Positions 1 through 60,467 of a DNA stretch of 60,467 nucleotides are shown here, in pieces. The position numbers were made by a program, and so were the translations under genes. Numbering within the stretch: the stretch's first letter is position 1; each line of letters starts with the position of its first letter. Origin of the DNA: Patescibacteria group bacterium (GTDB taxonomy: Bacteria > Patescibacteriota > Minisyncoccia > 2-02-FULL-40-12 > IGHO2-01-FULL-4-A); the NCBI GenBank assembly GCA_038061865.1, contig JBBTYI010000009.1, positions 1-60,467 on the forward strand, in the 5' to 3' direction. The notes beneath the pieces were generated by a model, which was given only the letters and a program-made list of their open reading frames with translations, was not told the origin of the DNA and made no database searches.

Positions 1-106
1 TGCGGCTCCGCCGCCTTTCCGAATTTTCGCGGGGGGACTTCCTCGCCGCCGCAGACGGCGAAAGCGGTTCGGACTAATTCAAGTATTCTACGCAAGATTT
101 ACTAAT

Positions 107-141
107 TGAAAAGCCCCGCCGCGGCGGGGCTTTTCAATTAG
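107..141. terminator. GC-rich hairpin (gccccgcc-gc-ggcggggc) flanked by A-run and T-run; bidirectional intrinsic terminator upstream of recG
   Basis: Perfect 8-bp GC stem with aaaa on the 5' side and tttt on the 3' side, seen directly in the sequence. Confidence 0.55.
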
Positions 142-165
142 TCGGTCAAGTGTTATTAAAAGATT

Positions 166-2340
166 ATGCTTTCGCTGACTACTCCGATTGAAAACCTAGG
201 TTTCGTCGGGACAAAAAACGCGCCGCGGTTGAAGCGGTTGGGTATTAAAACCGTCAAAGATCTACTTTGGCATTTTCCTACCCGCTATGAGGACTATTCT
301 CAACAAACTAATATCGGCGACATCAAAGAGGCCGGCGGCACGGTGAGTATCCGGGGCGAGATAACCGATATTAAAAACGCTTTCACTTGGAAGCGGCGGT
401 TGATGGTTACTGAAGCCATGGTATCCGACGGCACCGGTTGGCTTCGAGTAACTTGGTTTAATCAACCTTACCTTGAAAAAACGCTGGCGCCTGGCACTGG
501 AGTAAGTCTGGCCGGCAAAATTGCTTTGGATAAGAAGGGCTTGTATCTTTCAAGCCCAGCATACGAAAAGGTACCCCCATTAAAATCTATAACCTATAAC
601 TTAAAACCTGATTTAACCCACACCGGGCGATTGGTTCCGGTTTACCCGGAAACGGAAGGGGTGTCCTCGAAATACCTTCGGTTCTTAATTCGGCGGGCTT
701 TGCCCAAGATTGATAATCTGGCCGATCCTCTACCCGAAGCATTAGTTAAACAATATGACTTCCCTAATATCGGCTCCGCCCTGCAAACCATTCACTTTCC
801 CAAAACCGTCCAACAGGCCGAAGCCGCCCGCCAGAGATTCGCCTTTGAAGAATTACTATTATTCCAGCTGCGCGCCCTGCGCGACCGGCGCCAACTGCAA
901 ATTCTCCAAGCGCCAAAAATTGTTTTTGACAAAGAGTTGGTCAGTAATTTTGTCAGAGGTTTGCCTTTTGAATTGACCAATGACCAGCGTCTGGCGACAT
1001 ATGAAATATTGAAGGATTTGGGAAAGCCCTACCCGATGAATCGCCTGCTCAACGGCGATGTTGGGTCAGGTAAAACAGTGGTCGCCCTGATTGCCGCTTA
1101 CCAAACCGCCAGCCAGAATTGGCAAACGGTATTCATGGCCCCGACGGAAATATTGGCGAAGCAACATTTTCAGACAATAACTGCGCTGTTGTCAAATCTC
1201 AAATTAGGAATTTCAATCGGGTTGCTTACCGGGAGTGAATCAAAAATATTTGACGAGTGCGGCGAACAAAAAACATCCAAGCCGAAATTAAAACAAAAAA
1301 TCGCCAAAGGCGAAGTTGACATCGTCATTGGTACGCATGCGGTTATCCAAAAAGATGTCAGGTTTGCCAAGCTCGGTTTAGTAATAATTGACGAACAGCA
1401 CCGTTTCGGCGTGCAACAACGGATGAAGCTTCTCAAGGACTCTCAACCTAAAACCTTAGTCCCCCATCTACTCTCTATGACGGCTACTCCCATTCCGCGA
1501 ACTTTAGCTTTGACCATCTACGGCGACCTGGATGTTTCGCTAATCAAAGAAAAACCCAAAGGCCGGCAGGAAATTGTGACGAGAGTCATCCCCCACAGCA
1601 AACGCCAATCGGCTTATAGATTTATTGAAGAGCAGATCAAAGGCGGCCGGCAGGTGTTTGTGATTTGTCCGCGTATCGAAACTTCCAGTTTCGATACGAA
1701 TCGCCAATCACTAACTACTAATCCTCAATTTTCAATAAATAAACTACTTTGGTCAGAGGTTAAAGCCGTTACCGCTGAATACGAAAAACTAAACAAAGAG
1801 ATCTTCCCCCACCGGCGGGTGGCGATGCTCCATGGCAAATTAAAAGCCAAAGAAAAAAACGAGGTAATGAAAAAATTCAAAGCTGGTCATTACGACATTC
1901 TGGTCTCTACTTCAGTGGTGGAAGTCGGCGTGGACATACCCAATGCGGCGATTATGATGATTGAATCGGCCGAGCGTTTCGGTTTGGCCCAGTTGCACCA
2001 GTTTCGCGGTCGGGTCGGTCGCGGCCGGCACCAATCATATTGCCTACTTTTTACCTCTGGGGACACCGCCACTACCCGCCGCCTGCGGGCGCTGGAAAAA
2101 ACCAATAATGGTTTCGAACTGGCCGAAGCCGACCTGCGGCTCCGCGGCCCGGGCGAGTTTACTGGCCTTAAACAATCCGGCCTGCCCGATCTGGCCATGG
2201 CCTCGTTGAGTAATTTGGAACTAATAAAAACTGCCCGGCAAGAAGCCAAACTATTGCTCAAAGATAACCCCACCCTCACTCATCATCCCGCCTTACTTGC
2301 CCGTCTTAATGAGATGCAACGGCTGGTGCATTTTGAGTGA
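166..2340 (+). CDS. recG: ATP-dependent DNA helicase RecG
   Basis: 724 aa; Walker A GDVGSGKT, DEQHRFG (DEQH box) and helicase C motifs QFRGRVGRG; wedge/OB N-terminus; low-complexity insert at about aa 505-530. Confidence 0.9.
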   Translation: MLSLTTPIENLGFVGTKNAPRLKRLGIKTVKDLLWHFPTRYEDYSQQTNIGDIKEAGGTVSIRGEITDIKNAFTWKRRLMVTEAMVSDGTGWLRVTWFNQPYLEKTLAPGTGVSLAGKIALDKKGLYLSSPAYEKVPPLKSITYNLKPDLTHTGRLVPVYPETEGVSSKYLRFLIRRALPKIDNLADPLPEALVKQYDFPNIGSALQTIHFPKTVQQAEAARQRFAFEELLLFQLRALRDRRQLQILQAPKIVFDKELVSNFVRGLPFELTNDQRLATYEILKDLGKPYPMNRLLNGDVGSGKTVVALIAAYQTASQNWQTVFMAPTEILAKQHFQTITALLSNLKLGISIGLLTGSESKIFDECGEQKTSKPKLKQKIAKGEVDIVIGTHAVIQKDVRFAKLGLVIIDEQHRFGVQQRMKLLKDSQPKTLVPHLLSMTATPIPRTLALTIYGDLDVSLIKEKPKGRQEIVTRVIPHSKRQSAYRFIEEQIKGGRQVFVICPRIETSSFDTNRQSLTTNPQFSINKLLWSEVKAVTAEYEKLNKEIFPHRRVAMLHGKLKAKEKNEVMKKFKAGHYDILVSTSVVEVGVDIPNAAIMMIESAERFGLAQLHQFRGRVGRGRHQSYCLLFTSGDTATTRRLRALEKTNNGFELAEADLRLRGPGEFTGLKQSGLPDLAMASLSNLELIKTARQEAKLLLKDNPTLTHHPALLARLNEMQRLVHFE

Positions 2341-2353
2341 GGTTCGAGACAGG

Positions 2354-2392
2354 ATTATTTGCCTTGAGGACACTCCTCAATTTATTGAGGAG
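2354..2392. terminator. 15-bp near-perfect hairpin (ttgaggacactcctcaa / ttgaggagtgttctcaa) between the convergent recG and glycosyltransferase genes
   Basis: Inverted repeat with loop tttat lying between two convergent stop codons. Confidence 0.55.
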
Positions 2393-2406
2393 TGTTCTCA
2401 AGAAAG

Positions 2407-3972
2407 TTATTTTCTATACTTGGGGGTGTTCCAAAACCCCATATACTTTCCCAGCATCAGGCGGGTTTGGGCGTCAACCGCCGGAATGGCGCCAAAGACA
2501 ATAAAGTTAATTGGGAACAACAGCCATTGCAAAATCATCCAAAGCCATTTCCAGCGGCCGTAGTTGGACGGCTTGGGCGGTAAAAGAATCACTGAAATAA
2601 TCGCCGAAGAAACCAAACCGAACATTGCCAGATACATAACATTACGGGTAAAATGAGGCAAATTGAAAGACAAAACCGTGCGGTTGAACTCCGGCCCGCC
2701 GAACAGCAAGGGCAGCCAGCCCAAAAGGAAAATTATCAGTGGGTTGGTGGCGGCGGAATGGGTTTTCTCGCCCATCAGCCAAGTCAGGCGCCACTTGGCC
2801 CGGCGCGGAATGTTTTTGTTTTTCAGAAAGCCGAACATAAAATAGGGATTGTTTTCCACGCCCCAGTGCCAGCGCCGGATCTGCTTGTACTGGTTCTTCA
2901 TCGTCTGCCAGAAAGTCGGCGCCACGTTGGCATCCATGTAAACCGGATAATACAGCGGCACCGTTTCCCAGTCGCCGTCGTAACGCAAAAGGCATTGCCA
3001 GAAAATGCGTGAATCTTCGGAGACGACATTGGTCTGCCACCAGCCGACATCGGCCAGCGCCTTGAGACCGATGGCTTGCGAAGAAAAAGTGACCAATTGT
3101 TCCGGCCGGGCTTGTTGGATCATCTGCCAAAAAGTGGTGGCGAAAGCGAACACCCGGGCCGGCGGCGGCGCCTCCCAAATGTTGTTGACGTAAAGCGGGA
3201 CTGGCTGGAAAGACGAACGTAAAGAATCCCGCGCCGTCAGATATTTGTAAGTTAAAATCGCGAAATATTGGCTCGGGATAACCGTGTCAATGTCCAAATT
3301 GGAAACGATTACATGCTTGTAAGGAATGTCTAATTGGTCAATTACCTCCGTTACCGCTTGTTTAATTGCCCAAGTGGCGTTGGCGCCTTTGCCGGCTAAT
3401 TCACCGGGAATGTCAGCCGGATGCCGGGTTACCAAAAACTTAAAAAATTTATTGCCATACTCCCTTTGGGCAAATTCCTTCACGCTCTCGGCCTGGTCGC
3501 GCGCCCGTTCTTCCTGCGCCAATACGACAATCATTTTGGTTTTGGGATAATCGCTTCGCACCAGTCCTGCCAAAGTTAAGCCGACCACCTCAACCCCTTC
3601 TTTGGCTACGGGCAGAATTATTAAATGATATACATCCCGCCAGTGGACAATAGACGATAGACGATAGTCAATAGTCGGGAGTTCATCTAATTTTTTAAGC
3701 CAATTTATTTTCAAATTAGCGCGCATTTTGCGAAAACTGGCGTTCATGTGGAACGATAAGTAAATTGTTTTGAAAAGCCAATAAGTGTCAAACAGGATAA
3801 TAAAAATGGCAATAAAAGCCGGACTTTTAAAAGACAAAATAACTATCAAAATCAAAGTCGCCCAAGTTAAAAATCCGGGCAGGATTTCAAAAAACCGGTA
3901 AACTTTCTGGTCTTTGGGATTACTAACATCCTCGGCTTTGCCGATATGGAGATAGTCGTAAGCAGCGGCCAT
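2407..3972 (-). CDS. Membrane-embedded family-2 glycosyltransferase (processive, cellulose/chitin-synthase-like)
   Basis: 521 aa; N- and C-terminal TM helices, central GT-A region, QIRRWHWG (QxxRW) motif typical of processive GT2 enzymes. Confidence 0.6.
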   Translation of the reverse strand: MAAAYDYLHIGKAEDVSNPKDQKVYRFFEILPGFLTWATLILIVILSFKSPAFIAIFIILFDTYWLFKTIYLSFHMNASFRKMRANLKINWLKKLDELPTIDYRLSSIVHWRDVYHLIILPVAKEGVEVVGLTLAGLVRSDYPKTKMIVVLAQEERARDQAESVKEFAQREYGNKFFKFLVTRHPADIPGELAGKGANATWAIKQAVTEVIDQLDIPYKHVIVSNLDIDTVIPSQYFAILTYKYLTARDSLRSSFQPVPLYVNNIWEAPPPARVFAFATTFWQMIQQARPEQLVTFSSQAIGLKALADVGWWQTNVVSEDSRIFWQCLLRYDGDWETVPLYYPVYMDANVAPTFWQTMKNQYKQIRRWHWGVENNPYFMFGFLKNKNIPRRAKWRLTWLMGEKTHSAATNPLIIFLLGWLPLLFGGPEFNRTVLSFNLPHFTRNVMYLAMFGLVSSAIISVILLPPKPSNYGRWKWLWMILQWLLFPINFIVFGAIPAVDAQTRLMLGKYMGFWNTPKYRK

Positions 3973-3986
3973 GCCCCAACAGAATA

Positions 3987-4955
3987 TTACGAAAGGGCGA
4001 TTTGGTAAAGCAGGTCGGTAATGTCAATCAAGCCGTTTTTGATTTGGATGTCGGCTTCAGCCAAACGGGAAAATTTCTGTTTAAGTTCGCCCAGCTCAAA
4101 TTGGCGCGACTGCTCCAGCATTTTTTTGACGGCAAAGGGGTGGAGGCCGGTTTTTTGGGCGATGGCCGCGGCTCCGCCCGGCCCAGCCGCCGCGGCCAGA
4201 TCTTTGACCCTCAACAAATTCCGAAACTGATAAACAAACATTGAAAAAAGATAATGGGGGTCGTCGCCGGCCGCCAAATGGCGGCTAAGCAGGGTGATCG
4301 CCTTGCCCTTGTCCCGCCGGCCGAGCGCATCAATGGTTTCAAAAATATTCTGGCTGGCCGGTTTAGTAACCAAGAGTTCAACATCGGCAGTTTTAATCAA
4401 TCTCCTGTCATACCCGAATGAGTGATTAGCCAGTTTGATTATTTCTTGACTCAACCGCCAAACGTCGTCGCCCGCGTAAAGGACTAATTGTTTAATTGCC
4501 GGCGGCTCAATCTCCAGACCGAGAGTTTTGGTTTCTTTGGCAATCCAATTCTCCAGCTGCTTGCCGGCCAGCGGGTTAAACGCTTTAGCCACGCTTGGCT
4601 TGGCGGTCAATTGGGCCAGTAATTTTTTGGATGTTTTAGCCATCTCCGCTTGACTGGCATTCTCGCAAACCGCCAGAATCGTCTCCTTATCCCCAACCAA
4701 ATCGTATTTTTTAATGTCCCGCAGAATCTTCTCGGCCTGTGAAAAAACATTTTTCACGATAATCAGTTTTTTCTCGTTGAAAAACGAGGCGGTCTTGACC
4801 GCGTTCTCAAATTTTTCAAACTTTTCCTCCCCCTCCGCTAGATCAACACGCAAAACTCCCATCCCATTGGGATTCTTCGCCAAATATTCCCTGACTATTC
4901 TGTCGGCATTCTGTTTTACCCGATAAGCATCCTTCCCATATAGAAACACGATCAT
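3987..4955 (-). CDS. holA: DNA polymerase III delta subunit (HolA-like)
   Basis: 322 aa; N-terminal MIVFLYGKDAYRV and overall helical layout resemble clamp-loader delta; no Walker A, so not dnaX. Confidence 0.6.
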   Translation of the reverse strand: MIVFLYGKDAYRVKQNADRIVREYLAKNPNGMGVLRVDLAEGEEKFEKFENAVKTASFFNEKKLIIVKNVFSQAEKILRDIKKYDLVGDKETILAVCENASQAEMAKTSKKLLAQLTAKPSVAKAFNPLAGKQLENWIAKETKTLGLEIEPPAIKQLVLYAGDDVWRLSQEIIKLANHSFGYDRRLIKTADVELLVTKPASQNIFETIDALGRRDKGKAITLLSRHLAAGDDPHYLFSMFVYQFRNLLRVKDLAAAAGPGGAAAIAQKTGLHPFAVKKMLEQSRQFELGELKQKFSRLAEADIQIKNGLIDITDLLYQIALS

Positions 4956-5072
4956 AAGTACCCTAATTTAAGCCCAAAATCACCCTCTTTCCAATCCTTG
5001 ACAAAGCCCCGATTTGTGGAGATTTTCTTTTGGTAAAATAACGTCTTGCGATGACGTGAGATAACTGACGCG

Positions 5073-5309
5073 GGGCGGAGTGGTTTTGAGGGCTGCTGTG
5101 CCCAAGCTAGGCGAGTCATCAGACCTCACGCCGGGCGCTCATGGCTGTGTGATTGCACGGTTGGCGAGCAGTATAACAATCCAGCACTGCGAGCCAAATC
5201 CACAGACATGAGCGAGTCCGTTTTCTCGCTGGGAAAACGGACGTCCCGCCGGAGGTCTGGGGCGAGCCGAAGCGCTGGGCGCGAGGAAGCCCCTCAAAAC
5301 CACTCCGCC
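5073..5309. ncRNA. Candidate structured RNA, class unresolved, possibly a 6S- or SRP-like rod; not RNase P or tmRNA
   Basis: A 360-nt GC-rich non-coding gap between two minus-strand genes. Nested long-range complementarity: 5075-5092 pairs with 5290-5309 (18-20 bp), 5121-5128 with 5252-5259, 5136-5143 with 5208-5215, 5140-5149 with 5200-5209, and an apical hairpin sits at 5161-5197. An extended -10 TGgTAAAAT at 5031-5039 lies on the plus strand. Confidence 0.45.
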
Positions 5310-5313
5310 GTGA

Positions 5314-6348
5314 TCAATGTGCGTCTATCTCTACCCACACCTTCCCTACCGCTAACTCTATCTCTCTATGATTTTGGTCGTAGAAATAGAGTTTGGCTTT
5401 GTCATCTTTTTTCTCCCATGTCCCCGTCACTACCGTGCCGTTTTTGTAAAGCAGCAGCCCGCCCGAGCCGACGGTTTTGACTCGGATGTAGTCCTGGTTT
5501 ATCGGCGACCAGGTAGTTTTCATTATTATCACGTTGCCGGCGGATACCGGCTGGCCGGTATTTTTGTCAATTTCTGGCTGGCCGGAGCGTTCGCGCCAGT
5601 AGCGATTGGCAGTTTTATCGTAGCGCCAGACCACCTGAAATTTTTCATTGAAAATCGGCGCGGGCTGGACTTCACCTTGGCTTTTCAAGCTGCCTTCGTG
5701 CGGATAAGTAACTTTGGCATCGGTCAGATTATAACCCAATTCTCCGGAAATCTTGGTCAACAAGTCAAAGTCGGTAAAGGCATTGTGCGGTCGCGGGATT
5801 GACGATTTACGATAATAATAAGTGCCATCGTATTTGAGTCCGTCAAGGTTGTCTATTACCCCGTTTCTCAATTGTTCAAGCGCCTCGCGCTCCCCGCCGA
5901 AATGGGCATAGATGGCATTAACGCCTAGGGCCAGCGGCACGAAATCCAGCCGCGCGGAACGCACCGAGCCGACCTCACGCGGCCGTCCGCACTGATAAAC
6001 CGCCATCATTCGGGTGAAACCGTTTTCCACCACCGGCATTTCAAATACCCAGTCCGCCTCGCCGATGCCCGATAACGGCCGCGCCTCTTTGTCCGAGGAA
6101 ACCATCACGGCGAAAGGCCGACTGGCGGCAGTCGCGCACTGCTCGCCGGTCAGCGGGCTCTTTTTTATGTTTTCTTTTTTACCCGAACTGAAAAATTGAA
6201 GCAGTCCGGCCGGCTTTTCGCCGGTATTAGATATCTCAATACTCCTTCGGGCAAATTTGAAAAAACCAAAAAGCAAAACAATAGCCAGGATACCGAGCCA
6301 AATATAAAGTTTGGTTTTAGAAATCATCATTTTTGGTGAACCGGACAA
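5314..6348 (-). CDS. DUF3048-family lipoprotein (YerB-like)
   Basis: 344 aa; signal/TM N-terminus; ARPLSGIGEADWVFEMPVVENGFTRMMAVY matches the DUF3048 N-domain signature (ARPQsGL...EGGiTR). Confidence 0.55.
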   Translation of the reverse strand: MSGSPKMMISKTKLYIWLGILAIVLLFGFFKFARRSIEISNTGEKPAGLLQFFSSGKKENIKKSPLTGEQCATAASRPFAVMVSSDKEARPLSGIGEADWVFEMPVVENGFTRMMAVYQCGRPREVGSVRSARLDFVPLALGVNAIYAHFGGEREALEQLRNGVIDNLDGLKYDGTYYYRKSSIPRPHNAFTDFDLLTKISGELGYNLTDAKVTYPHEGSLKSQGEVQPAPIFNEKFQVVWRYDKTANRYWRERSGQPEIDKNTGQPVSAGNVIIMKTTWSPINQDYIRVKTVGSGGLLLYKNGTVVTGTWEKKDDKAKLYFYDQNHREIELAVGKVWVEIDAH

Positions 6349-7250
6349 AAATGGGCCGAACGGTTGTTAACTTTGATGCGCTTGATCATGCCGCCGTCGC
6401 GCTTTTGGCACTTTTGGCCGGTCAGTTGGTAGGCCTTGGTCATATTTTGGTAATTGCCGAATTTGCCTTCAAGCGTTCGGTAATCCTGCTGGCTATCGCC
6501 TTTGGCGACGATGGCCTTTTTTAATACGAATTTTATGTATTTGTAAACTTTCCTAATCTCCGATTCCTTCAGTGTTTCAGCGGTTCTCAGTGGTTGAATC
6601 CCGGCATACCACAAAATTTCATCCGAATAAATATTGCCGATGCCGGCAATGACAAATGGGTCTATCAGTACTTTTTTGACCACTCCCTTTCTTTTGGCCA
6701 TCATCGTTTTGAACTTGGCAAAAGTAAATTTTGGGTCTAGGGGCTCCGGCCCGAGCTTGCCGATTTCGTTGATATTTTCAATTTTTCCGGTATCCCCCAA
6801 AAAAACTTTGCCAAACCGGCGCAAGTCGGAAAGTCCCAGCATCCAGCCGTTGCTTAAAAACAGAATAAACCTTATGAACCGGTTATATGGGTCATCTCTC
6901 AACGGCCCTGGAATTGCAGCTATCCACTTCTGGTTTTTCTTATTCGCGGCATTCGCATACATTTGTAGATTTGCATTATATTTATTTTTTATCCATTTCC
7001 CGTAGAGCAAGTGCCCCGAGATTTTTTGATGAATTATCAGCGATTTGCCTCCCGAGAGGTCTATTATAATATATTTTGCCCGGCGGCGCGCCCGCAAAAT
7101 CTTCCGACCGGCAATGTCGGCAACAAAATTAGTTAGCGTATGAGTTCGGATCATTTTGGCCCAATCAGTCCAGGCATCCAAAATTTTCAGGCCTTTGACC
7201 TTGCGGTTCAGCTCGCGAACAATTGTTTCTACTTCCGGTAATTCCGGCAT
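6327..7250 (-). CDS. mutM: Formamidopyrimidine-DNA glycosylase (Fpg/MutM; Nei not excluded)
   Basis: N-terminal MPELPEVE with catalytic Pro2/Glu3, H2TH region, C-terminal zinc finger CxxC...CxxC. The listed ORF start was trimmed to the M that precedes PELPEVE. Confidence 0.85.
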   Translation of the reverse strand: MPELPEVETIVRELNRKVKGLKILDAWTDWAKMIRTHTLTNFVADIAGRKILRARRRAKYIIIDLSGGKSLIIHQKISGHLLYGKWIKNKYNANLQMYANAANKKNQKWIAAIPGPLRDDPYNRFIRFILFLSNGWMLGLSDLRRFGKVFLGDTGKIENINEIGKLGPEPLDPKFTFAKFKTMMAKRKGVVKKVLIDPFVIAGIGNIYSDEILWYAGIQPLRTAETLKESEIRKVYKYIKFVLKKAIVAKGDSQQDYRTLEGKFGNYQNMTKAYQLTGQKCQKRDGGMIKRIKVNNRSAHFCPVHQK

Positions 7251-7252
7251 AA

Positions 7253-9751
7253 TTAAACTTGTCTCATTTCCTGCCAATTATCCCCCGCTTTTACTTCCGC
7301 CACTATCGGTACTGCTAGCTGATGGACTGACTCCATAATTGATTTGATTTCTTTGGCTGCTTTTTCTACCAGGTCGGTTTTTACTTCACAAACAATTTCA
7401 TCATGCACTTGGAGTAGAAGCTTGGCGTCGGCGGAATTGAAATTTTCATGAAGATACTTGTCCGCGTTAATCATCGCCAATTTCATCAGGTCGGCGGCGG
7501 TGCCTTGGATAGGATGGTTGATGGCCGCCCGCTCGGCCCCGGCTTGGATTTGGGGCATAGTTGAGTAAATGTCCAACAGCGGGCGGCGCCGGCCGAACAG
7601 CGTTTGGACGTAGCCATCCCGGCGGACCTTGTCTTTTATCTCTTCCATATAGCGCGCCACGCCGGAGAACTCGGCAAAATAGCGGTCAATGAACTGGCGG
7701 GCGCGTTGGCGGTCCACGCCGGCGGCCCGGGCAAAACCAAGCGCGCCCATGCCGTAGATGATGCCGAAGTTTAGCGCCTTGGCCTGACGTCTCATTTTTT
7801 TAGTCACTTCTTGAGGTTCAACTTCAAAGATTTCCATCGCCGTACGGGTGTGGATGTCCTCGCCGCGCCGAAAAATTTCAATCATTTTTTCATCTTTGGC
7901 GATGTGGGCGACAATGCGCAGTTCCAATTGAGAGTAGTCAAAAGAAACCAATTGACAACCGTCCTCGGCGACAAAGGCCTTGCGGAATTCCTGCCCCAGT
8001 TCGGTTTTAATCGGGATATTCTGCAGGTTGGGGTTTTCCGAAGATAGCCGACCGGTGGCGGTGCCGGTTTGATTGTAAGTAGTATGTATCCGACCGTCTC
8101 TGGCGATAAGTTGTGGAAACGGCTCAATGTAAGTGGTTTTGAGTTTTTGCAGTTCGCGGTATTCCAAAATCAAATCAATGATCGGATGTTCGTCGCGCAG
8201 TTTTTCCAGTTCCGGCGCGGCGGTGGAAAGAGCGCCTTTGCCGGTTTTGCGCACCCGTCCACCAGCTGGCGGATTGATCGCCAGCTGGCGGTACAGCACC
8301 TCGCCCAATTGCTGGGGCGAATTAACATTGAACGGCGCTCCGGCCAGACGGTAGATTTCTTTTTCCAATTTCTCCAGCCGCGCGCTGATTGATTTGAGCA
8401 GTTTGGCCAACCCTTTGGCGTTAACTTTGATGCCGTTTAATTCCATCTCGGCCAGCACCGGGATCAGCGGCATTTCAATCTTCTCAAAAACCTCCAGTAA
8501 ATCGGCTGGCTGCATTTTGTCCCAGAGGCGATTTTTCAGCCGCCGGAGATAAGCGGATTTCTGGTCGGGGTCGTCTGCGTTTTCGCGAAACTCGCCGTAA
8601 TAAATCTTGTGAAAATCGTAGTCCGGCAAATCCGGGTGCAATAGCCAAGCGGCAATTTGTGTGTCAAACAACTTGGTTGGGATATCAGTACCGGATTGAA
8701 TGGCAGATTTAACGGTTTCTTTGAGACCATGGCCAGTAAGTATCTCTTGGTCAACGGCCATAACCGGATTTCCCTTGGCTTCACTTTTGACCGTAGGCAA
8801 CGCCATTTCGGTTTGTGGCGATAGATTAATTTCTACCAAGCGCTTCAACAAACTGAAAAACCCCAAATCCTTGAAGTTTTTCTCAATTTTCGGCAAATTC
8901 AGATTCTTCCGCCAATCGGCTTTGGCCAGCGAAAAATCAATGTCCAAATCGGTGACAATTTCCGAAAGTTGTTTTGAAAAAAAGGCCTGTTTTTTGTTAG
9001 CCAGCAATTTCTCTACCAGTTTTTCGGAAATTATCTTATCTTTCGTTCCCTTGTTTTGCGCCTTTCGCTTTGCACTTTTCGCTTCCAAAAATTTGTATAA
9101 TCCATCCAAGCTGCCAAATTTTTGGATTAGCTCCCCCGCCGTTTTCTCTCCGATTCCCGGCACGCCCGGAATATTGTCGGAGGGGTCGCCTTTCAGCCCC
9201 CGATAATCGCTCAATTGTTTGGGCTTTAATCCATAGCGTTCAAGGACCGCGTCCTCATCATAAATTATCGTATCGGTCATGCCCTTACGTAAAGTAAAAA
9301 CGACGACTTTTTTGCCGTCAACCAATTGCAGCGTATCTAAATCACCGGTGGCGATGATGGTTTGTAATCCGCCGGCGGGCGGATTTTTTTTAGCCCGCGT
9401 TGCCAGCGTACCGATCAAGTCATCGGCTTCATAGTTCGTTTTTTCATAAACCGGTATGCCAAACGCGGCCAAAATTTCTTTGACCAACGGAATTTGCCGA
9501 TAAAGCTCCTCGGGCGCTTTAACGCGATGGACTTTGTAGTCCTCAAACTGCTCATGGCGGAAAGTCGGGCCGGCTAAATCAAAAGCGGCGGCGATATAGT
9601 CGGGCTTGAGGTCCTTGATGGTCTTGAGCAGTATTGAGGTGAAACCATAAGCGGCGTTAGTCACCACTCCCTTAGCCGACGTCAAAGCCGGCAAGGCGTG
9701 AAAAGCCCGATGCACCAGAGCATTGCCGTCAATGAGGATAAGCTTGCGCAT
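7253..9751 (-). CDS. polA: DNA polymerase I (5'-3' exonuclease plus polymerase; Taq-like length)
   Basis: 832 aa; N-terminal FEN/5' nuclease domain (LILIDGNALVHRAFHAL); polymerase motif A DYSQLELR, motif B RRQAKALNFGIIYG, motif C VHDE. Confidence 0.95.
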   Translation of the reverse strand: MRKLILIDGNALVHRAFHALPALTSAKGVVTNAAYGFTSILLKTIKDLKPDYIAAAFDLAGPTFRHEQFEDYKVHRVKAPEELYRQIPLVKEILAAFGIPVYEKTNYEADDLIGTLATRAKKNPPAGGLQTIIATGDLDTLQLVDGKKVVVFTLRKGMTDTIIYDEDAVLERYGLKPKQLSDYRGLKGDPSDNIPGVPGIGEKTAGELIQKFGSLDGLYKFLEAKSAKRKAQNKGTKDKIISEKLVEKLLANKKQAFFSKQLSEIVTDLDIDFSLAKADWRKNLNLPKIEKNFKDLGFFSLLKRLVEINLSPQTEMALPTVKSEAKGNPVMAVDQEILTGHGLKETVKSAIQSGTDIPTKLFDTQIAAWLLHPDLPDYDFHKIYYGEFRENADDPDQKSAYLRRLKNRLWDKMQPADLLEVFEKIEMPLIPVLAEMELNGIKVNAKGLAKLLKSISARLEKLEKEIYRLAGAPFNVNSPQQLGEVLYRQLAINPPAGGRVRKTGKGALSTAAPELEKLRDEHPIIDLILEYRELQKLKTTYIEPFPQLIARDGRIHTTYNQTGTATGRLSSENPNLQNIPIKTELGQEFRKAFVAEDGCQLVSFDYSQLELRIVAHIAKDEKMIEIFRRGEDIHTRTAMEIFEVEPQEVTKKMRRQAKALNFGIIYGMGALGFARAAGVDRQRARQFIDRYFAEFSGVARYMEEIKDKVRRDGYVQTLFGRRRPLLDIYSTMPQIQAGAERAAINHPIQGTAADLMKLAMINADKYLHENFNSADAKLLLQVHDEIVCEVKTDLVEKAAKEIKSIMESVHQLAVPIVAEVKAGDNWQEMRQV

Positions 9752-9838
9752 AATTTCTAATATCTAATTACTAATTTCTAAATAATAACTAATGTCTAAT
9801 TGGGGCTTGGACATTGAAATTTGTTTAGAAATTAAAAA

Positions 9839-10318
9839 TTAGGAATTAGTAATTTTAATTGTTCTCTCATTTTGCGAAATATGGTCCATATGCACCCAAA
9901 TACATTTTTTCGGCAAAATCGGCTTCACTCTCTCCGCCCATTCAATTAGCACAATATTTCCCGGCTCGGCGATGATTTTCTTAATTCCCAGCGGCAGCAA
10001 ATCTTTGTAATTTTTCAGGCGATAGCAGTCAATGTGGACCAATTGGTTATAGGTTTTAGGTGATAGGTGATAGGCGCGCATCAATACAAATGTGGGGCTG
10101 GTCAATTTTTGCTTTACTCCCAATGCCTTGGCGAAGGCTTTGGCAAAAGTGGTCTTGCCGGCGCCCAACTCACCCTCTAGAGCTACCACCGTAGCCCTAC
10201 CCGGGGCGCTTGCCCACCGCAGTTTTGGCGAAGGCGGGAAGCGGAGGGTGATCAGCTTGCGCGCAAGTTCGGCAGCAATTTTTTGTGTTTGGGTAACGCT
10301 CTCTGACCGGTATTTCAT
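9839..10318 (-). CDS. tsaE: tRNA t6A biosynthesis ATPase TsaE (YjeE)
   Basis: 159 aa; P-loop GELGAGKTTFAKAF; size and layout typical of TsaE. Confidence 0.8.
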   Translation of the reverse strand: MKYRSESVTQTQKIAAELARKLITLRFPPSPKLRWASAPGRATVVALEGELGAGKTTFAKAFAKALGVKQKLTSPTFVLMRAYHLSPKTYNQLVHIDCYRLKNYKDLLPLGIKKIIAEPGNIVLIEWAERVKPILPKKCIWVHMDHISQNERTIKITNS

Positions 10319-10337
10319 ACGAGATTATAGCTTTTCC

Positions 10338-10368
10338 CGGGCAGTTTTTCAACAAAAAAGACCCGCCT
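10338..10368 (-). terminator. Intrinsic terminator (gacccgc...gcgggtc followed by tttttt on the minus strand) after the glycine-zipper gene
   Basis: 7-bp GC stem followed by a T-run on the minus strand. Confidence 0.55.
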
Positions 10369-10869
10369 TCAGAAGTGCGGGTCAAACCGTCTGCCTGCCC
10401 GAGAATAGTAATGATAGCGGCGATAGGACTGGTCGGTCTGGTTAAGGTAAGCGTCGTCATAGCGCCAGCCCCGTACGAAGCGGCGGGGTTGCCGCCGGTC
10501 ATTGCGACTTTGACTAGCTAACCAGCCAATACTACCGCCGACTATTGCTCCGATAGCCGCACCCTTGCCTTTGCCGGCTATTGCTCCAATCACTGTGCCC
10601 AGCGCCGCGCCGCCCAGTACGGCCCGGGCGCGCGGACCAAGATTCAGATCGTAATAGCCGCTGTAGTATTCCGGATAGAAACCGCCAAACTGACCGTAGC
10701 GGCTATTAATTACCCAATAGCCGTCGTAGCCACTGCCATAGTAAACCCACTGCGGACCCCAGACCCTGACCGGGACCGGCACGGGATACCAGTATTGGTA
10801 TTGAGCTTGCAGTTCGCTGGCGGCGGTCAGTCCAAGCAACAATGCTGACATCACAAAGAACTTTTTCAT
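10369..10869 (-). CDS. Secreted Tyr/Gly-rich glycine-zipper (YMGG-like) protein
   Basis: 166 aa; signal peptide MKKFFVMSALLLGLTAA; GxxxG zipper GGAALGTVIGAIAGKGKGAAIGAIVGG; AGGAGG Shine-Dalgarno upstream. Confidence 0.55.
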   Translation of the reverse strand: MKKFFVMSALLLGLTAASELQAQYQYWYPVPVPVRVWGPQWVYYGSGYDGYWVINSRYGQFGGFYPEYYSGYYDLNLGPRARAVLGGAALGTVIGAIAGKGKGAAIGAIVGGSIGWLASQSRNDRRQPRRFVRGWRYDDAYLNQTDQSYRRYHYYSRAGRRFDPHF

Positions 10870-10985
10870 TACCTGCCTCCTGAAAATACCTTAGCGCACA
10901 TCACTGCCTATTTCAACCCAAATCTCTATCTAGTTGTATATGACGTATGGGCGCGGCAAGTAGTGAAATAAGGCAAAATAAAAAG

Positions 10986-11006
10986 ACCACACGGGGAGTG
11001 TGGTCG
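10986..11006 (-). terminator. Intrinsic terminator (gaccacac-gggga-gtgtggtc followed by ttttt on the minus strand)
   Basis: 8-bp stem with a T-run, lying downstream of the 11051 gene on the minus strand. Confidence 0.55.
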
Positions 11007-11050
11007 GGGCCTAAGAGCCAGGCCCGAAAGAACTTATCCCCTGCTTGCCT

Positions 11051-11548
11051 CTATTGAGGGCGGCGGTAGCAGGGATCAACCGGCTCGCAAGGGCGGGCCG
11101 GGGGAGGTGGGGGCGGGATTTGGTGGATGACGATGTCCACCTTTGCCATAGCCGGTTCCGGCTTGGGGACCGGTTTCGGCTTCTCCTTCACCTGTCTGCG
11201 CAGGGCTTTGAGCTCCGCCTCGCGGACGGCCGCTTCCACTCGCGTGGAGCAGTCGTCGCAACCCAATGCCTTGCGATGGGCATCGGCTGCGGCGATGATT
11301 GCGGTGGCTCTTTCAAGCTCTGCGACAGCCGGAGCCAGAGTAGGAGGTGGTCCCTTGGCGGGAACGGCGGGAGTGCCACCGTTACGCCCGGTGGCGAGAA
11401 AAATTAGGGTGGCGAGGAGGAACAAAGCAAAGCCTCCTGCAATCAGCCACCAGACCCAGCTGGTCTGAGTGGTTGTGCGGCCGGCGGGAACCGGTCGGGC
11501 GGGTGTCACCGGCGCAAGGCCGGGCGGTACTACGGGTGGTGCTGCCAT
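11051..11548 (-). CDS. Proline-rich single-pass membrane protein (hypothetical)
   Basis: The start was reassigned to the internal ATG at 11548, which is preceded by AAGGAG at a 5-nt spacing. One TM helix (WVWWLIAGGFALFLLATLIFL), then a PPPPPP stretch and a KPKPVPKPEP tail. High-GC codon usage. Confidence 0.5.
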   Translation of the reverse strand: MAAPPVVPPGLAPVTPARPVPAGRTTTQTSWVWWLIAGGFALFLLATLIFLATGRNGGTPAVPAKGPPPTLAPAVAELERATAIIAAADAHRKALGCDDCSTRVEAAVREAELKALRRQVKEKPKPVPKPEPAMAKVDIVIHQIPPPPPPARPCEPVDPCYRRPQ

Positions 11549-11598
11549 TATTTCTCCTTCAGGTTTAGGCGACGGGCTTAGCCGCCGCCGGAAAAACG

Positions 11599-12282
11599 TT
11601 AATAAATTTGCCAACTGCCGGCAACGGAATGGACGTGGCGCTGTTCAAGTGGACTCCACTCCGTCCCCGTCCAAGCCCAGAACTCTGGTTGGCCGGTTAC
11701 TTCGGCTCGCTGACGCGGGTGGAGAATTTGGTCACCACTGTTCGTGCGAACCAGTACAATGGTTCGCTCAAAGCAGTTTTCAACAGCCATAGCCATTCCA
11801 GTCGGAGTCAGCCTAAGTGGTGGCGGCGGGGCAGTGGGTACCTGCTGGTGGAGCTCCTCTTTCTCGTGGCGTTCAAGCTGCCACTTTTGCTCCTCTTTAA
11901 GTCGCTCTTGCTCCTGTCGGTCGCAGGCAATCTGGGCGGCGAGCATGTCTTCTCGGAGCCCACGCAGATCACGGCGCTGGCGCCAGCCAGTTATCTCTTG
12001 CTTAACCACACTGGCACCCCCGACATAGCTGGCAACTTGCGCAATGGTGCGCCAGTCGCGGGTCGTCCCCCGCGCAATCAGGGCGCCCAACCCAGCGTCA
12101 CGGCCGGTTTCCCAAGCCCTATTCCACCCCGAACGGGTGGACGAGTACTCACCGCGGGCAGCAAAGTACTCTTGCTCCAGCAGCTCCGCCTGCCGGCAGA
12201 TCCCGGATTGGGCGGCGGCCGGGGGGGCCGCAAAAACCACAACCAGTGCGACCAACGCGGTCGCACAAATTATTCTTTTCAT
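11599..12282 (-). CDS. Secreted hypothetical protein (signal peptide plus coiled-coil)
   Basis: The start was reassigned to MKRIICATALVALVVVFAAPPAAAQ (a signal peptide), preceded by an AAGGAGAAGGAG ribosome-binding site. The 259-aa plus-strand ORF on the opposite strand was judged a GC-rich antisense artefact. Confidence 0.5.
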   Translation of the reverse strand: MKRIICATALVALVVVFAAPPAAAQSGICRQAELLEQEYFAARGEYSSTRSGWNRAWETGRDAGLGALIARGTTRDWRTIAQVASYVGGASVVKQEITGWRQRRDLRGLREDMLAAQIACDRQEQERLKEEQKWQLERHEKEELHQQVPTAPPPPLRLTPTGMAMAVENCFERTIVLVRTNSGDQILHPRQRAEVTGQPEFWAWTGTEWSPLEQRHVHSVAGSWQIY

Positions 12283-12346
12283 ACTCCTTCTCCTTTGCGG
12301 CGCGAGGCCGCGTTTTCGGGTTTTTGGTTTAGTATTTATAAAAAAA

Positions 12347-12364
12347 CAGTCCTTTTCTGGACTG
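12347..12364. terminator. Bidirectional intrinsic terminator (cagtcc-ttttct-ggactg flanked by A and T runs)
   Basis: The hairpin lies immediately downstream of the flotillin-like gene stop on the minus strand. Confidence 0.5.
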
Positions 12365-12418
12365 TTTGCAATAATAGCAAAAGCTGAAAACATTGTCAAG
12401 GGCGAGCCGGATGGCCAG

Positions 12419-14146
12419 TTATTGGGGCTTTCCGCCGGGACTAAAGGTCTGCAAAATATTTTTCAGAAAATCCGGGTCGCTGGCCGCCATTTGCACTACC
12501 TTTATCAACCACGATTCCCCGTCCACCCGCTTCAGCGCCGCGGCCAAACCTTCACCTTTGGCGGCAATGGCTTTTTTCAAAAGCTCGGCCGCATCGGTAT
12601 TTAACTCGGCCACCGCTGTAATGGTTTGATTCGCTGCCAGCGCGTTTTGCCGTTGTAATTTGACTCTCTCTCCGGCAACCTTGGTCTGGGCAACAACCAG
12701 TGCCTCTTCTCTCCGGGCATTCACTTCGCCAGTGCGCAATTTCAGATATTCCGCAAGCGCCGTGTGTTCTTCCACATCAATTTTCTTTATGCGGAAGAAA
12801 AGGATTTTCGCGAAAAAGTTTTCTTCGTTGATTACTGCACGGAGCTGTTTCAGCACATCCCCCACGATATCTGCCCGCTTCTCAAAAAACTCATACACTT
12901 CTTTTCGCGAAGCCACTGACAAAATGATGTCATTGAGCTGGGGACTGACAGTGTCGTTGACAAACTCCCCAATCTTCCCCGACACGGCGATAAACCGAGG
13001 TGCGTCGACGACCCTGATTCCAACTTCAACTTGAACGTGAAAATCAAAGCCATCTTTGGTATAAACCAGGATCGGGTCAAATTCCGTTTCTTCTTGGTCG
13101 TCCCAGCAGATTGTCCGCGGAGTCATATCCACGCGAATTAATCTCTGGGCAACAGGGTGAACAAAGTGAAAACCGGGACCGAGCGGCTTGGGCAGAATTC
13201 CCCGGCGGTCGATTACTAGTCTATCGTCCACTTTCTCCCGCAAAACGGTTATCTGTCGGCCGTTTTGGGTTCCCAAAATTTCCAACTCGTCTTCACTTGG
13301 CTCACTGCCGGCGCTGGAGATAACCACCCCCACGAACCCGGCCGAAATAAATTCGGCTTCAATCTGTTTTACGTTGACTGCTTCCGGATTGATGATGTAG
13401 GCGCCGGGTTCTAAAATTTCCTCCTGGACGCCCTTTTGCCCGCCCATGGCAAGAAAAGCTGCCAGGTCCTGAAAATTGTCGTGGGTTGAGAAGTAAGCGT
13501 TCAACCGCGGCCGCTCGGCCAAAATCCGCCCGCCTTTTTCTTCCAGTTCACGGCCGATTTTCACGGTCACCAGGCCAAACCGAGGCACTTCTCTTTTGAG
13601 CATTCGCTTTTCGCCTTTAATCTCTTCTTCAAGCTCCTTCTCCACGGCCGTGATAATCACCGGATCAATCAACCGGATTTCAAACAGCTCGTGGTTAAAA
13701 GTGTAATCCCCCGGCGGGAGCAAATTAAGCTGCGGCCCGCGCTGGCCGCCCGACCGCAAAAAGGCGTCGCCGTCCAAAATGTCCGGAATGACTATCGGCC
13801 GCTCGGTCATGATTTGGCGCGGCCCGAGCGGCTCGCCGTCTCTGGCAATGACCAGCCCGCGTCTGCCCACCGGAACCGTAAACAAATTCCAGCGAGTTAT
13901 TTCCCCAAACATTTTCACGAAGGGGATAAAGTGAACTCCGGGTCCGTACACCCGGGCCCAAATTCCCTGCTCGCCCACCAAGGCGATAAAATTACCCGCT
14001 GGCGGCCGAGGGGACAGGAAAAAACGCCAGTTAATCAGCGCGTATTCTTTTTCCCCGACACGGAAAAGACTGGTGCCGAGAAAGATAAAGATAGCGATGA
14101 AAACCAACAACATAAACCCTAAAATCAGAAATTCCGTTGAGAACAT
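12419..14146 (-). CDS. SPFH/band-7 flotillin-like membrane protein
   Basis: 575 aa; N-terminal TM; SPFH-like core (GPGVHFIPFV...); C-terminal Ala/Glu-rich coiled region typical of flotillins; AAGGAGGT Shine-Dalgarno. Confidence 0.55.
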   Translation of the reverse strand: MFSTEFLILGFMLLVFIAIFIFLGTSLFRVGEKEYALINWRFFLSPRPPAGNFIALVGEQGIWARVYGPGVHFIPFVKMFGEITRWNLFTVPVGRRGLVIARDGEPLGPRQIMTERPIVIPDILDGDAFLRSGGQRGPQLNLLPPGDYTFNHELFEIRLIDPVIITAVEKELEEEIKGEKRMLKREVPRFGLVTVKIGRELEEKGGRILAERPRLNAYFSTHDNFQDLAAFLAMGGQKGVQEEILEPGAYIINPEAVNVKQIEAEFISAGFVGVVISSAGSEPSEDELEILGTQNGRQITVLREKVDDRLVIDRRGILPKPLGPGFHFVHPVAQRLIRVDMTPRTICWDDQEETEFDPILVYTKDGFDFHVQVEVGIRVVDAPRFIAVSGKIGEFVNDTVSPQLNDIILSVASRKEVYEFFEKRADIVGDVLKQLRAVINEENFFAKILFFRIKKIDVEEHTALAEYLKLRTGEVNARREEALVVAQTKVAGERVKLQRQNALAANQTITAVAELNTDAAELLKKAIAAKGEGLAAALKRVDGESWLIKVVQMAASDPDFLKNILQTFSPGGKPQ

Positions 14147-14184
14147 GGTACCTCCTTAGGTTTTTAACGGACTGTGTCTTTCGG

Positions 14185-14216
14185 AGAATAAAATAAAAAC
14201 TTGACTTAGTCAAGGT
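14185..14216 (-). terminator. Intrinsic terminator after nfo (cttgac-tta-gtcaag followed by tttttatttt on the minus strand)
   Basis: Hairpin with a T-run on the minus strand, directly after the nfo stop. Confidence 0.55.
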
Positions 14217-14240
14217 TAACGGCATTTAAAAACACATTTT

Positions 14241-15077
14241 CTATCCCCTGATTTTTTTGAGCACTTCTATATCCTCCCCGCGCCCTTCCGTTTCCGTTTC
14301 CAGAATCCAATCAATTTTGGAGAACTCGGGAGTTTGTAAAATTACCCGCAAACCTTCACACCCTATATACCCTTCCCCCAAATGTTCGTGGCGGTCTTTT
14401 TTGGCGCCGAGATCAAATTTGGAATCGTTGACGTGAACGAGCTTGAGCCATTTCAGGCCAATTTCTTTATCAAATTCTTCGAGGATTCTCCTCAACCCGG
14501 CCAGCGTGCGGAAATCATAACCGGAAGCGAAAGCATGACAGGTGTCGAAACACACCCCGCCGAAACCGGAAAAGTTTTTTATTTGCGAAACTATCACGCC
14601 GATTTCTTCAAACTTGTCGCCGATAATATTACCGGAGCCGGCGGAAATTTCCAAAAGTAATTCGGTGGTACCCTGATAATCCTCCGAAATTTTCTGGACG
14701 GCGGCAATTACTTTCTCAATCCCCTGTTCAATGGTCTGCCCGCTGTACGAGCCCAGATGGGTCATTACATATTTTGCGCCTAGCAGAGTACCCCGCTCCA
14801 GCTCCTCGCGGCAAACTCGGATGGACGCTTCACGAATCGCCGGTTTGAGGGAAGCGAAATTCAGATAGTAAGGCGTGTGAATATAAAAATTCTCCATCCC
14901 AAATTTCTTCATTGCTGATTTGAAGTTGGTGATTAGTGATGGCGTAAGCATTGGTGCCGGCCCGCCTTGGGGCGGCCGGGTGAAACACTGGAACACTTCG
15001 CAACCCTCCGCTTGCGCCCGCGCCGGCGCTTTATCTATCCCACCCGCCACCGACACGTGAGCTCCAATTTTATTCAT
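14241..15077 (-). CDS. nfo: Endonuclease IV (AP endonuclease, TIM barrel)
   Basis: 278 aa; MNKIGAHVSVAGG N-terminus; metal-binding His/Glu/Asp pattern of the Nfo family. Confidence 0.85.
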   Translation of the reverse strand: MNKIGAHVSVAGGIDKAPARAQAEGCEVFQCFTRPPQGGPAPMLTPSLITNFKSAMKKFGMENFYIHTPYYLNFASLKPAIREASIRVCREELERGTLLGAKYVMTHLGSYSGQTIEQGIEKVIAAVQKISEDYQGTTELLLEISAGSGNIIGDKFEEIGVIVSQIKNFSGFGGVCFDTCHAFASGYDFRTLAGLRRILEEFDKEIGLKWLKLVHVNDSKFDLGAKKDRHEHLGEGYIGCEGLRVILQTPEFSKIDWILETETEGRGEDIEVLKKIRG

Positions 15078-15095
15078 AACTAAGCAGCTAGTAAG

Positions 15096-15473
15096 CTAAC
15101 TATAATCCTCGGCGACATTTTTGAAATGCTTAATTTTTGCCTTCTTGGTCGATTGATTAAAAGTAACAGAAATAATGTCTACCTGCCACTCGGCTTTCGG
15201 AGCGGATGTTTCTTGGGTCATATAGAGGGCGGCGGTCTTGATAATCTTGCTTAATTTTTCCGGATTGACTCGGACCTCTGGATTAAAATCGCCGATAAAT
15301 TCCTGACGGTTAGCTTTGACTTCAACAAAATAAAGCGCGCCGTCTTTGGCGGCGATAACATCAATTTCACCCCACGGTTTGCGGAAATTACGTTCGATCA
15401 CCCGATAGCCCTTGCTCTCAAGGTGCCGCGCCGCAATATTTTCCGCCAAAAAACCCAGTTCTTTAGTATCCAC
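15096..15473 (-). CDS. YraN-family (UPF0102) endonuclease
   Basis: 125 aa; LGFLAENIAARHLESKGYRVIERNFR...GEIDVIA matches the YraN signature. Confidence 0.8.
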   Translation of the reverse strand: MDTKELGFLAENIAARHLESKGYRVIERNFRKPWGEIDVIAAKDGALYFVEVKANRQEFIGDFNPEVRVNPEKLSKIIKTAALYMTQETSAPKAEWQVDIISVTFNQSTKKAKIKHFKNVAEDYS

Positions 15474-15485
15474 AGCTGGTATTGA

Positions 15486-15519
15486 CTTTCAATAAAAAAG
15501 ATATAAAATCAAAGTAATC
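15486..15519 (+). promoter_or_regulatory. Sigma-70-like promoter (TTGACT, 16-nt spacer, TAAAAT) for the LysM/M23 gene
   Basis: Spacing of the -35 and -10 hexamers as seen in the sequence. Confidence 0.45.
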
Positions 15520-15535
15520 TTCGTACAGAGGATTT

Positions 15536-16654
15536 TTGTTTTATACCGCCGTTTTAAGTTTAATACTTATTAAGACCTGGCTCAAAAACTTCACTTCCAA
15601 GCTAGACCATATTTTCCGAAACGACAAGGTCGCTTTTTTCGGTTTTATGTGCCTGGCAATACTTCTAATAATCTTCAAAGGCGCTTCCACTTCCGAAGGC
15701 CAGGCCAGTGTTTTCAGCAAATTCTTAACCGGTTATATTGAAGAGACTGCTGCTTCGGTCACAACCAATATTCCTCAACATCAACTCGCTGATATCAACA
15801 GCGTTTTTGCTTTTTCTAACGGCTCCAGCCGAGCGCCCCAGCCATCGGTTTTAAGCATCATCCAGGACAACTCTCTTGTTTCCCGGGCCACCATCCTGAC
15901 GAATATTTTAGATGAGTTTTCCGACCGGGGCAGCGAGATTCAGGAGTATGAAGTTCAGGAAGGCGATACTTTATCGTTTATCGCTTCTGATTACGGGGTC
16001 AGTGTTACTACCATTGTCAATGCCAATAATTTAAGAAGTCCTGATGATATTAAACCCGGCATTAAGCTGAAAATTCCGCCGGTTGACGGGGTAATTCACA
16101 GAGTGAAGAAAGGCGATACGGTTGAATCCATCGCTAAAAAATACGGGGCGGAAGCGGGCAAAATTATCAGCTTCAACAGTCTGCCCAAAGCCGGCGAGCT
16201 TCAGATTGATGATGAGCTGATTGTGCCCGGCGGCAAGTTGCAAGGTTCCTCGGCCATCGCCGGCGCGAGTATCGCCAAGCGATTTGCCTATCTGCCAAAC
16301 TTGGGTGACTTTTTCTCCATGCCAACTGTTGGCTTCAACTGGGGCCGGCTGCACGGCAGAAATGGGGTGGATATAGCTAATTCTTGCGGCACCGGCATAT
16401 TTGCTTCAGCTGAAGGCACGATCACTCTAGCCAAAAATTCCGGCTGGAACGGGGGATTTGGGAAATATATAAAGATTATTCACCCGAACGGAACCGAAAC
16501 GCTTTACAGCCATTTAAGCAAAATCCTGATCTCGGCAGGCGAGTATGTCGGCAGGGGTCAGCAAATTGGTTTAATGGGCTCAACTGGTCGTTCCACCGGA
16601 TGCCATTTGCATTTTGAAGTTCACGGGGCTAAGAATCCATTAGCTAAATATTAG
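15536..16654 (+). CDS. LysM-domain M23-family peptidoglycan endopeptidase
   Basis: 372 aa; N-terminal TM; two LysM repeats (EGDTLSFIASDYG, KGDTVESIAKKYG); C-terminal M23 motif HLHFEVH. Confidence 0.85.
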   Translation: MFYTAVLSLILIKTWLKNFTSKLDHIFRNDKVAFFGFMCLAILLIIFKGASTSEGQASVFSKFLTGYIEETAASVTTNIPQHQLADINSVFAFSNGSSRAPQPSVLSIIQDNSLVSRATILTNILDEFSDRGSEIQEYEVQEGDTLSFIASDYGVSVTTIVNANNLRSPDDIKPGIKLKIPPVDGVIHRVKKGDTVESIAKKYGAEAGKIISFNSLPKAGELQIDDELIVPGGKLQGSSAIAGASIAKRFAYLPNLGDFFSMPTVGFNWGRLHGRNGVDIANSCGTGIFASAEGTITLAKNSGWNGGFGKYIKIIHPNGTETLYSHLSKILISAGEYVGRGQQIGLMGSTGRSTGCHLHFEVHGAKNPLAKY

Positions 16655-16693
16655 TTTTCCGAATAAATATCAGACCACACTTTCTCTTTTTAC

Positions 16694-16772
16694 GTAAGTA
16701 TGACACTATGTCATACTTACGCTGATGGTAAATATGTGTTGTAATAGGGTAGGTATGACACGTGTCATACCT
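16694..16772. repeat. Two related perfect palindromes sharing a TATGACA...TGTCATA core (P1 16694-16720, P2 16751-16772) between convergent genes
   Basis: P1 has a 12-bp stem with loop cta; P2 is a 22-nt perfect palindrome centred on acgt; neither is followed by a U-tract. Confidence 0.6.
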
Positions 16773-16842
16773 CCATCGGCAGATGAACAAAATTCTTCGG
16801 CAGCTAAAATAATTTTTTTTTATTTCCATTTCCTCACGAAAC

Positions 16843-18408
16843 TCAAACTAAGCCGAAAAATGATTCACTTTCGGTTTTAATTTTGTAACCCTTGGCTTCA
16901 AAAATATTATTCTCACTGATGATTTTTTTACCGTCAATGTCCGCCAAAGTGCGGGCGATTTTTAAAATCTTGTGATAGCCGCGGCCGGAAATCGCGTTCT
17001 CAACTACAAATTTTTTTAAAACTTTTTCCGCTTCATCAGTCAACTGGCAGAACTTTTTAATTTCCTTCGGCCCCATTTCACTGTTGGTTTGGATTTTTGT
17101 GCCCCTAAATCTTTCCTGCTGCACTTGTCTGATGTTCTGAACCGTCAATCGTATTTCGTTACTGGTTTGCCCTTCTATTTTCTGACTGCTGATTTTTTCA
17201 TAGGTCTCGCGCGGGACGGAAATTTGAATGTCAATGCGGTCCAGCAATGGACCGGAAATTTTTCTCTGATATTTAAAAACTGATTGGGGGGTGCAAGTGC
17301 AGGCCTTAATTTCATCTCCGTAATTTCCGCAAGGACAAGGATTCATTGCCGCTACCAGCATAAAGCGGGAGGGGAATTTTACCGTGCTGGCGGCGCGAGC
17401 AACAGTGACTTCGCCGCTTTCCATCGGCTGGCGCAGGGCCTCAATCACATTTCTGGCAAATTCCGGGAATTCATCCAGAAACAAAACGCCTCGGTGAGCC
17501 AGTGAAATTTCGCCGGGTTTCGGCCAGGTACCGCCGCCAATCACCGCCACCGCCGAAGTAGTATGATGCGGACTGCGAAAAGGCCGGCCGGAAATTATTG
17601 ACCGGCCATTCACTAATCCGGAAATGCTGTAAATCTTGGTCACTTCCAGCGCTTCTTCGTAGGACATCTTGGGCAAAATGCCGGCCATCGCTTGGGCCAG
17701 CAGTGTTTTACCCGAACCGGGCGGGCCGTACATCAGCAGGTTATGGCCGCCGCAAGCGGCGATCAGTAAGGCCCTCTTGGCCACATTTTGACCTTTAATA
17801 TCGGTCATATCCAGCATTTCACGGGTCCCATAATCCTCGGCTTGTCCAATTATCTCATAGTCAATCGGCTCAACTGGGATAATATCCGTTTTGCCTTTTA
17901 AGTATTCGCAAAGCTCCTTTAGGTTTTTAACCCCGATGACCTTCAGACCTCTGACCACAGCCGCTTCATTGGCATTGTCTTTGGGAACGATGATCTCTTT
18001 TAAGCCCCGGTTTTTAGCCATGAAAGCCGCCGGCAAAACGCCATTTACCCGCCGCAACGAGCCGTCTAAAGAAAGTTCGCCCAGAAAAAGCTTATCATCA
18101 GTTAGAAACTGAATTTGTTTAGTTGTCAAGAGATAGCCCAGAGCAATCGGCAAATCATAAGCCGGCCCTTCTTTTTTGACATCGGCTGGGGCCAGGTTAA
18201 CAATGACTCTGCGGTTTTTTTGTTTGGGCGCGATAAAACCGCTGTTTTTAATCGCGGCGGCGATGCGATCCTTGGACTCTTGAACGGCCTTATCGGCCAA
18301 GCCAACAATGTTGAAGAAATGCAAACCCGGCGTGGAGTCAACTTCCACTTCTACGGCAAAGGCGTCAAGACCAATAACCGCTCCGGAGAAAACTCGGACC
18401 GATGGCAT
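16843..18408 (-). CDS. comM: ComM / YifB-family Mg-chelatase-like AAA+ ATPase
   Basis: 521 aa; Lon-like N-domain, AAA+ core (GPPGSGKT), C-terminal ChlI region. Confidence 0.85.
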   Translation of the reverse strand: MPSVRVFSGAVIGLDAFAVEVEVDSTPGLHFFNIVGLADKAVQESKDRIAAAIKNSGFIAPKQKNRRVIVNLAPADVKKEGPAYDLPIALGYLLTTKQIQFLTDDKLFLGELSLDGSLRRVNGVLPAAFMAKNRGLKEIIVPKDNANEAAVVRGLKVIGVKNLKELCEYLKGKTDIIPVEPIDYEIIGQAEDYGTREMLDMTDIKGQNVAKRALLIAACGGHNLLMYGPPGSGKTLLAQAMAGILPKMSYEEALEVTKIYSISGLVNGRSIISGRPFRSPHHTTSAVAVIGGGTWPKPGEISLAHRGVLFLDEFPEFARNVIEALRQPMESGEVTVARAASTVKFPSRFMLVAAMNPCPCGNYGDEIKACTCTPQSVFKYQRKISGPLLDRIDIQISVPRETYEKISSQKIEGQTSNEIRLTVQNIRQVQQERFRGTKIQTNSEMGPKEIKKFCQLTDEAEKVLKKFVVENAISGRGYHKILKIARTLADIDGKKIISENNIFEAKGYKIKTESESFFGLV

Positions 18409-18439
18409 TAAAAATTACTAGTAATCAGTTACTAATTAT

Positions 18440-18515
18440 TATTCGCATGCGCTATGAATTATTCGCGCACACTATTCGTCAAGTGTATGCAACTACTATT
18501 CGTAAGCGTAGTAAC
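18440..18515. repeat. Copy of the ATTCGCATGCGCTATTCGTAAGCGTATGTAAC-family repeat, downstream of the DksA-like gene
   Basis: Sequence identity with the elements at 18904-19060 and, in reverse orientation, at 56399-56550. Confidence 0.6.
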
Positions 18516-18522
18516 TATTATA

Positions 18523-18897
18523 TCAGAGTGGGCGGGCGGTTTTGGCGCAGTCAAAACATAAGCGGACCGCCGACATCGCCTGGAGCCGTTTTCCATCAAT
18601 GTTAGAACGGCATTTTTCACAAACGCCGTAACTGCCGCTCTCCAGTTTGGCTAAGGTATCTTTTATTTCTTTCAGGCGCATTTCCAGACTTTGTTCGACC
18701 GCCCGTTCATTTTCATAGTCGGTAACACTGCGGGCTTTTTCGTCCAGCGTATCGGAGTTTTCCGTTTTGGGGAAAACTGATTGATAATCATCCCTGACGA
18801 CCGGATTTTTCACGGCAAAACGGCCGAGTTCGGCTTCAATTATCTGTATCTCTTGGAGTAAATCTTCTCTTAATTTTTGCAACTCTTGGGGCGTCAT
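18523..18897 (-). CDS. DksA/TraR-family C4 zinc-finger protein
   Basis: 124 aa; coiled-coil N-terminus; C-terminal CEKC...CFDC (CxxC-17-CxxC). Confidence 0.7.
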   Translation of the reverse strand: MTPQELQKLREDLLQEIQIIEAELGRFAVKNPVVRDDYQSVFPKTENSDTLDEKARSVTDYENERAVEQSLEMRLKEIKDTLAKLESGSYGVCEKCRSNIDGKRLQAMSAVRLCFDCAKTARPL

Positions 18898-18903
18898 CAG
18901 TGG

Positions 18904-19060
18904 ATTCGCATGCGCTATTCGTAAACGTATGTAACCATTTTAGAAGTTAAGGCTAGCACGAATATTAAAAATAATCAATGAATAATTCGCGTGCGCTACA
19001 AACGATTCGCATGCGCTATTCGTAAGCGTATGTAACCACTATTTGTAAGCGTAGGTAACT
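18904..19060. repeat. Two near-identical 34-bp direct repeats (18904-18937 and 19005-19038) plus degenerate units, upstream of the DksA-like gene
   Basis: attcgcatgcgctattcgta[a/g][a/c]gtatgtaacca occurs twice about 67 bp apart; partial copies at 18985-19004 and 19040-19059. Confidence 0.65.
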
Positions 19061-19126
19061 ATTTCTGGGTAATAAAAAGGACATCAAACAAGTAACCCAC
19101 AAGAAGATGTGTGGACAATTAGCGGA

Positions 19127-20335
19127 TTATTTGCCGGGGACTGCGTTGGGGTCGATGCTTTTTATTTTATCGATCACCGCGTAAATGTGGGTTTTTGAAC
19201 TGGCAAAAACCAAGTAACTTTCGCCGTTGGGCGCATCCACTACGGCATAATCAACTGTATCCAACGGATCGGGAAAGTTGCGGTAGCGGATAGCCGCGCC
19301 TTGATAAGTGTTATCTAGAAAACCAGTGGAGATGGCCCGCGCTACATTCAGGCGAAACAGGTTTTTCAGATCATTTGAAATGGTAGTTTCCCAGTTTCTC
19401 AACGCGGCGCCCGCCGCGGCCGAGTCATTGACTTTAACGATCCAGCCGTAGCTAAAAGTGCTGTCATTCTTACGCATCAGGGAGGCATAGAATTGGCCAT
19501 CATTTAAAGCGGCAATCAAAGTAGCTGGCGCGTTCGGAAAGCTAGCGGAAGCAAACTGGCTAAAAGGAAAATGTTCGCCGCTAACTGGATCGCCTATCTT
19601 ATAAAGCGCTGGGTCACCTAGGGTCAAACTTTGGGTATCACTTAGGCTAGTTAAGCTAGCGAAGAGATCGGGAGTAACATTGGCAATCGGCCCATACACT
19701 TGGGTAAAGACCGTTTCCAGCGGCGGTATGACCACCGGAGTCGGAGTAACCGTAATGCTCGGGGTCGGTGATTCAACGACGGCCGGCGAGGGCTCATAGA
19801 AAACCAAAAACCAAAGCGAAAAACCGCCAATTATCAAAACGGTCAGAATAGCCAGCAATCCGGAACGGCCGAAAACCGGTTTTTTAGGAGTTGGCGGTAC
19901 GGCGATTTGCGCGCTGATGCCGGGCGATGGCCGACTGGTCGGAATCCCGGCAGGAGGAGGAGGGGCAAAAACAGGCCGAGGCGGGGAGACGGGTGATGCA
20001 GGTGTAATAGGCGGTTTTGGAACCACTGAAATAGGTCTTTCCGGAGTAATACCAATGGGAGGTTTCCCTTTGCTCAAAGCGGTTAAATCATCCTGCATTG
20101 TGCGAATTGACGATTTAATATTTGGGCTGGGTGCCGGCGGCGGCATCGTCCCCGCCATAGTTTTTGGCGCTGGGGGTGAAAAAATCACAGGGCCGGTCGG
20201 AGACGGCTGGGGCGGTTTTAACGGAGAAGGGGGAGGCGCCGGCGGGCGGGCGGGGGATGGCGGAATATTTCCGGTTGGTAAATTCGGCGGCGGAATTTTG
20301 AGGTCGAAACCGGAAGATTGGTTTTGATCGGCCAT
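19127..20335 (-). CDS. Proline-rich membrane-anchored hypothetical protein
   Basis: The start was trimmed to MADQNQ. An approximately 150-aa Pro-rich N-terminal region is followed by one TM helix (LLAILTVLIIGGFSLWFLVF) and an extracytoplasmic domain. Confidence 0.5.
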   Translation of the reverse strand: MADQNQSSGFDLKIPPPNLPTGNIPPSPARPPAPPPSPLKPPQPSPTGPVIFSPPAPKTMAGTMPPPAPSPNIKSSIRTMQDDLTALSKGKPPIGITPERPISVVPKPPITPASPVSPPRPVFAPPPPAGIPTSRPSPGISAQIAVPPTPKKPVFGRSGLLAILTVLIIGGFSLWFLVFYEPSPAVVESPTPSITVTPTPVVIPPLETVFTQVYGPIANVTPDLFASLTSLSDTQSLTLGDPALYKIGDPVSGEHFPFSQFASASFPNAPATLIAALNDGQFYASLMRKNDSTFSYGWIVKVNDSAAAGAALRNWETTISNDLKNLFRLNVARAISTGFLDNTYQGAAIRYRNFPDPLDTVDYAVVDAPNGESYLVFASSKTHIYAVIDKIKSIDPNAVPGK

Positions 20336-20402
20336 GCTAACACAACTGCCAACTTCCAATTTCTAACTAATAAAGCATTCGTTAGCGATTGGCGGTTAGC
20401 AA

Positions 20403-22532
20403 TTAGTTGTTGCGCGAGCGCATTGTCAGATTTATTCTACCATACTCATCAATATTTTTTACCCACACGTGGACAACTTGACCAAGCTTCAAAATATCGG
20501 CCGGCCGGCGGATGTGTTCGCCGGCGATTTCCGAGACGTGCACCATTCCTTCCTGGCCGGGTTTAAATTCAACAAATGCTCCAAAATCCATTAGTCGCGT
20601 TACTTGCCCCTTAAACTCATCACCGGGTTTGGCTTCGTAGGTCAGCTCTTCAATCCACTTGATTGCTTTTCCCATCCCTTCGGGGTCGATAGAAGTTATA
20701 AACACCGAGCCGTCATCTTCAATATCAATCTGCACTCCGGTTTTGTCTATAATTTCATTTATCACTTTGCCCTGCGGACCGATAACGGTTCTGATTTTTT
20801 CCGGATTAATTTTAATGATTTTCACCCGGGGCGCGTAAACGGATAATTCCGGGCGGGGCGTGCTGATGGCTTTGCTCATTTGCTCAAGGATTTCTAAGCG
20901 GGCTTGTTTAGTCTGGGCCAGTACTTTCTCCAGCACTTCAATACCAATGCCTTCCACCTTGACATCCATCTGCATTGCCGTGATACCGTCTCTGGTGCCG
21001 GCAACTTTCATATCCATATCGCCGTGATGATCCTCCGGCCCTTGGATGTCAGTTAAGATTTTGTACTTTGGGGCTTGGCCTTCCGAAGCCTTTGGCGAAG
21101 GAGGTTCAAACATCAGGCCCATAGCGATACCGGCGGCCGGCGCTTTGATCGGCACCCCGCCGTCCATCATTGCCAATGACGCGCCGCAAACCGAAGCCAT
21201 TGAGGATGAACCGTTAGAAGACAAAATTTCGGACACCACCCGAATGGTATAGGGAAATTCTTCTTTGCTGGGAATTAACGGTTCCAGCGCCCGCTCGGCC
21301 AAGGCGCCGTGGCCGATTTCCCGCCGGCCGGTAAAACCGATCCGCCCCACTTCGCCCACGCTGAAAGGCGGAAAAACATAGTGGTGCATAAAACGTTTTT
21401 TGGTCAGATTAATTTCCATCGTCTCAATCCACTGTTCCATCCCCGGCGCGGCCAGTGTCAGCGAAGACAAGGCCTGGGTAGTACCACGTTGGAATAGCCC
21501 AGTGCCATGAGAGTGCGGAAGCACGGCAATCTCGGCGCTAATCGCCCGCAGTTCGTCAATTTTTCTACCGTCGGGACGTTTCTCCCCTTCCAGAATATTT
21601 TTGTGAACGATACGGTCAATTTCTTCCTCAAAAATCAGGTTGGCTTCTTTGATTTTTTTGTCCAGTTCCGGGTGGCCGGTAAATTGAGTGGAGAGATATT
21701 CACCCAACTCCGCCTGGGTTTTTTTCAAACCCTCCACATAGGCCTGTTTGTGCGGCGTGTAAAGCACCTTTTCCAATTTAGGCGCGACAAAATCGCTGAC
21801 CATTTTTTTCAAGGCCTCATCGTGGGCAAAAATATTCAAAGTTTTCTTGGCTGTGCCGATTTCTTCGGCGATTTTTTCCTGCAATTTGTTTAACTTTTGC
21901 AGTTCCTTGAAACCGTATTCAACCGCTTCAGCAATGTCTTTCTCCGGCACAATTTTGGCGCCGGCTTCAATCATATTGATTTTGTTGGCGGTGCCGGCCA
22001 CCACGATGTCAAAGTCGCTTTTTGGACGTTCTTCATAAGTCGGATTGGCAATCAATTTGCCGTCAACACGGCCAACCCGGACGGCGGAAATCGGGCCGTC
22101 AAAAGGGATGTCGGAAATCATCAGCGCCAGCGAGGCGCCGAACAACGCCGGAATGTCTGGGTCGTTGATTGAGTCAAAAGTCAGCACCGTAGGCACGATT
22201 TGGACTTCGTTTCGAATGTTGTGGTCAAACCGCGGGCGGATTGAGCGGTCAATCAGGCGGCCGGTCAAAATTGCTTCGTCCGAGGGCCGGGTTTCGCGCT
22301 TGATCCATCTTGAACCTTTGATCTTGCCGGCGGCGTAATACTTTTCCTCATAATCCACCGAGAGGGGAAAGTAGTCGGCGTCTTTCTCGCGTTCTGACAT
22401 GGTGGCCGTCACCAGCACGGTTGACTCCCCATACTGCACGCGGCAGGAACCATTGGCTTGCCCGGCCAGACGGCCGATTTCAACCAAAAGCGGCCTGCCG
22501 GCAAAATCCTCTTTATATGTTTTCACTTTCAT
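20403..22532 (-). CDS. pnp: Polynucleotide phosphorylase
   Basis: 709 aa; two RNase PH domains, KH and S1 C-terminal domains (GQVVHVWVKNIDEYGRINL). Confidence 0.95.
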   Translation of the reverse strand: MKVKTYKEDFAGRPLLVEIGRLAGQANGSCRVQYGESTVLVTATMSEREKDADYFPLSVDYEEKYYAAGKIKGSRWIKRETRPSDEAILTGRLIDRSIRPRFDHNIRNEVQIVPTVLTFDSINDPDIPALFGASLALMISDIPFDGPISAVRVGRVDGKLIANPTYEERPKSDFDIVVAGTANKINMIEAGAKIVPEKDIAEAVEYGFKELQKLNKLQEKIAEEIGTAKKTLNIFAHDEALKKMVSDFVAPKLEKVLYTPHKQAYVEGLKKTQAELGEYLSTQFTGHPELDKKIKEANLIFEEEIDRIVHKNILEGEKRPDGRKIDELRAISAEIAVLPHSHGTGLFQRGTTQALSSLTLAAPGMEQWIETMEINLTKKRFMHHYVFPPFSVGEVGRIGFTGRREIGHGALAERALEPLIPSKEEFPYTIRVVSEILSSNGSSSMASVCGASLAMMDGGVPIKAPAAGIAMGLMFEPPSPKASEGQAPKYKILTDIQGPEDHHGDMDMKVAGTRDGITAMQMDVKVEGIGIEVLEKVLAQTKQARLEILEQMSKAISTPRPELSVYAPRVKIIKINPEKIRTVIGPQGKVINEIIDKTGVQIDIEDDGSVFITSIDPEGMGKAIKWIEELTYEAKPGDEFKGQVTRLMDFGAFVEFKPGQEGMVHVSEIAGEHIRRPADILKLGQVVHVWVKNIDEYGRINLTMRSRNN

Positions 22533-22711
22533 CTGACAAAAACAGACGAAACAGAGAGGGGAGTAATCAGGCTTCAGGCCAAAATTCTTGAGTCATCAAG
22601 CTCTTTGGCGCGTGCCCCATCACCTTCCATTCCTCTCACTCACTACTTCATTTGTTAATTAATAATCAAACAATATTGAAACAAAAGCGGAATAAGTTTT
22701 GTTCATAAAGA

Positions 22712-22939
22712 TTAGAGCAATTCTAAGAATTCTTCTACGGTTAACTTTGCGTCGTTAATAATCGCCCGCACAAGAGATTTTTTGAGTGTTTTGCCAGCAT
22801 GAATTGGGATAACCGTTCTTGTGTTGGTCTTGGGATTTATCAGAATCAGATGACTGCCTTTTTGACGATCCTCTAAAAATCCTATTCTTTTGAGAATTTT
22901 GACAACTTTTTTGGCAACTAGAGCTGGAATCTTATCCAT
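22712..22939 (-). CDS. hicA: HicA-family toxin (YcfA-like mRNA interferase), copy 1
   Basis: 75 aa; KxVKILKRIGF...GSHLIL...IPIH motifs of HicA. Confidence 0.7.
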   Translation of the reverse strand: MDKIPALVAKKVVKILKRIGFLEDRQKGSHLILINPKTNTRTVIPIHAGKTLKKSLVRAIINDAKLTVEEFLELL

Positions 22940-22940
22940 A

Positions 22941-23198
22941 CTATCGGACGGGAAGTGAAACAGGAATCACTACAGTGCTTTGAAAAGATTTTGTTTCTTC
23001 CGGAATTGGCTCGTGGTGAGCAACCAAACTTTCTATGTAAAGCTCAATTGCTTCTTTAATATTTTTTTCAGCTTCTTCTAGAGTTTCGCCTTGGCTGTAG
23101 CAACCCGGAAGAGTTGGTGCAATCACGACAAAACCGCCATCCGGGTCTGACTCATAAAATACGGGGTAAGAATAGATTTTCTTGTTAATTTTTGACAT
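22941..23198 (-). CDS. hicB: HicB-family antitoxin (UPF0150 N-domain only), copy 1
   Basis: 85 aa; YPVFYESDPDGGFVVIAPTLPGCYSQGETLEEAEKNIKEAIELY matches the HicB N-domain; adjacent to hicA with a 1-nt gap. Confidence 0.65.
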   Translation of the reverse strand: MSKINKKIYSYPVFYESDPDGGFVVIAPTLPGCYSQGETLEEAEKNIKEAIELYIESLVAHHEPIPEETKSFQSTVVIPVSLPVR

Positions 23199-23250
23199 TT
23201 GTTCACTTTACCACATTACTTAACAAACTTAAAGGTGGAGAGGATTTGAT
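23199..23250 (-). promoter_or_regulatory. Conserved promoter/operator-like block upstream of hicB copy 1 (shared with the 24230-24290 block)
   Basis: About 40 nt are nearly identical to the sequence upstream of hicB copy 2 (aatcctctccacctttaagttt...taatgtgg). Putative -35 TTAAGT and -10 TAAAGT/TAGATT with a 16-nt spacer. Confidence 0.4.
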
Positions 23251-23761
23251 CTGCGGTTTTTTCGTAGTTGGACTGCACAAAAAACTCGAAAATGCTTTGA
23301 CTGCTTTCAATAAAGTAAAACATTTGAAATTGTGAGGGGTCTTGACGATAGAATCTCTTTACTACAATAAACTTATTACCCCCCAATATTCTCGATTTGC
23401 TTTCCGACAATAAAACTTCGGGGCTAAGGGGAATATCTCGTACCGCCGCTTCAATGTTGGAGGACTTGCTAAACAGTTCTAAGGTAATTCCACAGAATGG
23501 TGATCCGATTCCTTGATTACAACCACCATTTTCAAATATCTCTTTTTTATCAAAAGCAATTATCCCTCCAGCGGAATTGTCATAAGAAAAATTATTCGGA
23601 TACTTGACCTCAAACCCATACTCCTCATTCCGATAGGTTTGCCAGCCTGCCAGAGGGTTAGGAGTTGGACTACTTCCAGACAAATACCAGTACAACCCTA
23701 GACCGGCTAAGGTGAGAATAACGATGAGGGGGATGAGAGCAAAACCAGATTGAGTTTTCAT
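23216..23761 (-). CDS. Small secreted hypothetical protein
   Basis: 181 aa; signal/TM N-terminus (ALIPLIVILTLAGLGLYWYL); the start overlaps the hicA copy-2 stop (ATGA). Confidence 0.5.
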   Translation of the reverse strand: MKTQSGFALIPLIVILTLAGLGLYWYLSGSSPTPNPLAGWQTYRNEEYGFEVKYPNNFSYDNSAGGIIAFDKKEIFENGGCNQGIGSPFCGITLELFSKSSNIEAAVRDIPLSPEVLLSESKSRILGGNKFIVVKRFYRQDPSQFQMFYFIESSQSIFEFFVQSNYEKTADQILSTFKFVK

Positions 23762-23979
23762 TTTAGCAATTCTTCAAACTCTTGAGGAGTTATCTCGGCA
23801 TCTCTTAAAATCTTCCTCAACAAACCACGGCCTATGTCTTTATAGTCAGGAATGGTTATTGATTTTTTACTTGAGTGAGACAAACGTATATGGCTGCTTT
23901 GCCTACGAACTTCCTTATAACCAATCGTGGATAGAATTCTTACCATTTCTCTCCCTGAAAGTATTGGCAAACGAGGCAT
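23758..23979 (-). CDS. hicA: HicA-family toxin, copy 2 (divergent; GSH replaced by SSH)
   Basis: 73 aa; alignable to copy 1 (MPRLPILSGREMVRILSTIGY...SSH...IP). Confidence 0.6.
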   Translation of the reverse strand: MPRLPILSGREMVRILSTIGYKEVRRQSSHIRLSHSSKKSITIPDYKDIGRGLLRKILRDAEITPQEFEELLK

Positions 23980-23980
23980 T

Positions 23981-24229
23981 CTAGAGAATAATTGTTCTGA
24001 GGCTTAATTCTTTCGGGTGGTATGAGTTAAGAATATTGAGAGTTTTTTCTTCTTCAAGAATCATTTTTATAACTTCTCTGATATTGCCTAGTGCTTCTTT
24101 AAGAGTTTTTCCCTGCGTATAACAGCCTTCAAAAACAGGACATTCAACAACATAAAAGCCATCTTCGTCTTTCTCAATCAAAAGAGGAAGCTTTTTCCCG
24201 CGAAATTTTGATAAAGATTGAGATTTCAT
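23981..24229 (-). CDS. hicB: HicB-family antitoxin, copy 2
   Basis: 82 aa; DGFYVVECPVFEGCYTQGKTLKEALGNIREVIKM. Confidence 0.6.
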   Translation of the reverse strand: MKSQSLSKFRGKKLPLLIEKDEDGFYVVECPVFEGCYTQGKTLKEALGNIREVIKMILEEEKTLNILNSYHPKELSLRTIIL

Positions 24230-24290
24230 GTTGATAACAAATCTACCACATTATTCCAAAAACTTAAAGGTGGAGAGGATTTTAATAAAT
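24230..24290 (-). promoter_or_regulatory. Second copy of the conserved hicB upstream block; overlaps the NYN gene 3' end
   Basis: A 22-nt identical core, aaacttaaaggtggagaggatt, plus a flanking accacatta block. Confidence 0.4.
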
Positions 24291-24800
24291 CAAAAATTTC
24301 TTCTGGTCGGAGCCGAGGTCGGTGAAGACATCTACGGTTTCTTTGAGCTTGGCAGAGGTGCTGCGGTCAAAGGAGACCAGTTCCACTTTAAGCCCTTTGT
24401 TGACTTTGAGATACTCAACCAGCGGCATAAAATCGCCGTCACCGGTGACTAACACAGCCACATCAATCTTGTCAGCGAGAATCACCGCATCCACCGCCAT
24501 ACCCACATCCCAATCGGCTTTTTTCATCCCGCCGGCAAAGACCTGTAAGTCCTTGACCTTGATTTCATAGCCGCTTTTTTCCAGCGCCTCAATGAACGCT
24601 TTTTCTTCGCCGGTTTCGGTCTTGATAACATAGACAAAAGCCCGGATTAATTGACGCCCGGCCACGGCTGTTTCCAGCACTTTTTTGAAATTGACTTTGG
24701 CGTGGTAAAGATTTTTGGCCGAGTGATACATATTCTGGGCGTCAACAAAGACCCCCACGCGCTGGTGTTCCGATGTTAGATTAGATTTCCGAATTACCAT
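24282..24800 (-). CDS. NYN-domain (LabA-like/DUF88) putative RNase
   Basis: 172 aa; RVGVFVDAQNMYH...DVAVLVTGDGDFMPLV matches the NYN/LabA signature. Confidence 0.65.
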   Translation of the reverse strand: MVIRKSNLTSEHQRVGVFVDAQNMYHSAKNLYHAKVNFKKVLETAVAGRQLIRAFVYVIKTETGEEKAFIEALEKSGYEIKVKDLQVFAGGMKKADWDVGMAVDAVILADKIDVAVLVTGDGDFMPLVEYLKVNKGLKVELVSFDRSTSAKLKETVDVFTDLGSDQKKFLIY

Positions 24801-24835
24801 AAATTCCGAGTGGTGGCCAGAGGGACTACGGCAAG

Positions 24836-25102
24836 CTAACGCTTCAGTCCTAATTGTTTCACCACTTTGGCGTGTCTTTCCGGCGACTGCTTGAGCAAAT
24901 AATCCAAAAGTCGTTTGCGCTTGGCGACCATTTTCAAAAGCCCGGTGCGGGAGCTGTTGTCCTTGGCGTGCTTCTTAAGGTGCTTGGCTAGACGTTCAAT
25001 TTCTTCCGTAAACAAAGCGATCTGCACCTCGGGTGAACCGGTGTCTTTCTCATGGACGGCGTGCTTGGAAATAATGTCAGTCTTTTGTTTAGCTTTAAGC
25101 AT
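24836..25102 (-). CDS. rpsO: 30S ribosomal protein S15
   Basis: The start was trimmed to MLKAKQK (88 aa). DTGSPEVQIALFTEEI...HAKDNSSRTGLLKMVAKRKRLLDYL aligns to S15. Confidence 0.9.
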   Translation of the reverse strand: MLKAKQKTDIISKHAVHEKDTGSPEVQIALFTEEIERLAKHLKKHAKDNSSRTGLLKMVAKRKRLLDYLLKQSPERHAKVVKQLGLKR

Positions 25103-25239
25103 TGCACCTATAATACCAGAAACTAATTTAGATGACAATTCCCTTATTATGTCGTAAAATAAGACTTGTTGCGGCACACCTGTCGCAAAATGCATTGAGA
25201 TTGTACAACGTTAAGCACATCGCACAATCTCAATATCAA

Positions 25240-26178
25240 ATGCCTGACCTCAAGCAACTCAAAACCCAATTTCTGGAATATCTGGAAATTGAGAAAAACC
25301 GCTCCGCCAAGACGGCGGGGAATTACGACCATTACTTGACTAGGTTCTTGGAGTTCGCCTCCGCCCACGGACGGATCAATCGAGCTGAAGATATCACCGA
25401 AGAATTAATCCGCAAGTTCCGGCTGCAGCTCAACCGCCGGCGTGACCAATTCGGTCGGCCGCTTAAACGCGTCACCCAGAATTATCACGTTATCGCTTTG
25501 CGTTCATTCCTGAAATATTTAGCCAAGCGCGATATCCAAACGGTCTCGGCGGAAAAACTGGAGTTGGGCAAGCAGGAGGAACGGGAAGTTACCTTTCTGG
25601 AACCGCATGAGCTTGAGAGATTTTTGAAGTCGCCGTCAGGCACTGACCTAGCCAGCCGGCGCGACCGGGCAATACTTGAGACACTTTTTTCCACCGGTTT
25701 GCGGGTATCGGAACTGTGCTCGCTCAACCGGGATGAGATAGACCTCAAGCGGGGAGAGTTTTCGGTCAGAGGCAAGGGCAGCAAAATCCGGGTGGTTTTT
25801 TTATCGGACACCGCCAGCGCCGCCTTGACCAATTACTTGGATAAGCGTACTGACGCCGACCCGGCGCTGTTTATCCGCGTGCCCAAAAACGAAAAGTTTG
25901 AAAAATTTGGAGAATTGCGGCTGACGCCGCGCAGTGTCCAGCGCATCATTAAAAAATACGCCGCCGTCGCCGGCATCATCGGAAAAAAAATATCACCTCA
26001 CAGTTTACGCCATAGTTTCGCCACTGACCTTTTACGCAACGGCGCCGATATTCGTTCGGTTCAAGCCCTGCTCGGCCACGCCTCTGTCACCACCACCCAG
26101 ATCTACACCCATGTCACCGACAAACAACTGCGTGAAACCCACCAAAAATACCACGGTAAACAAAAAGGGGTGTCTTAA
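25240..26178 (+). CDS. Tyrosine recombinase, XerC/XerD family
   Basis: The start was trimmed to MPDLKQLK. SAM-like N-domain; catalytic R...HxxR...Y (LRHSFATDLL...GHASVTTTQIYTHV). Confidence 0.8.
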   Translation: MPDLKQLKTQFLEYLEIEKNRSAKTAGNYDHYLTRFLEFASAHGRINRAEDITEELIRKFRLQLNRRRDQFGRPLKRVTQNYHVIALRSFLKYLAKRDIQTVSAEKLELGKQEEREVTFLEPHELERFLKSPSGTDLASRRDRAILETLFSTGLRVSELCSLNRDEIDLKRGEFSVRGKGSKIRVVFLSDTASAALTNYLDKRTDADPALFIRVPKNEKFEKFGELRLTPRSVQRIIKKYAAVAGIIGKKISPHSLRHSFATDLLRNGADIRSVQALLGHASVTTTQIYTHVTDKQLRETHQKYHGKQKGVS

Positions 26179-26186
26179 CACCCCCG

Positions 26187-27101
26187 CTATACTTGGCGCT
26201 CGGAATAAACTGCATCAAGCCAAGAGAAGTTGGAATCAAGCTGGGAAGTGATAAAATTTCTTTCCACTTCCGGCAAAACTAAGCCATTGAGTATATCACT
26301 GAATCCAGAGCGGATTTTACCTACATCCATCTCACAACTTTCGCTCCAGAGTTTCTCGGCTAGTCGGTAAAAGCGTAAGATCGCACCTTCGCGCGTAGCG
26401 GTTACAGCCAACAGATTTTTTTCCGGCAAAGAGTCCAATTTGGTCGTGTAGCTAAGCCAATGACCAGCGTTATCAATCTCCTTTGGCCCGAACAGATCCA
26501 CAAAATAGAGTTTACCCTGTTCATTAAGAACAACGTTGGCCAGTTTTAAATCTAAGCCGTGCGGCAGCAAACTTACTTCCTGGCCGGCAACAACTTTTCG
26601 ATGAACGGATGGCGGCGGATACTTTGCCAGCGTTTCCAAAACCGAGTGGAGGATAAACCATTTACGAAAGTTTGGTTCTTCGCGATTGGCTACCATGAAT
26701 TCGCCGTCACCACCAGTAATCAGTTCCTCATAGGAAAAGATTTGCGCTTCGGTACCCAGTTCCACCGGCTGGGTATAGAACAAAATTGGCAAGTTCCAGC
26801 CATAAGCTGCCAGCTCCTTTTTATAAGGCCCCAGCCGACTGTGTAAATTAGCCGCTAATTCCAGGGAAAGCCCTCTGCCCGCACCCATTCTTTTCCACAG
26901 CACTCGCCGGGATTGGTCTTCTACCTTGTATTCCAGCACGGAAACTTTCGATTGCCGGCCTTCGCTAATTCCGCGATAAGGCACTATCTTAAAATCCGCT
27001 AGATGCTCGTGCCGCTTCAAAATATCCATTTCTTTCTCCTTCGGTTGGAAAAGTTCAGCGTGCGATTTAAAAACGTCAGTTTCCACTAACTGATTTTTCA
27101 T
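26187..27101 (-). CDS. Protein-kinase-like fold phosphotransferase (APH/CHK-like), hypothetical
   Basis: 304 aa; catalytic-loop-like PHGLDLKLANVV and DFG-like VDLFG. Confidence 0.4.
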   Translation of the reverse strand: MKNQLVETDVFKSHAELFQPKEKEMDILKRHEHLADFKIVPYRGISEGRQSKVSVLEYKVEDQSRRVLWKRMGAGRGLSLELAANLHSRLGPYKKELAAYGWNLPILFYTQPVELGTEAQIFSYEELITGGDGEFMVANREEPNFRKWFILHSVLETLAKYPPPSVHRKVVAGQEVSLLPHGLDLKLANVVLNEQGKLYFVDLFGPKEIDNAGHWLSYTTKLDSLPEKNLLAVTATREGAILRFYRLAEKLWSESCEMDVGKIRSGFSDILNGLVLPEVERNFITSQLDSNFSWLDAVYSERQV

Positions 27102-27125
27102 ATGGTAATCCTAACGTAAACTTTT

Positions 27126-27665
27126 TCAGCTTACCAGCAGTTTCCGCAATACTTCCAAGTTCTTCTTCGCCCCGTTCATTGCCCGATGGGGTTTGGGTTC
27201 CGGTTCAATACCGAAGTATTTGCACATTGATGACAAACTAAACTTAGCCAGCCCGGGGAACCGGTCGCGACGCGACCAGCCGATGGAAAACAAATCCAAT
27301 CGGTGGTAGTCCAGCGGGTCCTCCACGGCAGATTTTTTAAATGCTTCGTTGATAAACGCCCAATCGGAGTAGGCGTTTTGGGCGAGAAATATCGCGTTTT
27401 TCGTTTTTTCGGCATAAATTTCCAGCGCGTCTTTCAGTGGCCAAGCTCGCTTCCAATCCCTTTCATTATAACCGTTGGCTTCCAGCGCTTTCCTGACCGC
27501 GGTTTTAATATGTTCCGGCTTGATTTTGACTTCAAATTTATCAATCACTTTCAGTGTTTTTTGGTCCATCACCAAAAGTCCCAATTCAATAATTTCGTGG
27601 ATTTGGGCGTCCAGACCGGTTAATTCAAGGTCGGTTATGGCCAGTGGTCTTTTGAAAAATTCCAT
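27126..27665 (-). CDS. DEDD-family 3'-5' exonuclease (DnaQ/oligoribonuclease-like)
   Basis: The start was trimmed to MEFFKRP; the listed ORF starts at an upstream TTG. Exo I ITDLELTGLD, Exo II-like NAYSDWAF, Exo III-like HRAMNGA. A TATAAT -10 box lies 7 nt upstream. Confidence 0.55.
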   Translation of the reverse strand: MEFFKRPLAITDLELTGLDAQIHEIIELGLLVMDQKTLKVIDKFEVKIKPEHIKTAVRKALEANGYNERDWKRAWPLKDALEIYAEKTKNAIFLAQNAYSDWAFINEAFKKSAVEDPLDYHRLDLFSIGWSRRDRFPGLAKFSLSSMCKYFGIEPEPKPHRAMNGAKKNLEVLRKLLVS

Positions 27666-27688
27666 CCTGATAATTATACCCCAGCTGA

Positions 27689-27732
27689 CCCCTATCAAAA
27701 ACCCCCGCCTAGGCGGGGGTTTTTGATAGGGG
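27689..27732. terminator. 21-bp perfect hairpin (cccctatcaaaaacccccgcc-ta-ggcgggggtttttgatagggg) at the tmRNA 3' end
   Basis: Perfect reverse complement over 21 bp with a 2-nt loop; abuts the tmRNA acceptor end. Confidence 0.6.
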
Positions 27733-28080
27733 TGGACTTGGGGGAAATCGAATCCCCGTCTGGAGGTTCATTTACACAAGCGCTACAAGTTTAGCCCGTC
27801 TTGTTTTAAGTAACCGCGTAAAAGACGGGCGAAATAGCGATTACTTGCTTTGAGGGTTGCGACCGGCGATCGGCAAAGCAACCAGATGCCGGAAGTTCCC
27901 GCTGATGACGTTGGTGACTGACTAGCGGGGTCGTCAGGCCAACGGCTACCTAAATGATGTTAGGCGGCAAACGCGAAATTTTGGTTTGCGTTTAGATTTT
28001 TGATTGTTGATTAAAGCGGTGACAATCATCCGCTACTTGCGCTGGTTATAAACGTACCGCCATCAAAGCCGGTCAAGCCC
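27731..28080 (-). ncRNA. ssrA: tmRNA (SsrA), about 350 nt, tag peptide (A)ANQNFAFAA
   Basis: Minus-strand read: 5' GGGCUUGACCGGCUUUGAUGGCGG resembles the consensus 5' GGGGCUGAUUCUGGAUUCGACGGG. The 3' end has a T-arm GGGGA-UUCGAUU-UCCCC and an acceptor strand CAAGUCC pairing with the 5' GGGCUUG. In frame is GCA AAC CAA AAU UUC GCG UUU GCC GCC UAA. An upstream TTGGAC-17-CATAGT promoter is present, and smpB is 1.8 kb away. Confidence 0.85.
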
Positions 28081-28225
28081 GTCTAAGTTTTTGGACTATG
28101 ACTGCTGGCTGCCCGCTGTCCAAAAATTTTGGCGGGCAAGCCCGTTATTTGACTAGCATACTACTAAATGTTAGCGTAGTCAAACTAGTTTCCTTTAACA
28201 ATTTTACTCAAAACGGAGGTGTGTT

Positions 28226-28783
28226 TTGGACAAAAAGCAAATCGTGATTGTTTGCGGCTATGGCTGTCACCTGACCCCCGGCTACCAGGAATACTTACGC
28301 CGGGTAGTCAGATATATCGGCGAGAATTTTGTTGAGCTGATTATTGTCTGCGGCGGAAAGAGTCAACAAAAAACCGCGCCGGACAAAAGCGAGGCAGAGG
28401 TTATAAGTTCTTTTCTGCAGAACGAACCGGATTGGGAAGAGCTCTATGCCGGCCGTTGTGGACTGCCAAAAATTATTTGCGAAACTTGCTCGTTGACGAC
28501 CCTGAAAAATCTTGGGAACGCCAAGGATTTCATCGGCGAATTTAGCCCGAAGGAGTACCGGTTAATAATTTTCTGCGATGCCAGCCAGGCGTTGAAGGTA
28601 AAATTGCTGGCAATGTCCATCTTTCCCGAGTATGACATCCAAATAGAAACCTACGACCTCTCCAGCCGAGGCGAGGTCAAGAAACAGCTAATGGCCACCA
28701 ATTTCGAAGTATTAGCCCTGAAATTTCCGTTCTTGTCCCGCTGGCATCACCAGCAGCGGGTGAAGCGGGCGGGGCGGATTTAA
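28226..28783 (+). CDS. DUF218 (YdcF/ElyC-like) domain protein
   Basis: 185 aa; TTG start with a GGAGG Shine-Dalgarno; IVIVCGYG...ELIIVCGG pattern. Confidence 0.4.
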   Translation: MDKKQIVIVCGYGCHLTPGYQEYLRRVVRYIGENFVELIIVCGGKSQQKTAPDKSEAEVISSFLQNEPDWEELYAGRCGLPKIICETCSLTTLKNLGNAKDFIGEFSPKEYRLIIFCDASQALKVKLLAMSIFPEYDIQIETYDLSSRGEVKKQLMATNFEVLALKFPFLSRWHHQQRVKRAGRI

Positions 28784-28813
28784 CAATCGTCACAAAAAAG
28801 GGATAATGAGATC

Positions 28814-29854
28814 ATGAAAGAAACGGAATTGCTAGCAGAATATACTGCCCACGCGCGGGAGTTGGATTTTATCGCCGATCCAGCCGAACCGGCTTGGCAG
28901 GTGTCGGTATATCCCGGCGAGTTCCGGGAAATCAAGCAGCATGGCACACGGTTTGGTCAGCCGGTAACATTCAATGCGATTGACCGGCAGTATTTGCCGG
29001 AGAACCATAACCAACAACTGGAAATTTTACTGGCTTATAACCAGTTGGTGGAGAAGCGGTCCGTTAGCGACGCGCCAGTGATCCGCTTGCCGGCAGTGCA
29101 ATGTATGCACGATTACCAGGCAACATTGGCCATTGTCTGGGAAAAACCGGAGGGCCAACGGATAATCAGCGACGAGGAATATGGAAAGTATTTTTCCCGC
29201 GGCGACGCTATCTGGCGAAAAATTGAAGAAACCGCCACTCTGATTCGATTAACTGTAGAGCAACTCGAAGACCTTCGCTTCCATAACAGCGACGCGGTGG
29301 GAGAATTACTACACGGAAAATCCTACGCCGATTACTTTTTAGAAAGATTCAGCAGGTGGAACGCCGAACGTCAAAAGGCCGGGAAAATATCCGACTATGA
29401 TCAACTGGAACAGCAGAAGTTTGCCGTTTTGCGGACGATTTTCAGTCGCGGTTCAACTGCTGGTACTGGCCTGCAACTCGCTTGGAATGTCTGCGGCAAC
29501 ACTGACATCATCAAGACAGCCGATGGACAATATTACCTGGTTAACGGCCGCTTTGAGGCCAAGCCGCCCAGCTTCCTACCGGCGGCTTGGATTTGGAACC
29601 TGACGCTACATGGCGCTTGGCTAAAAAGTTCAGAACAGCTTGTGGAAAATATTTTGGATTGCTGCCAAATCTTCAGTGTCCAGCGGTTTTTTAGCCCTTT
29701 TCTGAATGACAACCTGCTGGAGCGGCTGTTTGCCGCTCGTTGGGTGGACGCCGATCTGCGGCGCAGTCCATTTAACCGGGTTAGTGACTTGGAATGGCAA
29801 CGAGCGATTGATAATCTGGACTATGTATTACGCCAGCTATTGCGTTCCCTTTAG
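28814..29854 (+). CDS. Hypothetical protein
   Basis: 346 aa; no recognisable motif. Confidence 0.45.
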   Translation: MKETELLAEYTAHARELDFIADPAEPAWQVSVYPGEFREIKQHGTRFGQPVTFNAIDRQYLPENHNQQLEILLAYNQLVEKRSVSDAPVIRLPAVQCMHDYQATLAIVWEKPEGQRIISDEEYGKYFSRGDAIWRKIEETATLIRLTVEQLEDLRFHNSDAVGELLHGKSYADYFLERFSRWNAERQKAGKISDYDQLEQQKFAVLRTIFSRGSTAGTGLQLAWNVCGNTDIIKTADGQYYLVNGRFEAKPPSFLPAAWIWNLTLHGAWLKSSEQLVENILDCCQIFSVQRFFSPFLNDNLLERLFAARWVDADLRRSPFNRVSDLEWQRAIDNLDYVLRQLLRSL

Positions 29855-29880
29855 CCCCGAAGTAAGGGGGCTTTTTATTT
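29851..29880 (+). terminator. Intrinsic terminator (gcccc-gaagtaa-ggggc followed by tttttattt)
   Basis: Stem with a T-run after the 28814 gene. Confidence 0.5.
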
Positions 29881-29887
29881 CTGCCGA

Positions 29888-30331
29888 TTACTTTATTCTT
29901 CGCAACGCCCGTTCTGTCTCCCGCCGTTTGACCACTTCCCGTTTGTCGTATTTTTTCTTGCCGCGGGCGACGGCAATTTCTAACTTAATCAGCCCCCTTT
30001 TGTCGTAAAGTTTGAGCGGCGCAAGAGTGAGACCTTGCTCTTGGGATTTGCCAATCAGATATTTAAGCTCGGATTTTTTGAGCAGAAGCTTGCGGGAGCG
30101 CTGGGGGTCATAGGGAGGTCCGCCAGCTGGCGGATTGCCCGGCTGGTAAGGGGAGACAGTTGCACCGACCAACCACGCTTCGCCACCCAGTATTTTCACA
30201 TACGCTCCTTTGATAGACACTTTACCGGTTTTGACTGACCTTACTTCCTGTCCGGTCAAAACTAAACCAGCTCGGAATGTTTCCAATACTTCATAATCAA
30301 ACCGGACTTTGGGATTGTCGGCGTAGGTCAT
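29888..30331 (-). CDS. smpB: SsrA-binding protein SmpB
   Basis: The start was trimmed to MTYADNP (147 aa). VLETFRAGLVLTGQEV...GKVSIKGAYV; C-terminal basic tail. Confidence 0.9.
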   Translation of the reverse strand: MTYADNPKVRFDYEVLETFRAGLVLTGQEVRSVKTGKVSIKGAYVKILGGEAWLVGATVSPYQPGNPPAGGPPYDPQRSRKLLLKKSELKYLIGKSQEQGLTLAPLKLYDKRGLIKLEIAVARGKKKYDKREVVKRRETERALRRIK

Positions 30332-30468
30332 AGCGGTGCTGGAGGTTATCCACACTTGTTATCTCGCCTCTTTAACTTATCATTTATCGTATAAGAAATT
30401 AATTGTCGGCACTGTGACGCACCGCGCGTTAGAGCGAGTGATAAGGTTTGCCGGCTTGAGCAGAAAAA

Positions 30469-30876
30469 TTGAAAAAAGATTCCGAGGCGCCTCCCTCTAT
30501 TAGCCTCGCCGGAAAATACCGCCGACTTAAATGTTGGGGGATGTTGGCGTCGCTGGATATTTACGGCTGTGCGCCCAGCCGCATCCGCGATCCCAAAAAA
30601 ATCCGCGAGTTTATCGTCGGGCTTTGCGCCCATATTGATATGAAACGCTACGGCGAACCGATGATCAAACGCTTCGGCGAAGGCGAGTTGGAGGGCTACT
30701 CCGCCCTGCAGTTCATCCACACTTCCTCTATCACTGTCCATTTTGACGAGACCCGAAACCGTGCCTTTATTGAAATCTTCTCCTGTAAATTCTTTGACCC
30801 CAAAAAAGCCGAACAGTTTTGTAAGTCCTTCCTTAAGGCCAAAAAGTCAAAACTCAAACACTTTTTTAGGTATTAA
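30469..30876 (+). CDS. S-adenosylmethionine decarboxylase-like (SpeH-family pyruvoyl-enzyme fold) protein; start uncertain
   Basis: LASLDIYGC aligns to the SpeH N-terminus HLxxDLYGC; FIHTSSITVHFDE...FIEIFSC aligns to the SpeH ESHxxIHTWPE...DxFTCG region, but the E-S self-cleavage dipeptide is not conserved. Confidence 0.45.
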   Translation: MKKDSEAPPSISLAGKYRRLKCWGMLASLDIYGCAPSRIRDPKKIREFIVGLCAHIDMKRYGEPMIKRFGEGELEGYSALQFIHTSSITVHFDETRNRAFIEIFSCKFFDPKKAEQFCKSFLKAKKSKLKHFFRY

Positions 30877-31157
30877 TCAAAAAGACGCTTTAATCTTTTA
30901 TAAAACTCGCCGCGCGGTCCAATGTATTGGATTATAATTTTCCTTTCGCCGGTATTAATTGTGTAGGCGGCCCGAAAGTTCTGACCAAAAACGCTAAAAT
31001 GATAGGAATAAAGAAAAGCCAGCGGCCCAGAGAGGCGTTCGCCCAAGTGTGGTTCTAGAGATAACTTTGCTAATCGAGCAACAACTTCTTCGCGCATACG
31101 CCGCGGAAATTTTTTGAATACCCTATCGGCCGCGGTAGCGATAAACAACTGATACAT
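30873..31157 (-). CDS. RelE/ParE-family toxin
   Basis: 94 aa; RelE/ParE-like layout (...KKFPRRMREEVVARLAKL...). Confidence 0.6.
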   Translation of the reverse strand: MYQLFIATAADRVFKKFPRRMREEVVARLAKLSLEPHLGERLSGPLAFLYSYHFSVFGQNFRAAYTINTGERKIIIQYIGPRGEFYKRLKRLFD

Positions 31158-31163
31158 ATTTGG

Positions 31164-31370
31164 CTAAGCGCGGAGTTTTTTGATTTTGCCCCGGTTTGTA
31201 TCCCGTAAACCCTTTTGGATTGTTCTCATGGCCGGCCGGTCCAGCATCAACTCCAAAGTGGTTAGGTCGGAACGCGAAAGTTTGCGCAATCCAGTGGCCA
31301 GTTGTTCGAGAGAAATAGGCAAGTGTATGACATTTGTTTTTGAATTCATCTCGGTTTCCATAATCGCCAT
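31164..31370 (-). CDS. Putative cognate antitoxin (small DNA-binding protein)
   Basis: 68 aa; lies immediately upstream of and on the same strand as the RelE/ParE gene; family not recognised. Confidence 0.4.
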   Translation of the reverse strand: MAIMETEMNSKTNVIHLPISLEQLATGLRKLSRSDLTTLELMLDRPAMRTIQKGLRDTNRGKIKKLRA

Positions 31371-31605
31371 TTTAGCAGTTGCCCCTTGGTCAAGTCAATG
31401 TCTTTAAGAGCTAGACTAGCTAGTGGGGTGATTGCTTTTCAAGAATACCGTCGCAGCCACAGTATTTAGTAGGAACGAATAAGCGGAACTGAATAGCCCG
31501 CGCAGCGGAGAGTTACCTGTTATTTTCCTTACTTACTGGGCTAGGTTGAGTTAGATCCGGAACGAGGGAGGAACAAAGAGAAAAAAGGCAGGATGGGATT
31601 GGCGA

Positions 31606-32670
31606 CTACTTTCTTTCCTCCAGCACCGTCTTTACCTGTATCGTCTCCTTGCCTCGCATCACCATCATTTCGCAGGGATCGCCGACTTTGAGGGTCTGGA
31701 CAACGTCGGCCAGTTCGTGTTTATCGGTCAGTTTGTGGCCGTTCATTTCTAAAACAATGTCATTTTCCTTGATGCCGGCTTTATGAGCGGGGGAGCCGGC
31801 TACTACCGCTTCGGTGCCCGGCACGTGATCTTTGATCACCAGCGCGCCGTAATCCACCGGCAGGGTGTATTTTTTTTGGAGCTCCGCGTTGAGCATAATG
31901 TAGCGCAGGCCGATGTAGGGCCGGATGATGCGACCGTGTTTGATAATGTCTTCCAAATCGGCCTTGGCCCAATTGACCGGCAAAGCAAAACCAATATTCT
32001 GCGCGCCGTAGATGATGGCCGTGTTGATGCCGATTACTTCCCCCTCCAGATTGACCAGCGGACCGCCGGAATTGCCTTGGTTGATGGCCACGTCGGTTTG
32101 GATAACGTTGCGCAGGTTCTCGATCTCCCCGCCCTGCCCGAGCGAAGCAGAAATCTTCCGGCCCAACCCGGAGATGATGCCTTTAGAAACAGTGTTGGTA
32201 AACATTCCCAAAGCGTTGCCAATGGCCACTACCGTTTGGCCCAGTTCAATGCGGTTGGAATTGCCCAAGCGCGCCGTGGGCAGGCCCTTGGCTTGAATTT
32301 TCAGCACCGCCACGTCGTTGATCGGGTCGCGGGAGATCACTCGACCGCTATGCTCTTTTTCGTCGGCGGTAATGATGGTGTATTCGGCATCCGGGTCAAA
32401 AACCACGTGCTTGTTGGTTAAAACCAAACCATCGGGATGGACGATAAACCCCGAGCCGCCGCCGACTTTGATTTTTTCTTTGGGGCCGTTTTCAATTCCG
32501 TCCATTGGCTGATTGGGTAAGCTCTGGTCGGGCAAACCAAAGCCAAACGGCCCGAAAAATGGGTTGAAAGGCAGCTGCTTGACCGTCGGCATCATTTTGG
32601 AAATGACGATGCTGACCACAGCCGGTGAGACCTTTTTGACCGTCTCAATTGTTTGACGTTCCATGTCCAT
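31606..32670 (-). CDS. htrA: HtrA/DegP-family serine protease with a PDZ domain
   Basis: 354 aa; trypsin-like motif GNSGGPLVNLEGEVIGINTAI; C-terminal PDZ. Confidence 0.9.
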   Translation of the reverse strand: MDMERQTIETVKKVSPAVVSIVISKMMPTVKQLPFNPFFGPFGFGLPDQSLPNQPMDGIENGPKEKIKVGGGSGFIVHPDGLVLTNKHVVFDPDAEYTIITADEKEHSGRVISRDPINDVAVLKIQAKGLPTARLGNSNRIELGQTVVAIGNALGMFTNTVSKGIISGLGRKISASLGQGGEIENLRNVIQTDVAINQGNSGGPLVNLEGEVIGINTAIIYGAQNIGFALPVNWAKADLEDIIKHGRIIRPYIGLRYIMLNAELQKKYTLPVDYGALVIKDHVPGTEAVVAGSPAHKAGIKENDIVLEMNGHKLTDKHELADVVQTLKVGDPCEMMVMRGKETIQVKTVLEERK

Positions 32671-32687
32671 GATTTACTATTCTACCA

Positions 32688-33257
32688 ATGAAGCACAAAA
32701 AACTCAACCAGAATTTTTTCGCCCGCCCAACGCTTCAAGTGGCCAGAGAGCTTTTGGGCAAGTTTTTAGTTCGTAAAATCGGCCAGCGCCAGATTGCCGC
32801 AATGATTACCGAAACCGAGGCCTATCGCGGGCCAAACGATCTGGCTTCGCACGCTTCGCACGGACCTGCCTGGCCGGCAGGCAGACGGACGCCGCGGACC
32901 GAAGTAATGTTCGGCCCGCCCGGCCACGCTTATATTTATCTGATTTACGGGATGTATCATTGCCTGAATATCGCCACGGAAAAGGAGGGCTACCCCGCCG
33001 CTGTCTTGATTCGTGGTGCTTCATTATTCCCTAAAACCTATAACCTAACACCTACCCTGAACGGGCCGGGGAAATTATGCCGTTTTTTAAAAATAGATAA
33101 AATGCTAAATGGGGATAATCTGACTATCAGTCCGCGGCTGTGGTTGGAGGATCGGGGCAACAAAATCAGACCCAATCAGATTAAAAGGACCAAAAGAATC
33201 GGGGTGGATTATGCCGGGCCATACAAAGACAAATTGTGGCGGTTTATGATAAAGTGA
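32688..33257 (+). CDS. DNA-3-methyladenine glycosylase (Mpg/AAG family)
   Basis: 189 aa; ARELLGKFLVRK...ITETEAYRG...GHAYIYLIYGMYHCLNIAT. Confidence 0.85.
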   Translation: MKHKKLNQNFFARPTLQVARELLGKFLVRKIGQRQIAAMITETEAYRGPNDLASHASHGPAWPAGRRTPRTEVMFGPPGHAYIYLIYGMYHCLNIATEKEGYPAAVLIRGASLFPKTYNLTPTLNGPGKLCRFLKIDKMLNGDNLTISPRLWLEDRGNKIRPNQIKRTKRIGVDYAGPYKDKLWRFMIK

Positions 33258-33266
33258 AGAATAACA

Positions 33267-34976
33267 ATGATCATCAAAGATCGGGTCAAAGAATTGGTGA
33301 ATCAGGCGGTAGCCGACACTGGGTTTGGAACGGTGGACTTTCAGGTGGAAAAACCGAAGAGTGACTTCGGGGATTATGCCGTCAATGCGGTGTTTGGATT
33401 GGCTAAGAAATTAAAAAAAACTCCGGGCGAGGTCGCCAGGCAACTGGCGGAGAAAATCAGTCAGAGTTTACCGGAAGAAATTGAGCAGGTGGAAGCGGTC
33501 GGGGGATACATTAATTTTTTCTTGAGCCGGCAATATCTGCAGAGTGCGCTTTCTGACATCGCAAGTCAGAAAAATTACGGGCGAAGTGAGGAATTAAAAG
33601 GCCAGACCGTGATGGTGGAATATACCGACCCCAATCCTTTTAAGCTATTCCATATCGGCCATCTGATGAGCAACGCCATTGGCGAGGCTATCGCCCGGCT
33701 TTACGAAGCCCAAGGAGCAAAAGTAATCCGCGCCAATTATCAGGGCGATATCGGGCTGCATGTGGCCAAAGCTATCTGGGGGACGCAAGGACAACTGCCG
33801 GGTGAGAGCGTCGGCTTGGCTGAGAAAGTAAAATTTTTGGGCGCCGCTTACGCCCGCGGCGCGGCCGCTTACGAAAACCAGCCGGAAACCAAGTCGGCTA
33901 TTGAGGAAATAAATGAAAAAATTTTTAATCGGAGCGACCCGGAAGTTAATCGTCTTTATCAAATCGGTCGGCGGTGGAGTTTAGAATATTTTGAAATAAT
34001 TTATGCCAAATTGGGTACTAAGTTTGACCGCTATTTTTTTGAAAGCGAAACCGCCTCGGATGGGCTAACTATCGTCCGCCAACATCCTGACGTTTTTCGG
34101 GAAAGCGCCGGAGCAATCATTTTCCCCGGCGAGCAGTACGGTTTGCACAATCGGGTGTTCATTAACGCGCGCGGCCTGCCCACCTATGAAACCAAAGAAC
34201 TGGGGCTGAACAAAAAAAAGTTTGAACTGTATCCGGAGCTGGCGCAATCGCTGATTATTACCGGCAACGAGATCAACGAATATTTTCGGGTTTTGCTGAA
34301 AACGATGGCACTGACCATCCCGGAGGCAGCGGCCAAAACCCGCCATATTGGGCACGGCATGCTGCGTCTGCCCGGGGGGAAACTGTCTTCGCGCACCGGC
34401 GAGGTGGTAACGGCGGAAGAGCTGATCGAGCAGGTAGTTGGGAAATTGCGCGAGATTGTCAGCCCGAAAAGTGGTCTAAGCGAGTGGGAACGGGAGACCA
34501 CCTATGAACCATTGGCTATCAGCGCCATCAAATATTCTATTCTCAAACAAAGCCCCGGCCATGATATTATTTTTGACTTTGACAAATCCCTATCCATCCG
34601 AGGCGATTCGGGTCCTTATTTGCAGTACACCTACGCCCGGCTGAACAGCATTCTGACTAAAGCGGGGGAAGCTGCGCCAAGCAGCAATTTTGCGCCGGAC
34701 CAACTGAAAGAAGAGTCCGAGCTCAAGCTAATCAAACAGCTGTTTGAACTGCCTAACGTCATCAGCGAGAGCTGCCAGAAAATCGCGCCCCAGCACCTAG
34801 TCTTGTACCTTTTTGAATTAGCCAATCTGGCCAACAATTTCTACGAGAAAATTCATATAATTGGGGATGAAAACACCGAACGCCTGACTGCTCGGCTGGT
34901 TTTGGTCAAAACCACGGCCCAAATGCTGAAAAGCGGCTTAACTCTTTTGGGTATCGGAGCGCTTGAAAAGATTTAG
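33267..34976 (+). CDS. argS: Arginyl-tRNA synthetase
   Basis: 569 aa; class I HIGH (FHIGHLMS); anticodon-binding C-domain. Confidence 0.95.
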   Translation: MIIKDRVKELVNQAVADTGFGTVDFQVEKPKSDFGDYAVNAVFGLAKKLKKTPGEVARQLAEKISQSLPEEIEQVEAVGGYINFFLSRQYLQSALSDIASQKNYGRSEELKGQTVMVEYTDPNPFKLFHIGHLMSNAIGEAIARLYEAQGAKVIRANYQGDIGLHVAKAIWGTQGQLPGESVGLAEKVKFLGAAYARGAAAYENQPETKSAIEEINEKIFNRSDPEVNRLYQIGRRWSLEYFEIIYAKLGTKFDRYFFESETASDGLTIVRQHPDVFRESAGAIIFPGEQYGLHNRVFINARGLPTYETKELGLNKKKFELYPELAQSLIITGNEINEYFRVLLKTMALTIPEAAAKTRHIGHGMLRLPGGKLSSRTGEVVTAEELIEQVVGKLREIVSPKSGLSEWERETTYEPLAISAIKYSILKQSPGHDIIFDFDKSLSIRGDSGPYLQYTYARLNSILTKAGEAAPSSNFAPDQLKEESELKLIKQLFELPNVISESCQKIAPQHLVLYLFELANLANNFYEKIHIIGDENTERLTARLVLVKTTAQMLKSGLTLLGIGALEKI

Positions 34977-35360
34977 CGTTGAGGCAAGCGCGAACGCCGC
35001 CGCGCCCAGCGTGTCCATCACCAAGTCCTGAACGGTATCGTCCAGGTCGCCCATGAAATAGACGCGGTAGCGGAAAACATCATAAATCGGCTGGCTTAAT
35101 TTTTTGTTGCCGACATATTCGGCCATTTCCCAAAACACCCCCACTGCCACCGTCAGCGCCACTATCGTCAAGACCCGCCGCGGTTGAGAAAGGCGGCTGA
35201 ATTCGCTATTGTAAAAAGAGGCTAAAAGCATCGCCACGAAAAAGCCGCCCAGAAAGTGGTAGGCCATGCTGATGGCCATTACCTCGCTTAAGTTCTCCAG
35301 TACGACGTACAGGTTGGAAACAAAAAGCGCGATTAGCGCCCAGAAGGCAAATTTAGACAT
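34938..35360 (-). CDS. Small polytopic membrane protein (VanZ-like?)
   Basis: The start was trimmed to MSKFAFWAL (140 aa, 4 TM). The upstream 125 codons of the listed ORF lie antisense to the ileS start. Confidence 0.4.
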   Translation of the reverse strand: MSKFAFWALIALFVSNLYVVLENLSEVMAISMAYHFLGGFFVAMLLASFYNSEFSRLSQPRRVLTIVALTVAVGVFWEMAEYVGNKKLSQPIYDVFRYRVYFMGDLDDTVQDLVMDTLGAAAFALASTLNLFKRSDTQKS

Positions 35361-35375
35361 ATCCCGGATACTACC

Positions 35376-38300
35376 ATGACATTGGATGATTTCAAAAAGA
35401 ACGAAGAGAAAATACTGAAATTTTGGGGGGACAGCAAAATTTTTGAAAAAAGTTTGGCGCAAAGAAAAGGCGCCAAGCCGTTTGTTTTTTATGAAGGTCC
35501 GCCCACCGCCAACGGCCTGCCCCATATCGGCCATCTCCTCACTCGCATCTTCAAGGACCTCTACGGCCGGTATAAAACTATGCGCGGCTATTACGTCCTG
35601 CGCCGGGCCGGCTGGGACACCCACGGCTTGCCGGTGGAGATTGAAGTGGAAAAGCAGCTGGGACTGAAAACTAAAAAAGACATAGAAGAATTCGGCATCG
35701 CCCGCTTCAACAAAAAGGCGAGAGAAAGCGCGCAAAAGTACAAGGCCGAATGGGAAAGAATGACCGAAAGGATGGGTTTTTGGCTGGACTTGGACAACCC
35801 CTATATCACTTACCGGCCCGATTATATTGAATCAGTTTGGGCGATAATCAAAAAAATTTGGGACAAGAAATTGCTTTACCAAGGCCACAAGGTGATACCT
35901 TTCTGCACCCGTTGCGGCACGCCGCTTTCCAGCCATGAAGTGGCCCAGGGATATGAGGACATTACCGAAACAGCGGTGATAGTAAAGTTAAAAATCAAAG
36001 AACCTTTAGAAGCTATAAGCCATAACCTAACACCTAACACCTATTTTCTGGCTTGGACAACGACCCCGTGGACTTTGCCGGGCAATGTCGCTTTGGCGGT
36101 AGGGGAAAGTATTAAGTATCTAATAGTAAGTATTAAGGGAGGAAATGAGAAATACGTTTTGGCGGAAGATCGGGCAGAAAAGGTGCTTAATGCCGAATAT
36201 GAGATACTTGATACCGTCTCTGGAAAAGACTTGGTCGGTTTGGAATACGAACCGCTGTTTGACGTTGCCGCGCTAAAATCAAAAAATTCTTACAAAGTTT
36301 ACCCGGCTGATTTTGTCACTACCGAGGAGGGCACTGGCATTGTCCATACGGCGGTGATGTACGGTGAGGAGGATTATGAACTAGGCAAAAAAGTCGGTTT
36401 GCCGACTCGCCATACCGTGGACGAGCAAGGGCGGTTCACTGCCGATGTCGCCGCTTTTTCCGGCCAATATGTCAAAGACGCCGAGCCAGGCATCGTGAAA
36501 TATCTGCGCGATAAAAACCGGCTGTTCAAAGAAGAACTCCACCTCCACACTTATCCTTTTTGCTGGCGCTGCCACACGCCATTGCTTTACTACGCCACCG
36601 ATTCGTGGTTCATCAAAATGTCCGCCCGGCGCCAGCAGCTATTGAAAAACAACCGCCAGATAAACTGGAAACCGAAGCACATGAAGGAAGGGCGGTTTGG
36701 CGAATTCATCAAAGAAACCAAGGATTGGGCCTTGAGCCGTAAGCGTTACTGGGGAACGCCGCTGCCGATTTGGCAATGCGCTAATAAACATCATCTGGTG
36801 GTCAGCGCGCTGGCCGATTTGGAAAGACATCGTTTTCGTCCAGCCAATACTTATTATCTGATCCGCCACGGCACCAGCACTAAAAATGTCGTGCCCGGCA
36901 AGGATATCATCTCTTCCAAACTGGAAAAGGATGCTTACGAACTGACTAGTCAAGGCCGCGCCGAGGTAAAAGAAACGGCCCGCCAGCTCAAACGGGCCAA
37001 CGGGGCGGACTTGATTATCAGCTCGCCGTTTTTGCGCACCAAACAAACCGCGCAGATTATTGCCGACTACTTGAACCAGCCGGTAAAAATTGACAAACGG
37101 CTGAAAGAAATAGATCTGGGGTCCGCTAACGAAGGCCGACTGTACGACGAAGCTATTCCGCCGGTGCCGGATTTTGAGACCAAACTTGACGACGGCGAGA
37201 GCCGGCACGATGTCAGAAGGCGGGTCTGGTCATTGATACGTGAGCTGGAAGAAAAATATTCCGGCAAAAAGATCATTTTGGTCAGCCACGGAGATCCCAT
37301 CTGGTTATTGGACGGGCTGTCACGCAATCTGGATGAGCCGGCCATGTTGTTGCATCGGGCACAGGATTATCTTAAAAAAGGCGGGGTCAGGAAAGTTACT
37401 TTTGCCAACTATCCGCGCAATGAAGATGGTGAAGTGGATCTGCACCGGCCGTATGTGGATGAGATAGCGCTGAAATGTCCCGAATGCAATGAAGCAATGC
37501 GCCGTGTACCCGACTTGATAGACGTTTGGTTTGATTCGGGCGCTATGCCGCTGGCCCAGTGGCATTACCCGTTTGAGAATAAAAAGTTAGTTGACAGCGG
37601 ACAACAGTATCCGGCCGATTTCATTGTTGAAGCCATTGACCAGACCCGGGGCTGGTTTTATACAATGCTGGCTATTGCCACCGCTTCGGGTCGCAAACCG
37701 CCTTATAAAAATGTGATGGTGCTCGGCCACACGCTGGATGAAAAGGGCCGCAAAATGTCCAAGTCCAAAGGCAATGTCATCATGGCGCACGACATTTTGG
37801 AACAGTTTGGCGCCGATGTTGTCCGTTGGTATCTGTTCACGCTGTCCGACCCGGCCGATGGCAAGCCGATCAGCCCTAAAGACATAGCACAAAAGTACCG
37901 GGGATTTTTCGGCACCTTGCAAAATACTTTACGCTTTTTTGAATTGTACGCCTCCTCGGCCAAACCCAGCGGCTCGCCTGAACCGCAGAGCGAATTAGAC
38001 CAGTGGCTCTTCGCCCGTTTGGCCCAACTGACTGCCACCGTCACAGAAAATCTGGACGCCTATGCACCCACTATCGCCGCCCGGGCGATTGAGGAGTTCG
38101 TGGTGGATGATTTGTCTAACTGGTGGGTCAGGCGGTCAAGAAAAAGATTCCAGCACCCGGTTAGTAATGAGGAACTGGTCTATGTCGCTTCAATTTTACG
38201 ATATGCGCTTTTGGAATTGGCAAAAATTATAGCTCTGTTTATACCCTTCACTGCCGAATGGCTGCATTCCGAACTGCACCGCGGCCAGACGGCCGGGACG

Positions 38301-38864
38301 GAGAGCGTGCATTTGCATGATTGGCCGCTGACGCAACTACCAACTACTAATCATCAACTACTAACAACTAATATGGAGGAGGTCAGAAAGTTTGTGGCGG
38401 CGGGATTGGGAGAAAGAAAAGCGAAAAATATAAAAGTTCGGCAGCCGCTGGCCGGGGCTACGCTCAAACGGGCGGAAAAATTTGCCGGCGGGCTGGAGGA
38501 ATTGATTAAAGATGAGCTGAATATCAAGACAATCAATTATAATGCCGATGCTGAAGCCGTAATTGCCCTGGATGAGCGTATCACCGAGGATTTAATCCGG
38601 GAGGGTTGGGCGCGAGAAGCGATGCGCCAAATTCAAGATATGCGCAAAGAAGTTAAGTATAAGTTAAATGAAAAGGTATTCGCCGCCTGGGAAACGGACA
38701 ATGCTGAACTGGCCACTGCCATGAAAAATTTCAGTTCTACCATTACCACCGACACTTTGCTCAAATCCTTCATTCGCGGGCATCAACTAAACCTAAAATA
38801 CGATGTCGAAAAAGATTTCAACCTAGCTGAAGGAGTAAAGATTTGGTTAGGGGTGAGGAAATAA
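35376..38864 (+). CDS. ileS: Isoleucyl-tRNA synthetase carrying an inserted histidine-phosphatase (PGAM-like) domain
   Basis: 1162 aa; HIGH PHIGHLLTR, KMSKS RKMSKSKGN, CP1 editing domain. Between WQCANKHH and DLHRPYVD lie about 200 extra residues. Confidence 0.9.
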   Translation: MTLDDFKKNEEKILKFWGDSKIFEKSLAQRKGAKPFVFYEGPPTANGLPHIGHLLTRIFKDLYGRYKTMRGYYVLRRAGWDTHGLPVEIEVEKQLGLKTKKDIEEFGIARFNKKARESAQKYKAEWERMTERMGFWLDLDNPYITYRPDYIESVWAIIKKIWDKKLLYQGHKVIPFCTRCGTPLSSHEVAQGYEDITETAVIVKLKIKEPLEAISHNLTPNTYFLAWTTTPWTLPGNVALAVGESIKYLIVSIKGGNEKYVLAEDRAEKVLNAEYEILDTVSGKDLVGLEYEPLFDVAALKSKNSYKVYPADFVTTEEGTGIVHTAVMYGEEDYELGKKVGLPTRHTVDEQGRFTADVAAFSGQYVKDAEPGIVKYLRDKNRLFKEELHLHTYPFCWRCHTPLLYYATDSWFIKMSARRQQLLKNNRQINWKPKHMKEGRFGEFIKETKDWALSRKRYWGTPLPIWQCANKHHLVVSALADLERHRFRPANTYYLIRHGTSTKNVVPGKDIISSKLEKDAYELTSQGRAEVKETARQLKRANGADLIISSPFLRTKQTAQIIADYLNQPVKIDKRLKEIDLGSANEGRLYDEAIPPVPDFETKLDDGESRHDVRRRVWSLIRELEEKYSGKKIILVSHGDPIWLLDGLSRNLDEPAMLLHRAQDYLKKGGVRKVTFANYPRNEDGEVDLHRPYVDEIALKCPECNEAMRRVPDLIDVWFDSGAMPLAQWHYPFENKKLVDSGQQYPADFIVEAIDQTRGWFYTMLAIATASGRKPPYKNVMVLGHTLDEKGRKMSKSKGNVIMAHDILEQFGADVVRWYLFTLSDPADGKPISPKDIAQKYRGFFGTLQNTLRFFELYASSAKPSGSPEPQSELDQWLFARLAQLTATVTENLDAYAPTIAARAIEEFVVDDLSNWWVRRSRKRFQHPVSNEELVYVASILRYALLELAKIIALFIPFTAEWLHSELHRGQTAGTESVHLHDWPLTQLPTTNHQLLTTNMEEVRKFVAAGLGERKAKNIKVRQPLAGATLKRAEKFAGGLEELIKDELNIKTINYNADAEAVIALDERITEDLIREGWAREAMRQIQDMRKEVKYKLNEKVFAAWETDNAELATAMKNFSSTITTDTLLKSFIRGHQLNLKYDVEKDFNLAEGVKIWLGVRK
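36807..37409 (+). other. In-frame histidine-phosphatase domain insertion within ileS (aa about 478-678)
   Basis: Motifs LIRHGTS, LTSQGRAEV...ARQL, DLIISSPFLRTKQTA, EIDLGSANEG and ILVSHGD match the PGAM-branch histidine phosphatase superfamily. Confidence 0.7.
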
Positions 38865-38867
38865 TCT

Positions 38868-39398
38868 ATGCGCACTCAAGCGGTGATTCTCAAAAAAATC
38901 CCGGTCAAGGAATATGACGCGCTGGTGGTTTGCTATACCGACATCGCCGGCAAGCAGACTTATCAGGCCAAAAGTGTGTTGAAACCAACCTCGGTGCAGA
39001 GCGGACATTTAGATTTGTTTAATCTGGTGGACTTTGCGCTGGTAGAGGGCAATGGGCACGCGATTATCACCGGAGCGCACTCGTTGAGAGCTTATTCGCG
39101 CTTAAAAAATAATCTGGCGGCGCTGGCGGCGGCCTATTTTTTGCTGGAATGTTTTGACAAACTGATTTTTGCCGGCGAGCCGGACCCGAAATTATGGCGG
39201 TTTCTGACGGCGCGGCTGGAGTTTTATGATCAGGTTGCCGAAAATGCCGCCGCTGATTGGTTCTTAATTATCAAATCAACCAAAACAGAACTGCTTAAAA
39301 CCCTCGGCTACGACGCCACCGCCTCAATCGAGGAACTGACCGGCGGCCATTTCCGGTCGTTACAGTTTGCCAAAAAAGTGGTAGGATATACTTTGTAG
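38868..39398 (+). CDS. recO: DNA repair protein RecO (short form)
   Basis: 176 aa; N-terminal OB fold AVILKKIPVKEYDALVVCYTDIAGK. Confidence 0.65.
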   Translation: MRTQAVILKKIPVKEYDALVVCYTDIAGKQTYQAKSVLKPTSVQSGHLDLFNLVDFALVEGNGHAIITGAHSLRAYSRLKNNLAALAAAYFLLECFDKLIFAGEPDPKLWRFLTARLEFYDQVAENAAADWFLIIKSTKTELLKTLGYDATASIEELTGGHFRSLQFAKKVVGYTL

Positions 39399-39403
39399 TA
39401 TTT

Positions 39404-41188
39404 ATGGACTTCCAAGTAACTCCACTTGAACCAACGGCGCCAATACCGCCGCCATCTTTTTGGAAACGCCGCCGCGGCAAAATTATCGGCGGGGCGGCTG
39501 GTTTGCTGGTTTTGTTTCTGGTCTGGTCAATCTTTCTGGGCCGCAGCAATTTCAGCGAGGCCAAAGTTGATTTTAAGATTGACGGCCCGACCGAGATTTC
39601 CTCGGGTGAACTGGTAAGCTACAAAATCAGTTACAAAAATGGCAATAAAGCCGGGCTGAACGACGTCAAGCTGACTTTTTTCTACCCGCCCGATGCCGTG
39701 CCGGTGCGCGACGGCAACATTGCCAGCGCCGTTAACGAAAGTATAATTATCGGCGGTCTGGCCGGCGGCGAAGCCGGTGAGAGGATTATCACCGCCTATT
39801 TGGTCGGCGACCGAGGCAACATCAAAACGGCTAAGGCAGTCTTGGTCTTCAAACCGGAAAACGTCCAGTCCAGTTTCAAAAAAGAAACTTCCGTGGCGAC
39901 CACTATCACCCAACTCGCCATTCCGCTGACTTTAGTCGCCCCGCCCAGCGTTATCAACGGCCAAAACATCACTTATCTGGTTGACTACCGCAATCAGGCC
40001 CAGCAGAATTTCAATGATTTACGCTTCGCCGTCAAGTATCCAGACGGTTTCCGTTTTTCGAACGCCACGCCCGCGCCCAGCGCCGGCCAAAATATTTGGG
40101 ACCTCAAAACTTTGAAGCAGAGCCAGGGAGCTCGCATCACCATTCAGGGCGTTTTGCGCGGCGAGGAACTTTCCAGCAAATTGGTGTCTTTGGTTTTGCA
40201 AAAAAAAGTCACTACGCCAAACGGTGACGTCTATGTTGATTTTGAAAAAGTGGAAGCCACTTCGGTTATCGCCAACCCTTTCTTAAGCGTCAGTTTGAAC
40301 GTCAACGACTCGGCCAATTACACCGCTCACCTGGGAGACGATCTGCAGTATCTGATAAATTTCAAAAACAGCAGCAATGTTGACATCAGCAATCTGACTT
40401 TGACGGCAACGCTGGAGGGGGTAATGTTTGACCCGGCCACGGTCCGCTCCAACGCTTTTTTTGACGGCCGGAACAATACCGTCAGCTGGAACGCCTCGGT
40501 AATACCGGAGTTGGCTCTCTTACGGCCGGGCCAAAGCGGTCAGGCCGCTTTCGCCGTCCGTTTGAAAAACAGTTTCAGCGGCGGCACCGGCTCGGCTAAT
40601 TCTTTAGTTAAAGTCACCGCCCGCCTGGAATCGCCGAATATTCCGGCTAATTTAGACATTGATAAGCTCGCCGCCGATGACCAATTGATAACCCGGATTT
40701 CTTCGGTGCCCAGTTTTGACCAAAAGATTTTATTGAGTGATTCGGCCTTCGGCTCCAGCGGTCCCTTCCCGCCCAAAGTCAACCAAAAAACCGTTTTCAC
40801 GGTCCGCTGGCAATTAGTCAATCCCGCCAATGACCTGTCGCCGGCCAAAGTCACGGCCGTCCTGGCGCCGGGAGTGAAATGGGAAAACCGCGTCCGCAGC
40901 GGAGCCAACCAGCCCCCGCCTGGTTACGATTCCCGAACCAGCGCCATAACTTGGGATTTGAGCACTTTGCCTGGCGGCAGCGGTGTCGGTTTGCCCAAGT
41001 ATGAGGCGTTTTTCCAGATTTCAATCACCCCGTCGGTCAACCAGGTCGGCCAGGCACCGCCGCTTTTGAAGAACACCCGTTTTGACGGCATCGACGCCTT
41101 TACCAAAGAAAATATTTCCCGTAGTGTTCAAGACAGCACTACCTATAATATTGATGACAGCAATGAAAACGGAAGCGTTGAAAAATAA
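39404..41188 (+). CDS. Large surface protein with DUF11/CARDB-like beta-sandwich repeats
   Basis: 594 aa; N-terminal TM anchor; repeated segments of the form xGdxxtYxIxYKNxGxxxLndVxLT. Confidence 0.5.
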   Translation: MDFQVTPLEPTAPIPPPSFWKRRRGKIIGGAAGLLVLFLVWSIFLGRSNFSEAKVDFKIDGPTEISSGELVSYKISYKNGNKAGLNDVKLTFFYPPDAVPVRDGNIASAVNESIIIGGLAGGEAGERIITAYLVGDRGNIKTAKAVLVFKPENVQSSFKKETSVATTITQLAIPLTLVAPPSVINGQNITYLVDYRNQAQQNFNDLRFAVKYPDGFRFSNATPAPSAGQNIWDLKTLKQSQGARITIQGVLRGEELSSKLVSLVLQKKVTTPNGDVYVDFEKVEATSVIANPFLSVSLNVNDSANYTAHLGDDLQYLINFKNSSNVDISNLTLTATLEGVMFDPATVRSNAFFDGRNNTVSWNASVIPELALLRPGQSGQAAFAVRLKNSFSGGTGSANSLVKVTARLESPNIPANLDIDKLAADDQLITRISSVPSFDQKILLSDSAFGSSGPFPPKVNQKTVFTVRWQLVNPANDLSPAKVTAVLAPGVKWENRVRSGANQPPPGYDSRTSAITWDLSTLPGGSGVGLPKYEAFFQISITPSVNQVGQAPPLLKNTRFDGIDAFTKENISRSVQDSTTYNIDDSNENGSVEK

Positions 41189-42467
41189 CTTGCTGGAGAA
41201 AATTGTTTCGCTGTGCAAACGGCGGGGTTTTATCTTCCCCGGCTCGGAGCTTTACGGGGGACTGGCCGGTTTTTGGGATTACGGGCCGCTGGGCGTGGAG
41301 TTGAAAAACAACATTAAAAAACAGTGGTGGCAAGACATGGTTTACCGGCGGGACAATATTGTTGGACTGGACGCCGCCATCATTATGAACCCGCAGGTCT
41401 GGGAGGCCTCGGGACACACCGACAGTTTCACCGACCCGCTGGTGGAATGCAAGCTTTGCCACAAAAGATTCCGAGCTGACCAGGAAGATAAAATCAAAGA
41501 ACATGAAGACGAGCACAAGCAAACAGTGGAGTGGACCGAACCCAAAACTTTCAATTTGTTGACTGAAGTTTATCTCGGCGTTACCGAACCAAAGGAAAAA
41601 ACTTATCTGCGCGGCGAGATAACCCAGGGGGTTTTCGTCAATTTCGCCAATGTCGTTTCCTCCACCCGGGTCAAACTTCCTTTTGGCATTGCCCAGATCG
41701 GCAAGGCCTTCCGCAACGAAATCACGCCCGGCAATTTTACCTTCCGCAGCCGGGAGTTTGAGCAGATGGAGCTGGAATATTTTATTAAGCCCGACGAAAA
41801 AGAAGCCGGGAAGGTTTTTGATTTTTGGAAAAAAGAACGGCTGGCTTGGTATGCCGGTCTGGGCATCAGCCAAGAAAATTTGCGGTTCCGCGAACACGCC
41901 GCTGACGAGCGCGCTCATTACGCCCGTTTTGCCGAAGATATTGAATACCACTCGCCTTTCGGCTGGAAAGAATTTGAAGGCATCCATCACCGCGGCGATT
42001 GGGATCTAAGCCGGCATAAATTGGCCTACCAGGACAGTGAAACAGGAGAGGAATATGTGCCTTGGGTGATAGAGACCTCCGGGGGAGTGGACCGGGCAGC
42101 CTTGTTTTTTCTGCTGGACGCCTATTATGAGGACGGCGAACGGATAGTTTTGAAGCTCAATCCCAAATTGGCGCCCTATAAGGCGGCGGTCTTTCCACTG
42201 GTTGCCAACAAACCGGAGCTGGTCAAAAAAGCCCGCGAGATTTATGATGAACTAAGAAAACATTTTACCGTTGCTTGGGACGACCGGGGCAACATCGGCA
42301 AAAGATACTACGCGCAGGACGAAATCGGCACGCCGTTTTGCATTACGGTTGATTATCAGACCTTGGAAAACGAGAGTGTCACCACCCGCGACCGTGACAC
42401 GATGGAACAAGGACGTGTCAAAATAGAATCACTGGTTGATTGCCTTCAAAAGAAACTGGGTCATTAG
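41163..42467 (+). CDS. glyQS: Glycyl-tRNA synthetase (class II dimeric)
   Basis: The start was chosen at MKTEALKNN. FPGSELYGGLAGFWDYGPLG motif 1; anticodon-binding C-terminus. Confidence 0.9.
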   Translation: MKTEALKNNLLEKIVSLCKRRGFIFPGSELYGGLAGFWDYGPLGVELKNNIKKQWWQDMVYRRDNIVGLDAAIIMNPQVWEASGHTDSFTDPLVECKLCHKRFRADQEDKIKEHEDEHKQTVEWTEPKTFNLLTEVYLGVTEPKEKTYLRGEITQGVFVNFANVVSSTRVKLPFGIAQIGKAFRNEITPGNFTFRSREFEQMELEYFIKPDEKEAGKVFDFWKKERLAWYAGLGISQENLRFREHAADERAHYARFAEDIEYHSPFGWKEFEGIHHRGDWDLSRHKLAYQDSETGEEYVPWVIETSGGVDRAALFFLLDAYYEDGERIVLKLNPKLAPYKAAVFPLVANKPELVKKAREIYDELRKHFTVAWDDRGNIGKRYYAQDEIGTPFCITVDYQTLENESVTTRDRDTMEQGRVKIESLVDCLQKKLGH

Positions 42468-42505
42468 TAAAGGTAAGTACTTAAACAATTGAACAGGGGG
42501 AAGAA

Positions 42506-43015
42506 ATGGATAGTACGCGAACCGCCCAAACCGCAAAGAATTTTTTGGCTTTTTTGTCGTCGGGTTATACCAAGATGCTCTTGGAAAAACCCTACGATGA
42601 GTTTTTCCAGACCGAGTTAGGCATCAAGTTAAAGCGGTTGGGTCTGGTCAGCAAGAACGCAATGGTCGTTGCTCTGGGACTTTTGGCTTTTTTTCTTGAA
42701 CAAAAACTTTCGGACGATACAGTTTTGAAAAAAATGTTCAAAGAAGTCGCCACCGATGCCTGGCCGGAATTTTCCAAGCGGTTACTCAACGGCTTTACCG
42801 ATTTTCTGGTTAGTCGTTCCGCCGCCGCTTCTGGCGAGGAGAAAGTGGCGATTGATAAACTTAGCCAGACCAAGCCGGAGGAGTTAAACGAGTTGCTGGT
42901 TGCTTTGGCCCGAGACGTCAAAAGCCGGCACTCGGATTTCTTGGATCGGGCAACGGAGAGAATTCGAAAATCTAGGGAAAAACTTCAAAATCGAAAGCGA
43001 GGTGTGTTATGGTGA
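42506..43015 (+). CDS. Hypothetical protein
   Basis: 169 aa; helical; no recognisable motif. Confidence 0.4.
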   Translation: MDSTRTAQTAKNFLAFLSSGYTKMLLEKPYDEFFQTELGIKLKRLGLVSKNAMVVALGLLAFFLEQKLSDDTVLKKMFKEVATDAWPEFSKRLLNGFTDFLVSRSAAASGEEKVAIDKLSQTKPEELNELLVALARDVKSRHSDFLDRATERIRKSREKLQNRKRGVLW

Positions 43016-44544
43016 ATTTCCTGTTGGAACTGGCTGGCTGGAGCATGGACGCGGTCAGCACCACTTTTGTTACCACACTGCGTTGGACTTTGCGCGTTGT
43101 TGCGCTGGTCCTTGGAACTTTCTCACTGTTTTTGATCGCCTCCGGTCTCAGTTTCGGGTCGGTGGCAATCTTTTTGCTTTGGCTGTTGGTGGCTGAAGTT
43201 GCTGCTTTAGCGCTAGTTTTCATCCCCGTGCTGACACTTTTAAAAATGAATCAACGCTTGAAGCAGTTTGCCGATACTACCTGGCATAGTTTGGCCAGCT
43301 TGTTTCTCTGGCTACTAACGGCGGGAATTTCGCTGACGCTGTTTCTGCGCTGGGGAGAGATTAAATACGCGCCCTTGCTGGCATTGGTGTTCATCGTCAC
43401 TGCGCTAGGTTACTGGGTATGCGATATGCGCTTTAGCGCCAAGGCAGCGGTATACCGTAACTGGTTGATCGTTGCAGCAATATTGGCATTAGTCGCCCTA
43501 CCTTCGCTTGGTTTGGTCATTTTGAGTGGGACAACGGGAATTGACGATGCCCTGCGTAAAAGCACCTGGCCAAAGTCGGAGTCATATCGGCCAGACCTGG
43601 AATTCTTTTTTGATCCAGCTGATGGTAAGCCACGCTATTGGTATTGCGAGTGCGACCTGGAGAACGTTTTTAGCGGCGTGGTTGGCCAGGCATTCCATCC
43701 CAAGACTGGCATTGCTCTTAAACCGCTGACTCACGAGAAAGAGCAAGAATTCCGGCGCCGCTGGGAACAAAAACGGGAGACGGAACGCAGGACCCAATTA
43801 GCCGAGGAACAGAAACAGCGCCAACTTGCCGAGGCCCAACGCGCTGAAGCTCAACGTTTGGAAGAACAAAGTCAGTGGGAAGTGGCTCAACTCGCAACTG
43901 ACCCGCAAATATCAACCGTGTCTGCCCCGCCACCAACAACCCCAATCACTATTAAAGAGATGGTATCCGAAAATCTTGACGGAGATGAAATTGCTAAAAT
44001 GCTGGAACCGCATAAGCGGGGTACCTCAAAACCAGAAGTTATTTTGGATAAGGGAGAACAGCTGGTGGTTTTATTGGAGCAAAACCTGAACACCGATAAA
44101 AACCAGGTGGGAGATCATTTCCAAGCTGTTCTTTATGAGGATTTGGGTTATACCAGTGGGGGTGGCTTGCTTTTCCCCAAAAATACTCGGGTCAGCGGCC
44201 AAATTAACGAACTGGTCAAAGCCGGCAGGACCAAAGGGCGAGCCAGGATATCTCTATTGCTGACAGAAATCGGGGGTACCGCGCTAGAAACCTACCCCCT
44301 GGTTATTGAAGCCGATCCTTCCATCAAGAAGGATGCCGGCAAAATAGCAAGAGATGTTGGCGTGGGCTTGCTTATCGGTTTATTGGGCGGCGGGAAAAAG
44401 GGTGCGGCGATTGGCGGCGGCATCGGCGCGGGCGCGGGAGTGACTGAAGTTTTGTTGACACGCGGTCGGGCCGTTAAACTTCCCGCCGAAACCAAATTGG
44501 TCTTTTATCTTGCGAAACCCCTTATTTTTACTCCGTATCGCTAG
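43009..44544 (+). CDS. Polytopic membrane protein with a coiled-coil and a C-terminal glycine-zipper
   Basis: 511 aa; 5-6 TM N-terminus; EQKQRQLAEAQRAEAQRLEEQ; GLLIGLLGGGKKGAAIGGGIGAGAGV. Confidence 0.5.
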   Translation: MVNFLLELAGWSMDAVSTTFVTTLRWTLRVVALVLGTFSLFLIASGLSFGSVAIFLLWLLVAEVAALALVFIPVLTLLKMNQRLKQFADTTWHSLASLFLWLLTAGISLTLFLRWGEIKYAPLLALVFIVTALGYWVCDMRFSAKAAVYRNWLIVAAILALVALPSLGLVILSGTTGIDDALRKSTWPKSESYRPDLEFFFDPADGKPRYWYCECDLENVFSGVVGQAFHPKTGIALKPLTHEKEQEFRRRWEQKRETERRTQLAEEQKQRQLAEAQRAEAQRLEEQSQWEVAQLATDPQISTVSAPPPTTPITIKEMVSENLDGDEIAKMLEPHKRGTSKPEVILDKGEQLVVLLEQNLNTDKNQVGDHFQAVLYEDLGYTSGGGLLFPKNTRVSGQINELVKAGRTKGRARISLLLTEIGGTALETYPLVIEADPSIKKDAGKIARDVGVGLLIGLLGGGKKGAAIGGGIGAGAGVTEVLLTRGRAVKLPAETKLVFYLAKPLIFTPYR

Positions 44545-44565
44545 AGAAAGATAGTGATCGGTCCC

Positions 44566-44595
44566 GACATCATGCCGGGATTTTTTATTTCCCCC
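44566..44595 (+). terminator. Intrinsic terminator (tcccg-acatcatgc-cggga followed by ttttttattt)
   Basis: Stem with a T-run after the 43009 gene. Confidence 0.45.
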
Positions 44596-44616
44596 CGCCT
44601 GTGCTATTTTAAATTT

Positions 44617-45903
44617 ATGGAAACCAAAATGCCATTTTCTTTTTTCACCTTCCCCAACGGCCTCCGCTTGATTACCGTGCCGGTAACCAGCACCGACAGC
44701 GTAACGGTTTTGGTGATGGTCGGCACTGGTTCAAGATACGAAAACAAAGAGATTAACGGCATTTCCCACTTTCTGGAACACATGATGTTCAAAGGCACGG
44801 CCAAGCGGCCCAAAGTCACCGATATCGCCCTGGAGCTGGACACCATCGGCGCCGAGTACAATGCTTTCACGGGCAAGGAATACACCGGCTACTATGTCAA
44901 ATGCGCCGCCGAAAAAGTGGATACCGCCCTGGACGTGATTTCCGATATTTTCCAAAACTCAAAACTTGACGCCGAGGAGATGGAGCGGGAGCGGGGGGTA
45001 ATTATTGAAGAAATCAATATGTATCTAGACACGCCGGCCCGCTATGTCGGCGACCTGTTTGAAGAACTGATGTACGGCGACCAGCCGCTGGGCTGGCACA
45101 TCACCGGCCCCAAGGAAGTTATCCGCAAATTAAGCCGCGGCGATTTTGTCAAATACTTCACCACTCACTATTTTGATAAAAATACCGTCATCGCCGTCGC
45201 CGGCAATATTGACCCGGGGCAAATCAAGCAAAAAGTTTCCAGTTATTTTTCAGACGTTCGCACCAACCAAAAACTGGAAGCGCTCAAGGTAAAAGAAGAA
45301 CAAGACCGGCCACGCCTGAAAATTCACAACAAAAAGACCGACCAGACCCACTTTATTATTGGTTTCCGGGCCTTTGACTATTTCAGCGATAAAGAGGCAG
45401 TGTTGAATGTGATGTCTCTGGTATTGAGCGCCGGTTTCAGCTCGCGGCTGTGGAACGAGTTCCGCGATAAACGCGGTTTATCTTACTATATCCGGGCGAC
45501 TAACAATAGTTACGCCGATGCCGGCTATTTTGAAATTAGCGCCGGAGTGGACAACACCCGCTTGACCGAAGCGCTTGACGCCGCTCTGGCGGAATGTAAA
45601 AAGTTAGCCGACCAAGCGGTCTCCGCAGCCGAACTTAAAAAAGTCAAAGATTACGCCCACGGCAAGCTGGCAATCGGTCTGGAAACTTCGGACGAGCTGG
45701 CTTCTTTTTACGCCGACCAGGAATTGCTTAAGCGGGAAATTCTGACGCCCGAGCAGAAACTGGCGAAAATTGACGCTGTGACTGCCGAACAGCTCCAAGC
45801 GGCGGCCCAAGAGATTTTCAGACCGGAACGCCTCAATCTGGCATTGATCGGTCCGTTCGAGCAAGACGATATCAAGATTAACAAAATTATCAATTCGTGG
45901 TAA
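44617..45903 (+). CDS. M16-family zinc peptidase (insulinase/pitrilysin-like)
   Basis: The start was chosen at METKMPF. Inverted zincin motif HFLEHMMFKGT; two M16 domains. Confidence 0.85.
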   Translation: METKMPFSFFTFPNGLRLITVPVTSTDSVTVLVMVGTGSRYENKEINGISHFLEHMMFKGTAKRPKVTDIALELDTIGAEYNAFTGKEYTGYYVKCAAEKVDTALDVISDIFQNSKLDAEEMERERGVIIEEINMYLDTPARYVGDLFEELMYGDQPLGWHITGPKEVIRKLSRGDFVKYFTTHYFDKNTVIAVAGNIDPGQIKQKVSSYFSDVRTNQKLEALKVKEEQDRPRLKIHNKKTDQTHFIIGFRAFDYFSDKEAVLNVMSLVLSAGFSSRLWNEFRDKRGLSYYIRATNNSYADAGYFEISAGVDNTRLTEALDAALAECKKLADQAVSAAELKKVKDYAHGKLAIGLETSDELASFYADQELLKREILTPEQKLAKIDAVTAEQLQAAAQEIFRPERLNLALIGPFEQDDIKINKIINSW

Positions 45904-45904
45904 A

Positions 45905-45985
45905 CTAGCTTATTAGCTTTTTAGCTGCTTAGCTGCCTAGGGAATCCCTAAGAAGCTAAGAAGCTAGGCAGCTAATTAGCTGCCC
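45905..45985. repeat. AGCT-rich low-complexity region containing an imperfect inverted repeat (cttagctgcctaggg / ccctaag...ctaggcagctaa)
   Basis: 12-bp perfect inverted repeat TTAGCTGCCTAG/CTAGGCAGCTAA plus tandem TAGCT units. Confidence 0.5.
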
Positions 45986-47047
45986 GTGCCCGACCGTCAA
46001 GCCGTTGATCTCCACATCCACGCCGCTACTGTCGTCAAGATTATTTTCATAGTCCTGTTTTTTGTTTTTCTCTATCTGTTGCGCGATGTAATCTTAATAT
46101 TACTGCTGTCAATCATTATTGCTTCGGCGGTTGGACCGTTCGCCAATTGGCTGGAGAGTAAGCGCATTCCCCGCATCCTGGGCGTACTTTTGCTATATCT
46201 GGCCTTTTTCGGTCTGGTGATTTTCCTGCTTTCGCTGATGATCCCCTTTGTTTCTTTTGAAATCGGCCAGTTGACTCAAGCCCTGCCGAAATTTGTGGCC
46301 GGTCTTTCTGGCGCTCTGGAAAAAGCCCAGCAGACTACTACTTCCCGCTATTTTGACTTCTTCGGTGAAATCCAAAATTGGCTGGACAGTTTCTCGCAGT
46401 TTTTGCAGGTTTCATCGCAGTCAGCGCTTAATGTCATCGTCAACATTTTCGGCGGTGTGGTTTCTTTCTTTGCTGTAATTATCATTTCCTTCTACCTGTC
46501 GGTAATGCGCCGGGGCATTGTCGGCTTTATGTCTTCGGTCGTGCCCGAAAAGTACGAGGATTACATTATTGGTTTGTGGAAAAGGACGGAAAAAAAAGTC
46601 GGCCGCTGGTTTCAGGGCCAATTGCTGATGGCTTTGTCCGTCGGGGTGATAGTTTTTGTCGGCTTGTCGCTTTTTAAGATAAAGTATGCTCTCCTTTTAG
46701 GCATCATCGCCATGGTTTTTGAAATCGTCCCGGTGGCCGGGCCGGTGATTTCGGCCATCCCGGGCGTGGGTTTGGCTTTTGCTCAATCGCCGACCCTCGG
46801 GTTCTGGGTGCTAGTTTTTTACATCATCGTCCAGCAAATCGAAAGCCATGTTTTCGCGCCGCTGATTCTGGGCAAAACCACCGGTCTTAATCCGGTCACG
46901 GTAGTGATCGCGATTCTTGTCGGCGCCAAGATGGCCGGTATTTTGGGCATAATTCTGTCGGTGCCGGTGGCGGTGGTGATTGTGGAAATTCTGGACGATC
47001 TGGCCAAACAAAAAGAAGACCGCCGCCTGTCAGCCAACTCCGGCTAG
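45986..47047 (+). CDS. AI-2E family transporter (PerM/YhhT, UPF0118)
   Basis: 353 aa; 8 TM; typical AI-2E layout with a conserved GxxPG region. Confidence 0.75.
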   Translation: MPDRQAVDLHIHAATVVKIIFIVLFFVFLYLLRDVILILLLSIIIASAVGPFANWLESKRIPRILGVLLLYLAFFGLVIFLLSLMIPFVSFEIGQLTQALPKFVAGLSGALEKAQQTTTSRYFDFFGEIQNWLDSFSQFLQVSSQSALNVIVNIFGGVVSFFAVIIISFYLSVMRRGIVGFMSSVVPEKYEDYIIGLWKRTEKKVGRWFQGQLLMALSVGVIVFVGLSLFKIKYALLLGIIAMVFEIVPVAGPVISAIPGVGLAFAQSPTLGFWVLVFYIIVQQIESHVFAPLILGKTTGLNPVTVVIAILVGAKMAGILGIILSVPVAVVIVEILDDLAKQKEDRRLSANSG

Positions 47048-47070
47048 CGCAATTGGCTGTTTTGCGATAA

Positions 47071-47092
47071 TCTGAAACAGCCAAGCGGGCTG
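47071..47092 (+). terminator. Intrinsic terminator (cagcc-aagcg-ggctg followed by ttttt)
   Basis: Stem with a T-run; preceded by a second 10-bp hairpin at 47055-47086. Confidence 0.5.
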
Positions 47093-47103
47093 TTTTTCAA
47101 TTT

Positions 47104-48579
47104 ATGGGCAAGTTTTACATTACAACCTCAATCGCTTATACCAATACCTTCCCTCACATCGGGTATGCCTTAGAGCTGGTTCAAGCTGATGTTTTGGCCC
47201 GCCATCAGGAACAACTAGGTAAAGAGGTTTTCTTTTTGACCGGCACCGATGAGCATGGTGCTAAAATTGCTCGAGCAGCGAAGGATGAAGGCAAAAAGCT
47301 CCGAGATTTTGTTGACCTAATTTCAGATGAATTTCGCCAGCTGGCCAAAATTTTAAATATCTCCAACAACGATTTCATCCGTACTACTGACCGGACCCGT
47401 CACTGGCCGGCTGTGGTTAAGATTTGGCAAGCTCTGGGAAAAGCCGGCGATCTGTATAAAGCCGATTATCACGGCCATTATTGTGTCGGTTGCGAAAGAT
47501 TTATCAAACCCAGCGAACTAATCAATGGCGAATGCCCGCTCCACAAACAAAAACCGGAAATTATTGAAGAAGAAAACTGGTTCTTCCGGCTGACTAAATA
47601 CAAAAAAGAGGTTAAGCAGAAAATTGCCAGCGGCGAATTAAAAATCCTACCGGCCAGCCGCGCCAATGAAGTACTGGGGTTAATTGCTGATGCTGAAGAT
47701 GTCAGTTTCTCTCGACCGAGCAAGGATTTGAAATGGGGAATACCGGTGCCGGGAGATTCCACTTCCACCGTTTATGTTTGGGCGGATGCTTTAACTAACT
47801 ATCTTTCGGCACTGGATTACGCTAATAATGGCGAAAAGTTCCAAAAATATTGGCCGGCGGATATTCAGCTGATTGGCAAAGACATTTTGCGCTTCCACGC
47901 TATTATCTGGCCGACAATGTTGTTATCGGTCGGCTTACCTTTGCCTAGGAGTATTTATGTACACGGCTTCATTACAGTAGAAGGCGAAAAAATCTCCAAA
48001 AGTTTAGGCAACGTCATTGACCCGTTTCAGCTAGTGAAAAAATACGGTGTGGACCCGGTGCGCTACTATCTCCTGCGCGAAATACCGTCCAACGAAGACG
48101 GCGACTTTTCCGAGACCAAATTAGTTGAGCGCTATAACGGTGACTTAGCCAATAATCTCGGAAACTTGGTCAGCCGGGTGGCTAAATTAATTGAGACAAA
48201 GCTGAACGGCGAATTGATTTTTGAGGAAAAGTTTTTGAATAAAGGGGTCAAAGCGAAAATTGCAACTGTGCAAGCGGCTTATGAAAAATATATCGCTGAC
48301 TTCAAACTGCATGAGGCTATCGGTCAGGTCTGGGAATTGTTCACCTACGCCAACGGCTATATTGACGGTAAAAAACCCTGGGCCGACCCTGACCCCACCC
48401 ACTTATTGCAAACCCTGACCGGCAGTGTGACCTTGCTGACCGCCGGTGCTAAGCTGGTCTGGCCGTTCCTGCCGGAGACCGCCCAAAAGATTTTCGCTGC
48501 TCTTGGTCAAACCCTTATCAGTAAAGAAACGGTTTACCGCGTGATCAAAACCAAGCCGTTGTTCCCGAGACTAAAATAA
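47104..48579 (+). CDS. metG: Methionyl-tRNA synthetase (short form without the C-terminal dimerisation domain)
   Basis: 491 aa; HIGH-like FPHIGYALE, KISKSLGN (KMSKS), zinc knuckle CxxC...CPLH. Confidence 0.95.
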   Translation: MGKFYITTSIAYTNTFPHIGYALELVQADVLARHQEQLGKEVFFLTGTDEHGAKIARAAKDEGKKLRDFVDLISDEFRQLAKILNISNNDFIRTTDRTRHWPAVVKIWQALGKAGDLYKADYHGHYCVGCERFIKPSELINGECPLHKQKPEIIEEENWFFRLTKYKKEVKQKIASGELKILPASRANEVLGLIADAEDVSFSRPSKDLKWGIPVPGDSTSTVYVWADALTNYLSALDYANNGEKFQKYWPADIQLIGKDILRFHAIIWPTMLLSVGLPLPRSIYVHGFITVEGEKISKSLGNVIDPFQLVKKYGVDPVRYYLLREIPSNEDGDFSETKLVERYNGDLANNLGNLVSRVAKLIETKLNGELIFEEKFLNKGVKAKIATVQAAYEKYIADFKLHEAIGQVWELFTYANGYIDGKKPWADPDPTHLLQTLTGSVTLLTAGAKLVWPFLPETAQKIFAALGQTLISKETVYRVIKTKPLFPRLK

Positions 48580-48588
48580 TCCCAACAA

Positions 48589-48613
48589 TCCGAATTTATC
48601 CGAATACTCCGAA
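48589..48613. repeat. Left inverted repeat flanking the GxxExxY gene (ccgaatttatccgaat + ccgaat)
   Basis: Reverse complement of attcggataaattcg at 48997-49011. Confidence 0.55.
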
Positions 48614-49014
48614 TGGAGAAAATAATTCATAAGGAGATGTCTTATAAGTTAGGTGGGTTGTTTTTCAAAACTCATAATGATTTGGGTAGATTTAGAAAAG
48701 AGTACCAATATTGCAAGCACTTTGAGGGTCTCTTGAAAAATAGCAACATCAGCTACGTAAGAGAATATAAGATTAATTCTCCCGACAAAGCACTAAATAA
48801 GGTAGATTTCTTCATTGAAAACGCCATACTCGTGGACTTTAAGGCCAAGCCATTTATCACCAGGGAAGATTATTATCAGATGAGAAGGTATCTAGAACTG
48901 GTGGGACTAGACTTAGGTTTGATAGTTAATTTTAGACAAAAATATCTTAAGCCGAAACGGGTTTTAAACTCCAAATCCACCTCATCTATTCGCAGCATTC
49001 GGATAAATTCGTAG
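48613..49014 (+). CDS. GxxExxY-family protein
   Basis: 133 aa; EKIIHKEMSYKLGG...ENAILVDFKA...GLIVNF matches the GxxExxY family layout. Confidence 0.75.
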   Translation: MEKIIHKEMSYKLGGLFFKTHNDLGRFRKEYQYCKHFEGLLKNSNISYVREYKINSPDKALNKVDFFIENAILVDFKAKPFITREDYYQMRRYLELVGLDLGLIVNFRQKYLKPKRVLNSKSTSSIRSIRINS

Positions 49015-49024
49015 TTTCGGATTA
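48997..49024. repeat. Right inverted repeat flanking the GxxExxY gene (attcggataaattcg...tttcggatta)
   Basis: 16/16 match to the reverse complement of the left copy; overlaps the gene stop. Confidence 0.55.
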
Positions 49025-49791
49025 TGTTAATTGACTCCCATTGCCATCCGCAATTTCCCCAATATGACAGCGACCGGGAGGAAGTAATTAAACGCGCCCT
49101 GGATGGCGGTGTCCGGATAATCTGCGTGGGTACGGATCTAGAAAAATCTAAGCAAGCGATTGAGTTGGCGGAAAAATATGATGGGGTGTGGGCAACGGTC
49201 GGTTTGCATCCCAATGACCGGTCGGAAAATTTTCAGATTGCGGATTATGAAAAACTGTTAGGCCATCCAAAAGTAGTGGCAATAGGGGAAGTAGGTTTGG
49301 ACTATTACCGCACGCCGGAATCAGAAAAACAAAAACTGCAACGTGGTGTTTTACAGCAATTTCTGACGCTGGCTACGGAAGTCAAATTACCCCTGATCGT
49401 CCATTGCCGCAATGCCCACGCCGATATGCTTGCTATGTTCCGTGCTTCAAGCTCTATGTTCCATGGGGTAGTCCACTCTTTCACCGGCACTTGGGAGCAA
49501 GCCCAGCAATACATTGATTTAGGGTTTTATATCGGCTTAAATGGAATTATCACTTTTTCTGACCAATACCGGGAAATGATTGAAAAAATACCGCTTGACC
49601 GGATTTTACTGGAAACCGACGCGCCCTATCTAACGCCCACGCCCTACCGCGGCAAACGCAACGAACCGTTCTACATTACCACAGTCGCCCAAAAGATCGC
49701 CGAATTGAAACAAATACCGTTGGAACAAGTCGCCGAAATCACTACTCAAAACGCGGAAAAATTTTTCAAAATTTCTGACTCCAGTCGATGA
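49024..49791 (+). CDS. TatD-family metal-dependent hydrolase/DNase
   Basis: 255 aa; MLIDSHCHPQF, conserved His/Glu/Asp pattern. Confidence 0.9.
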   Translation: MLIDSHCHPQFPQYDSDREEVIKRALDGGVRIICVGTDLEKSKQAIELAEKYDGVWATVGLHPNDRSENFQIADYEKLLGHPKVVAIGEVGLDYYRTPESEKQKLQRGVLQQFLTLATEVKLPLIVHCRNAHADMLAMFRASSSMFHGVVHSFTGTWEQAQQYIDLGFYIGLNGIITFSDQYREMIEKIPLDRILLETDAPYLTPTPYRGKRNEPFYITTVAQKIAELKQIPLEQVAEITTQNAEKFFKISDSSR

Positions 49792-49816
49792 CTATTACCG
49801 TACTAGAATAGTCAAA

Positions 49817-52144
49817 ATGCCCAAATACGACCACAAAAAAACGGAAAAATACTGGCAAGCCAAATGGCTCAAGGAGAAAATCTACGAGCCGGACTTAAAG
49901 AGTCCGCGCGGGAAGGGTAAGTTCTATAACCTGATGATGTTCCCGTATCCCTCGGCCGAGGGTCTGCATGTCGGCAATGTGTACGCTTTCGTCGGCAGCG
50001 ATATTTACGGACGTTATCAACGGATGCGGGGCTACGATGTGTTTGAGCCGATCGGTTTGGATGGCTTTGGCATCCATTCCGAGAACTACGCTTTGAAAAT
50101 CGGCAAGCATCCGGCTGACCAAGCCAAAATCTCGGAAAAAAAATTCTATAAACAATTGAGGGCCATCGGCAACGGTTTCGCTTGGGATGAGAAACTGGAA
50201 ACCTACGACCCGGAATACTATCGCTGGACGCAATGGATTTTTATCCAAATGTTTAAACACGGGCTGGCTTACCGCAAAAAGCAGGCCGTCAACTGGTGCC
50301 CTTCCTGTCTGACCGTGCTGGCTGACGAACAAGTAATCGCCGGCGAGTGCGAGCGCTGTGAGAGCAAGGTGATTAAAAGGGAGCTGGAGCAGTGGTTTTT
50401 CAAAATCACCGATTATGCCGAGCGGCTGTTGAACAATCTGGATAAAATTGACTGGTCGGAAAAGATTAAGATTGCCCAAAGAAATTGGATTGGCAAAAAC
50501 ACCGGCGCCCTGATAGGTTTTAAGTTACAAGCTACAAGTTACAAAATTGACGTCTTCACTACCCGTCCTGATACGCTGTTTGGTGCCACTTATATGGTTC
50601 TGGCTCCCGAACATGAGTTAATCCGCCAGCTTAAACCGCAAATCCAAAATTGGTCGGGGGTGGAGACATATATCAATACCGCCAAGGCCAAAACCACCGA
50701 ACAGCGGATCGCTGAAGGCAAAGAAAAAACCGGGGTAGAACTGAAAGGCGTGATGGCCGTTAATCCCGCCAATCAAAAGGAGATTCCGGTTTGGGTAGCC
50801 GACTACGTACTCACCGGCCACGGTACCGGCGCGATTATGGCCGTACCGGCGCATGATGAACGGGATGCGGAGTTTGCCAAAAAATTCGGCTTGCCGGTTA
50901 GTGACGCACCATTAGTGGATAATGAAGAAATCATCAAAAAAGTCGGCGGCCAGAAAATCACCAACTACCGCTTGCGCGATTGGCTAATCTCCCGTCAGCG
51001 CTATTGGGGGCCGCCGATTCCGATGATTTACTGCGATCCGCCAGCTGGCGGATGTAATTGGCAGCCGGTGCCGGAGGAGGATCTGCCGGTGGTGTTACCA
51101 AAGGTTAAAGACTTCCGTCCGACTGGCACCGATAAATCACCGCTGGCTTCGGTGGAAAAGTTTTACCAAACCAAATGTCCCAAGTGCGGCGGCCCCGCCC
51201 GGCGCGAAACCGATGTGTCGGACACCTTCCTTGATTCAGCTTGGTATTATTTGCGCTATCCGTCAGTCAAAGACAAAAAAACCCCTTTTGGTCCCGCGAT
51301 AACCAAAACTTGGCTGCCAGTTGACGTGTACATTGGGGGAGCCGAACATGCTGTTCTACACCTGCTTTATGTTCGTTTTGTGGCTATGGCACTGCACGAT
51401 TGGGGGCTGGTGGATTTTTCCGCCAAAGGCGGAGAACCGGCCACGCGTTTCCGAGCGCATGGACTGTTAATCAGCGGCGGCGCCAAAATGTCCAAGTCGC
51501 GCGGCAACGTCGTCAACCCGGATGAATACATCAAAAAATACGGGGCTGACGTTTTGCGGATGTATCTGATGTTTCTGGGGCCGTTTGACCAAGGCGGGGA
51601 TTTCAGAGATGAGGGCGTGGCTGGGATTGTACGGTTTATCAATCGCGTTTGGTCGCTAAAAGAAAAAATAGCCAGTCAAGATAGCCTAGAACTTAACCGA
51701 CCCCTCCATAAATCAATTAAAAAAGTCAGCGAGGATATTGCCGAGCTTCACTACAACACGGCCATCAGCCAGCTGATGATTTTGTCGCGGGAAATGGAAA
51801 ATGGTTTTTCCGCAGAACAATTGGAAATTTTCCTGAAATTGCTGGCTCCCTTTGCTCCGCATATTACTGAAGAAATTTGGCACAGTATTCTGAAAAACAA
51901 GGAGTCAATCCATATTGCCCCCTGGCCGGAATATAACCCCAAACTCATCGCCGACGAGATGATTGACTTCATCATCCAGATTAACGGCAAGGCCCGAGGG
52001 GTGGTTACGTTGGCTCAAAATAGCACCGAACCAGAGGTCAGCGCGGCGGCCCAAACCAACGCCAACATCAAAAAACATCTCGCCGACAAGACAATCATTA
52101 AGACTGTTTTTGTCCCAAACCGGCTCATCAATTTCGTCATCTGA
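49817..52144 (+). CDS. leuS: Leucyl-tRNA synthetase
   Basis: 775 aa; HVGN (HIGH), KMSKSRGN, CP1 editing region. Confidence 0.95.
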   Translation: MPKYDHKKTEKYWQAKWLKEKIYEPDLKSPRGKGKFYNLMMFPYPSAEGLHVGNVYAFVGSDIYGRYQRMRGYDVFEPIGLDGFGIHSENYALKIGKHPADQAKISEKKFYKQLRAIGNGFAWDEKLETYDPEYYRWTQWIFIQMFKHGLAYRKKQAVNWCPSCLTVLADEQVIAGECERCESKVIKRELEQWFFKITDYAERLLNNLDKIDWSEKIKIAQRNWIGKNTGALIGFKLQATSYKIDVFTTRPDTLFGATYMVLAPEHELIRQLKPQIQNWSGVETYINTAKAKTTEQRIAEGKEKTGVELKGVMAVNPANQKEIPVWVADYVLTGHGTGAIMAVPAHDERDAEFAKKFGLPVSDAPLVDNEEIIKKVGGQKITNYRLRDWLISRQRYWGPPIPMIYCDPPAGGCNWQPVPEEDLPVVLPKVKDFRPTGTDKSPLASVEKFYQTKCPKCGGPARRETDVSDTFLDSAWYYLRYPSVKDKKTPFGPAITKTWLPVDVYIGGAEHAVLHLLYVRFVAMALHDWGLVDFSAKGGEPATRFRAHGLLISGGAKMSKSRGNVVNPDEYIKKYGADVLRMYLMFLGPFDQGGDFRDEGVAGIVRFINRVWSLKEKIASQDSLELNRPLHKSIKKVSEDIAELHYNTAISQLMILSREMENGFSAEQLEIFLKLLAPFAPHITEEIWHSILKNKESIHIAPWPEYNPKLIADEMIDFIIQINGKARGVVTLAQNSTEPEVSAAAQTNANIKKHLADKTIIKTVFVPNRLINFVI

Positions 52145-52168
52145 TACACCTTGTGTTAGAATTATCTC

Positions 52169-52567
52169 ATGGAAACGTCTCCCAAATTGGAGCGGGAAAT
52201 TGCCGAGATTGAGCAAAAATTGGCTGAAAAAAAGCAGGAACTAAACCGGGAAACTTTGCATTCCGTGGTTCAGGAAAAAATCCAGGAACATATCTCTGAT
52301 TATCAACCGGCCGGGCCGCCGACGGATGTTTCGTCCCTACCGCCGGTCATTCCACCACCGGTCACCGAGCCGCCAGCTTACCTGTCTGACGAGTTTAAAA
52401 ACAAAGTTCAGGAGTTGGTCAATGTCGCTTTCAATGAAAGTTTAGACACTGCTTTTAAGGCCCTGAAACAAACCGGAAATCCGGCCCTGATTGACGCTTT
52501 TCACGATGTTTTAGTAGACCAGCTTTACGATGTTCTGGTAGAGCGAGGAAAACTGAAAAAAATATAG
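52169..52567 (+). CDS. Hypothetical coiled-coil protein
   Basis: 132 aa; N-terminal coiled coil, central Pro-rich linker. Confidence 0.4.
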   Translation: METSPKLEREIAEIEQKLAEKKQELNRETLHSVVQEKIQEHISDYQPAGPPTDVSSLPPVIPPPVTEPPAYLSDEFKNKVQELVNVAFNESLDTAFKALKQTGNPALIDAFHDVLVDQLYDVLVERGKLKKI

Positions 52568-52575
52568 TATCAACT

Positions 52576-55011
52576 ATGCCACAACTGATTCTCTACGTTG
52601 TTCTTCTGACAGTACTCGGTCTGATACTGTTGGCCGGTTGGGTTGCCCTGAACGGCTTGCAGAGCAAAGGCCGAGTGCAAAAAGCGCTTAATCTGACTTT
52701 GCTTTTGATTAAGGTGCCGCGCGAGGCGATGAGCGGTCAGGCGGGCGGCGGCGGTCAGCCGAAGAATGAAAAGGAGCTCATCGGCATTGCCGAGCAGTTG
52801 ATTTCCAGTTTCACCAACCTTCACTCCAAGGGTCTGGATAAATTTCTTTACGGCGAGCCCTACTTGGTTTTGGAAATGGCCGTGCACCATATCGGCGAGG
52901 AGACCCATTTTTATCTGGCCGTGCCCCGGAACAGCGAGGGAATTATTGAAAAACAAATTTATGGATTTTATCCCAGCGCCGAAATCGGCCGGGTTTCTGA
53001 CTACAATATTTTCAATCCCGCCGGCTCGGCCGCCGGTAGCTATCTGACCTACACTCAAAACCCGATCTTGCCTTTCAAAACCTATCAAAAGCTGGAAGCC
53101 GACCCGATTGGCGGCATTTTGACGGCTCTATCCAAGCTGGAAACTGAAGGCGAGGGCGCGGCTATGCAAATTTTAATTCGCCCGGCTCACGCCAACAGCC
53201 AGAAATCATTGGCCGCCAAAGTAGCCAGAGAAATGCAGTCGGGCTACCAATTCAAAGAGGCTCTGCGGCGAGCCAAACATCCGCCCAAACCCAAAAAACC
53301 AGAACCCGGCCAGCCGCCGGAACCGGAAAAACCGCGGCTAATCACTCCGGCCGACGACGAGGTAATCAAAGCGATTGCCGCCAAAGCCGGCAAGCAGAAT
53401 TTTGACGTCAATATCCGGCTTTTAACTTCGGCAATTTCCTCCGAGCGCGCCGGGCAGATTCTGCAGGATCTGGAGGGTTCTTTGACCCAGTTTTCTTCGC
53501 CCGACCTCAACGGTTTTAAGACGGCTAAACTTTCCGGCTCGGCCTTGGAAAAACTGGCTTACAATTTCGCCTTCCGGCTGTTTGACGAAAGACAAAAAAT
53601 GGTGATGTCCACCGAGGAAATTGCCAGTTTTTATCACTTTCCGTTAGCGACGACAGCCACGCCCAAAGTCAAATTTTTGAAAGCCAAACAATCCGAGCCG
53701 CCCGCCAATCTGCCGGCTGAAGGCGTGGTGCTGGGCGCCAGTGTTTTCCGCGGGCAAGAAGTGCCCATCAGAATGGCCGACGGTGACCGCCGCCGGCATC
53801 TTTATGTCATCGGCCAGACCGGCACCGGCAAATCCTCGTTGATGAAGCAGATGATTAGGCAAGACATCGCTAACGGCAAGGGCGTCTGCTTGGTTGACCC
53901 GCACGGCGAATTCGCCGATTACGTGCTGTCGGTGGTACCGCCCGGCCGCGCCGAAGAGGTGATTCATTTCAACCCGGGCGACATTGACCGGCCGCTGGGA
54001 CTGAATATGCTGGAAATTGACCCGGCGCGGCCGGAACAGAAAACTTTTGTCGCCAACGAAATGCTGGCTATCGTCAAAGCGCTTTACCAAGACCTGCCCG
54101 AGGCCTTTGGCCCGATGTTTGAGCAATATTTCAAAAATGCCATTTTACTTTTGCTTGACGACTACGCCACTGAAATCCCGACTTTGGCCGAATTGCCCAA
54201 AGTACTGGCCAACGCCGACTACCGGCGCGATAAGTTAAGCCGCGAGCTAAATCCGCTGGTGAAAAACTTCTGGGAGCTGGAAGCTGAGAAAGCCGGCGGG
54301 GAAGCGGCGCTGGTCAATATGGTGCCCTACATTACCTCCAAACTGAATCCCTTTCTGGCTAACGATTACGTCCGGCCGATCATCGGCCAGCAAAAGAGCG
54401 CCTTCAATTTCCGGGAAGTGATTGACGGCGGAAAAATCCTCATCGTTAATCTTTCCAAAGGCCGCATTGGCGACATTAACGCTAATCTGCTTGGGATGAT
54501 TATTGTCAGCAAACTGCTGATGGCTTCCTTATCACGGGTGGATATCGCTGATGAAAACCAGCGCCGGGATTTTTATTTTTACATTGACGAGTTCCAAAAT
54601 TTCACTACCGAAAGCATCGCCACTATCCTTTCCGAAGCCCGCAAGTACCGGCTGGATTTGATTGTCGCCCATCAGTATATCAAGCAACTGCAGGAAAATA
54701 TCCGCGACGCCGTTTTCGGCAATGTCGGTTCCATGGCCGTGTTCCGCGTCGGCGCCGATGACGCCGAATATTTGAAAAACCAGTTTGAGCCGGTTTTCAG
54801 CGTCCAGGATTTGATGAGCATAGATAATTTTCACTGTTACCTCAAGTTGCTGATTAATAACCAAACCACCCGGCCCTTCAGCATCCAGACCAGCCGCGAA
54901 CCGGACGGCTCGGCGGAAGTAAGAGAACAAATCCGGGAATTATCGCGACTGAAATACGGCCGCCCCCGGGAGGAAGTTGAGACAGAGATAGCTGGCCGAT
55001 ATCAGGTTTAG
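52576..55011 (+). CDS. Membrane-anchored FtsK/HerA/TraD-superfamily P-loop ATPase (T4SS coupling-protein-like / DUF87-like)
   Basis: 811 aa; N-terminal TM; Walker A GQTGTGKSS; DPHGEF (HerA/TraD-type); Walker B YFYIDEFQNF. Confidence 0.55.
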   Translation: MPQLILYVVLLTVLGLILLAGWVALNGLQSKGRVQKALNLTLLLIKVPREAMSGQAGGGGQPKNEKELIGIAEQLISSFTNLHSKGLDKFLYGEPYLVLEMAVHHIGEETHFYLAVPRNSEGIIEKQIYGFYPSAEIGRVSDYNIFNPAGSAAGSYLTYTQNPILPFKTYQKLEADPIGGILTALSKLETEGEGAAMQILIRPAHANSQKSLAAKVAREMQSGYQFKEALRRAKHPPKPKKPEPGQPPEPEKPRLITPADDEVIKAIAAKAGKQNFDVNIRLLTSAISSERAGQILQDLEGSLTQFSSPDLNGFKTAKLSGSALEKLAYNFAFRLFDERQKMVMSTEEIASFYHFPLATTATPKVKFLKAKQSEPPANLPAEGVVLGASVFRGQEVPIRMADGDRRRHLYVIGQTGTGKSSLMKQMIRQDIANGKGVCLVDPHGEFADYVLSVVPPGRAEEVIHFNPGDIDRPLGLNMLEIDPARPEQKTFVANEMLAIVKALYQDLPEAFGPMFEQYFKNAILLLLDDYATEIPTLAELPKVLANADYRRDKLSRELNPLVKNFWELEAEKAGGEAALVNMVPYITSKLNPFLANDYVRPIIGQQKSAFNFREVIDGGKILIVNLSKGRIGDINANLLGMIIVSKLLMASLSRVDIADENQRRDFYFYIDEFQNFTTESIATILSEARKYRLDLIVAHQYIKQLQENIRDAVFGNVGSMAVFRVGADDAEYLKNQFEPVFSVQDLMSIDNFHCYLKLLINNQTTRPFSIQTSREPDGSAEVREQIRELSRLKYGRPREEVETEIAGRYQV

Positions 55012-55029
55012 CATTCTGGTTTTAAAAAC

Positions 55030-55153
55030 AATACCCCGCCCCCTTTCACTGCCCGAACTCGGATGAGGCGCGGTTTTAATGGTTTTATAAAAATAGTACC
55101 GCTTATTGCTTCAGCCTCAATCCTTATTAGGCAGTGAAAGGGGGCGGGGTATT
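55030..55153. repeat. 124-bp element with perfect 24-bp terminal inverted repeats (AATACCCCGCCCCCTTTCACTGCC)
   Basis: 55030-55053 is the exact reverse complement of 55130-55153; the 76-nt interior is AT-rich. Confidence 0.65.
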
Positions 55154-55362
55154 TAGGAGGTGTTTCGCCGCCTTTCATTTTTGCTTATCCGCCCGTAGGC
55201 GGACTGCGCTGGTGAAGAATGATTACCATAACACTGAATAAGACGCAGGAAGAATAAATAGGGTTGCTCGCTGGCCAATTCTTTGCCGCTATTGTCCTTT
55301 GCCGAGTTTTCACATTTGCAACTTTAGCTAGTTCGTTTGCGTCTTAGTTTTATTAGGGGGTA

Positions 55363-55374
55363 TTTTGGTGGTAT
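55363..55374 (+). promoter_or_regulatory. Extended -10 promoter (TGgTATAAT) 12 nt upstream of the ECF sigma start codon
   Basis: tggtataat at 55366-55374; ATG at 55387. Confidence 0.45.
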
Positions 55375-55386
55375 AATCAAAACAGC

Positions 55387-55935
55387 ATGAATGCCAGACA
55401 ATTAAGAAAATTTGAAGGCATCGCGGAGGAGCATCAAAAGAGCATCGTCAACTTTCATTACCGTTTCGTCGGCGACCGGTATGAGGCCGAGAATCTGGCC
55501 CAAGATACTTTCATTAAGGCCTTCCTCAAACTCAAAACCCTGAAAGACAAGAAAAAGCTTAAGAGCTGGCTGTTCGCCATTGCCCGCAATGTGGTTATTG
55601 ACTTTTTCAGGAAAAACAAGAACCGGGAAATTGCTTTGGGCAATGAGATGATTGAAAATTTTATTGAGACCGCTTCCTCGGTCAAGCTTGATTCCAGAAT
55701 CAATGAAGATGAAATTTCACGGGAATTGCAAAGGTGCATTGACCAGCTTTCCAGTCAGGACCGGAGGTTGATCAAGCTTTTATACTACGAGGGCTTTTCC
55801 TACAAAGAAATCAGCCAGATTTTGAGAATCAACCAGAACACCCTGAAAAGCCGTTTGCACCGCACCCGCGCGATTCTGCTGGAGATCATTCAACAGAACG
55901 ATTTATTAAAAGACGTAGCCATGCAGTATAAATAG
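55387..55935 (+). CDS. ECF-family RNA polymerase sigma factor
   Basis: 182 aa; region 2 (WLFAIARNVVIDFFRK) and region 4 HTH (YKEISQILRINQNTLKSRLHRTR). Confidence 0.85.
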   Translation: MNARQLRKFEGIAEEHQKSIVNFHYRFVGDRYEAENLAQDTFIKAFLKLKTLKDKKKLKSWLFAIARNVVIDFFRKNKNREIALGNEMIENFIETASSVKLDSRINEDEISRELQRCIDQLSSQDRRLIKLLYYEGFSYKEISQILRINQNTLKSRLHRTRAILLEIIQQNDLLKDVAMQYK

Positions 55936-55992
55936 TTCAGCGACACCATCTTTAATACACATAAAAAAAGAGAAAGAGCGCTTGATAAATAC

Positions 55993-56388
55993 TTGAGAAC
56001 CAAGGTCCCATATTTTATTATGCACAAACATTTGATAAACCCCGCCCCTGACTTTACCGAACGGTTGATGCTGAAAGTCGCCAAAATCAACCAGCAAAAA
56101 AAGCTGGTTTATGATGTTTTGATTGCCTTTCTGCTTTTTAGTCCGTTTTTGGTGCGGCAGGTTTGGTTGTGGCTGGCCGCCAGCCATGATTACTTTTCCG
56201 CCGGCCGTTTGCCTTTCAGCCAAACGGTTTTAACCGCTTACGGGTTTTTCCTATCAACCGTTGCCGCCTACATTCTCTTGAGTTTCGGGCTGGCGGCGGC
56301 ATTGATTTACCGCTTGGGTTGGCGGCGTCTAGCCCTGGCCGTCAAGTCAATTAGCCAGGTTTTCAACCCGGCCCGTTTCCGCACCTAG
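55993..56388 (+). CDS. Putative membrane anti-sigma factor
   Basis: 131 aa; 3 TM; assigned only by its position downstream of the ECF sigma gene. Confidence 0.35.
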   Translation: MRTKVPYFIMHKHLINPAPDFTERLMLKVAKINQQKKLVYDVLIAFLLFSPFLVRQVWLWLAASHDYFSAGRLPFSQTVLTAYGFFLSTVAAYILLSFGLAAALIYRLGWRRLALAVKSISQVFNPARFRT

Positions 56389-56398
56389 TTTATGTACC

Positions 56399-56550
56399 TT
56401 ATTCGTTGTTACATACGCTTACAAATAGCGCACACGAATATACATAAGCGTACGTAACTGGGTATTGCCAAAATCAGGTTTCTTAAGCATAATCCAAAAA
56501 GCGTTGGGTTGTTTTGTTGTTGCATACACTTAACGAATAGTGCATACGAA
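56399..56550. repeat. Reverse-orientation copies of the 18440/18904 repeat family, upstream of tsaC
   Basis: gttacatacgcttacaaatagcgca is the reverse complement of tgcgctatttgtaagcgtatgtaac. The second unit at 56518-56550 is the reverse complement of ctattcgtcaagtgtatgcaac at 18467-18488. Confidence 0.6.
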
Positions 56551-56558
56551 TTACTTAG

Positions 56559-57251
56559 ATGAAGATTATTTCTGTCAATCTCAAAGGAGACCTTACCGAA
56601 GCGCTGCTTGCCGCTTTGGACGTCCTTAAAAAAGGCGGGGTGGTGGCTTATCCGACCGACACTATTTACGGTTTGGGCGCTAACGCTTGCGATTACAAAG
56701 CGGTGGAGCAGATTTTCAAAATCAAAAACCGGCCCTTCTCCAAGCCCCTGCCGATCATTGCCCGGGATCTGAATTGGGTCAGAGAACTGGCCTATCTGCC
56801 GCCCAAGCTGGAAAAACTATTGGCGGAAATCTGGCCTGGTTCGATCACGGCAATTTTGACCAGGAAAGATATCGTGCCGCCGATCGTCACCGCCGGGAGC
56901 AGTAAAGTTGGCGTCCGCATTCCGGATTTTGAGTTCACCGAAAAACTGCTGGCTAAATTCGGCTACCCGCTGACCGCTACTTCCGCCAATCTTTCCGGCG
57001 AAGAGGGCACCGGCAATATCGCCGCCGTCATCAATTTCTTCAAAGACCAGCTGTGGCAGCCGGATTTGATCATTGACGCCGGCAATTTGCCTAAGTCCCT
57101 GCCTTCAACTATTCTTGACCTTTCCACTCTCAAGCCAAAGATTCTGCGGGTCGGCCCGACCAAACCGGATTTTTTGATGAAACTATTAGGCGCCACTTAT
57201 GCTGAAAAAGCTAATCCAAAAAGAAGCGCTCCGCCAGCGGAGGGTTATTAA
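56559..57251 (+). CDS. tsaC: L-threonylcarbamoyladenylate synthase TsaC (YrdC-only)
   Basis: 230 aa; VAYPTDTIYGLGANA, KPLPIIAR. Confidence 0.9.
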   Translation: MKIISVNLKGDLTEALLAALDVLKKGGVVAYPTDTIYGLGANACDYKAVEQIFKIKNRPFSKPLPIIARDLNWVRELAYLPPKLEKLLAEIWPGSITAILTRKDIVPPIVTAGSSKVGVRIPDFEFTEKLLAKFGYPLTATSANLSGEEGTGNIAAVINFFKDQLWQPDLIIDAGNLPKSLPSTILDLSTLKPKILRVGPTKPDFLMKLLGATYAEKANPKRSAPPAEGY

Positions 57252-58374
57252 TTTCATCCCTTCCGAAAACTATGTCTCCAAAAACGTTTTGGCGGCTTTG
57301 GGTTCGCCCCTGACCAACAAATATGCCGAGGGGCAAGCGCACCGGCGCTACTACTTCGGCAATCAAATCATTGACGAGATTGAAGACGAAGTAAAAAAAT
57401 TGGTTTACAAATGCTTTAAGGTCACACCGGCTAAATATGGTGTCAATGTCCAGCCGTATTCAGGCAGTATTGCTAATCTGGCGGCCTATCTGGGCGCATT
57501 AGTGGATGGCGACCCCGAGAAGCTTCGCAACGGGGCAAGCCGGATATTAGCAATGTCGCTTGCTCACGGCGGCCATCTGACTCACGGCCATAGTGTCAGC
57601 TGGACTGGTAAACTTTTTAATTTTAGACACTATGGCGTTGGTCGGGACGGCTGGCTGGATTATGACGCAATTGCCAAACTGGCTAAACAGTTCAAGCCCA
57701 AACTAATCGTCTGCGGTGCGACGGCTTACCCACGGAAGATTGATTTTAAAAAATTCCGCCGGATTGCCGACTCGGTCGGTGCGCTGCTCATGGCCGATAT
57801 TTCCCATATTGCCGGTTTGGTGGTTGGGGGAGCATACCCCTCACCTTTTCCTTACGCCGATATTGTTACTACCACCACTCACAAAACTCTGCGCGGCCCC
57901 CGCGGGGCAATAATTATTTCTAAAAAGGAGCTGGCTGATAAAATCGATAAGACCATTTTCCCGGGCCTGCAAGGCGGGCCGCAGATGCACACCATAGCCG
58001 CGATTGGGGTTTGTCTGGAAGAAGCATTGCACCCAAGCTTCAAGAAATATGTCAAACAAGTCGTAGTCAATGCCAAAGCATTGGCAGGAGAATTAAGGCA
58101 TTTGGGGGTTAAGGTAATATCGGGCGGGACGGACAATCATCTGCTTTTGGTTGATGTCACCCCGCTGGGCATTAGCGGCAAAACTGCCGGCGAGCGTCTA
58201 GAAAAGCACGGTATCATTGTCAATAAAAACGCGATTCCTTACGATATCCGCCAGCCCTGGGATCCGTCGGGCATCCGCCTGGGCACCCCGGCCGTAACCA
58301 CGCGGGGGATGAGGGAAAAGGATATGATAAAAATCGCGAGAAGAATACGCGCGATTTTAATGACTGATTCTTAA
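57199..58374 (+). CDS. glyA: Serine hydroxymethyltransferase
   Basis: 391 aa; SENYVS, PLP-lysine motif TTTTHKTLRGPRG; the listed start overlaps tsaC by 53 nt. Confidence 0.9.
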   Translation: MLKKLIQKEALRQRRVINFIPSENYVSKNVLAALGSPLTNKYAEGQAHRRYYFGNQIIDEIEDEVKKLVYKCFKVTPAKYGVNVQPYSGSIANLAAYLGALVDGDPEKLRNGASRILAMSLAHGGHLTHGHSVSWTGKLFNFRHYGVGRDGWLDYDAIAKLAKQFKPKLIVCGATAYPRKIDFKKFRRIADSVGALLMADISHIAGLVVGGAYPSPFPYADIVTTTTHKTLRGPRGAIIISKKELADKIDKTIFPGLQGGPQMHTIAAIGVCLEEALHPSFKKYVKQVVVNAKALAGELRHLGVKVISGGTDNHLLLVDVTPLGISGKTAGERLEKHGIIVNKNAIPYDIRQPWDPSGIRLGTPAVTTRGMREKDMIKIARRIRAILMTDS

Positions 58375-58387
58375 TTACTAATTTCTA

Positions 58388-59170
58388 ATGATTGTCGATG
58401 GCAGGGAAATTGCCGAAGAAATATTAAATCGGTTGGCCGAGGAGGTAAAAAAACTGAAACCGCTCACTTTAGCGGCGGTTTTAGCGGGTAATAATCCGAA
58501 CAGTAAAAAGTTTATAGGGCTCAAGCGGAAAGCAGCCGAGAAAATCGGCATTGGGTTTGTTATCCACGAATTTCCGGAAAAATTATCTTCCGAAGAACTA
58601 AAAAAAGAAATTGCTAAATTGAGCAAATTAAATGACGGCATAATTGTTGAATTGCCTTTACCGCCGCACATTAATACCCTATATGTCCTGAACGCCATTC
58701 CCGAGGAAAAAGATGCGGATGTTTTATCGCAAAAAGCGCAGGACGCTTTTTTCGCGAATCAGTCAAAAATCCTGCCGCCCTCGGTGGAAGCAGTCAAAAC
58801 AATATTCGCCAAATATGACATTAATCCGATTGGTAAAAACTGCGCTGTTTTTGGTCATGGTCTATTGGTCGGCAAACCAATTAGCCACTGGCTTACCGCT
58901 CAAGGCGCCAATGTTTCAATTATCACCGAACACACCCTAAATCCTACGCCCCACACCCTTTCCGCGGATATAATCATCTCCGGCGTCGGTATACCCAACC
59001 TAATCACCGCCGACCTGGTCAAAGCGGGAGCGATAGTAATCGATTTTGGCCCCGATGTGGATTTTGAACCGGTCAGCGCTAAGGCCTCCCTCATCACCCC
59101 GCCCACCGGCGGCGTCGGCCCGATTGTTATTGCCGGTGTGTTGAAGAATTTGGTGGGGTTGGGGGAATAA
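58388..59170 (+). CDS. folD: Bifunctional methylene-THF dehydrogenase/cyclohydrolase FolD
   Basis: 260 aa; Rossmann GHGLLVGKP; YxxxK active-site region. Confidence 0.9.
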   Translation: MIVDGREIAEEILNRLAEEVKKLKPLTLAAVLAGNNPNSKKFIGLKRKAAEKIGIGFVIHEFPEKLSSEELKKEIAKLSKLNDGIIVELPLPPHINTLYVLNAIPEEKDADVLSQKAQDAFFANQSKILPPSVEAVKTIFAKYDINPIGKNCAVFGHGLLVGKPISHWLTAQGANVSIITEHTLNPTPHTLSADIIISGVGIPNLITADLVKAGAIVIDFGPDVDFEPVSAKASLITPPTGGVGPIVIAGVLKNLVGLGE

Positions 59171-59273
59171 AAAAACCGCGCCGAGCGGCAAGGGTTTTCC
59201 CCCACAAAATCAATGGGCGGCACTTTGTGCCGCCCACGATCTGGCTCTCAAAAAGCCGTCTAGTTTTGTCTTG

Positions 59274-59384
59274 GTGCAGTATTCTTGAATTAGTCCGAAC
59301 GCATTTCGCCGCCGCAGGCGGCGAGGAAGTCCCCCCGCGAAAATTCGGAAAGGCGGCGGAGCCGCACCGCTGACAATTTCAAGT
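59274..59384. repeat. GC-rich hairpin element; an inverted copy is present at positions 1-92 (truncated by the window edge)
   Basis: 59301-59365 matches the reverse complement of 1-65 except in one hairpin, where cgccg-tctg-cggcg is replaced by cgccgcc-gca-ggcggcg (compensatory change). The element ends cttgaatt...aatttcaag pair with each other. Confidence 0.6.
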
Positions 59385-59487
59385 TTTTCTTTGGCGGCAT
59401 TCAATCCAAGGATTCGGGGAGCGAACTACTGAAATTTTAGCAAATTTCAGCTTCGGCGACAAATTCTTTGTTCTTTCAAATTTAGAA

Positions 59488-59525
59488 AAAGAAAAGGGCG
59501 CGACTCTATGAAGAGAAGCGCCCGG
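59488..59525 (-). terminator. Intrinsic terminator (gggcgc...gcgccc followed by ttttcttttt on the minus strand) after the GtrA operon
   Basis: 6-bp GC stem with a T-run on the minus strand. Confidence 0.5.
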
Positions 59526-60000
59526 TTACCCCTTGTTGTTGAGTGGGGCAACGAACTCAAGTTCGCCACGAATCACGCCACCGATCTTAAGAACGCAAAT
59601 CGAGAAGACCCGAAGTGTGCCAACTTCTTTCAAAGTTAGCGACAACTCGAAGTCCGTTCCTTTCAGAATGTTCTTGAGATAGCGAAGGTCGCTCCGGCGA
59701 AACCACATCTTGCACTCGACCATGAGCCGCTTGAATGTCTCGTAGTCCGCGAAGTCGAAGTCGGCAACCTTGTCTTGAATCAGGAAGCCGACCAGAACAT
59801 ACGAGAGCTGTGAGAGACAACGGACGTATTGCTCCGCCGTCACGTACTCAATCGGCTGACGAGTGTACGAGTGGGAACGCGGTACGGCAAACCGTCCGGT
59901 TGCCGACTTCTGTTCTACCGAGTACGCCACCACCTCGCGGAGGTAGACGGCTTCCGGCACATACAGAAGTTCGAGTAGCTCACGGGCTCTGTCGCTCATG
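59526..60000 (-). CDS. Hypothetical protein (possibly hotdog-fold), translationally coupled to gtrA
   Basis: The start was reassigned to MSDRAR, with ATGA overlapping the GtrA stop; 158 aa; elevated GC. Confidence 0.45.
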
Positions 60001-60403
60001 TTAACCTCCTTTCGTTTTTGAAGATTCTGCCGGAGATGATGAAACTCAAGACAGAGATGACTATCGTGAGAATCACTTGCGCTCCGATGTACCAAAGGTG
60101 CAGATACTCCACCATAAGGTACAGCAAGAGTGTGTTGCCGATGAGAAAGGAAACGGTCATGGCGACATACAGCGCGAGCTGACGGCCAACCATGTGAGTT
60201 TCCTTGTTCTGGAATGTCCAGAATTTCTGAAGTGTGAAGTTCAGTCCGGTATTCAGGACGAAACCAATCACCGCAGAAATGACATACCAGACACCCAGGT
60301 ACTCGGTGAGGCCGTACAGAGCGGCATAGTAAGCAATAACGCCGGCGGCTCCTGCAACGCAGAACCGCACGACTTGCCTGAGGCGAGACGTTTCGGTTCG
60401 CAT
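59996..60403 (-). CDS. GtrA-family membrane protein (polysaccharide-synthesis associated)
   Basis: 135 aa; 4 TM; RFCVAGAAG...LNFTLQKFWTF matches the GtrA signature. Confidence 0.65.
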   Translation of the reverse strand: MRTETSRLRQVVRFCVAGAAGVIAYYAALYGLTEYLGVWYVISAVIGFVLNTGLNFTLQKFWTFQNKETHMVGRQLALYVAMTVSFLIGNTLLLYLMVEYLHLWYIGAQVILTIVISVLSFIISGRIFKNERRLT

Positions 60404-60467
60404 TGAGGATACCTCCTTTCAGTTTTTGGTTTGTGAATGTACTACTTCGTTGAACCGAAGTTCAATG

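Follow-up and report, generated by a model that had tools for sequence, protein, structure and literature searches.

Heterocystous cyanobacteria are reportedly the hosts of tandem heptamers known as STRR and of small dispersed repeats (SDR). Among bacteria in general, heptamers are described as the most over-represented long simple repeats, and polymerase slippage has been proposed as their origin (Mrazek, Guo and Shah 2007, as cited in PMC4679880 and PMC4692102). PMC4692102 also describes a preference for about four units in GGGNATC repeats. TAACTGA repeats of marine Beggiatoaceae, cyanobacteria and Bacteroidetes form two to six direct copies at many loci, often 5′ of start codons (PMC4679880). 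REP/REPIN sequences are short, hairpin-forming dispersed repeats that are extragenic and tied to a RAYT transposase gene (PMC3116915). We found no published description of repeats like those reported below for Patescibacteria (CPR).

We surveyed a window of 60,467 nt, i.e. the whole stretch of DNA analysed, which covers 60 kb of the source genome. Tandem Repeats Finder (TRF) identified 11 arrays of period 7. Comparatively, 100 dinucleotide-preserving shuffles gave a mean of 1.29 arrays and a maximum of five. Period-7 arrays are therefore in excess over base and dinucleotide composition, which upholds what a sequence-only reading of this DNA had noticed; one or two weak ones (19800-19815 and possibly the leuS array) could be chance matches. 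TRF gave copy numbers of 2.3-7.6 and lengths of 16-50 nt; by eye, most arrays comprised about four units (~28 nt), and the coding ones were about 28 nt long. Eight of the 11 arrays were coding and in frame. Head-to-tail repetition with three or more units, the pattern of long SSR and STRR arrays, is seen in most of the 11. The features of the window are as follows.

586-613, plus strand: recG heptamer array of family CCTAWMA, TCTATAA CCTATAA CTTAAAA CCTGATT, peptide SITYNLKPD (TRF 587-609)
3646-3674, minus strand: array in the 521-aa ORF 2407-3972, sense TATTGAC TATCGTC TATCGTC TATTGTC, peptide TIDYRLSSIV (TRF, 4.1 copies)
9751-9800, no strand: intergenic array of about seven TAATNTC units (TRF), directly 5′ of the start codon of ORF 7253-9751 (minus strand)
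9825-9854, no strand: array of 4.3 TTAGNAA copies that overlaps the 3′ end of tsaE (final codons and stop codon); inverted partner of 9751-9800
10045-10074, minus strand: tsaE array of family CCTAWMA, sense CCTATCA CCTATCA CCTAAAA CCTATAA, peptide AYHLSPKTYNQ (TRF)
19800-19815, minus strand: weak repeat AAAACCA, 2.3 copies, within ORF 19127-20359 (TRF score 32), possibly a chance match
20343-20368, minus strand: array in the leader/start region of ORF 19127-20359 (TRF, 3.7 copies), 65% inside the called ORF
32865-32885, plus strand: 21-nt GC-rich hairpin mini-element of mpg, CCTGCCTGGCCGGCAGGCAGA, coding for the 7-aa insertion PAWPAGR
33030-33057, plus strand: mpg array, CCTAAAA CCTATAA CCTAACA CCTACCC, peptide PKTYNLTPT (TRF)
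36019-36046, plus strand: ileS site 1 array, GCCATAA CCTAACA CCTAACA CCTATTT, peptide SHNLTPNTY, directly before the WTTTPWT motif (TRF)
36107-36137, plus strand: ileS site 2 array of AGTATTA-type units, peptide ESIKYLIVSIK, pairing with 36186-36214 (TRF)
45907-45981, no strand: tandem octamers (TAGCTNNT x4) and an inverted copy, an intergenic hairpin (TRF period 8)
50517-50544, plus strand: leuS array, GTTTTAA GTTACAA GCTACAA GTTACAA, peptide FKLQATSYK, where the editing domain begins (TRF)

When the sequence and its translation were read again, all five sites of the sequence-only reading were found, with the peptides it gave. Its details needed some correction. The ileS repeat, taken as three copies of ACCTAAC, has 2.7 exact copies (36025-36043) within a four-unit array with degenerate flanks; the leuS array, too, has four units; and no Pfam hit was obtained for ORF 2407-3972, which had been labelled a GT2 gene. 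The arrays in recG, at ileS site 2, at 20343-20368 and in the intergenic DNA at 9751-9800 and 9825-9854 had been overlooked.

The intergenic arrays are inverted pairs that fold into long hairpins. The arms 9752-9799 and 9807-9854 were 48 nt long and 75% complementary, and the RNA fold of this inverted-array hairpin reached -24.5 kcal/mol (z = -6.9). The octamer hairpin begins 4 nt past the end of ORF 44554-45903; its arms (37 nt, 81% complementary) were separated by a 1-nt loop and folded with -39 kcal/mol (z = -4.1). At ileS site 2, the 29-nt arms were 79% complementary, and the fold of 36100-36220 had a z of -4.8. Palindromic structure was absent from the gene-borne arrays themselves.

Within the host proteins, the arrays occupy poorly conserved, variable surface segments, in agreement with the surface loops that had been predicted for them. 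Alignments showed that the array segments of IleS, LeuS, TsaE and RecG vary among homologues; that of RecG is 1 aa longer than in T. maritima RecG and 8 aa longer than in E. coli RecG. In MPG, the array lies at a hypervariable site between AAVLIR and GPG with a base state of 8 aa; among the 120 CPR homologues listed, many are extended there by insertions of up to about 45 aa. In the structural model of MPG, the array was predicted to be a coil between two strands (pLDDT about 65) and the hairpin-coded segment to be disordered (pLDDT <50). The arrays are not simple insertions of 3 x 7 = 21 nt, as had been proposed. No gap is needed to align the LeuS segment with T. thermophilus LeuRS, and its length is the modal one among 120 CPR homologues; the net change is 0 aa. 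The TsaE segment also shows no net change against nearly all aligned CPR homologues, and is 1 to 3 aa longer than in the TsaE structures of the PDB. The net gain is about 8 aa in MPG and 4 to 10 aa at IleS site 1 (4 to 9 aa when compared with IleRS structures of the PDB).

Nor are the repeat-encoded residues lineage-specific, as the sequence-only reading had expected. At homologous sites, other Patescibacteria also carry arrays, built from either the same units or different ones. Arrays of the same family were found at the equivalent positions of IleS site 1 in L002 (HNLKPKT), of MPG in P0010/P0088 (ETYNLKPE) and of TsaE in P0159/L214 (IYNLKPKTY). L014 and L017 have arrays at the position of IleS site 2, arrays recur in many homologues at MPG site B, and the LeuS site carries (AATTCCA)x4.6 in L217 and a hairpin-interrupted array in L216. 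A period-7 array was present at IleS site 1 in six of 12 CPR ileS loci vs one of 68 other loci, and around ileS the array density was 2.2 per 10 kb in CPR-labelled loci vs 0.53 in the others. At IleS site 1, the units of L014 and L017 (AAATTAA, AAGTTAA) resemble the ancestral local codons of a K/V-rich strand, which makes nucleation in place more likely there than import. Unit families are specific to genomes and occur at many loci: CCTAWMA is the one here, and L017, L007 and L014 have their own (in L017, AATAACC is dispersed at five to six sites and AAGTGAA at four). The heptamer family probably occurs widely in Patescibacteria (CPR) genomes.

The arrays of the window and of L002 are old and have diverged through ordinary substitutions. 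Within arrays, units were uniform: the window has AACACCT twice where L002 has AAAACCY twice, and three of the four units in the L083 array are ACCTGAA. Stop codons were avoided, the ACC-TAx unit being TAT or CAT and not TAA or TGA (recG, tsaE, mpg and ileS arrays; L083, L091 and L092). No array differences between strains were seen among relatives at 97-100% identity, which sample little divergence; this identity gives no direct evidence of ongoing array slippage or mobility.

We consider it fairly probable that these arrays belong to a dispersed, STRR/SDR-like family of short tandem heptanucleotide repeats, which has been filtered by reading frame, stop avoidance and loop tolerance. A DNA-level process would lay down a heptamer characteristic of the genome or clade, CCTAWMA in the present case, in runs of about four units (~28 nt). 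It would keep these runs uniform and could overwrite or lengthen existing sequence. This process might be 7-nt replication/repair slippage together with conversion or template switching between arrays. A single 7-nt slippage would be a lethal frameshift in essential genes, and therefore a multi-unit or conversion mechanism is assumed. Because about 91% of the genome is coding, copies would survive where the frame is kept, where the one unit with an in-frame TAA or TGA has mutated (every array examined has TAT or CAT there) and where the loop tolerates any sequence. Such a filter would explain why many lineages bear arrays in the same permissive loops. Outside coding DNA, arrays would persist as inverted pairs forming long hairpins, and the system would have a second component in a 21-nt hairpin, which often lies inside heptamer arrays. 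The peptides, TYNLTPK and its cyclic permutations, would arise as a side effect of the DNA repeat and would not be functional motifs. We infer this mode of generation and spread, and the neutrality of the arrays for the host proteins, from the pattern described above.

Alternatively, each array might have grown by local simple-sequence slippage from a chance 7-nt near-repeat, with no transfer between sites and no link to the hairpin. The general excess of heptamer SSRs in bacteria, ascribed to polymerase slippage in the cited accounts, is consistent with this, as are the units at several window sites, which differ from each other (GACGATA, GTTACAA and AGTATTA by TRF), and those at IleS site 1 in L014, L017, L012 and L009, which look derived from local ancestral codons. 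However, CCTAWMA is common to four unlinked genes, recG, tsaE, mpg and ileS. Six pairs of arrays in the window were at most one mismatch apart vs 1.26 expected (P = 0.005), and the best-connected unit matched four other units (P = 0.002); the motif ACCTAACACCTA, with up to two mismatches, occurred 10 times vs 2.0 expected. The same family lies at other genes in other genomes, no difference in copy number was seen among the strains compared, and the gain or loss of one unit would put essential genes out of frame. Local slippage also leaves the inverted array pairs and the hairpin-interrupted arrays unexplained. We regard purely local slippage as unlikely.

A true frame-neutral 21-nt mini-insertion does exist in mpg, at a site outside the list of the sequence-only reading. 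Its stem is CCTGCCT/AGGCAGG, and the fold z-score of the isolated 21-nt hairpin was not significant. It is the only indel vs strain L081 (98.98% identity over 5.09 kb), and is also missing from L082; in an MPG of 71% identity, the identical 20-mer is found at the matching codon. In two 88%-identical LeuRS proteins (P0259 vs P0262), the hairpin is the precise 7-aa difference. It is stop-free, and its gain or loss would be a precise step of seven codons. A metagenome scan revealed at least 120 copies of the family CCTGCCTRCCGGNNAGGCAGG. Of 80 copies examined, 63 lay in ORFs with a length of 100 aa or more. The ten long host ORFs that were annotated encode unrelated proteins, including SppA, LigA, LepA, PurL, a GT2 enzyme and an RM methylase. 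The hairpin thus has a length within 21-27 nt, dispersed copies, filled and empty sites, and copies embedded in heptamer arrays, as SDRs do. A MITE was rejected for this system, as arrays resume past the hairpin without target-site duplication (L130, L159 and L169) and lack terminal inverted repeats.

These observations raise the alternative that arrays are tied to the hairpin as landing pads or as insertion/excision scars, the solitary four-unit arrays of the window being empty or vacated sites. About 15 of the 80 copies interrupt an array that continues on both sides, with no duplicated target site, and further cases were found in L216 LeuS, L092 MPG and L007 IleS. The units flanking the hairpin total about four to six, near the size of solitary arrays. 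Elhai et al. (2008) reportedly described such an association for cyanobacterial SDRs, which counts in the same direction. However, about 65 of the 80 copies lie outside arrays, the sole hairpin of the window is not in an array while its 11 arrays have none, and no excision leaving an array was observed. We regard this alternative as doubtful.

It is less probable still that the repeats have a selected function, as a short linear motif T-Y-N-L-x-P, as an RNA or DNA repeat bound by a regulator (e.g. of cold-shock type) or as a terminator. Four proteins contain the peptide, and MPG and TsaE homologues conserve it; however, its recurrence is automatic, because three heptamers, in whichever frame they are read, encode the same seven residues in cyclic permutation. 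Unrelated units and peptides (KIKNDKL, VKSEKLK and PNSKFQI) occupy the same sites in other lineages, and the sites are predicted to be disordered or variable loops. Two intergenic arrays lie directly 5′ of start codons, two stable hairpins lie past stop codons, and regulatory roles have been proposed for the TAACTGA repeats of Beggiatoaceae. No terminator-like T-tract was found, and there was no match to an Rfam family. Chance, composition bias or assembly artefact might account for one or two weak arrays, given about 1.3 TRF matches expected, but is refuted for the array set as a whole and has a negligible probability, since the 11 arrays exceed the maximum of the shuffles, orthologous arrays are present in a 66%-identical relative, and identical arrays in independent Hainich groundwater assemblies from different samples show that they are not assembly artefacts.

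On the dispersed-family reading, this ultra-small CPR bacterium from groundwater, like its relatives, would carry selfish-repeat-like DNA in tolerant loops of essential enzymes. Its nearest parallels can now be compared. It shares with REP/REPIN a short hairpin-forming dispersal, in which inverted doublets give longer hairpins, but its copies are mostly intragenic and REPs are extragenic (PMC3116915). The TAACTGA repeats are also a specific heptamer with direct copies at many loci and a patchy phylogenetic distribution; however, their unit is another one, they are mostly intergenic, and neither in-frame colonisation of housekeeping genes nor a hairpin element is described for them (PMC4679880). 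As far as the cited accounts of prokaryotic long SSRs (Mrazek) go, the period-7 excess relative to composition is shared, in contrast to the in-frame location in conserved enzymes, the homologous loops across lineages and the stability among strains.

The likeness to Rickettsia palindromic elements (RPE) suggested by the sequence-only reading is apt as a comparison between selfish DNAs that are in frame in coding genes, including essential ones, stop-free and tolerated at the surface. It does not extend to family membership: RPEs are about 100-150 bp long, palindromic and specific to Rickettsia, and here we found arrays of 16-50 nt (~28 nt for those in genes, which are not palindromic) and a 21-nt hairpin, several arrays being without net insertion. 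STRR in the strict sense was also rejected, as eight of the 11 arrays lie in coding sequence, the host is a Patescibacterium and not a cyanobacterium, and the HIP1 motif is absent from the window. The arrays here are short (about four units) and mostly in frame in essential genes, whereas those of cyanobacteria are mainly intergenic. By analogy, the system nevertheless behaves like the cyanobacterial STRR/SDR, with tandem heptamers, lineage-specific units, genome-wide dispersal, a hairpin-forming element of 21-27 nt inside heptamer arrays, and filled and empty sites between relatives.

All five heptamer sites of the sequence-only reading agreed with their description when the sequences were read. 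Tandem Repeats Finder (TRF) revealed 39 short tandem arrays in the window, including 11 with period 7. Under identical TRF settings, 100 dinucleotide-preserving shuffles of the window averaged 1.29 period-7 arrays and never exceeded 5; the arrays are over-represented for this composition. Period 9 was likewise enriched (9 vs 1.3 expected), as is anticipated for coding DNA. By eye, nearly every array comprised about four units (~28 nt). The coding fraction of the window was ~91%; eight of the period-7 arrays were entirely coding and three lay in, or at the border of, intergenic DNA. The arrays that the sequence-only reading had not listed are as follows.

Arrays of the window added in this analysis
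586-613: in recG
9751-9800: intergenic
9825-9854: intergenic
20343-20368: directly 5' of a start codon
36107-36137: second array of ileS (site 2)

The sense-strand unit CCTAWMA was common to four arrays (recG, tsaE, mpg and ileS site 1, 36019-36046). Among the 11 window units, six pairs were at most one mismatch apart, compared with 1.26 expected (P = 0.005), and the best-connected unit matched four others (P = 0.002).

An IleRS search assigned the window to Patescibacteria (CPR), with a syntenic contig, L002, as the top match (66% identical; L-numbers denote compared DNA loci or contigs and P-numbers homologous proteins). Near-identical contigs were found in Hainich groundwater 0.1-µm metagenomes, and they extend the window by only ~1 kb of flanking sequence. 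The arrays are not artefacts because independent Hainich assemblies contained the same ones. A cyanobacterial origin was ruled out: there was no HIP1 motif (GCGATCGC) in the window, and its closest relatives were Patescibacteria MAGs. A ~130-nt repeat (89% identical) lies near the right end of the window (59278-59413); its inverted copy, at 944-1067 of contig L086, spans the first ~90 nt of the window and ~35 nt past its left end. Several independent assemblies break at 59277.

The arrays had been proposed to be lineage-specific insertions. This was contradicted by the homologues, which carry arrays at the corresponding IleS, MPG, TsaE and LeuS positions in other CPR. In an IleRS alignment of 13 CPR and 2 non-CPR sequences, period-7 arrays occupied two loops flanking WTTTPWTLPGN in the window, L002, L009, L012, L014 and L017, and HNLKPKT of L002 was the orthologue of HNLTPNTY of the window. 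The unit varied between genomes, and L014 (AAATTAA) and L017 (AAGTGAA) each had one unit at their two sites. When all 80 ileS loci were surveyed, an array was present at this location in 6 of the 12 CPR-labelled loci vs 1 of the 68 others. The CPR loci had 2.2 arrays per 10 kb, a density to which L017 (with 20 arrays in 23 kb) and L007 contributed most, vs 0.53 elsewhere. At the hypervariable MPG site, insertions of up to ~45 aa that resembled translated heptamer arrays or hairpins were present in many of the 120 listed homologues. Several contained [TC][YH]NLKP (e.g. P0004, P0010, P0011, P0088 and P0107), and heptamer arrays were confirmed in the DNA of these homologues, some as direct and inverted copies. 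The TsaE homologue P0159 had a five-unit ACCTAWA array at the position of the window array, and the LeuS gene of L217 had (AATTCCA)x4.6 at the window site, with its length unchanged.

Length at the array sites
LeuS (KLQATSYK): net 0 aa; no gaps vs T. thermophilus PVEGKEVR
TsaE (AYHLSPKTYNQ): 0 aa vs nearly all aligned CPR homologues; +1 to +3 aa vs PDB TsaE
RecG: +1 aa vs T. maritima; +8 aa vs E. coli
IleS site 1: +4 to +9 aa vs PDB; ~+10 aa vs array-free CPR orthologues
IleS site 2: +2 aa
MPG: segment of 16 aa; base state (AVDAxGVN) of 8 aa

We rejected the simple 21-nt insertion model for LeuS and TsaE after aligning both with PDB structures and CPR homologues. The LeuS array segment, at 20 residues, has the modal length among 120 CPR homologues. 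The expectation of insertions in loops held as far as location is concerned, the sites being variable surface segments, but insertion was not consistent across them. In an AlphaFold model of MPG (pLDDT 80), the array residues form a coil between two strands, as had been anticipated.

Because three heptamers equal seven codons, each phase of the unit is read once, and every reading phase gives a cyclic permutation of one peptide (T-Y-N-L-T-P-K). The DNA repeat thus yields the recurring peptide motif automatically. A function of the peptide was rejected for this reason and because unrelated units occupy the same sites in other lineages. The CCTAWMA unit that could place TAA in frame is TAT in recG, tsaE, mpg and ileS, and in L083, L091 and L092, whose MPG arrays are related, the corresponding unit is TAT or CAT.

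Several other features were observed in these genes. The 1162-aa IleRS contains a His_Phos_1 (PF00300) histidine-phosphatase domain (aa 494-645, window 36855-37310), which is lodged between the halves of the class I catalytic domain; the syntenic L091 has this insertion as well. Shorter CPR IleRSs (955-1018 aa), when matched to the IleRS of the window, show a gap roughly over this stretch. LeuRS homologues of 890-1150 aa are numerous in CPR and have additional NUDIX (PF00293), alpha/beta-hydrolase or Ham1 (PF01725) domains (P0261, P0273, P0277, P0287, P0319, P0340 and others). It seems that domain fusion or insertion in aminoacyl-tRNA synthetases is common in CPR. TsaE contains, at aa ~27-38 (window ~10204-10240, minus strand), a GC-rich insertion of 11 aa (33 nt), PPSPKLRWASAP, whose inverted arms CGCTTCCCGCC/GGTGGGCAAGCG are imperfect; nearly all aligned homologues lacked it, and P0159 had a different insertion there. 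The tsaE gene (9839-10318) is also a mosaic relative to the Hainich H51 contig L215, its 5' ~200 nt being ~70% identical and its 3' ~275 nt nearly identical, which suggests recombination between CPR populations.

No array differences between strains were seen in L081, L082, L086-L090 and L215 (97-100% identity). The arrays of the window and L002 are orthologous and separated by ordinary substitutions, and they are therefore old. Lineage-specific bases recur across the units of one array: AACACCT twice in the window, AAAACCY twice in L002 and ACCTGAA in three of the four units of L083. In this small sample, the sequence pattern suggests that units within an array are held uniform.

Some arrays, the non-coding ones among them, were predicted to fold into hairpins. 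Inverted heptamer arrays at 9752-9799 and 9807-9854 form 48-nt arms (z = -6.9), 36186-36214 is the pairing partner of the second ileS array (z = -4.8), and an inverted octamer-array pair lies at 45907-45981 (z = -4.1). No terminator-like sites around tsaE were found in the scanned 9600-10400, and tmRNA was the sole Rfam match in the window; its gene (27731-28080, minus strand) encodes the tag peptide ANQNFAFAA. The intergenic stretches 18409-18522 and 18898-19126, which flank an ORF at 18523-18897, contain repeated 22-23-nt units (CTATTCGTAAGCGTAGGTAAC) and ATTCGCATGCGCTA motifs, and they look like putative operator or regulatory sites.

The sole indel in the strain comparisons was a 21-nt GC-rich hairpin in mpg. 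Over 5.09 kb, the window and the 98.98%-identical L081 differed in length only by this element (32865-32885, CCTGCCTGGCCGGCAGGCAGA), which encodes PAWPAGR and was missing from L082 as well. It is a true case of the proposed frame-neutral mini-insertion, to which the heptamer arrays of LeuS and TsaE do not conform. An identical 20-mer was found at the same codon of a 71%-identical MPG, and PAWPAGR occurred in 4 of 121 MPGs (window included) that were not mutual closest relatives. Related copies (CCTGCCTRCCGGNNAGGCAGG) were present in the CPR loci L004, L007, L014, L091 and L092, those of L007 and L092 sitting between heptamer arrays; the non-CPR ileS loci, 1.18 Mb in all, had none. A metagenome scan for this family comprised at least 120 stretches, and the GC content of most host contigs was 30-50%. 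Among 80 metagenome copies, 63 lay within ORFs of at least 100 aa (median 310). They occupied all six reading frames, and the element is stop-free in every frame. About 15 of the 80 split a heptamer array, which continued beyond the hairpin without target duplication. Ten annotated long host ORFs encode unrelated proteins (SppA, LigA, LepA, PurL, a GT2 enzyme, an RM methylase and others). At the window leuS array site, the LeuRS P0259 differed from the 88%-identical P0262 by exactly LPRRQAG, and the underlying DNA was the hairpin element within a TTTCCAA-type array. The two proteins differ by four indels (LPRRQAG, RQAQGKNA, ALQGSSGQ and KILNPKPEILNP), all of which resemble mini-elements. Most of the indel variation among CPR orthologues may stem from such elements. 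Contig L120 (metagenomic, 59% GC) carries three to four tandem 21-nt hairpins at each end (124-241 and 3635-3752), inverted. It was considered as a possible master element, but its mirror-symmetric ORFs probably reflect fold-back assembly.

The observation of heptamer arrays was confirmed, and its interpretation in the sequence-only reading was partly supported. The results fit a dispersed repeat system that acts on DNA, with selection retaining copies that keep the reading frame, avoid stops and lie in tolerant loops. Arrays might be written by slippage with a 7-nt step, by conversion or template switching between arrays, or by coupling to the hairpin element. Pure import of arrays conflicts with the zero net length change at some sites and with the resemblance of some units (L014 and L017 at IleS site 1) to local ancestral codons. 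Pure local slippage leaves unexplained the units common to unlinked genes and to different genomes, and its steps of one unit would be lethal frameshifts.

Beyond such a dispersed repeat system, we propose tentatively, and with some doubt, that the stop-free hairpin and the ~28-nt arrays form an unrecognised class of ultra-small mobile DNA in CPR. It would colonise permissive loops of essential enzymes (IleRS, LeuRS, TsaE, MPG, RecG, LigA, LepA and others) frame-neutrally, explain a large share of the small indels that distinguish CPR orthologues, and perhaps share a mobilisation or templating mechanism with the cyanobacterial heptamer repeats (STRR) and small dispersed repeats (SDR). CPR genomes are tiny and gene-dense, and a scarcity of selfish DNA is expected in them. 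If arrays and hairpins repeatedly enter loops of essential enzymes, they would be a chief driver of loop and indel change there and would complicate the alignment and annotation of CPR proteins. Concrete filled and empty test cases are provided by mpg in the Hainich groundwater strains and by LeuRS P0259 vs P0262.

An excess of heptamers among long simple repeats has been documented, with slippage proposed as the cause (Mrazek 2007, as cited in PMC4679880 and PMC4692102), and PMC4692102 also reports a four-unit preference. TAACTGA repeats (PMC4679880) resemble the CPR arrays in their patchy distribution and their location directly 5' of start codons. The suggested likeness to Rickettsia palindromic elements extends to function and no further. 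In the literature searched, we found no description of the heptamer repeats or the hairpin sequence in CPR. The origin of very small mobile repeats and 7-nt tandem repeats has been a question since the cyanobacterial STRR and SDR were described, and CPR, if the proposal is true, would offer a second, phylogenetically remote system for it. Elhai (2008, via PMC3116915) is reported to have described 21-27-nt hairpin SDRs lying inside cyanobacterial STRR heptamers. This pairing of STRR and SDR is the closest analogue of the CPR arrays and hairpin.

Follow-up and report, generated by a model that had tools for sequence, protein, structure and literature searches.

Short interspersed hairpin repeats in the intergenic spacers of groundwater Patescibacteria and their collinearity with the ends of GxxExxY gene cassettes

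The window considered here, that is, the whole 60,467-nt stretch of patescibacterial DNA that was analyzed, contains a 33-nt repeat module of the form ATTCGCATGCGCTATTYGT(N)AAGCGTATGTAAC, which is confined to three spacers, those upstream of comM, of a dksA-like gene and of tsaC (Table 1). There are exactly five full copies, together with partial units at 18441-18453, 18496-18516, 18985-18997 and 19039-19061 and an inverted partial unit at 56440-56458. A covariance model of the module, built from 35 copies, recovers the five with E-values of 2e-9 to 2e-13 and gives no weaker match in the window up to E = 1. The spacer upstream of tsaC is bordered on its other side by an anti-sigma gene. Clusters of at least three ATTCG/CGAAT pentamers, of which the window has four against 0.4 expected, occur only at the repeat loci and at both flanks of a GxxExxY gene (48.6-49.0 kb). 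With a view to an explanation by replication strand, the cumulative GC skew of the window was computed; it has its minimum near 28 kb, a signal confounded by a change in the strand of the genes.

Table 1. Genes, repeat elements and promoter-like sites of the window, with the covariance-model matches of the five full modules.
Feature	Position	Strand	Covariance-model match	Composition and setting
comM/yifB	16843-18408	-		
Type II composite, dksA/comM spacer	18441-18516	+	18458-18496 (+), E 2e-9	ATTCGCATGCGCT (18441-18453), linker ATGAATT, module 18461-18493, CTATTCGTAAGCGTAGTAAC (18496-18516)
Extended -10 promoter-like box TGATATAAT	18517-18525	-		Overlaps the stop codon of the dksA-like gene; outside the repeat
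dksA-like gene	18523-18897	-		Start codon at 18897
Solo module	18901-18938	+	18901-18938 (+), E 7e-12	6 nt upstream of the dksA-like start codon
Type I composite, ~78 nt	18985-19061	+	19002-19039 (+)	ATTCGCGTGCGCTACAAACG, full module 19005-19036, third unit CTATTTGTAAGCGTAGGTAAC
GxxExxY cassette	48580-49023	+		Left three CGAAT units 48582-48617; ORF 48613-49014; right three ATTCG units 48985-49020
Distal tsaC palindrome	56403-56458	-	56405-56442 (-)	Module 56405-56442 (-) plus inverted partial unit 56440-56458 (+)
Sigma-70-like promoter TTGCCA-17-CATAAT	56465-56493	+		Between the two tsaC-upstream elements; outside the repeat
Solo proximal tsaC module	56516-56554	-	56516-56554 (-), E 3e-11	8-nt loop; 7 nt upstream of the tsaC start codon
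tsaC	56559-57251	+		Start codon at 56559

The preliminary description of this DNA had noticed two near-identical direct copies upstream of the dksA-like gene, and these are present as the 32-mer ATTCGCATGCGCTATTCGTAA(A/G)CGTATGTAAC at 18904-18935 (+) and 19005-19036 (+), 101 nt apart from start to start and 97% identical over 35 nt. A third copy of the 32-mer with three mismatches lies at 56408-56439 (-), the chance expectation for matches with up to three mismatches in the window being 0.00, and two diverged full copies with one extra loop base each occupy 18461-18493 (+) and 56519-56551 (-). The units downstream of the dksA-like gene, which had been called degenerate, comprise a full diverged module and partial units (18441-18516). 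Those near tsaC had been described as being in reverse orientation, which holds for window coordinates but not relative to the genes: all five modules have the ATTCG..GTAAC strand (hereafter the F strand) antisense to the downstream gene, and given this common polarity the tsaC-side copies are inverted only in window coordinates. The palindrome claimed within the units, CGCATGCG, is indeed perfect. The proposed 13-nt sub-repeat survives in part, as five of the six exact matches to ATTCGNNNGCGNT fall inside the repeat loci, but loose matches are not enriched (20 found at one mismatch against 21.9 expected window-wide). Unit spacings are irregular (12, 13, 20, 23 and 101 nt), and with two or three units per locus that abut or lie 67 nt apart, the earlier statement that this is not a CRISPR array can be upheld.

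The module folds into a hairpin, GCATGCGCT / ATTYGT(N)A / AGCGTATGT, with a 9-bp stem and a conserved loop of 7 or 8 nt. Across 36 distinct copies 96.9% of the cells form standard pairs, and the third pair from the loop covaries, being GC in 21 copies, AU in 12, GU in two and unpaired in one; shifting the partner columns of the alignment abolishes the pairing. Two stem pairs are nearly always G.U, and the two outer pairs vary mainly by transitions after which the F strand can still form wobble pairs. Most of the covariation comes from a single pair, and copies related to one another do not count as independent events. Arms that covary while their spacing changes speak for a folded single strand and against duplex DNA bound by a protein dimer. 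A constraint on the sequence itself is evident from the two invariant G.U pairs and from conservation in the loop and flanks; its cause could also lie in a host protein or in an undetected function.

Modules occur solo, in tandem (three at a 41-nt period in the related locus L025), at the tip of a 78-nt type I composite, in a type II composite and in longer palindromes. In the type I composite the hairpin of the module is enclosed by an 11-bp stem in which the two outer units pair; the composite folds at -25.3 kcal/mol with a z-score relative to shuffled sequences of -2.4 on the + strand and of +0.2 on the mRNA-sense strand; near-identical composites are found in L029 at both rplP/rpmC and rpsJ/rplC, and also in L014 and L027. 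The type II composite, whose module has an 8-nt loop, likewise has outer units that pair around the module (z -1.8 for the + strand and -0.3 for the strand present in the mRNA), and its architecture recurs in L029 between rplB and rpsS. The distal tsaC palindrome, of 14-16 bp, is placed between the stop codon of the anti-sigma gene, which it follows closely, and the promoter of tsaC, and folds well on both strands (z -3.7 and -2.9). The largest forms are palindromes of 95-110 nt with the module at the tip (L004, L010, L016, L018, L021 and L026), their arms being made up of ATTCG, ATTTG or ATTAG units in arrays; the arm-flanked hairpin of L018 reaches -52 kcal/mol.

Over the 197 kb made up of the window and its related loci, the covariance model gives 41 matches with E <= 1e-8 and none between there and E = 1, and all 41 fall in spacers or 5' UTRs, in both orientations. 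Among about 185,000 species genomes, a degenerate pattern of the repeat matches six sites in five, and these are without exception Patescibacteria, with genome labels including Paceibacteria, Yanofskybacteria and 'Saccharibacteria'. A second pattern was found in 27 metagenome contigs and in 0 viral contigs, and searches of phage, plasmid and viral-contig collections for the repeat yielded no match. After removal of duplicates, 26 distinct loci remain. DNA of the window itself is also present in contigs from Hainich groundwater metagenome assemblies. The density is apparently low in the DNA covered, namely 60 kb of this genome and windows of up to 10 kb of the others, with five modules per 60 kb in the window and one site for the strict pattern in the examined part of a 339-kb contig.

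The neighbors of the elements are unrelated housekeeping genes. Among ribosomal-protein genes, the spacers rpsJ/rplC, rplB/rpsS and rplP/rpmC carry elements (L029; also L004 and L007), as do rplV/rpsC and rpsC/rplP (L010 and L018), and in L030 elements stand before rplM and after rplQ. Others lie in the secE/nusG spacer (L016 and L026), before atpF, mraZ, hsp20, typA, rny and tRNAs, and between the gene for a macB-type ATPase and that for its permease. Often the element occupies the entire spacer, with the upstream stop codon overlapping TAGTTAC and the start codon following CGAAT after 0-16 nt; orientation relative to transcription is mixed, at about two-thirds to one-third. The preliminary description had suggested looking for further copies beyond the loci of the window and had listed a small dispersed, REP-like repeat among its candidates. 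That candidate is borne out by copies in other genomes, which lie in spacers beside unrelated genes and whose presence varies among relatives. Rfam, searched at the gathering threshold and also at E up to 1, gave no family match for the repeat and none in 18380-19140 at the looser limit, and across the window and the 26 loci only tmRNA and tRNAs matched; in the searchable literature on REP elements in Patescibacteria we found no description of these repeats. Taken together, these data show a discrete, hairpin-forming, extragenic and mosaic repeat family at non-orthologous sites in several Patescibacteria genomes, and the family belongs to one group of ultra-small groundwater bacteria.

Comparison with close relatives shows that individual copies are apparently dispensable and have been gained or lost recently. 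L038, whose DksA-like protein is 90% identical to that of the window, has conserved flanks and candidate promoters but neither the type I nor the type II composite; its dksA/comM spacer measures 22 nt as against 114 nt in the window, and it retains just a degenerate proximal dksA module. L037, with a DksA-like protein of 97% identity, lacks the proximal dksA module and has its ATG directly after TCTAAA. In the window this ATG starts an upstream ORF of seven codons closed by the TAG of the module, the dksA-like gene begins at a new ATG 21 nt past that TAG, and the repeat copy occupies the place of codons 2-4 of L037. More distant dksA loci (L039-L041, 55-63% identical) have zero copies. At tsaC, L049, whose TsaC falls in the same 90%-identity cluster as that of the window, is without about 40 nt that span the proximal module, with almost identical aligned flanks, and keeps the distal palindrome. 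An orthologous site has one copy in L008 as against three tandem copies in L025, and in the S10 operon the rplV/rpsC and rpsC/rplP spacers are empty in L029, at 19 and 22 nt, as against filled in L018, at 83 and 79 nt. The three filled/empty pairs compared show no consistent target-site duplication and no clean insertion junction, the junctions carrying substitutions, so that insertion and deletion look alike here.

The promoters in these spacers are canonical; none of them is part of an element, and relatives that lack an element still have them. The TGATATAAT box stands directly upstream of the type II composite and is kept as TGGTATAAT in L038, where the element is lacking. We infer from its sequence that it acts as a promoter; as it overlaps the dksA stop codon, the type II composite would then sit in the 5' UTR of comM. 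The TTGCCA-17-CATAAT promoter has 10 of 12 consensus matches and is kept in L049. This bears on the possibility that the module is itself a promoter driving adjacent genes, of either sigma-70-like (TTCGCA-N17-TATGTA, on one strand) or ECF type (TGTAAC..CGT), which we regard as very improbable. Some spacers are little more than the module (L008 and L019) and weak hexamer resemblances can be seen in it, but a consensus scan finds no promoter-like site within any module of the window, no module hexamer has the A2 and T6 of a -10 element at a usable distance, and the distance from module to ATG ranges from 0 to more than 100 nt, whereas the promoters of this genome are TGGTATAAT, TATAAT or TAGAAT 7-10 nt before the ATG. 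Several hexamer registers tried by eye for a sigma-70 promoter did not fit either. An ECF-type promoter (TGTAAC-N16/17-CGT) was rejected as the -10 partner it needs downstream is not conserved and the region upstream of the ECF sigma gene has no copy.

The same presence/absence pattern weighs on the earlier proposal that the units are reiterated protein-binding sites tied to the nearby DksA/TraR or ECF sigma regulators. Under it, an operator or iteron-like array would let a DNA-binding regulator, whether a global regulator, the ECF sigma or a factor connected with DksA/TraR, co-regulate the dksA-like gene, comM, tsaC and other housekeeping genes. The loop and flanks are conserved in sequence beyond what structure demands, the promoter is flanked by elements at tsaC and dksA, and many copies stand directly before start codons of growth-related genes, all of which would suit such sites; against this, copies are missing in close relatives with intact promoters and from more distant orthologs, their positions differ between genomes within one operon, and they are found in either orientation, also within operons (rpsJ/rplC, for example). 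Arms that covary while their spacing varies by 1 bp are moreover hard to fit to a dimeric binder of duplex DNA. DksA/TraR proteins bind RNA polymerase, not DNA. Neither of the suggested links could be sustained, the dksA orthologs at 55-63% identity and the upstream region of the ECF sigma gene both being copy-free, and the binding-site proposal fares no better in view of lost copies, irregular spacing and a loop of 7 or 8 nt. Iterons of a replication origin were rejected on the irregular spacing, on the occurrence of three loci in 60 kb and many elsewhere, and on the neighbors, which are comM, the dksA-like gene and tsaC, with no rep or dnaA gene nearby. A transcription-factor regulon was rejected as well, as the elements are not conserved at orthologous promoters and range in position from upstream of the -35 element to the 5' UTR to intercistronic sites. 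No match of the repeat to the LexA, CIRCE, NrdR, CtsR, cre, Spo0A box, parS or DnaA box motifs was recognized, and a literature search for a Patescibacteria LexA motif returned nothing usable. The loss of copies beside intact promoters and the copy-free upstream region of the ECF sigma gene thus argue against operators, iterons and a DksA/ECF regulon alike, and we consider it improbable that the arrays serve a regulator in this way.

A function in RNA deserves slightly more weight, though we still think it unlikely. The elements could be RNase III or RNase Y sites, mRNA stabilizers, translational elements at starts devoid of Shine-Dalgarno (SD) sequences or cis-antisense RNAs, for which their location between cistrons and in 5' UTRs would be apt. 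The stem covaries and includes G.U pairs, long nested hairpins fold better than shuffled sequences on the ATTCG strand (z -2.4, -1.8, -2.8 and -3.7 for the F strand in the window), and the inverted repeats around GxxExxY ORFs resemble rRNA intervening sequences, which are excised by RNase III. In the window, however, it is the other strand that is transcribed: it carries A.C mismatches and, in four of the five elements, has no excess structure (z 0.24, -0.29, 0.14 and 0.04), only the distal tsaC palindrome folding on the mRNA-sense strand (z -2.9). Orientation relative to transcription is mixed, Rfam offers no match at E up to 1, close relatives manage without individual copies, and the lower stems, once the module is masked, show no consistent strand preference (17 versus 17 among 37 elements, Wilcoxon p 0.9). 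With masked stems unbiased and orientation mixed, a strand-specific RNA function was rejected despite the invariant G.U pairs on one strand. The ATG inside CGCATGCGAAT might have opened a small ORF or coupled translation, but both ideas were rejected, since only about half of the copies have this ATG.

At start codons there is a regularity of strand: wherever a verified start lies within 16 nt of a module, the mRNA carries the weakly folding strand, which would fit selection against stable hairpins at start codons. An SD-like motif precedes only six of 34 genes, and a -10 box often stands 7-10 nt before the ATG. A position 0-7 nt before starts is recurrent for the elements and could mean co-option in translation or regulation.

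The repeats are related to the ends of a cassette with a GxxExxY gene, one example of which lies in the window. Its gene matches TIGR04256 (GxxExxY) and PF13366 (PDDEXK_3), and its arms, of 36 nt and 81% complementary, share the pentamer vocabulary of the repeats but lack the 33-nt module. The 444-nt cassette separates metG from tatD, two genes with a 4-nt overlap in L050 and L052, although these empty sites come from distant relatives only, the best TatD homolog being 65% identical. Other cassettes are inserted at atpD/atpC and nusG/rplK, including in distant Patescibacteria. All eight distinct cassettes that were read have polar flanks, with CGAAT on the left and ATTCG on the right: the left flanks together hold 15 CGAAT and two ATTCG, and the right flanks 15 ATTCG and three CGAAT, against about 0.6 expected per count. 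Just one of the eight bears a module, L006, where the module follows the GxxExxY stop codon and precedes the right arm. The covariance model, run on the distant cassettes, finds no module, and the module is restricted to a narrower lineage than the cassettes.

Alignment of the ORF-less 110-nt palindrome of L018, which stands at a different genomic site, with the L006 cassette shows the two to be collinear, with 32 of 38 positions matching in the left arm and 65 of 72 in the module and right arm, the 381 nt with the ORF being absent from L018. Thus, ORF-less palindromes are shown to be collinear with the ends of a GxxExxY cassette, and the relation is, judging by this alignment, that of a MITE and its parent element. 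The 30 GxxExxY homologs read have a conserved D...(D/E)xK motif. The variable N- and C-terminal tails of homologs (such as DANTAN or NSDxxSD) look consistent, at the protein level only, with ATTCG-type arrays. We found no solved structure of a GxxExxY relative, and the literature on GxxExxY/PDDEXK_3 has no description of these elements and records the family as of unknown function. One may tentatively propose that GxxExxY genes are the autonomous form of an undescribed small mobile cassette bounded by polar arrays, CGAAT on the left and ATTCG on the right, which would mobilize both itself and the ORF-less palindromes, the PD-(D/E)XK nuclease recognizing the arrays and/or the 33-nt hairpin as folded single-stranded DNA; insertion within essential operons might then be tolerated since the inverted arms would, as in rRNA intervening sequences, allow the cassette to be bypassed when the transcript is processed. 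The GxxExxY gene could also be a passenger landing in hairpin loops rather than the mobilizer.

On these grounds we interpret the repeats, with a probability of roughly 0.7, as lineage-specific short interspersed palindromic elements and their fragments, REP/BIME- or MITE-like, rather than as regulator-binding arrays. Such elements would multiply as DNA, through insertion or duplication, during which the hairpin is probably recognized on one strand, with the GxxExxY protein conceivably acting, on a speculative note, as the mobilizing enzyme. They would then be carried passively in host transcripts, and copies beside start codons may survive mainly where the mRNA strand folds weakly, a bias that fits an organism that rarely uses SD sequences. 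In annotation, the arrays resemble regulatory sites and should not be labeled operators or iterons. For assembly, the ~78-nt composites, being repeated within genomes, can break or mis-join contigs of Patescibacteria MAGs. The L037 contig joins rplP to dksA across a composite. As the elements insert within a few bases of starts in largely SD-less organisms, they would be a source of strain-level variation in expression. The part worth following is the GxxExxY link—collinearity and the polar ATTCG arrays provide a testable handle on a large family of unknown function.

Among known systems, REP/BIME elements and hairpin-forming MITEs come closest to the repeats, and rRNA intervening sequences to the ORF-bearing form. 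Iterons and operator arrays are alike in the reiteration of short units within about 80 nt, and differ in that the present units are irregularly spaced and placed at many unrelated loci with no replication gene, orthologous sites are not conserved and the palindromic stems covary. The 23S rRNA intervening sequences share a small ORF, here GxxExxY, within inverted repeats able to form a long stem, and like them the cassettes sit in transcribed regions between essential genes (metG/tatD, atpD/atpC and nusG/rplK); unlike them, the host RNA is here an mRNA operon and the ORF-less versions are dispersed. The REP, BIME and REPIN elements of Proteobacteria are mobilized by RAYT, an IS200/IS605-like TnpA (a Y1 HUH transposase); REPs reach hundreds of copies in a genome, and the RAYT gene usually has REPs at its flanks. 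They too are imperfect palindromes of about 35 nt with conserved mismatches (here a 9-bp stem-loop), extragenic, found between operon genes in both orientations, single or in mosaic clusters, and lineage-specific. The present family has no sequence similarity to them, an apparently much lower density (five modules per 60 kb) and its module at the tip of longer palindromes instead of in inverted REP doublets, and its only ORF-bearing relative carries a GxxExxY PD-(D/E)XK gene; no RAYT/Y1 transposase was recognized among the ORFs of the 60-kb window or the Pfam-labeled called genes of the loci. From MITEs that form hairpins in transcripts (Correia in Neisseria, ERIC/IRU in enterobacteria and BOX/RUP in pneumococci) the elements differ in that the filled/empty pairs show no consistent target-site duplication, their partner ORF does not belong to the known transposases, and the arms are polar arrays of a 5-nt core in place of simple terminal inverted repeats. 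With them they have in common an ORF-less length of 80-110 nt, inverted-repeat arms, collinearity with an ORF-bearing element, intercistronic insertion and a presence that varies between strains, and, as in the mycobacterial MIRUs, the elements often reach up to, or into, the stop and start codons on either side.

In the window, a palindromic array of TAGCT/AGCTA units makes up the spacer that separates the M16 peptidase and AI-2E permease genes; in the related patescibacterial locus L021, an element bearing the module (the 33-nt hairpin-forming repeat) occupies the same spacer in its place. The spacers of this clade seem to accumulate unit-array hairpins drawn from differing sequence families. 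Units of TAATTWCTAA or CTAACTACTAA form AT-rich arrays immediately 5' of polA, comM and folD and at other sites, one of these arrays being organized as 48-nt inverted arms. In the interval between the TraG/VirD4-like and ECF sigma genes, 76 nt are bracketed by a perfect inverted repeat of 24 nt, AATACCCCGCCCCCTTTCACTGCC. The metG and tatD genes, which overlap by 4 nt in the relatives L050 and L052, are separated in the window by an inserted gene of the GxxExxY (PDDEXK_3) family; CGAAT/ATTCG arrays in inverted orientation accompany it, and the right one codes for the C-terminal tail of the ORF, IRSIRINS. A GC-rich, 89-nt inverted repeat, whose arms are 90% complementary, pairs the first bases of the contig with a segment past folD; it is not a tRNA, and may represent a further repeat family that terminates the contig.

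Repeats and other features in the window and in related Patescibacteria loci
Feature	Locus	Coordinates
TAGCT/AGCTA array	window	45904-45985
TAATTWCTAA/CTAACTACTAA arrays	window	9752-9854; 18412-18442; 58358-58388; 1705-1742; 38334-38371
48-nt inverted arms	window	9752-9799; 9807-9854
AATACCCCGCCCCCTTTCACTGCC inverted repeat	window	55030-55053; 55130-55153
GxxExxY gene with arrays	window	48580-49023
89-nt inverted repeat	window	1-89; 59278-59366
39-nt direct repeat	window	23209-23247; 24244-24282
Tyrosine recombinase	window	25132-26178
tmRNA gene	window	27730-28080
rplP/dksA-like junction	L037	800-960
~150-nt GGGGCTATAAT segment	L038	790-940
~150-nt GGGGCTATAAT segment, upstream of dksA-like gene	L039, L041	
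TGTTTCACGTGAAACA palindrome	L039; L040 same	2635-2715

The relatives show further features around the dksA-like gene. In three of the loci, this gene is preceded by a conserved stretch of ~150 nt that looks structured and starts with GGGGCTATAAT. The window lacks this stretch, which is a possible small RNA gene. The spacer following the gene contains a perfect parS-like palindrome, TGTTTCACGTGAAACA, in two relatives. On the low-coverage contig of L037, rplP and the dksA-like gene are directly joined, with a type I composite (the ~78-nt element with the module hairpin inside outer paired units) spanning the junction: either the assembly is chimeric at this repeat, or the repeat has mediated a genuine rearrangement. 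In L004 (reverse strand), the rpsC–rplP spacer carries a tandem duplication of a ~86-nt unit that includes the final rpsC codons, and ATCAATTAATCTGCCGACATTGCC-like segments are found again at other points of the locus. These repeats are a separate family in the same operon.

Gene orientation flips from the minus to the plus strand in the ~25-28 kb region of the window, where the minimum of the cumulative GC skew also falls, near 28 kb. This region, whose tyrosine recombinase gene adjoins the switch and the skew minimum, may be origin-proximal. The tmRNA gene found here specifies the tag ANQNFAFAA.

An SD-like motif precedes just 6 of the 34 window genes, and in many a TATAAT- or TAGAAT-like box lies 7-10 nt 5' of the ATG (for example, tsaE, ECF sigma, htrA and leuS). 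Together, these gene starts suggest that leaderless or very-short-leader mRNAs are widespread. The two copies of a 39-nt direct repeat (90% identical) each stand immediately 5' of a small paired gene module, and the repeat is probably a common promoter or operator of both pairs, which by eye resemble HicA/HicB toxin-antitoxin systems.

Follow-up and report, generated by a model that had tools for sequence, protein, structure and literature searches.

Genes between rpsO and pnp

The window, by which I mean the entire 60,467-nucleotide stretch of DNA that was analyzed, comes from Candidatus Yanofskybacteria (Patescibacteria; Paceibacteria/CPR), an ultra-small bacterium of Hainich groundwater. 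Open reading frames and sequence, read along the minus strand, give the gene order rpsO, NYN, hicB1, hicA1, a gene for an anchored protein of 181 amino acids, hicB2, hicA2, and pnp, with the positions that an earlier note on this DNA had given. The assignments in that note also survive comparison with Pfam: both HicA proteins, both HicB proteins, and the NYN protein score above the cut-offs, and S15, PNPase, and Xer hold as well.

At one end lies rpsO (24836-25102, minus strand), encoding the 88-aa form of ribosomal protein S15 (Pfam S15, 103.8 bits; TIGR00952, 108.7 bits), which aligns with its relatives over 88 aa. A consensus scan found a promoter-like site just upstream (25110-25138, minus strand; TTGTCA-17-TATTAT with an upstream TG) that matches 10 of 12 consensus positions. 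Its -10 element ends 7 nt 5' of the rpsO ATG, a leaderless-type layout. At the other end lies pnp (20403-22532, minus strand), encoding a polynucleotide phosphorylase with two RNase_PH domains, a KH domain, and an S1 domain (Pfam) that is 47-83% identical to those of relatives.

Directly before pnp is a conserved structured leader, a long irregular hairpin (22533-22666, minus strand), with homology to relatives starting at 22665. Compensatory changes occur in 14 of its 18 inner pairs, and the z-score of its minimum free energy is -4.4 in the window and -3.1 to -7.2 in relatives; the outer stem appears in single-sequence folds only. At 30 loci a covariance model of the leader finds a single match each, immediately before pnp, and this match is present at every locus that bears an insert. 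When positions 20000-28500 were scanned against Rfam at E<=1, tmRNA was the only match, and neither the leader nor the repeated block to be described below was recognized.

Next to rpsO is a gene for a LabA-like NYN (PIN-like) nuclease (24282-24800, minus strand; PF01936, 122.4 bits against a cut-off of 24.2). Its protein matches structure 2QIP with an E value of 4e-35, and residues D20, N23, D96, D98, D104, D121, and D123 are invariant amongst 13 orthologues. In having a single NYN domain and invariant acidic active-site residues, it resembles the LabA-like proteins typified by 2QIP (VPA0982), the group NYN.COG1432, whose function is listed as unknown (PMC5499597). The C-terminus, KKFLIY followed by the stop, is also native in relatives. 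Diverging from rpsO is a gene for a tyrosine recombinase (25240-26178, plus strand; Phage_integrase, 148 bits). It is of the Xer type, scoring about 243 bits with the TIGR models for XerC and XerD and 230 bits with that for XerA (cut-off 220); the integron integrase model TIGR02249 gives 116.6 bits, in two fragments, against a cut-off of 265.

The four Hic genes, all on the minus strand, form two pairs. The first consists of hicB1 (23981-24229), whose 82-aa product matches HicB_lk_antitox over residues 15-60 only (34.5 bits, cut-off 27), and hicA1 (23758-23979), with a 73-aa product that by homology is a HicA mRNA-interferase toxin (HicA_toxin, 55.5 bits, cut-off 27). The second consists of hicB2 (22941-23198; 85 aa; HicB_lk_antitox, PF15919, 55.1 bits, cut-off 27) and hicA2 (22712-22939; 75 aa; HicA_toxin, PF07927, 68.8 bits, cut-off 27). 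In both pairs the antitoxin gene comes first and the intergenic gap is 1 nt. HTH, RHH, and Phd domains were sought in both HicB proteins and none was matched; the matches that were found end near residue 70, and HicB2 matches only the N-terminal domains of the solved HicBs 6G1C, 4P78, and 6HPB. The KGSH of HicA2 aligns with the KGGH of 1WHZ, at the position of the catalytic histidine. At the same position HicA1 has QSSH, i.e. SSH rather than the GSH of HicA2, with serine replacing the usual glycine before the catalytic histidine. None of the four proteins was matched by any NCBIfam family.

Judged by sequence, both pairs belong to the class 2 hicBA modules amongst type II toxin-antitoxin systems; in this class hicB comes first, HicB has 63-103 codons and no recognizable DNA-binding domain, HicA has 60-85 aa, and the two genes are 1 nt apart (Gerdes 2024, mBio; PMC10865869). 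[quoted passage not shown] If membership in the family is a guide, HicA would act as a ribosome-independent toxin that cleaves mRNA, and the small HicB, a partial RNase H-like domain alone, would neutralize it by direct binding.

Between the two pairs lies a gene for an N-terminally anchored protein of 181 aa (23216-23761, minus strand), its start overlapping the stop of hicA1 (ATGA). The protein itself scores 18.4 bits with PsbP_2 (PF18933), below the cut-off of 27, while 24 of 29 aligned members of its family match that model, the best with an E value of 3e-16. An AF2 model (pLDDT 85.1) used in a fold search had PsbP-type proteins as its top nine matches in PDB (CyanoP, PsbP, and the PsbP-like subunit of the NDH complex; probability 1.00, E from 3e-5 to 1e-4), and so the protein is predicted to adopt the PsbP/Mog1 alpha-beta sandwich fold. 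It differs from known proteins of this fold in coming from a nonphotosynthetic host and in having a membrane anchor at its N-terminus, a hypervariable middle, and invariant terminal motifs. The motifs of the family are WxTYRNxxYGFE and DQILSTFKF, and in the latter region I173, T176, F177, and F179 are invariant over the 29 members.

A core operon with an insertion hotspot

In relatives, the native arrangement is xer, diverging from rpsO, then NYN, then a putative promoter and the structured leader, then pnp. Of the 52 genome loci that were fetched with PNPase, 45 have the order rpsO-NYN-pnp, which extends down to 47% PNPase identity. NYN follows rpsO in all 45, and amongst the NYN loci of metagenomes, S15 lies upstream in 74 of the 74 that could be tested and pnp lies downstream in 56 of 74. 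With rpsO and NYN together at every one of these loci, and xer beside rpsO at most loci whether or not there is an insert, NYN and Xer belong to the core and are not accessory. The NYN protein has a weak match amongst the PADLOC defense models, which I judge irrelevant, the gene being core.

In E. coli too, S15 is encoded upstream of PNPase on the same strand and a long hairpin leader stands right before pnp, a leader that is processed by RNase III (PMC5029454). The arrangement considered here differs in that a third gene, for a LabA-like NYN protein, has a fixed place between the two, and in that the leader is specific to the lineage and absent from Rfam.

The actual insert is about 1.6 kb (22666-24281), running from the NYN stop codon to the conserved pnp leader, and it contains hicB1-hicA1, the PsbP-like anchored protein, and hicB2-hicA2. 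GC content is 37-42% across 22600-24400, as against about 50% in the flanks. Amongst the 45 genome loci, the distance from NYN to pnp is 320 bp or less in 26, while the remaining 19 have 476-5470 bp; in metagenomes it ranges from 12 to 4238 bp. The gap is therefore a lineage-wide hotspot for insertion, from 12 bp to 5.5 kb, bounded on the right by the leader. In relatives it holds HicBA, ParE-like toxins, an ECF (extracytoplasmic-function) sigma factor, and PsbP-like proteins. Within the Hainich population the insert is fixed and intact in variants 99-99.9% identical to the window, and the changes in hicB2 and hicA2 are synonymous only. Decay of the toxins in the population is ruled out, since contigs at this level of identity carry the toxin-antitoxin genes free of stops and indels.

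Other CPR genomes, too, have same-strand hicBA pairs wedged between housekeeping genes. One lies between ftsK and recA, another within a transketolase-aldolase cluster, and a third upstream of rpoB.

These boundaries are not those drawn in the earlier note, which took 22712-24800, NYN included, as a small island of defense or addiction genes, pointed to the Xer recombinase next to rpsO, and suggested for the two HicAB pairs an old duplication with a conserved operator. Drawn out into a model, this makes the stretch one mobile island, mobilized by the adjacent recombinase, with the pairs arising from an old tandem duplication. There is something to be said for this: the genes all lie on one strand in a region of low GC, a recombinase is adjacent, and the block upstream of each pair is far better conserved than the Hic proteins. 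The two pairs and the anchored protein are indeed accessory, lying on one strand between rpsO and pnp and missing or different in most relatives. NYN is not, being syntenic in relatives that lack the insert and having a GC content (0.45-0.48) like that of the flanks. The comparison of synteny thus upholds part of the proposed cassette and removes the rest. Xer adjoins rpsO in most relatives whether inserts are present or not, and since it is syntenic either way and scores as XerC, XerD, or XerA rather than as an integrase of integrons or phage, it is no evidence of mobility, and the recombinase stands outside the insert. As for defense, no PADLOC model of a defense system matches the Hic proteins or the anchored protein. 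Synteny largely refutes the island, and with what follows I give it hardly any probability.

The repeated block and the expression of hicBA

The repeat is a direct one of 39 nt (23209-23247 and 24244-24282), its copies 90% identical with an exact core of 23 nt; the window has two matches, where shuffled sequences lead one to expect 0.00. The earlier note was right that the two pairs have diverged as proteins (HicB1 and HicB2 49% identical over 45 aa, HicA1 and HicA2 36%) while the sequence upstream has stayed nearly the same. It is the explanation, an old duplication with a conserved operator, that fails. Copy 2 (23203-23254, minus strand; nhmmer E 2e-16) comprises the last ten codons of the PsbP-like gene (...DQILSTFKFVK and stop) and a short post-stop part, and PsbP-like genes at related loci L002, L003, L023, L033, and L041 have the block at their 3' end as well. 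Copy 1 (24238-24285, minus strand; nhmmer E 1e-12) is a noncoding remnant of such an end. The block thus consists of the coding sequence with which PsbP-like genes end (...QILSTFKF, V or I, K, and stop) and a short stretch after the stop, and the 23-nt core encodes the C-terminus (QILSTFKF) of a protein family that is unrelated to Hic. With no inverted repeat within the block, and HicB proteins that have no DNA-binding domain, the operator reading is rejected, and autoregulation through an operator is unlikely for modules of this kind. Nor does duplication in place fit the toxins well. The closest relative found for HicA1, which has 192 homologues at E<=1e-8, the named ones from Patescibacteria, lies at another locus in another genome and is 74% identical, as against 36% for HicA2, which favors separate acquisitions. 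HicB1, for its part, shares 56% identity with a HicB that is encoded at another locus, in the genome of another CPR bacterium.

What of the stretch that follows the stop? The full block, with this part, is confined to one sub-clade, the window and L001-L004, where it stands before antitoxin genes or before the pnp leader. Beyond this sub-clade the coding part recurs by itself. Copy 1 starts at the NYN stop codon and reads TTTAAG (24263-24268), a 17-nt spacer, and TGG plus TAGATT (24240-24245), ending 10 nt before the ATG of hicB1. Copy 2 reads TTTAAG (23228-23233), a 17-nt spacer, and TGG plus TAAAGT (23205-23210), 6 nt before the ATG of hicB2. The sequence TGGTAnnnT after the stop codon is conserved in ten copies from five genomes. 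All this suggests that the post-stop stretch, which agrees with a type of promoter proper to this genome (TTTAAG-17-TGGTAnAnT), may serve as an extended -10 promoter of the leaderless type. Of the 39 genes in the window that begin with ATG, 7 have a strong -10 element 5-9 nt ahead of it, compared with 1.4% of all ATGs; four of the seven carry TGn, like the block, whose layout agrees with this TGnTAnnnT-ATG pattern of the window. A generic promoter scan did not list the block, because its -35 matches only 3 of 6 positions. With TGGTAnAnT lying 6-10 nt before the ATG of each hicB, the mRNA of hicBA is probably leaderless. A terminator-like site was looked for on the minus strand from rpsO to pnp and none was found, so read-through from rpsO into hicBA is also likely. 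The layout of -10 element and ATG seen in the block is shared by rpsO.

It may be asked whether the block is conserved for some other reason. Structured RNA and a terminator are ruled out, for the block folds no better as RNA than do shuffled sequences. As single-stranded DNA it forms no hairpin in either copy on either strand (z-scores from -1.05 to +0.84; from -1.05 to +1.25 with RNA included). Gene conversion in the recent past, and not selection, could also explain why the two copies agree at 23/23 positions.

A different view is that the block of about 45 nt is an att-like site, or a region of homology, that shuffles cassettes consisting of toxin-antitoxin genes with or without a PsbP-like gene, and that it is conserved for this purpose and not as a promoter. 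Chromosomal integron arrays often hold toxin-antitoxin cassettes, and there is a likeness: small cassettes on one strand, toxin-antitoxin pairs amongst them, a repeated element of about 45 nt, and a divergent tyrosine recombinase nearby. The block repeatedly punctuates cassettes (four copies in L002, two flanking hicBA in L003, two in the window), and L150 shows what looks like a scar, a duplicated fragment of a flanking gene beside a hicBA-PsbP-like insert. There are nonetheless differences from an integron. The repeat in the window represents the coding end of a gene and forms no hairpin like that of attC, the recombinase is a core Xer rather than IntI and is present regardless of cassettes, and rpsO and NYN stand between it and them. 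An integron with attC sites is ruled out. Further, the full block is limited to the one sub-clade. Taken together with the block, hicB2A2 shares 81.5% of its DNA sequence with the counterpart at the same hotspot in L002, as against 74% for core genes, which is suggestive of recent horizontal transfer, whereas at the protein level the identities of HicB2 and HicA2 (84%) resemble those of the core proteins (PNPase 82%, NYN 88%). I consider an array driven by recombination unlikely overall. Simple homologous recombination between the 3' ends of paralogues may take place and would be compatible with the explanation preferred below.

A proposed history of the insert and what it means

One could also take hicB, hicA, and the PsbP-like gene as a functional unit of three, with translation of the anchored protein coupled to that of the toxin. 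The ATGA overlap of hicA1 and the 181-aa gene invites this, as does the recurrence of the same order in L002 and L150/L151, where the genes overlap by 4 nt or stand 2 nt apart. Tight packing of genes is general in these genomes, however, and close homologues of HicA1 occur in three other hicBA contexts without a PsbP-like gene downstream. Within the window itself, hicB2-hicA2 has none after it. The PsbP-like partners are 29-48% identical over parts, compared with 74% for HicA, so the two have not diverged together. A unit of this kind seems to me very improbable.

The explanation that best accounts for the whole, and the one I think probably correct, is that class 2 hicBA modules were inserted into a hotspot between NYN and pnp, and that the block is the 3' end of a PsbP-like gene plus a promoter. 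In the nearest relatives the block stands directly upstream of the pnp leader, and in the window there is no copy between hicA2 and that leader. From the former I infer that the toxin-antitoxin cassettes appear to have landed behind a promoter already in residence, a reconstruction of the order of events from sequence comparison. Copy 1 would then be the scar of a PsbP-like gene beside NYN that was deleted or recombined away.

How hicBA modules that lack a DNA-binding domain are expressed is an open question (PMC10865869). The answer proposed by this locus is a leaderless promoter lying in the conserved 3' end of the upstream gene, together with read-through of the operon. What sets the pairs in the window apart from others of their class is their setting, inside a core operon of CPR with a promoter that was probably borrowed from the gene before. 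In other respects they are an ordinary addition to a known class in a hotspot of known type: compact hicBA without a DNA-binding domain is the commonest class of HicA, and in CPR genomes it is often wedged into housekeeping operons.

The by-products are of more interest than the toxin-antitoxin pairs themselves. Correcting the first reading of the region exposes a conserved operon of three genes for RNA metabolism, encoding S15, an NYN nuclease, and PNPase, and with it a structured pnp leader RNA that has no entry in Rfam. A search of the literature found no paper tying NYN to rpsO or pnp. The classification of LabA-like NYN proteins reports neighborhoods that include genes for the maturation of tRNA and rRNA and not those for S15 and PNPase (PMC5499597), so the linkage seen in the lineage of the window is absent there.

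The fixed order rpsO-NYN-pnp raises the idea, which I put forward as a tentative one, that in Paceibacteria PNPase may have the LabA-like NYN protein as its endoribonuclease partner. The NYN protein might cleave the hairpin of the conserved pnp leader, leading to autoregulation, or alternatively it could open mRNAs for exonucleolytic decay from the 3' end. RNase III and RNase E fill a comparable role in E. coli. If there is such a partnership, then the hicBA cassettes would simply ride on the promoters of the operon. The linkage of rpsO, NYN, and pnp in itself provides a testable functional lead for the uncharacterized LabA-like NYN family of bacteria.

A core operon and its insertion hotspot

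On the minus strand the genes run from rpsO (24836-25102; Pfam S15, 103.8 bits) through a NYN-domain gene (24282-24800; NYN, 122.4 bits), hicB1 (23981-24229; HicB_lk_antitox, 34.5 bits), hicA1 (23758-23979; HicA, 55.5 bits), the gene for a 181-aa N-terminally anchored protein (23216-23761), whose start overlaps hicA1 by ATGA, hicB2 (22941-23198; HicB_lk_antitox, 55.1 bits) and hicA2 (22712-22939; HicA, 68.8 bits) to pnp (20403-22532; PNPase domains). A tyrosine recombinase gene, Xer (25240-26178), is divergent from rpsO. The ORFs and Pfam matches bear out the earlier note's reading that two HicB-HicA pairs and the gene for a secreted protein, here read as N-terminally anchored, lie on one strand between rpsO and pnp; the two HicA, two HicB_lk_antitox, NYN, S15 and PNPase domains all exceed the Pfam gathering score.

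The same note counted NYN among the members of an accessory island, and here the relatives tell against it. Fifty-two genome loci were fetched through PNPase, whose relatives are Candidatus Yanofskybacteria and other Paceibacteria, and were searched by tblastn with the window proteins. Of these, 45 have the order rpsO-NYN-pnp, the most distant (Jorgensenbacteria, Minisyncoccia) with a PNPase only about 47% identical, and in most Xer adjoins rpsO divergently. Only in the loci from outside the Candidate Phyla Radiation (CPR), L046, L050 and L051, does rpsO stand directly before pnp. A NYN alignment supplied a second, independent sample, 80 metagenome loci, of which 74 have enough flank: S15 is just upstream of NYN in all 74, and pnp is downstream in 56. 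On this synteny, NYN and Xer are core genes of this lineage. Across Paceibacteria the three genes rpsO, NYN and pnp stand in a fixed order (the window and 125 related loci, L001-L136). Of the genes between rpsO and pnp, NYN is thus core in relatives, and the Hic genes are not.

Of the 45 genome loci, 26 have at most 320 bp between the NYN stop and pnp, and 19 have 476-5470 bp; the metagenome loci range from 12 to 4238 bp. Expanded gaps carry further N-terminally anchored members of the 181-aa protein's family and other toxin-antitoxin (TA) pairs, HicBA (L002, L003) or ParE-type toxins (L029, L002), with an ECF sigma factor gene in the L002 gap, and their GC is usually below that of pnp. In the window GC drops to 37-42% across about 22600-24400, the NYN gene having a GC like that of the flanks. 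Across the lineage, the NYN-pnp gap of this core operon is a hotspot for insertions. Since DNA homology with the nearest relatives resumes at 22665, the start of the conserved pnp leader, the accessory segment is 22666-24281, about 1.6 kb, rather than 22712-24800 as first proposed. Exact matches of the proteins put the region on contigs from Hainich groundwater. Eight further contigs of that population, 99-99.9% identical, have the same arrangement without indels and with TA genes intact; all differences in hicB2 and hicA2 are synonymous, and hicA1 has the substitutions V13A and P65L.

Other features of the neighbourhood deserve mention. The Xer-rpsO spacer varies in relatives from 27 to 1917 bp and the rpsO-NYN spacer from 0 to 570 bp (e.g. 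L003, L007, L009, L010, L012, L018, L027), and there is therefore more than one insertion-tolerant site. Downstream of pnp, a 410-aa proline-rich membrane-anchored protein (19127-20359, minus strand) is syntenic in nearly all Yanofskybacteria loci at 25-49% identity. A tmRNA gene (27731-28080, minus strand; tag peptide ANQNFAFAA) adjoins a DEDD-family 3'-5' exonuclease gene (27126-27698), so that RNA-metabolism genes cluster again within a few kb of rpsO-NYN-pnp.

Two hicBA pairs and an anchored protein

In both pairs the antitoxin gene comes first, with a 1-nt spacer. HicA is 73-75 aa and HicB 82-85 aa, and the profile and PDB matches of HicB are limited to its N-terminal toxin-binding domain, ending near residue 70. 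Class 2 hicBA (Gerdes; PMC10865869), whose regulation that paper explicitly leaves open, is defined by reversed gene order and by a HicB of 63-103 codons in which no DNA-binding domain is recognisable. The window pairs share the hicB-first order and the small HicB lacking such a domain and, as judged by sequence, fit class 2 exactly. In an alignment with 1WHZ, a T. thermophilus structure of the HicA family, HicA2 keeps the G-x-H motif (KGSH vs KGGH); HicA1 has SSH at the aligned position.

Are the pairs an old duplication, as the earlier note suggested? Between the two pairs, identity is 49% over 45 aa for HicB and only 36% for HicA. A pair that follows ftsZ in another CPR genome (L150/L151) is closer to the first, at 74% for HicA1 and 56% for HicB1, and HicB2 and HicA2 are 84% identical to the L002 pair in the same hotspot. 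On these identities, the window's pairs are no simple local duplication. Close homologues of HicA1 are also found among other housekeeping genes, on their strand (the ftsK/recA gap, a transketolase-PfkB-aldolase cluster, upstream of rpoB), so modules of this type are commonly wedged into core operons in CPR. The L002 pair belongs to a 5.5-kb array (L002 1531-7001) that also holds the ECF sigma factor, a DUF4349 protein, three to four PsbP-like genes and a ParE-like pair.

The 181-aa protein has 86 homologues at E ≤ 0.001 in a database search, those with a named source being Patescibacteria. Among 29 aligned homologues, of which 24 match Pfam PsbP_2, N-terminal WxTYRNxxYGFE..P and C-terminal I..STF.F motifs are invariant and the middle is hypervariable. 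Its AlphaFold model (pLDDT 85) matches CyanoP/PsbP and Mog1, which it would resemble in its predicted fold. Many family members, this one (23680-23761) and homologues P0004, P0005, P0021 and P0039 among them, begin MKNQKGF(A/S)xIP, resembling the class III (prepilin-type) signal peptide motif, with cleavage between G and F, without Glu at +5. They may be processed by prepilin peptidase.

The repeated block as gene end, scar and probable promoter

A block precedes each antitoxin gene, copy 1 at 24244-24282 (hicB1) and copy 2 at 23209-23247 (hicB2), the two being 90% identical over 39 nt with a 23-nt exact core; the window has two block matches, 100 shuffles none. The earlier note was right that the block is nearly identical where the proteins (HicB 49%, HicA 36%) have diverged, and it took the block for a conserved operator. 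No inverted repeat or hairpin potential, as DNA or RNA, was found within it, and the HicB matches lack a DNA-binding domain. The exact core sits at the 3' end of anchored-protein genes in relatives, encoding (D)QILSTFKF[V/I]K and stop, and copy 2 is therefore simply the end of the 181-aa gene. The operator reading was rejected, the conservation being explained by coding constraint and a probable promoter.

Copy 1 begins at the NYN stop codon, following a C-terminus (KKFLIY) native in relatives, and is non-coding; in the frame of ILSTFKF a stop codon lies three codons before it. It reads as the scar of a PsbP-like gene that would once have followed NYN and whose 3' end remains. L003 still has such a gene, starting 2 nt past the NYN stop. 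In L150 (also L151), where the hicB-hicA-PsbP-like insert follows ftsZ, about 90 nt from the 5' end of the downstream trxB-like gene occur on both sides of it (L150 3145-3264 and 4274-4364), in a truncated 39-aa copy upstream and in the intact gene downstream. This duplication is a recombination scar comparable to copy 1.

The L002 array is punctuated by four block copies. Ten copies from five genomes keep TAAYRTGGTAnnnT beyond the stop codon. This is a -10 element extended by TGn, and TTTAAG or TTTAAA stands exactly 17 nt before it. The spacing from the -10 element to the antitoxin ATG is 6 nt for hicB2 and the L003 hicB, 8 nt for an L002 antitoxin gene and 10 nt for hicB1. In L001-L004 the pnp leader is itself immediately preceded by the block. 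Of the window's 39 ATG-start genes, 7 have a strong -10 element 5-9 nt ahead of the ATG, vs 1.4% of all ATGs, with TGn in four of the seven. The rpsO gene has TTGTCA-17-TG-TATTAT, ending 7 nt before its ATG. A clear Shine-Dalgarno sequence precedes only 5 of the 39, and leaderless mRNAs appear common in this genome. The seven starts are 10318(-), 25102(-), 32670(-), 49817(+), 52169(+), 52576(+) and 55387(+), the hexamer often TGnTAnAAT, without Shine-Dalgarno.

Because the layout is conserved and the window's own genes use it, I read the block as a probable resident promoter of leaderless transcripts, behind which TA cassettes have come to lie. A generic promoter scan of the window did not flag it. 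The hicBA genes would be transcribed leaderless from the block, with read-through from rpsO adding to this. Such read-through, on to pnp, is also likely, because a scan found no terminator-like site on the minus strand between the two genes.

The pnp leader and the NYN protein

The roughly 130 nt before pnp (22533-22666, minus strand; immediately upstream of pnp in L001-L036) form a long irregular hairpin in Yanofskybacteria-level relatives. Compensatory changes occur in 14 of 18 inner pairs (17-sequence alignment), and single-sequence folds give z-scores of -3.1 to -7.2 and show an outer helix that is not the same in sequence from one relative to the next. A covariance model matched 30 loci, 13 of them left out of model building, each with exactly one strong match that always abuts pnp; apart from weak antisense echoes, nothing else in the 1.09 Mb searched passed E 0.001. 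An Rfam scan at E ≤ 1 gave no match to the leader. As a candidate for a new cis-regulatory RNA, the leader may serve pnp autoregulation, and it would be similar in logic to the E. coli pnp leader (PMC5029454).

The NYN protein is a single LabA-like NYN domain (E 4e-35 to 2QIP) with invariant acidic residues. The classification of PIN-like domains (PMC5499597) lists group NYN.COG1432 as of unknown function and names neighbourhoods with tRNA/rRNA maturation, S15 and PNPase not among them, in contrast to the linkage here. No paper that links NYN to rpsO/pnp turned up in the literature searches. That NYN is a putative endonuclease partner of PNPase is a reasonable lead.

The earlier note's observation holds up, its interpretation only in part. 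The hicBA find itself, a new instance of a known TA class in an insertion hotspot of a core operon, is modest. Most of the interest lies in what came with it, the rpsO-NYN-pnp operon and the pnp leader.

What the first reader, a model, noticed from the sequence alone, without database searches (positions are those of the whole stretch)
27731..28080. Unannotated tmRNA (ssrA) with tag ANQNFAFAA, terminated by a 21-bp perfect hairpin and close to smpB
A 520-bp ORF-free region contains, on the minus strand, a tRNA-like 3' end and a matching 5' end with a consensus-like GGCUUUGAUGGCGG box. The T-arm is GGGGA-UUCGAUU-UCCCC and the acceptor strand CAAGUCC pairs with the 5' GGGCUUG. An in-frame tag ORF ends ...GCG UUU GCC GCC UAA. 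The RNA ends inside a 21-bp perfect palindrome (27689-27732). That palindrome also carries the -10 region of the downstream exonuclease gene. A DEDD exonuclease, a kinase-like protein and a Xer recombinase lie just 3' of ssrA, a classic island-integration hotspot. I could not find an att-like duplicate of the tmRNA 3' end.
Basis: partly seen in the sequence, partly recalled or inferred. Interest (0 to 1): 0.55.

Follow-up and report, generated by a model that had tools for sequence, protein, structure and literature searches.

The report
Ordinary tmRNA gene in a Patescibacterium
This is a normal, intact copy of the ribosome-rescue RNA (tmRNA, gene ssrA) of an uncultured groundwater Patescibacterium; standard tools find it, it is probably already annotated, and nothing shows a mobile island inserted next to it.

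Summary
ARAGORN calls a tmRNA at 27731-28080 (-) with tag ANQNFAFAA*. Rfam RF00023 matches end to end (116.6 bits against a gathering score of 47, E 6.5e-45). The acceptor stem with G3:U70, the T-arm, pseudoknot PK1, the GCA resume codon, the UAA stop and the perfect palindrome are all present. The palindrome is 46 nt (27688-27733), giving a 21-bp stem. smpB lies 1.8 kb upstream on the same strand. The closest relative found, a Minisyncoccia MAG, has an orthologous tmRNA with compensatory stem changes and a tag that differs by one in-frame codon (ANQNFAFATA).

The window is a Patescibacteria MAG contig in NCBI. Locus-tag and protein-accession numbering imply a non-protein gene between the exonuclease and the DUF218 gene, so ssrA is very probably already annotated.

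The island idea is not supported:
- There is no att-like repeat and no composition shift.
- The exonuclease also sits downstream of ssrA in the relative.
- The recombinase is Xer-type and lies beside rpsO.
- The kinase-fold family sits in varied housekeeping contexts.

The TATAAT of the exonuclease gene lies outside the palindrome; only a -35-like TTGATA is inside it. Verdict: real, ordinary and already known. The only mild oddities are the short 9-codon tag and a 3' ACC end sequestered in the terminator stem.

The parts
27731..28080 (-). ssrA, a one-piece tmRNA gene. The mature 3' end is the encoded ...A-C-C (27733-27731). The next base is C, so the terminal A of CCA is not encoded.
   Evidence: ARAGORN; Rfam RF00023 at 116.6 bits, full length; sequence
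28074..28080 (-). Acceptor stem 5' strand, GGGCUUG. It pairs with 27734-27740 and includes the G3:U70 alanine identity pair.
   Evidence: Sequence. In 12 related tmRNAs all 7 pairs are 100% paired, G:U is invariant and 3 pairs change on both sides.
28057..28070 (-). D-loop-analogue box GGCUUUGAUGGCGG of the tRNA-like domain
   Evidence: Sequence; aligned to the Rfam consensus GGaUUCGACggg; largely conserved in alignment A1
28001..28034 (-). Pseudoknot PK1. Stem 1 is AGCGG/CCGCU and stem 2 is UGAUUGU/ACAAUCA. It ends 11 nt before the resume codon.
   Evidence: Rfam alignment; pairing read from the sequence; L014 keeps stem 1 through changes on both sides, AGUGG/CCACU
27960..27989 (-). Tag reading frame: GCA resume codon (27989-27987), 9 codons ANQNFAFAA, UAA stop (27962-27960)
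   Evidence: ARAGORN; script; L014 has ANQNFAFATA, differing by one in-frame codon
27741..27757 (-). T-arm GGGGA-UUCGAUU-UCCCC
   Evidence: Sequence; all 5 pairs change on both sides across relatives and are 100% paired
27734..27740 (-). Acceptor stem 3' strand CAAGUCC; the discriminator A follows at 27733
27688..27733 (.). Perfect 46-nt palindrome (21-bp stem, 4-nt loop). It has a GC-rich core flanked by A5 and T5 tracts, the shape of a bidirectional intrinsic terminator. Its first three bases are the tmRNA's 3' A-C-C.
   Evidence: Script; fold -49.2 kcal/mol, z -9.0; a second palindrome of the same build at 101-142
28095..28122 (-). Candidate ssrA promoter: TGGACA, 16 nt, CATAGT. It predicts a 5' leader of about 8 nt to be removed by RNase P. 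This is a consensus match only.
   Evidence: Promoter scan. An alternative is TTGACT-17-TATGCT at 28183-28155.
29888..30355 (-). smpB, the protein partner of tmRNA. The NCBI start at 30331 gives 147 aa.
   Evidence: Pfam SmpB E 3.5e-47; NCBIfam equivalog 167 bits against a cutoff of 130; NCBI name
27126..27665 (-). DEDD (RNase_T/DnaQ-like) 3'-5' exonuclease gene directly downstream of ssrA. TATAAT (27678-27673) lies only 7 nt before its ATG.
   Evidence: Pfam RNase_T E 1.4e-16; NCBIfam best hits are PolC/DnaQ exonuclease domains; a 73%-identical homologue lies downstream of ssrA in L014

Best explanation
This is the resident, functional ssrA gene of a Patescibacterium (Parcubacteria/Minisyncoccia-like, from groundwater). 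It encodes a standard one-piece tmRNA.

Inferred from established tmRNA biology (not tested here): the RNA is transcribed from its own promoter and ends at a strong intrinsic terminator. RNase P trims the 5' end. The 3' end is trimmed back to the discriminator or ACC, and the CCA-adding enzyme completes it, because CCA is not fully encoded. AlaRS charges the RNA with alanine through the G3:U70 pair. Together with SmpB, encoded 1.8 kb upstream, it enters stalled ribosomes. Translation resumes at GCA and adds ANQNFAFAA after the tmRNA-borne Ala. The UAA stop releases the ribosome, and the hydrophobic ...AFAA end marks the product for proteolysis.

Shown here: the gene, its structural elements, their covariation, the conserved reading frame, the terminator hairpin and the smpB partner.

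The neighbouring exonuclease, kinase-fold and Xer genes are ordinary chromosomal genes, not cargo of an island inserted in ssrA.
For: - Detection: ARAGORN call at the exact coordinates. Full-length RF00023 match, 116.6 bits against a gathering score of 47, E 6.5e-45, and the sole Rfam hit in the window.
- Structure: acceptor and T-arm pairs are 100% paired across 12 related tmRNAs. 8 of 12 pairs change on both sides, 0 of 500 shuffles reach the observed score, and shifted registers drop to 51-64% paired. G3:U70 is invariant.
- Reading frame: the L014 orthologue (RF00023, 105.9 bits) has an identical tag-coding stretch apart from a 3-nt in-frame insertion, giving ANQNFAFATA.
- Partner: smpB is intact. 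66 of 80 related Patescibacteria loci carry ssrA within the fetched flank of smpB, 51 of them within 600 nt on the same strand. Gaps of 1-1.6 kb on the same strand, close to the 1.8 kb here, occur in L010, L014, L020 and L031.
- Terminator: 21-bp hairpin followed by a U-tract, z -9.
- Sequence quality: two further assemblies are identical across ssrA.
- Setting: the surrounding genes are core housekeeping genes, including recG, polA, holA, pnp, rpsO, argS and ileS.
Against: Nothing in the sequence argues against it. No expression, processing or charging data are available. The promoter is only a 9-of-12 consensus match. The tag has 9 codons, shorter than all 54 ARAGORN-called tags from the related loci, which have 10-27. 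The 3' A-C-C is base-paired in the terminator stem, so maturation must open or cleave a very stable helix.
Confidence: 0.96

Rival explanations
1. ssrA here is the attachment site of an integrated, possibly decayed, genomic island. The exonuclease, the kinase-fold protein and the tyrosine recombinase (25240-27665) would be its cargo and integrase.
For: A tyrosine recombinase gene lies 1.55 kb from the ssrA 3' end. ssrA is a known island target (PMC4131195 and PMC3146451). Gene content downstream of ssrA varies among relatives. In L050, rpsO and the NYN gene follow smpB within 0.6 kb.
Against: No repeat of the tmRNA 3' end occurs anywhere in the 60 kb. GC is 0.47-0.49, like the rest of the window. 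The exonuclease has a 73%-identical homologue downstream of ssrA in L014, and a 51%-identical one about 5 kb downstream of ssrA in L020. The recombinase aligns full length to the XerC/XerD/XerA models, and NCBI names it from the XerA model; I saw no Arm-type N-terminal domain. The kinase-fold family has more than 130 members in varied core contexts. PHROGs gives no hit for the 304-aa protein.
Confidence: 0.04
2. The downstream DEDD exonuclease is functionally coupled to ssrA. It would act as an RNase T-like 3' trimming enzyme that matures a tmRNA precursor whose ACC end is locked in the 21-bp terminator stem.
For: The exonuclease gene directly abuts ssrA. The -35-like hexamer of its promoter lies inside the ssrA terminator. 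It keeps its position downstream of ssrA in L014 (73% identity) and, more loosely, in L020. From my own knowledge, not checked in the literature here: RNase T and RNase PH trim tmRNA 3' ends in E. coli.
Against: The best family matches are the DNA-polymerase proofreading domains of PolC and DnaQ (61 bits). RNase T scores only 17.5 bits, E 0.0026. PHROGs places it with 'DNA polymerase exonuclease subunit'. Only 2 of 80 related smpB loci have a homologue within the fetched flank. A single-strand-specific DEDD exonuclease could not enter a 21-bp helix unaided.
Confidence: 0.05
3. The 46-nt perfect palindrome is not a terminator. It would instead be an assembly fold-back artefact, or a protein or recombinase binding site.
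For: The Logan contig stops exactly at the outer edge of the palindrome, 27733. A Xer recombinase gene is nearby.
Against: An independent ENA contig reads straight through it, with identical sequence on both sides. The flanks are not inverted copies beyond 23 nt. The build is textbook for an intrinsic terminator: GC-rich core, then U5, with a matching A5 upstream. A second palindrome of the same build lies at 101-142, just upstream of recG. L014 has its own A/T-tract palindrome a few bases after its tmRNA. The palindrome does not resemble a 28-nt dif site (11-6-11); that comparison is by eye, from memory.
Confidence: 0.03

Closest known systems
One-piece bacterial tmRNA (Rfam RF00023; E. coli SsrA is the type example)
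   Same: The match to the model is full length. It has a tRNA-Ala-like domain with G3:U70, a 7-nt T-loop, PK1 upstream of a GCA resume codon, a short tag ending in hydrophobic-Ala-Ala, a stop codon at the base of the next helix and further downstream helices. An SmpB partner is encoded nearby.
   Different: The tag has 9 encoded residues (ANQNFAFAA) against 10 in E. coli (ANDENYALAA, from memory). The terminal A of CCA is not encoded. The terminator stem starts at the discriminator base. None of these differences falls outside known tmRNA variation.
tmRNAs of Parcubacteria/Patescibacteria MAGs (Yanofskybacteria, Paceibacterota, Minisyncoccia)
   Same: They share smpB-ssrA linkage, the AN/AK...A(F/L)A tag style, and a CCA that is mostly not encoded. 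The nearest, L014, has the tag ANQNFAFATA and the same order: smpB, 346-aa homologue, ssrA, exonuclease.
   Different: In 51 of 80 relatives ssrA follows smpB within 600 nt on the same strand. Here two opposite-strand genes (DUF218 and a 346-aa APH-fold protein) separate them by 1.8 kb. The tag is one codon shorter than any of the 54 ARAGORN-called tags from the related loci.
ssrA-integrated genomic islands and prophages (for example the Dehalococcoides vcr islands, PMC3146451; Mantri and Williams 2004 as cited in PMC4131195)
   Same: A tyrosine recombinase family gene lies within 2 kb of the ssrA 3' end.
   Different: There is no duplicated ssrA 3' fragment, no compositional shift and no mobile-element cargo. 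The recombinase is Xer-type. The intervening exonuclease also lies downstream of ssrA in a relative.
Bidirectional intrinsic (Rho-independent) terminators
   Same: A GC-rich hairpin flanked by an A-tract upstream and a T-tract downstream, symmetric on both strands.
   Different: The perfect symmetry extends 9 nt beyond the A/T tracts and overlaps the mature 3' end of the RNA. No convergent gene uses the other face. The nearest + strand gene upstream of it is the recombinase gene, 1.5 kb away.

Membership tests
tmRNA (RF00023, ssrA) | Covariance-model match above the curated gathering score, over the full model | tested here: met
   116.6 bits against 47, model positions 1-374/374, E 6.5e-45; independent ARAGORN call
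tmRNA (RF00023, ssrA) | tRNA-like domain: a 7-bp acceptor stem joining the 5' and 3' ends, with the G3:U70 alanine identity pair and discriminator A | tested here: met
   GGGCUUG/CAAGUCC followed by A; G:U invariant in 12 of 12 relatives; 3 acceptor pairs change on both sides
tmRNA (RF00023, ssrA) | T-arm with a 5-bp stem and a 7-nt T-loop (UUCGAnU) | tested here: met
   GGGGA-UUCGAUU-UCCCC; all 5 pairs change on both sides and are 100% paired
tmRNA (RF00023, ssrA) | Internal tag reading frame that starts at an Ala (or Gly) resume codon, ends at a stop codon and has a hydrophobic C-terminus | tested here: met
   GCA...UAA, ANQNFAFAA*; the frame is preserved through a 3-nt indel in L014
tmRNA (RF00023, ssrA) | Pseudoknot PK1 immediately upstream of the resume codon | tested here: met
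   Stems AGCGG/CCGCU and UGAUUGU/ACAAUCA (28034-28001), from the Rfam alignment and the sequence; stem 1 changes on both sides in L014
tmRNA (RF00023, ssrA) | SmpB partner encoded in the genome | tested here: met
   SmpB at 29888-30355 (-), NCBIfam equivalog 167 bits against a cutoff of 130
tmRNA (RF00023, ssrA) | The RNA is expressed, alanylated and tags stalled nascent chains | not testable with these tools
   Needs RNA-seq or Northern blots, charging assays and proteomics
Genomic island integrated at ssrA | Direct repeat of the ssrA 3' segment (attR) at the far end of the island | tested here: not met
   No second match of the 24-mer with up to 3 mismatches. No shared 13-mer, and the best blastn-short hit is 10 nt, across 27.7 kb downstream and 32 kb upstream.
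Genomic island integrated at ssrA | Island-type integrase adjacent to the att site | tested here: not met
   The recombinase is 1.55 kb away. It aligns full length to XerC/XerD (243 bits each) and passes the XerA cutoff, 230 against 220. It abuts rpsO.
Genomic island integrated at ssrA | The segment is foreign: atypical composition, mobile cargo, or absence from relatives | tested here: inconclusive
   GC is unremarkable. The exonuclease also lies downstream of ssrA in L014, and the kinase-fold family is chromosomal elsewhere. No genome close enough was available to show presence or absence of the whole block. L050 has rpsO and the NYN gene right after smpB.
Intrinsic (Rho-independent) terminator | Stable GC-rich hairpin immediately followed by a U-tract | tested here: met
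   Core CCCCCGCC-UAGG-GGCGGGGG followed by UUUUU; the whole hairpin folds at -49.2 kcal/mol, z -9. The simple scan did not list it, presumably because of how that scan defines stems (at most 20 pairs counted, T-run to start within 2 bases after the stem). Termination activity itself was not tested.

The most novel reading that the evidence does not exclude
In this lineage tmRNA 3' maturation would be unusual. The mature A-C-C end is buried as the first three pairs of a perfect 21-bp terminator helix, and the terminal A is not encoded. The DEDD exonuclease gene lies immediately downstream, its promoter overlaps that terminator, and it keeps its place after ssrA in the nearest relative. It would be a dedicated tmRNA 3'-processing factor rather than a DNA proofreading subunit.
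Probability: 0.05. Interest if true: 0.35.

Novelty: already known. Interest (0 to 1): 0.06.

Why it matters
It matters little beyond correct annotation. tmRNA and SmpB are near-universal in bacteria, and default pipelines find this copy. It confirms that this reduced-genome Patescibacterium keeps trans-translation. It also adds a data point at the short end of tag lengths: 9 encoded residues. Showing that there is no island here prevents a false mobile-element call.

Tried and rejected
- Island hypothesis. I searched for att repeats with a 24-mer at up to 3 mismatches, 13-mers and blastn-short; nothing was found. The GC profile is flat. PHROGs gives only generic integrase and exonuclease hits. 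Rejected.
- Phage origin. blastn 'distant' of 27600-28200 against 50,697 phage records gave no match.
- Paralogy of the two unknown proteins flanking ssrA. BLASTP gave E 2.6, so they are not detectably related. Both nevertheless have kinase-type folds. I treat that as coincidence.
- PDB sequence searches for the 304-aa and 346-aa proteins, including a profile search, found nothing. Only fold search was informative.
- 5' leader hairpin and the 15-nt near-duplicate of the tmRNA 5' end (28145-28131). The fold is not significant (z -1.7) and the duplicate is absent from L014. Dropped.
- A tmRNA between smpB and rpsO in L050. Neither ARAGORN nor Rfam at gathering threshold finds one. Left unexplained.
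- One search failed because too much sequence was submitted.

Full report
**Observation.** ARAGORN finds exactly one tRNA-like gene in the 60,467-bp window. It is a tmRNA at 27731-28080 on the minus strand with tag peptide ANQNFAFAA*. A scan of the whole window against Rfam 15 at gathering thresholds gives one hit, RF00023 (tmRNA), at 27730-28080 (-). It covers model positions 1-374 of 374 and scores 116.6 bits against a gathering score of 47, E 6.5e-45.

- The 5' strand GGGCUUG (28080-28074) pairs with CAAGUCC (27740-27734) and includes the G3:U70 wobble.
- The discriminator A is at 27733, followed by CC and then C, so the last A of CCA is not encoded.
- The T-arm is GGGGA-UUCGAUU-UCCCC (27757-27741).
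- The box GGCUUUGAUGGCGG is at 28070-28057.
- PK1 has stems AGCGG/CCGCU and UGAUUGU/ACAAUCA (28034-28001).
- The tag frame is GCA AAC CAA AAU UUC GCG UUU GCC GCC UAA (27989-27960).

**Hairpin.** The palindrome is perfect over 46 nt (27688-27733), one base longer on each side than reported. That makes a 21-bp stem with a 4-nt loop. As RNA it folds at -49.2 kcal/mol, z = -9.0, and none of 200 shuffles folds as well. Its build is A5, GC-rich core, T5, which is the shape of a bidirectional intrinsic terminator. A second perfect palindrome of the same build lies at 101-142, just upstream of recG, so this looks like the genome's ordinary terminator style. The nearest relative has a different A/T-tract palindrome a few bases after its tmRNA. 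What is specific to this genome is that the stem begins at the discriminator base, so the mature A-C-C end is paired in the primary transcript.

**Organism and annotation.** The SmpB protein's closest relatives are Patescibacteria MAGs (Yanofskybacteria, Paceibacterota, Minisyncoccia), at 67-69% identity at best. Exact-sequence look-ups show that the window is a 60,467-bp NCBI contig of a 'Patescibacteria group bacterium' MAG. An ENA contig named Hain_H43_01um, from groundwater, carries the same locus.

The 304-aa protein is AAB585_00810 and the 346-aa protein is AAB585_00830. The exonuclease (MEK7507071) and the DUF218 protein (MEK7507072) have consecutive protein accessions. Three locus tags therefore cover two proteins. 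I infer that the spare tag, 00820, is a non-protein gene between them, which would be ssrA. 'Unannotated' is thus very probably wrong.

Two other assemblies agree with the sequence. A Logan contig equals window 27733-32923 with no mismatch; it breaks exactly at the palindrome edge. The ENA contig equals 26048-30304 with one mismatch, at 26100, and reads through the palindrome.

**Comparative evidence that the gene is functional.** Of 80 related smpB loci, 66 carry a tmRNA in the fetched flank. In 51 of them it lies within 600 nt downstream on the same strand.

In an alignment of 12 related tmRNAs, the acceptor and T-arm pairs are 100% paired and 8 of 12 pairs change on both sides. No shuffle out of 500 reaches the observed covariation score, and shifting the register drops pairing to 51-64%. 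G3:U70 never varies.

The nearest relative is L014, a Minisyncoccia MAG. ARAGORN misses its tmRNA but Rfam finds it at 105.9 bits. Its acceptor (GGGGAUG/CAUCUCC), T stem (GCGGA/UCCGC) and PK1 stem 1 differ from the window by compensatory changes. Its tag-coding stretch is identical except for a 3-nt in-frame insertion, giving ANQNFAFATA. That is the pattern expected for a translated tag under selection.

**Neighbourhood.** On the minus strand the order is as follows:
- smpB (30331/30355-29888)
- two plus-strand genes: a 346-aa protein (28814-29854) and a DUF218/ElyC-SanA-YdcF gene (28226-28783)
- ssrA
- a DEDD exonuclease (27665-27126)
- a 304-aa protein (27101-26187)
- a plus-strand Xer-type recombinase (25240-26178)
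- rpsO (25102-24836)
- a NYN-domain gene
- two HicB/HicA pairs
- pnp

The AlphaFold2 model has pLDDT 91. The top Foldseek PDB hits are Rio1 and eukaryotic-type protein kinases, E about 2e-6. The family has an invariant D-L-K-x-x-N and D-L-F-G.

The 346-aa protein has only five relatives in 5.8 billion sequences, plus a 28%-identical homologue at the same position in L014. Its model (pLDDT 84) resembles aminoglycoside, fructosamine and amicoumacin kinases.

**Island hypothesis.** None of the defining signs is present.
- No second copy of the tmRNA 3' end exists in the window: 24-mer with up to 3 mismatches, no shared 13-mer, best short-BLAST match 10 nt.
- GC is 0.47-0.49, like the rest of the window.
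- The exonuclease has a 73%-identical homologue downstream of ssrA in L014 and a 51%-identical one in L020.
- The recombinase aligns full length to XerC and XerD (about 243 bits each) and passes the XerA cutoff, 230 against 220. It is divergent from rpsO.
- Homologues of the 304-aa protein sit next to infB/rbfA, ligA/gatCA and an aminoacyl-tRNA synthetase gene in other genomes.

The one point in favour is that gene content after ssrA varies among relatives. In L050, rpsO and the NYN gene follow smpB directly. I give the island reading about 4%.

**Promoter detail.** The TATAAT before the exonuclease gene is at 27678-27673, 10 nt outside the palindrome. What lies inside is a -35-like TTGATA (27698-27693), 14 nt from TATAAT or 17 nt from AATTAT. 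The ATG at 27665 is the start codon that aligns with the L014 homologue. It is only 7 nt after TATAAT. In L014 a TAATAT lies 6 nt before the ATG. Both suggest a leaderless mRNA.

**Mechanism.** The gene, its structure and its partner are shown here. From established tmRNA-SmpB biology I infer the rest: RNase P removes a short 5' leader; the 3' end is trimmed and completed by the CCA-adding enzyme; AlaRS charges the RNA through G3:U70; SmpB delivers it to stalled ribosomes; translation resumes at GCA; and the ...AFAA tag directs proteolysis.

**Comparison and novelty.** The gene meets every testable defining feature of RF00023 and is found by default tools, so it is already known in kind and very probably in fact. 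Two mild peculiarities remain. The tag has 9 codons, against 10-27 in the 54 ARAGORN-called tags from the related loci. The 3' end is embedded in the terminator. The most novel reading not excluded is that the adjacent DEDD exonuclease is a dedicated tmRNA 3'-processing enzyme. Its best family matches are DNA proofreading domains, and only 2 of 80 loci share the linkage, so I put this at about 5%.

Noticed in passing
window 35376-38864 (+): The isoleucyl-tRNA synthetase (TIGR00392, 878 bits) is 1162 aa. A histidine-phosphatase/phosphoglycerate-mutase-like domain (PF00300, E 5.6e-28) is inserted at residues 494-645, in the middle of the synthetase. A 261-aa query spanning both junctions matches many of the 150 listed 50%-identity cluster representatives end to end at about positions 440-710; a large share of these are 1100-1200 aa. 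So this is a recurrent architecture, not an assembly chimera. One literature search found no description.
   Followed up: partly
window 28814-29854 (+); L014 8560-9609 (-): A 346-aa protein sits between smpB and ssrA. It has only five relatives in 5.8 billion proteins, plus a 28%-identical homologue at the same position in the nearest relative. The AF2 model (pLDDT 84) has an aminoglycoside/fructosamine/amicoumacin-kinase fold. The usual H-x-D catalytic motif seems to be replaced by an invariant W-N-x-x-G-N, so it may be a pseudokinase.
   Followed up: partly
window 26187-27101 (-): The 304-aa 'hypothetical' protein belongs to a family of more than 130 members, mostly in Patescibacteria and Saccharibacteria with some in Actinobacteria. 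It has no Pfam, NCBIfam or PDB sequence match. The AF2 model is confident (pLDDT 91) and shows a Rio1/protein-kinase-like fold with invariant K69, D183-L-K-x-x-N188 and D201-L-F-G.
   Followed up: partly
window 22712-24282: The usual rpsO-pnp pair is split by a NYN-domain gene and two HicB/HicA toxin-antitoxin pairs (22712-23198 and 23758-24229). Each pair is preceded by a 39-nt repeat, 90% identical (23209-23247 and 24244-24282), which may be a shared operator or promoter.
   Followed up: no
window 18441-19061: A cluster of 15-35-nt direct repeats (ATTCGCATGCGCTATTCGTAAGCGTATGTAACCA and variants) flanks both sides of a DksA/TraR-type zinc-finger ORF at 18523-18897.
   Followed up: no
window 101-142: A second long perfect palindrome of 42 nt (ACTAATTGAAAAGCCCCGCCGCGGCGGGGCTTTTCAATTAGT). 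It has the same A-tract, GC-core, T-tract build as the ssrA terminator and lies just upstream of recG.
   Followed up: partly
window 27663-27680; L014 11475-11491: The exonuclease gene has a TATAAT only 7 nt before its ATG. In L014 a TAATAT lies 6 nt before the ATG. Neither has room for a Shine-Dalgarno sequence, which suggests a leaderless mRNA conserved between the two genomes.
   Followed up: no
window about 26000-32700: Cumulative GC skew reaches its minimum around 26-28 kb. Gene orientation switches from mostly minus to mostly plus between 28 and 32.7 kb, as at a replication origin. I did not see a dnaA gene among the ORFs I scanned.
   Followed up: no
window 28131-28145 compared with 28068-28082: A 15-nt near-duplicate (13 of 15 bases) of the tmRNA 5' end, ACGGGCTTGcCCGcC, lies 63 nt upstream of the gene and forms one arm of a weak hairpin (z -1.7). 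It is not conserved in L014.
   Followed up: partly
L002 9442-9958; L014 10044-10444: Several related tmRNAs are missed by ARAGORN but found by Rfam. The L002 match spans 517 nt, and L014 carries an extra segment of about 50 nt (alignment columns 191-238) relative to the window. These are expansions or insertions inside Patescibacteria tmRNAs.
   Followed up: no
L050 7098-7629: In this relative, smpB is followed after a 532-bp gap by rpsO and a NYN-domain gene, but neither ARAGORN nor Rfam at gathering threshold finds a tmRNA in the gap or anywhere else in the 13-kb locus.
   Followed up: no
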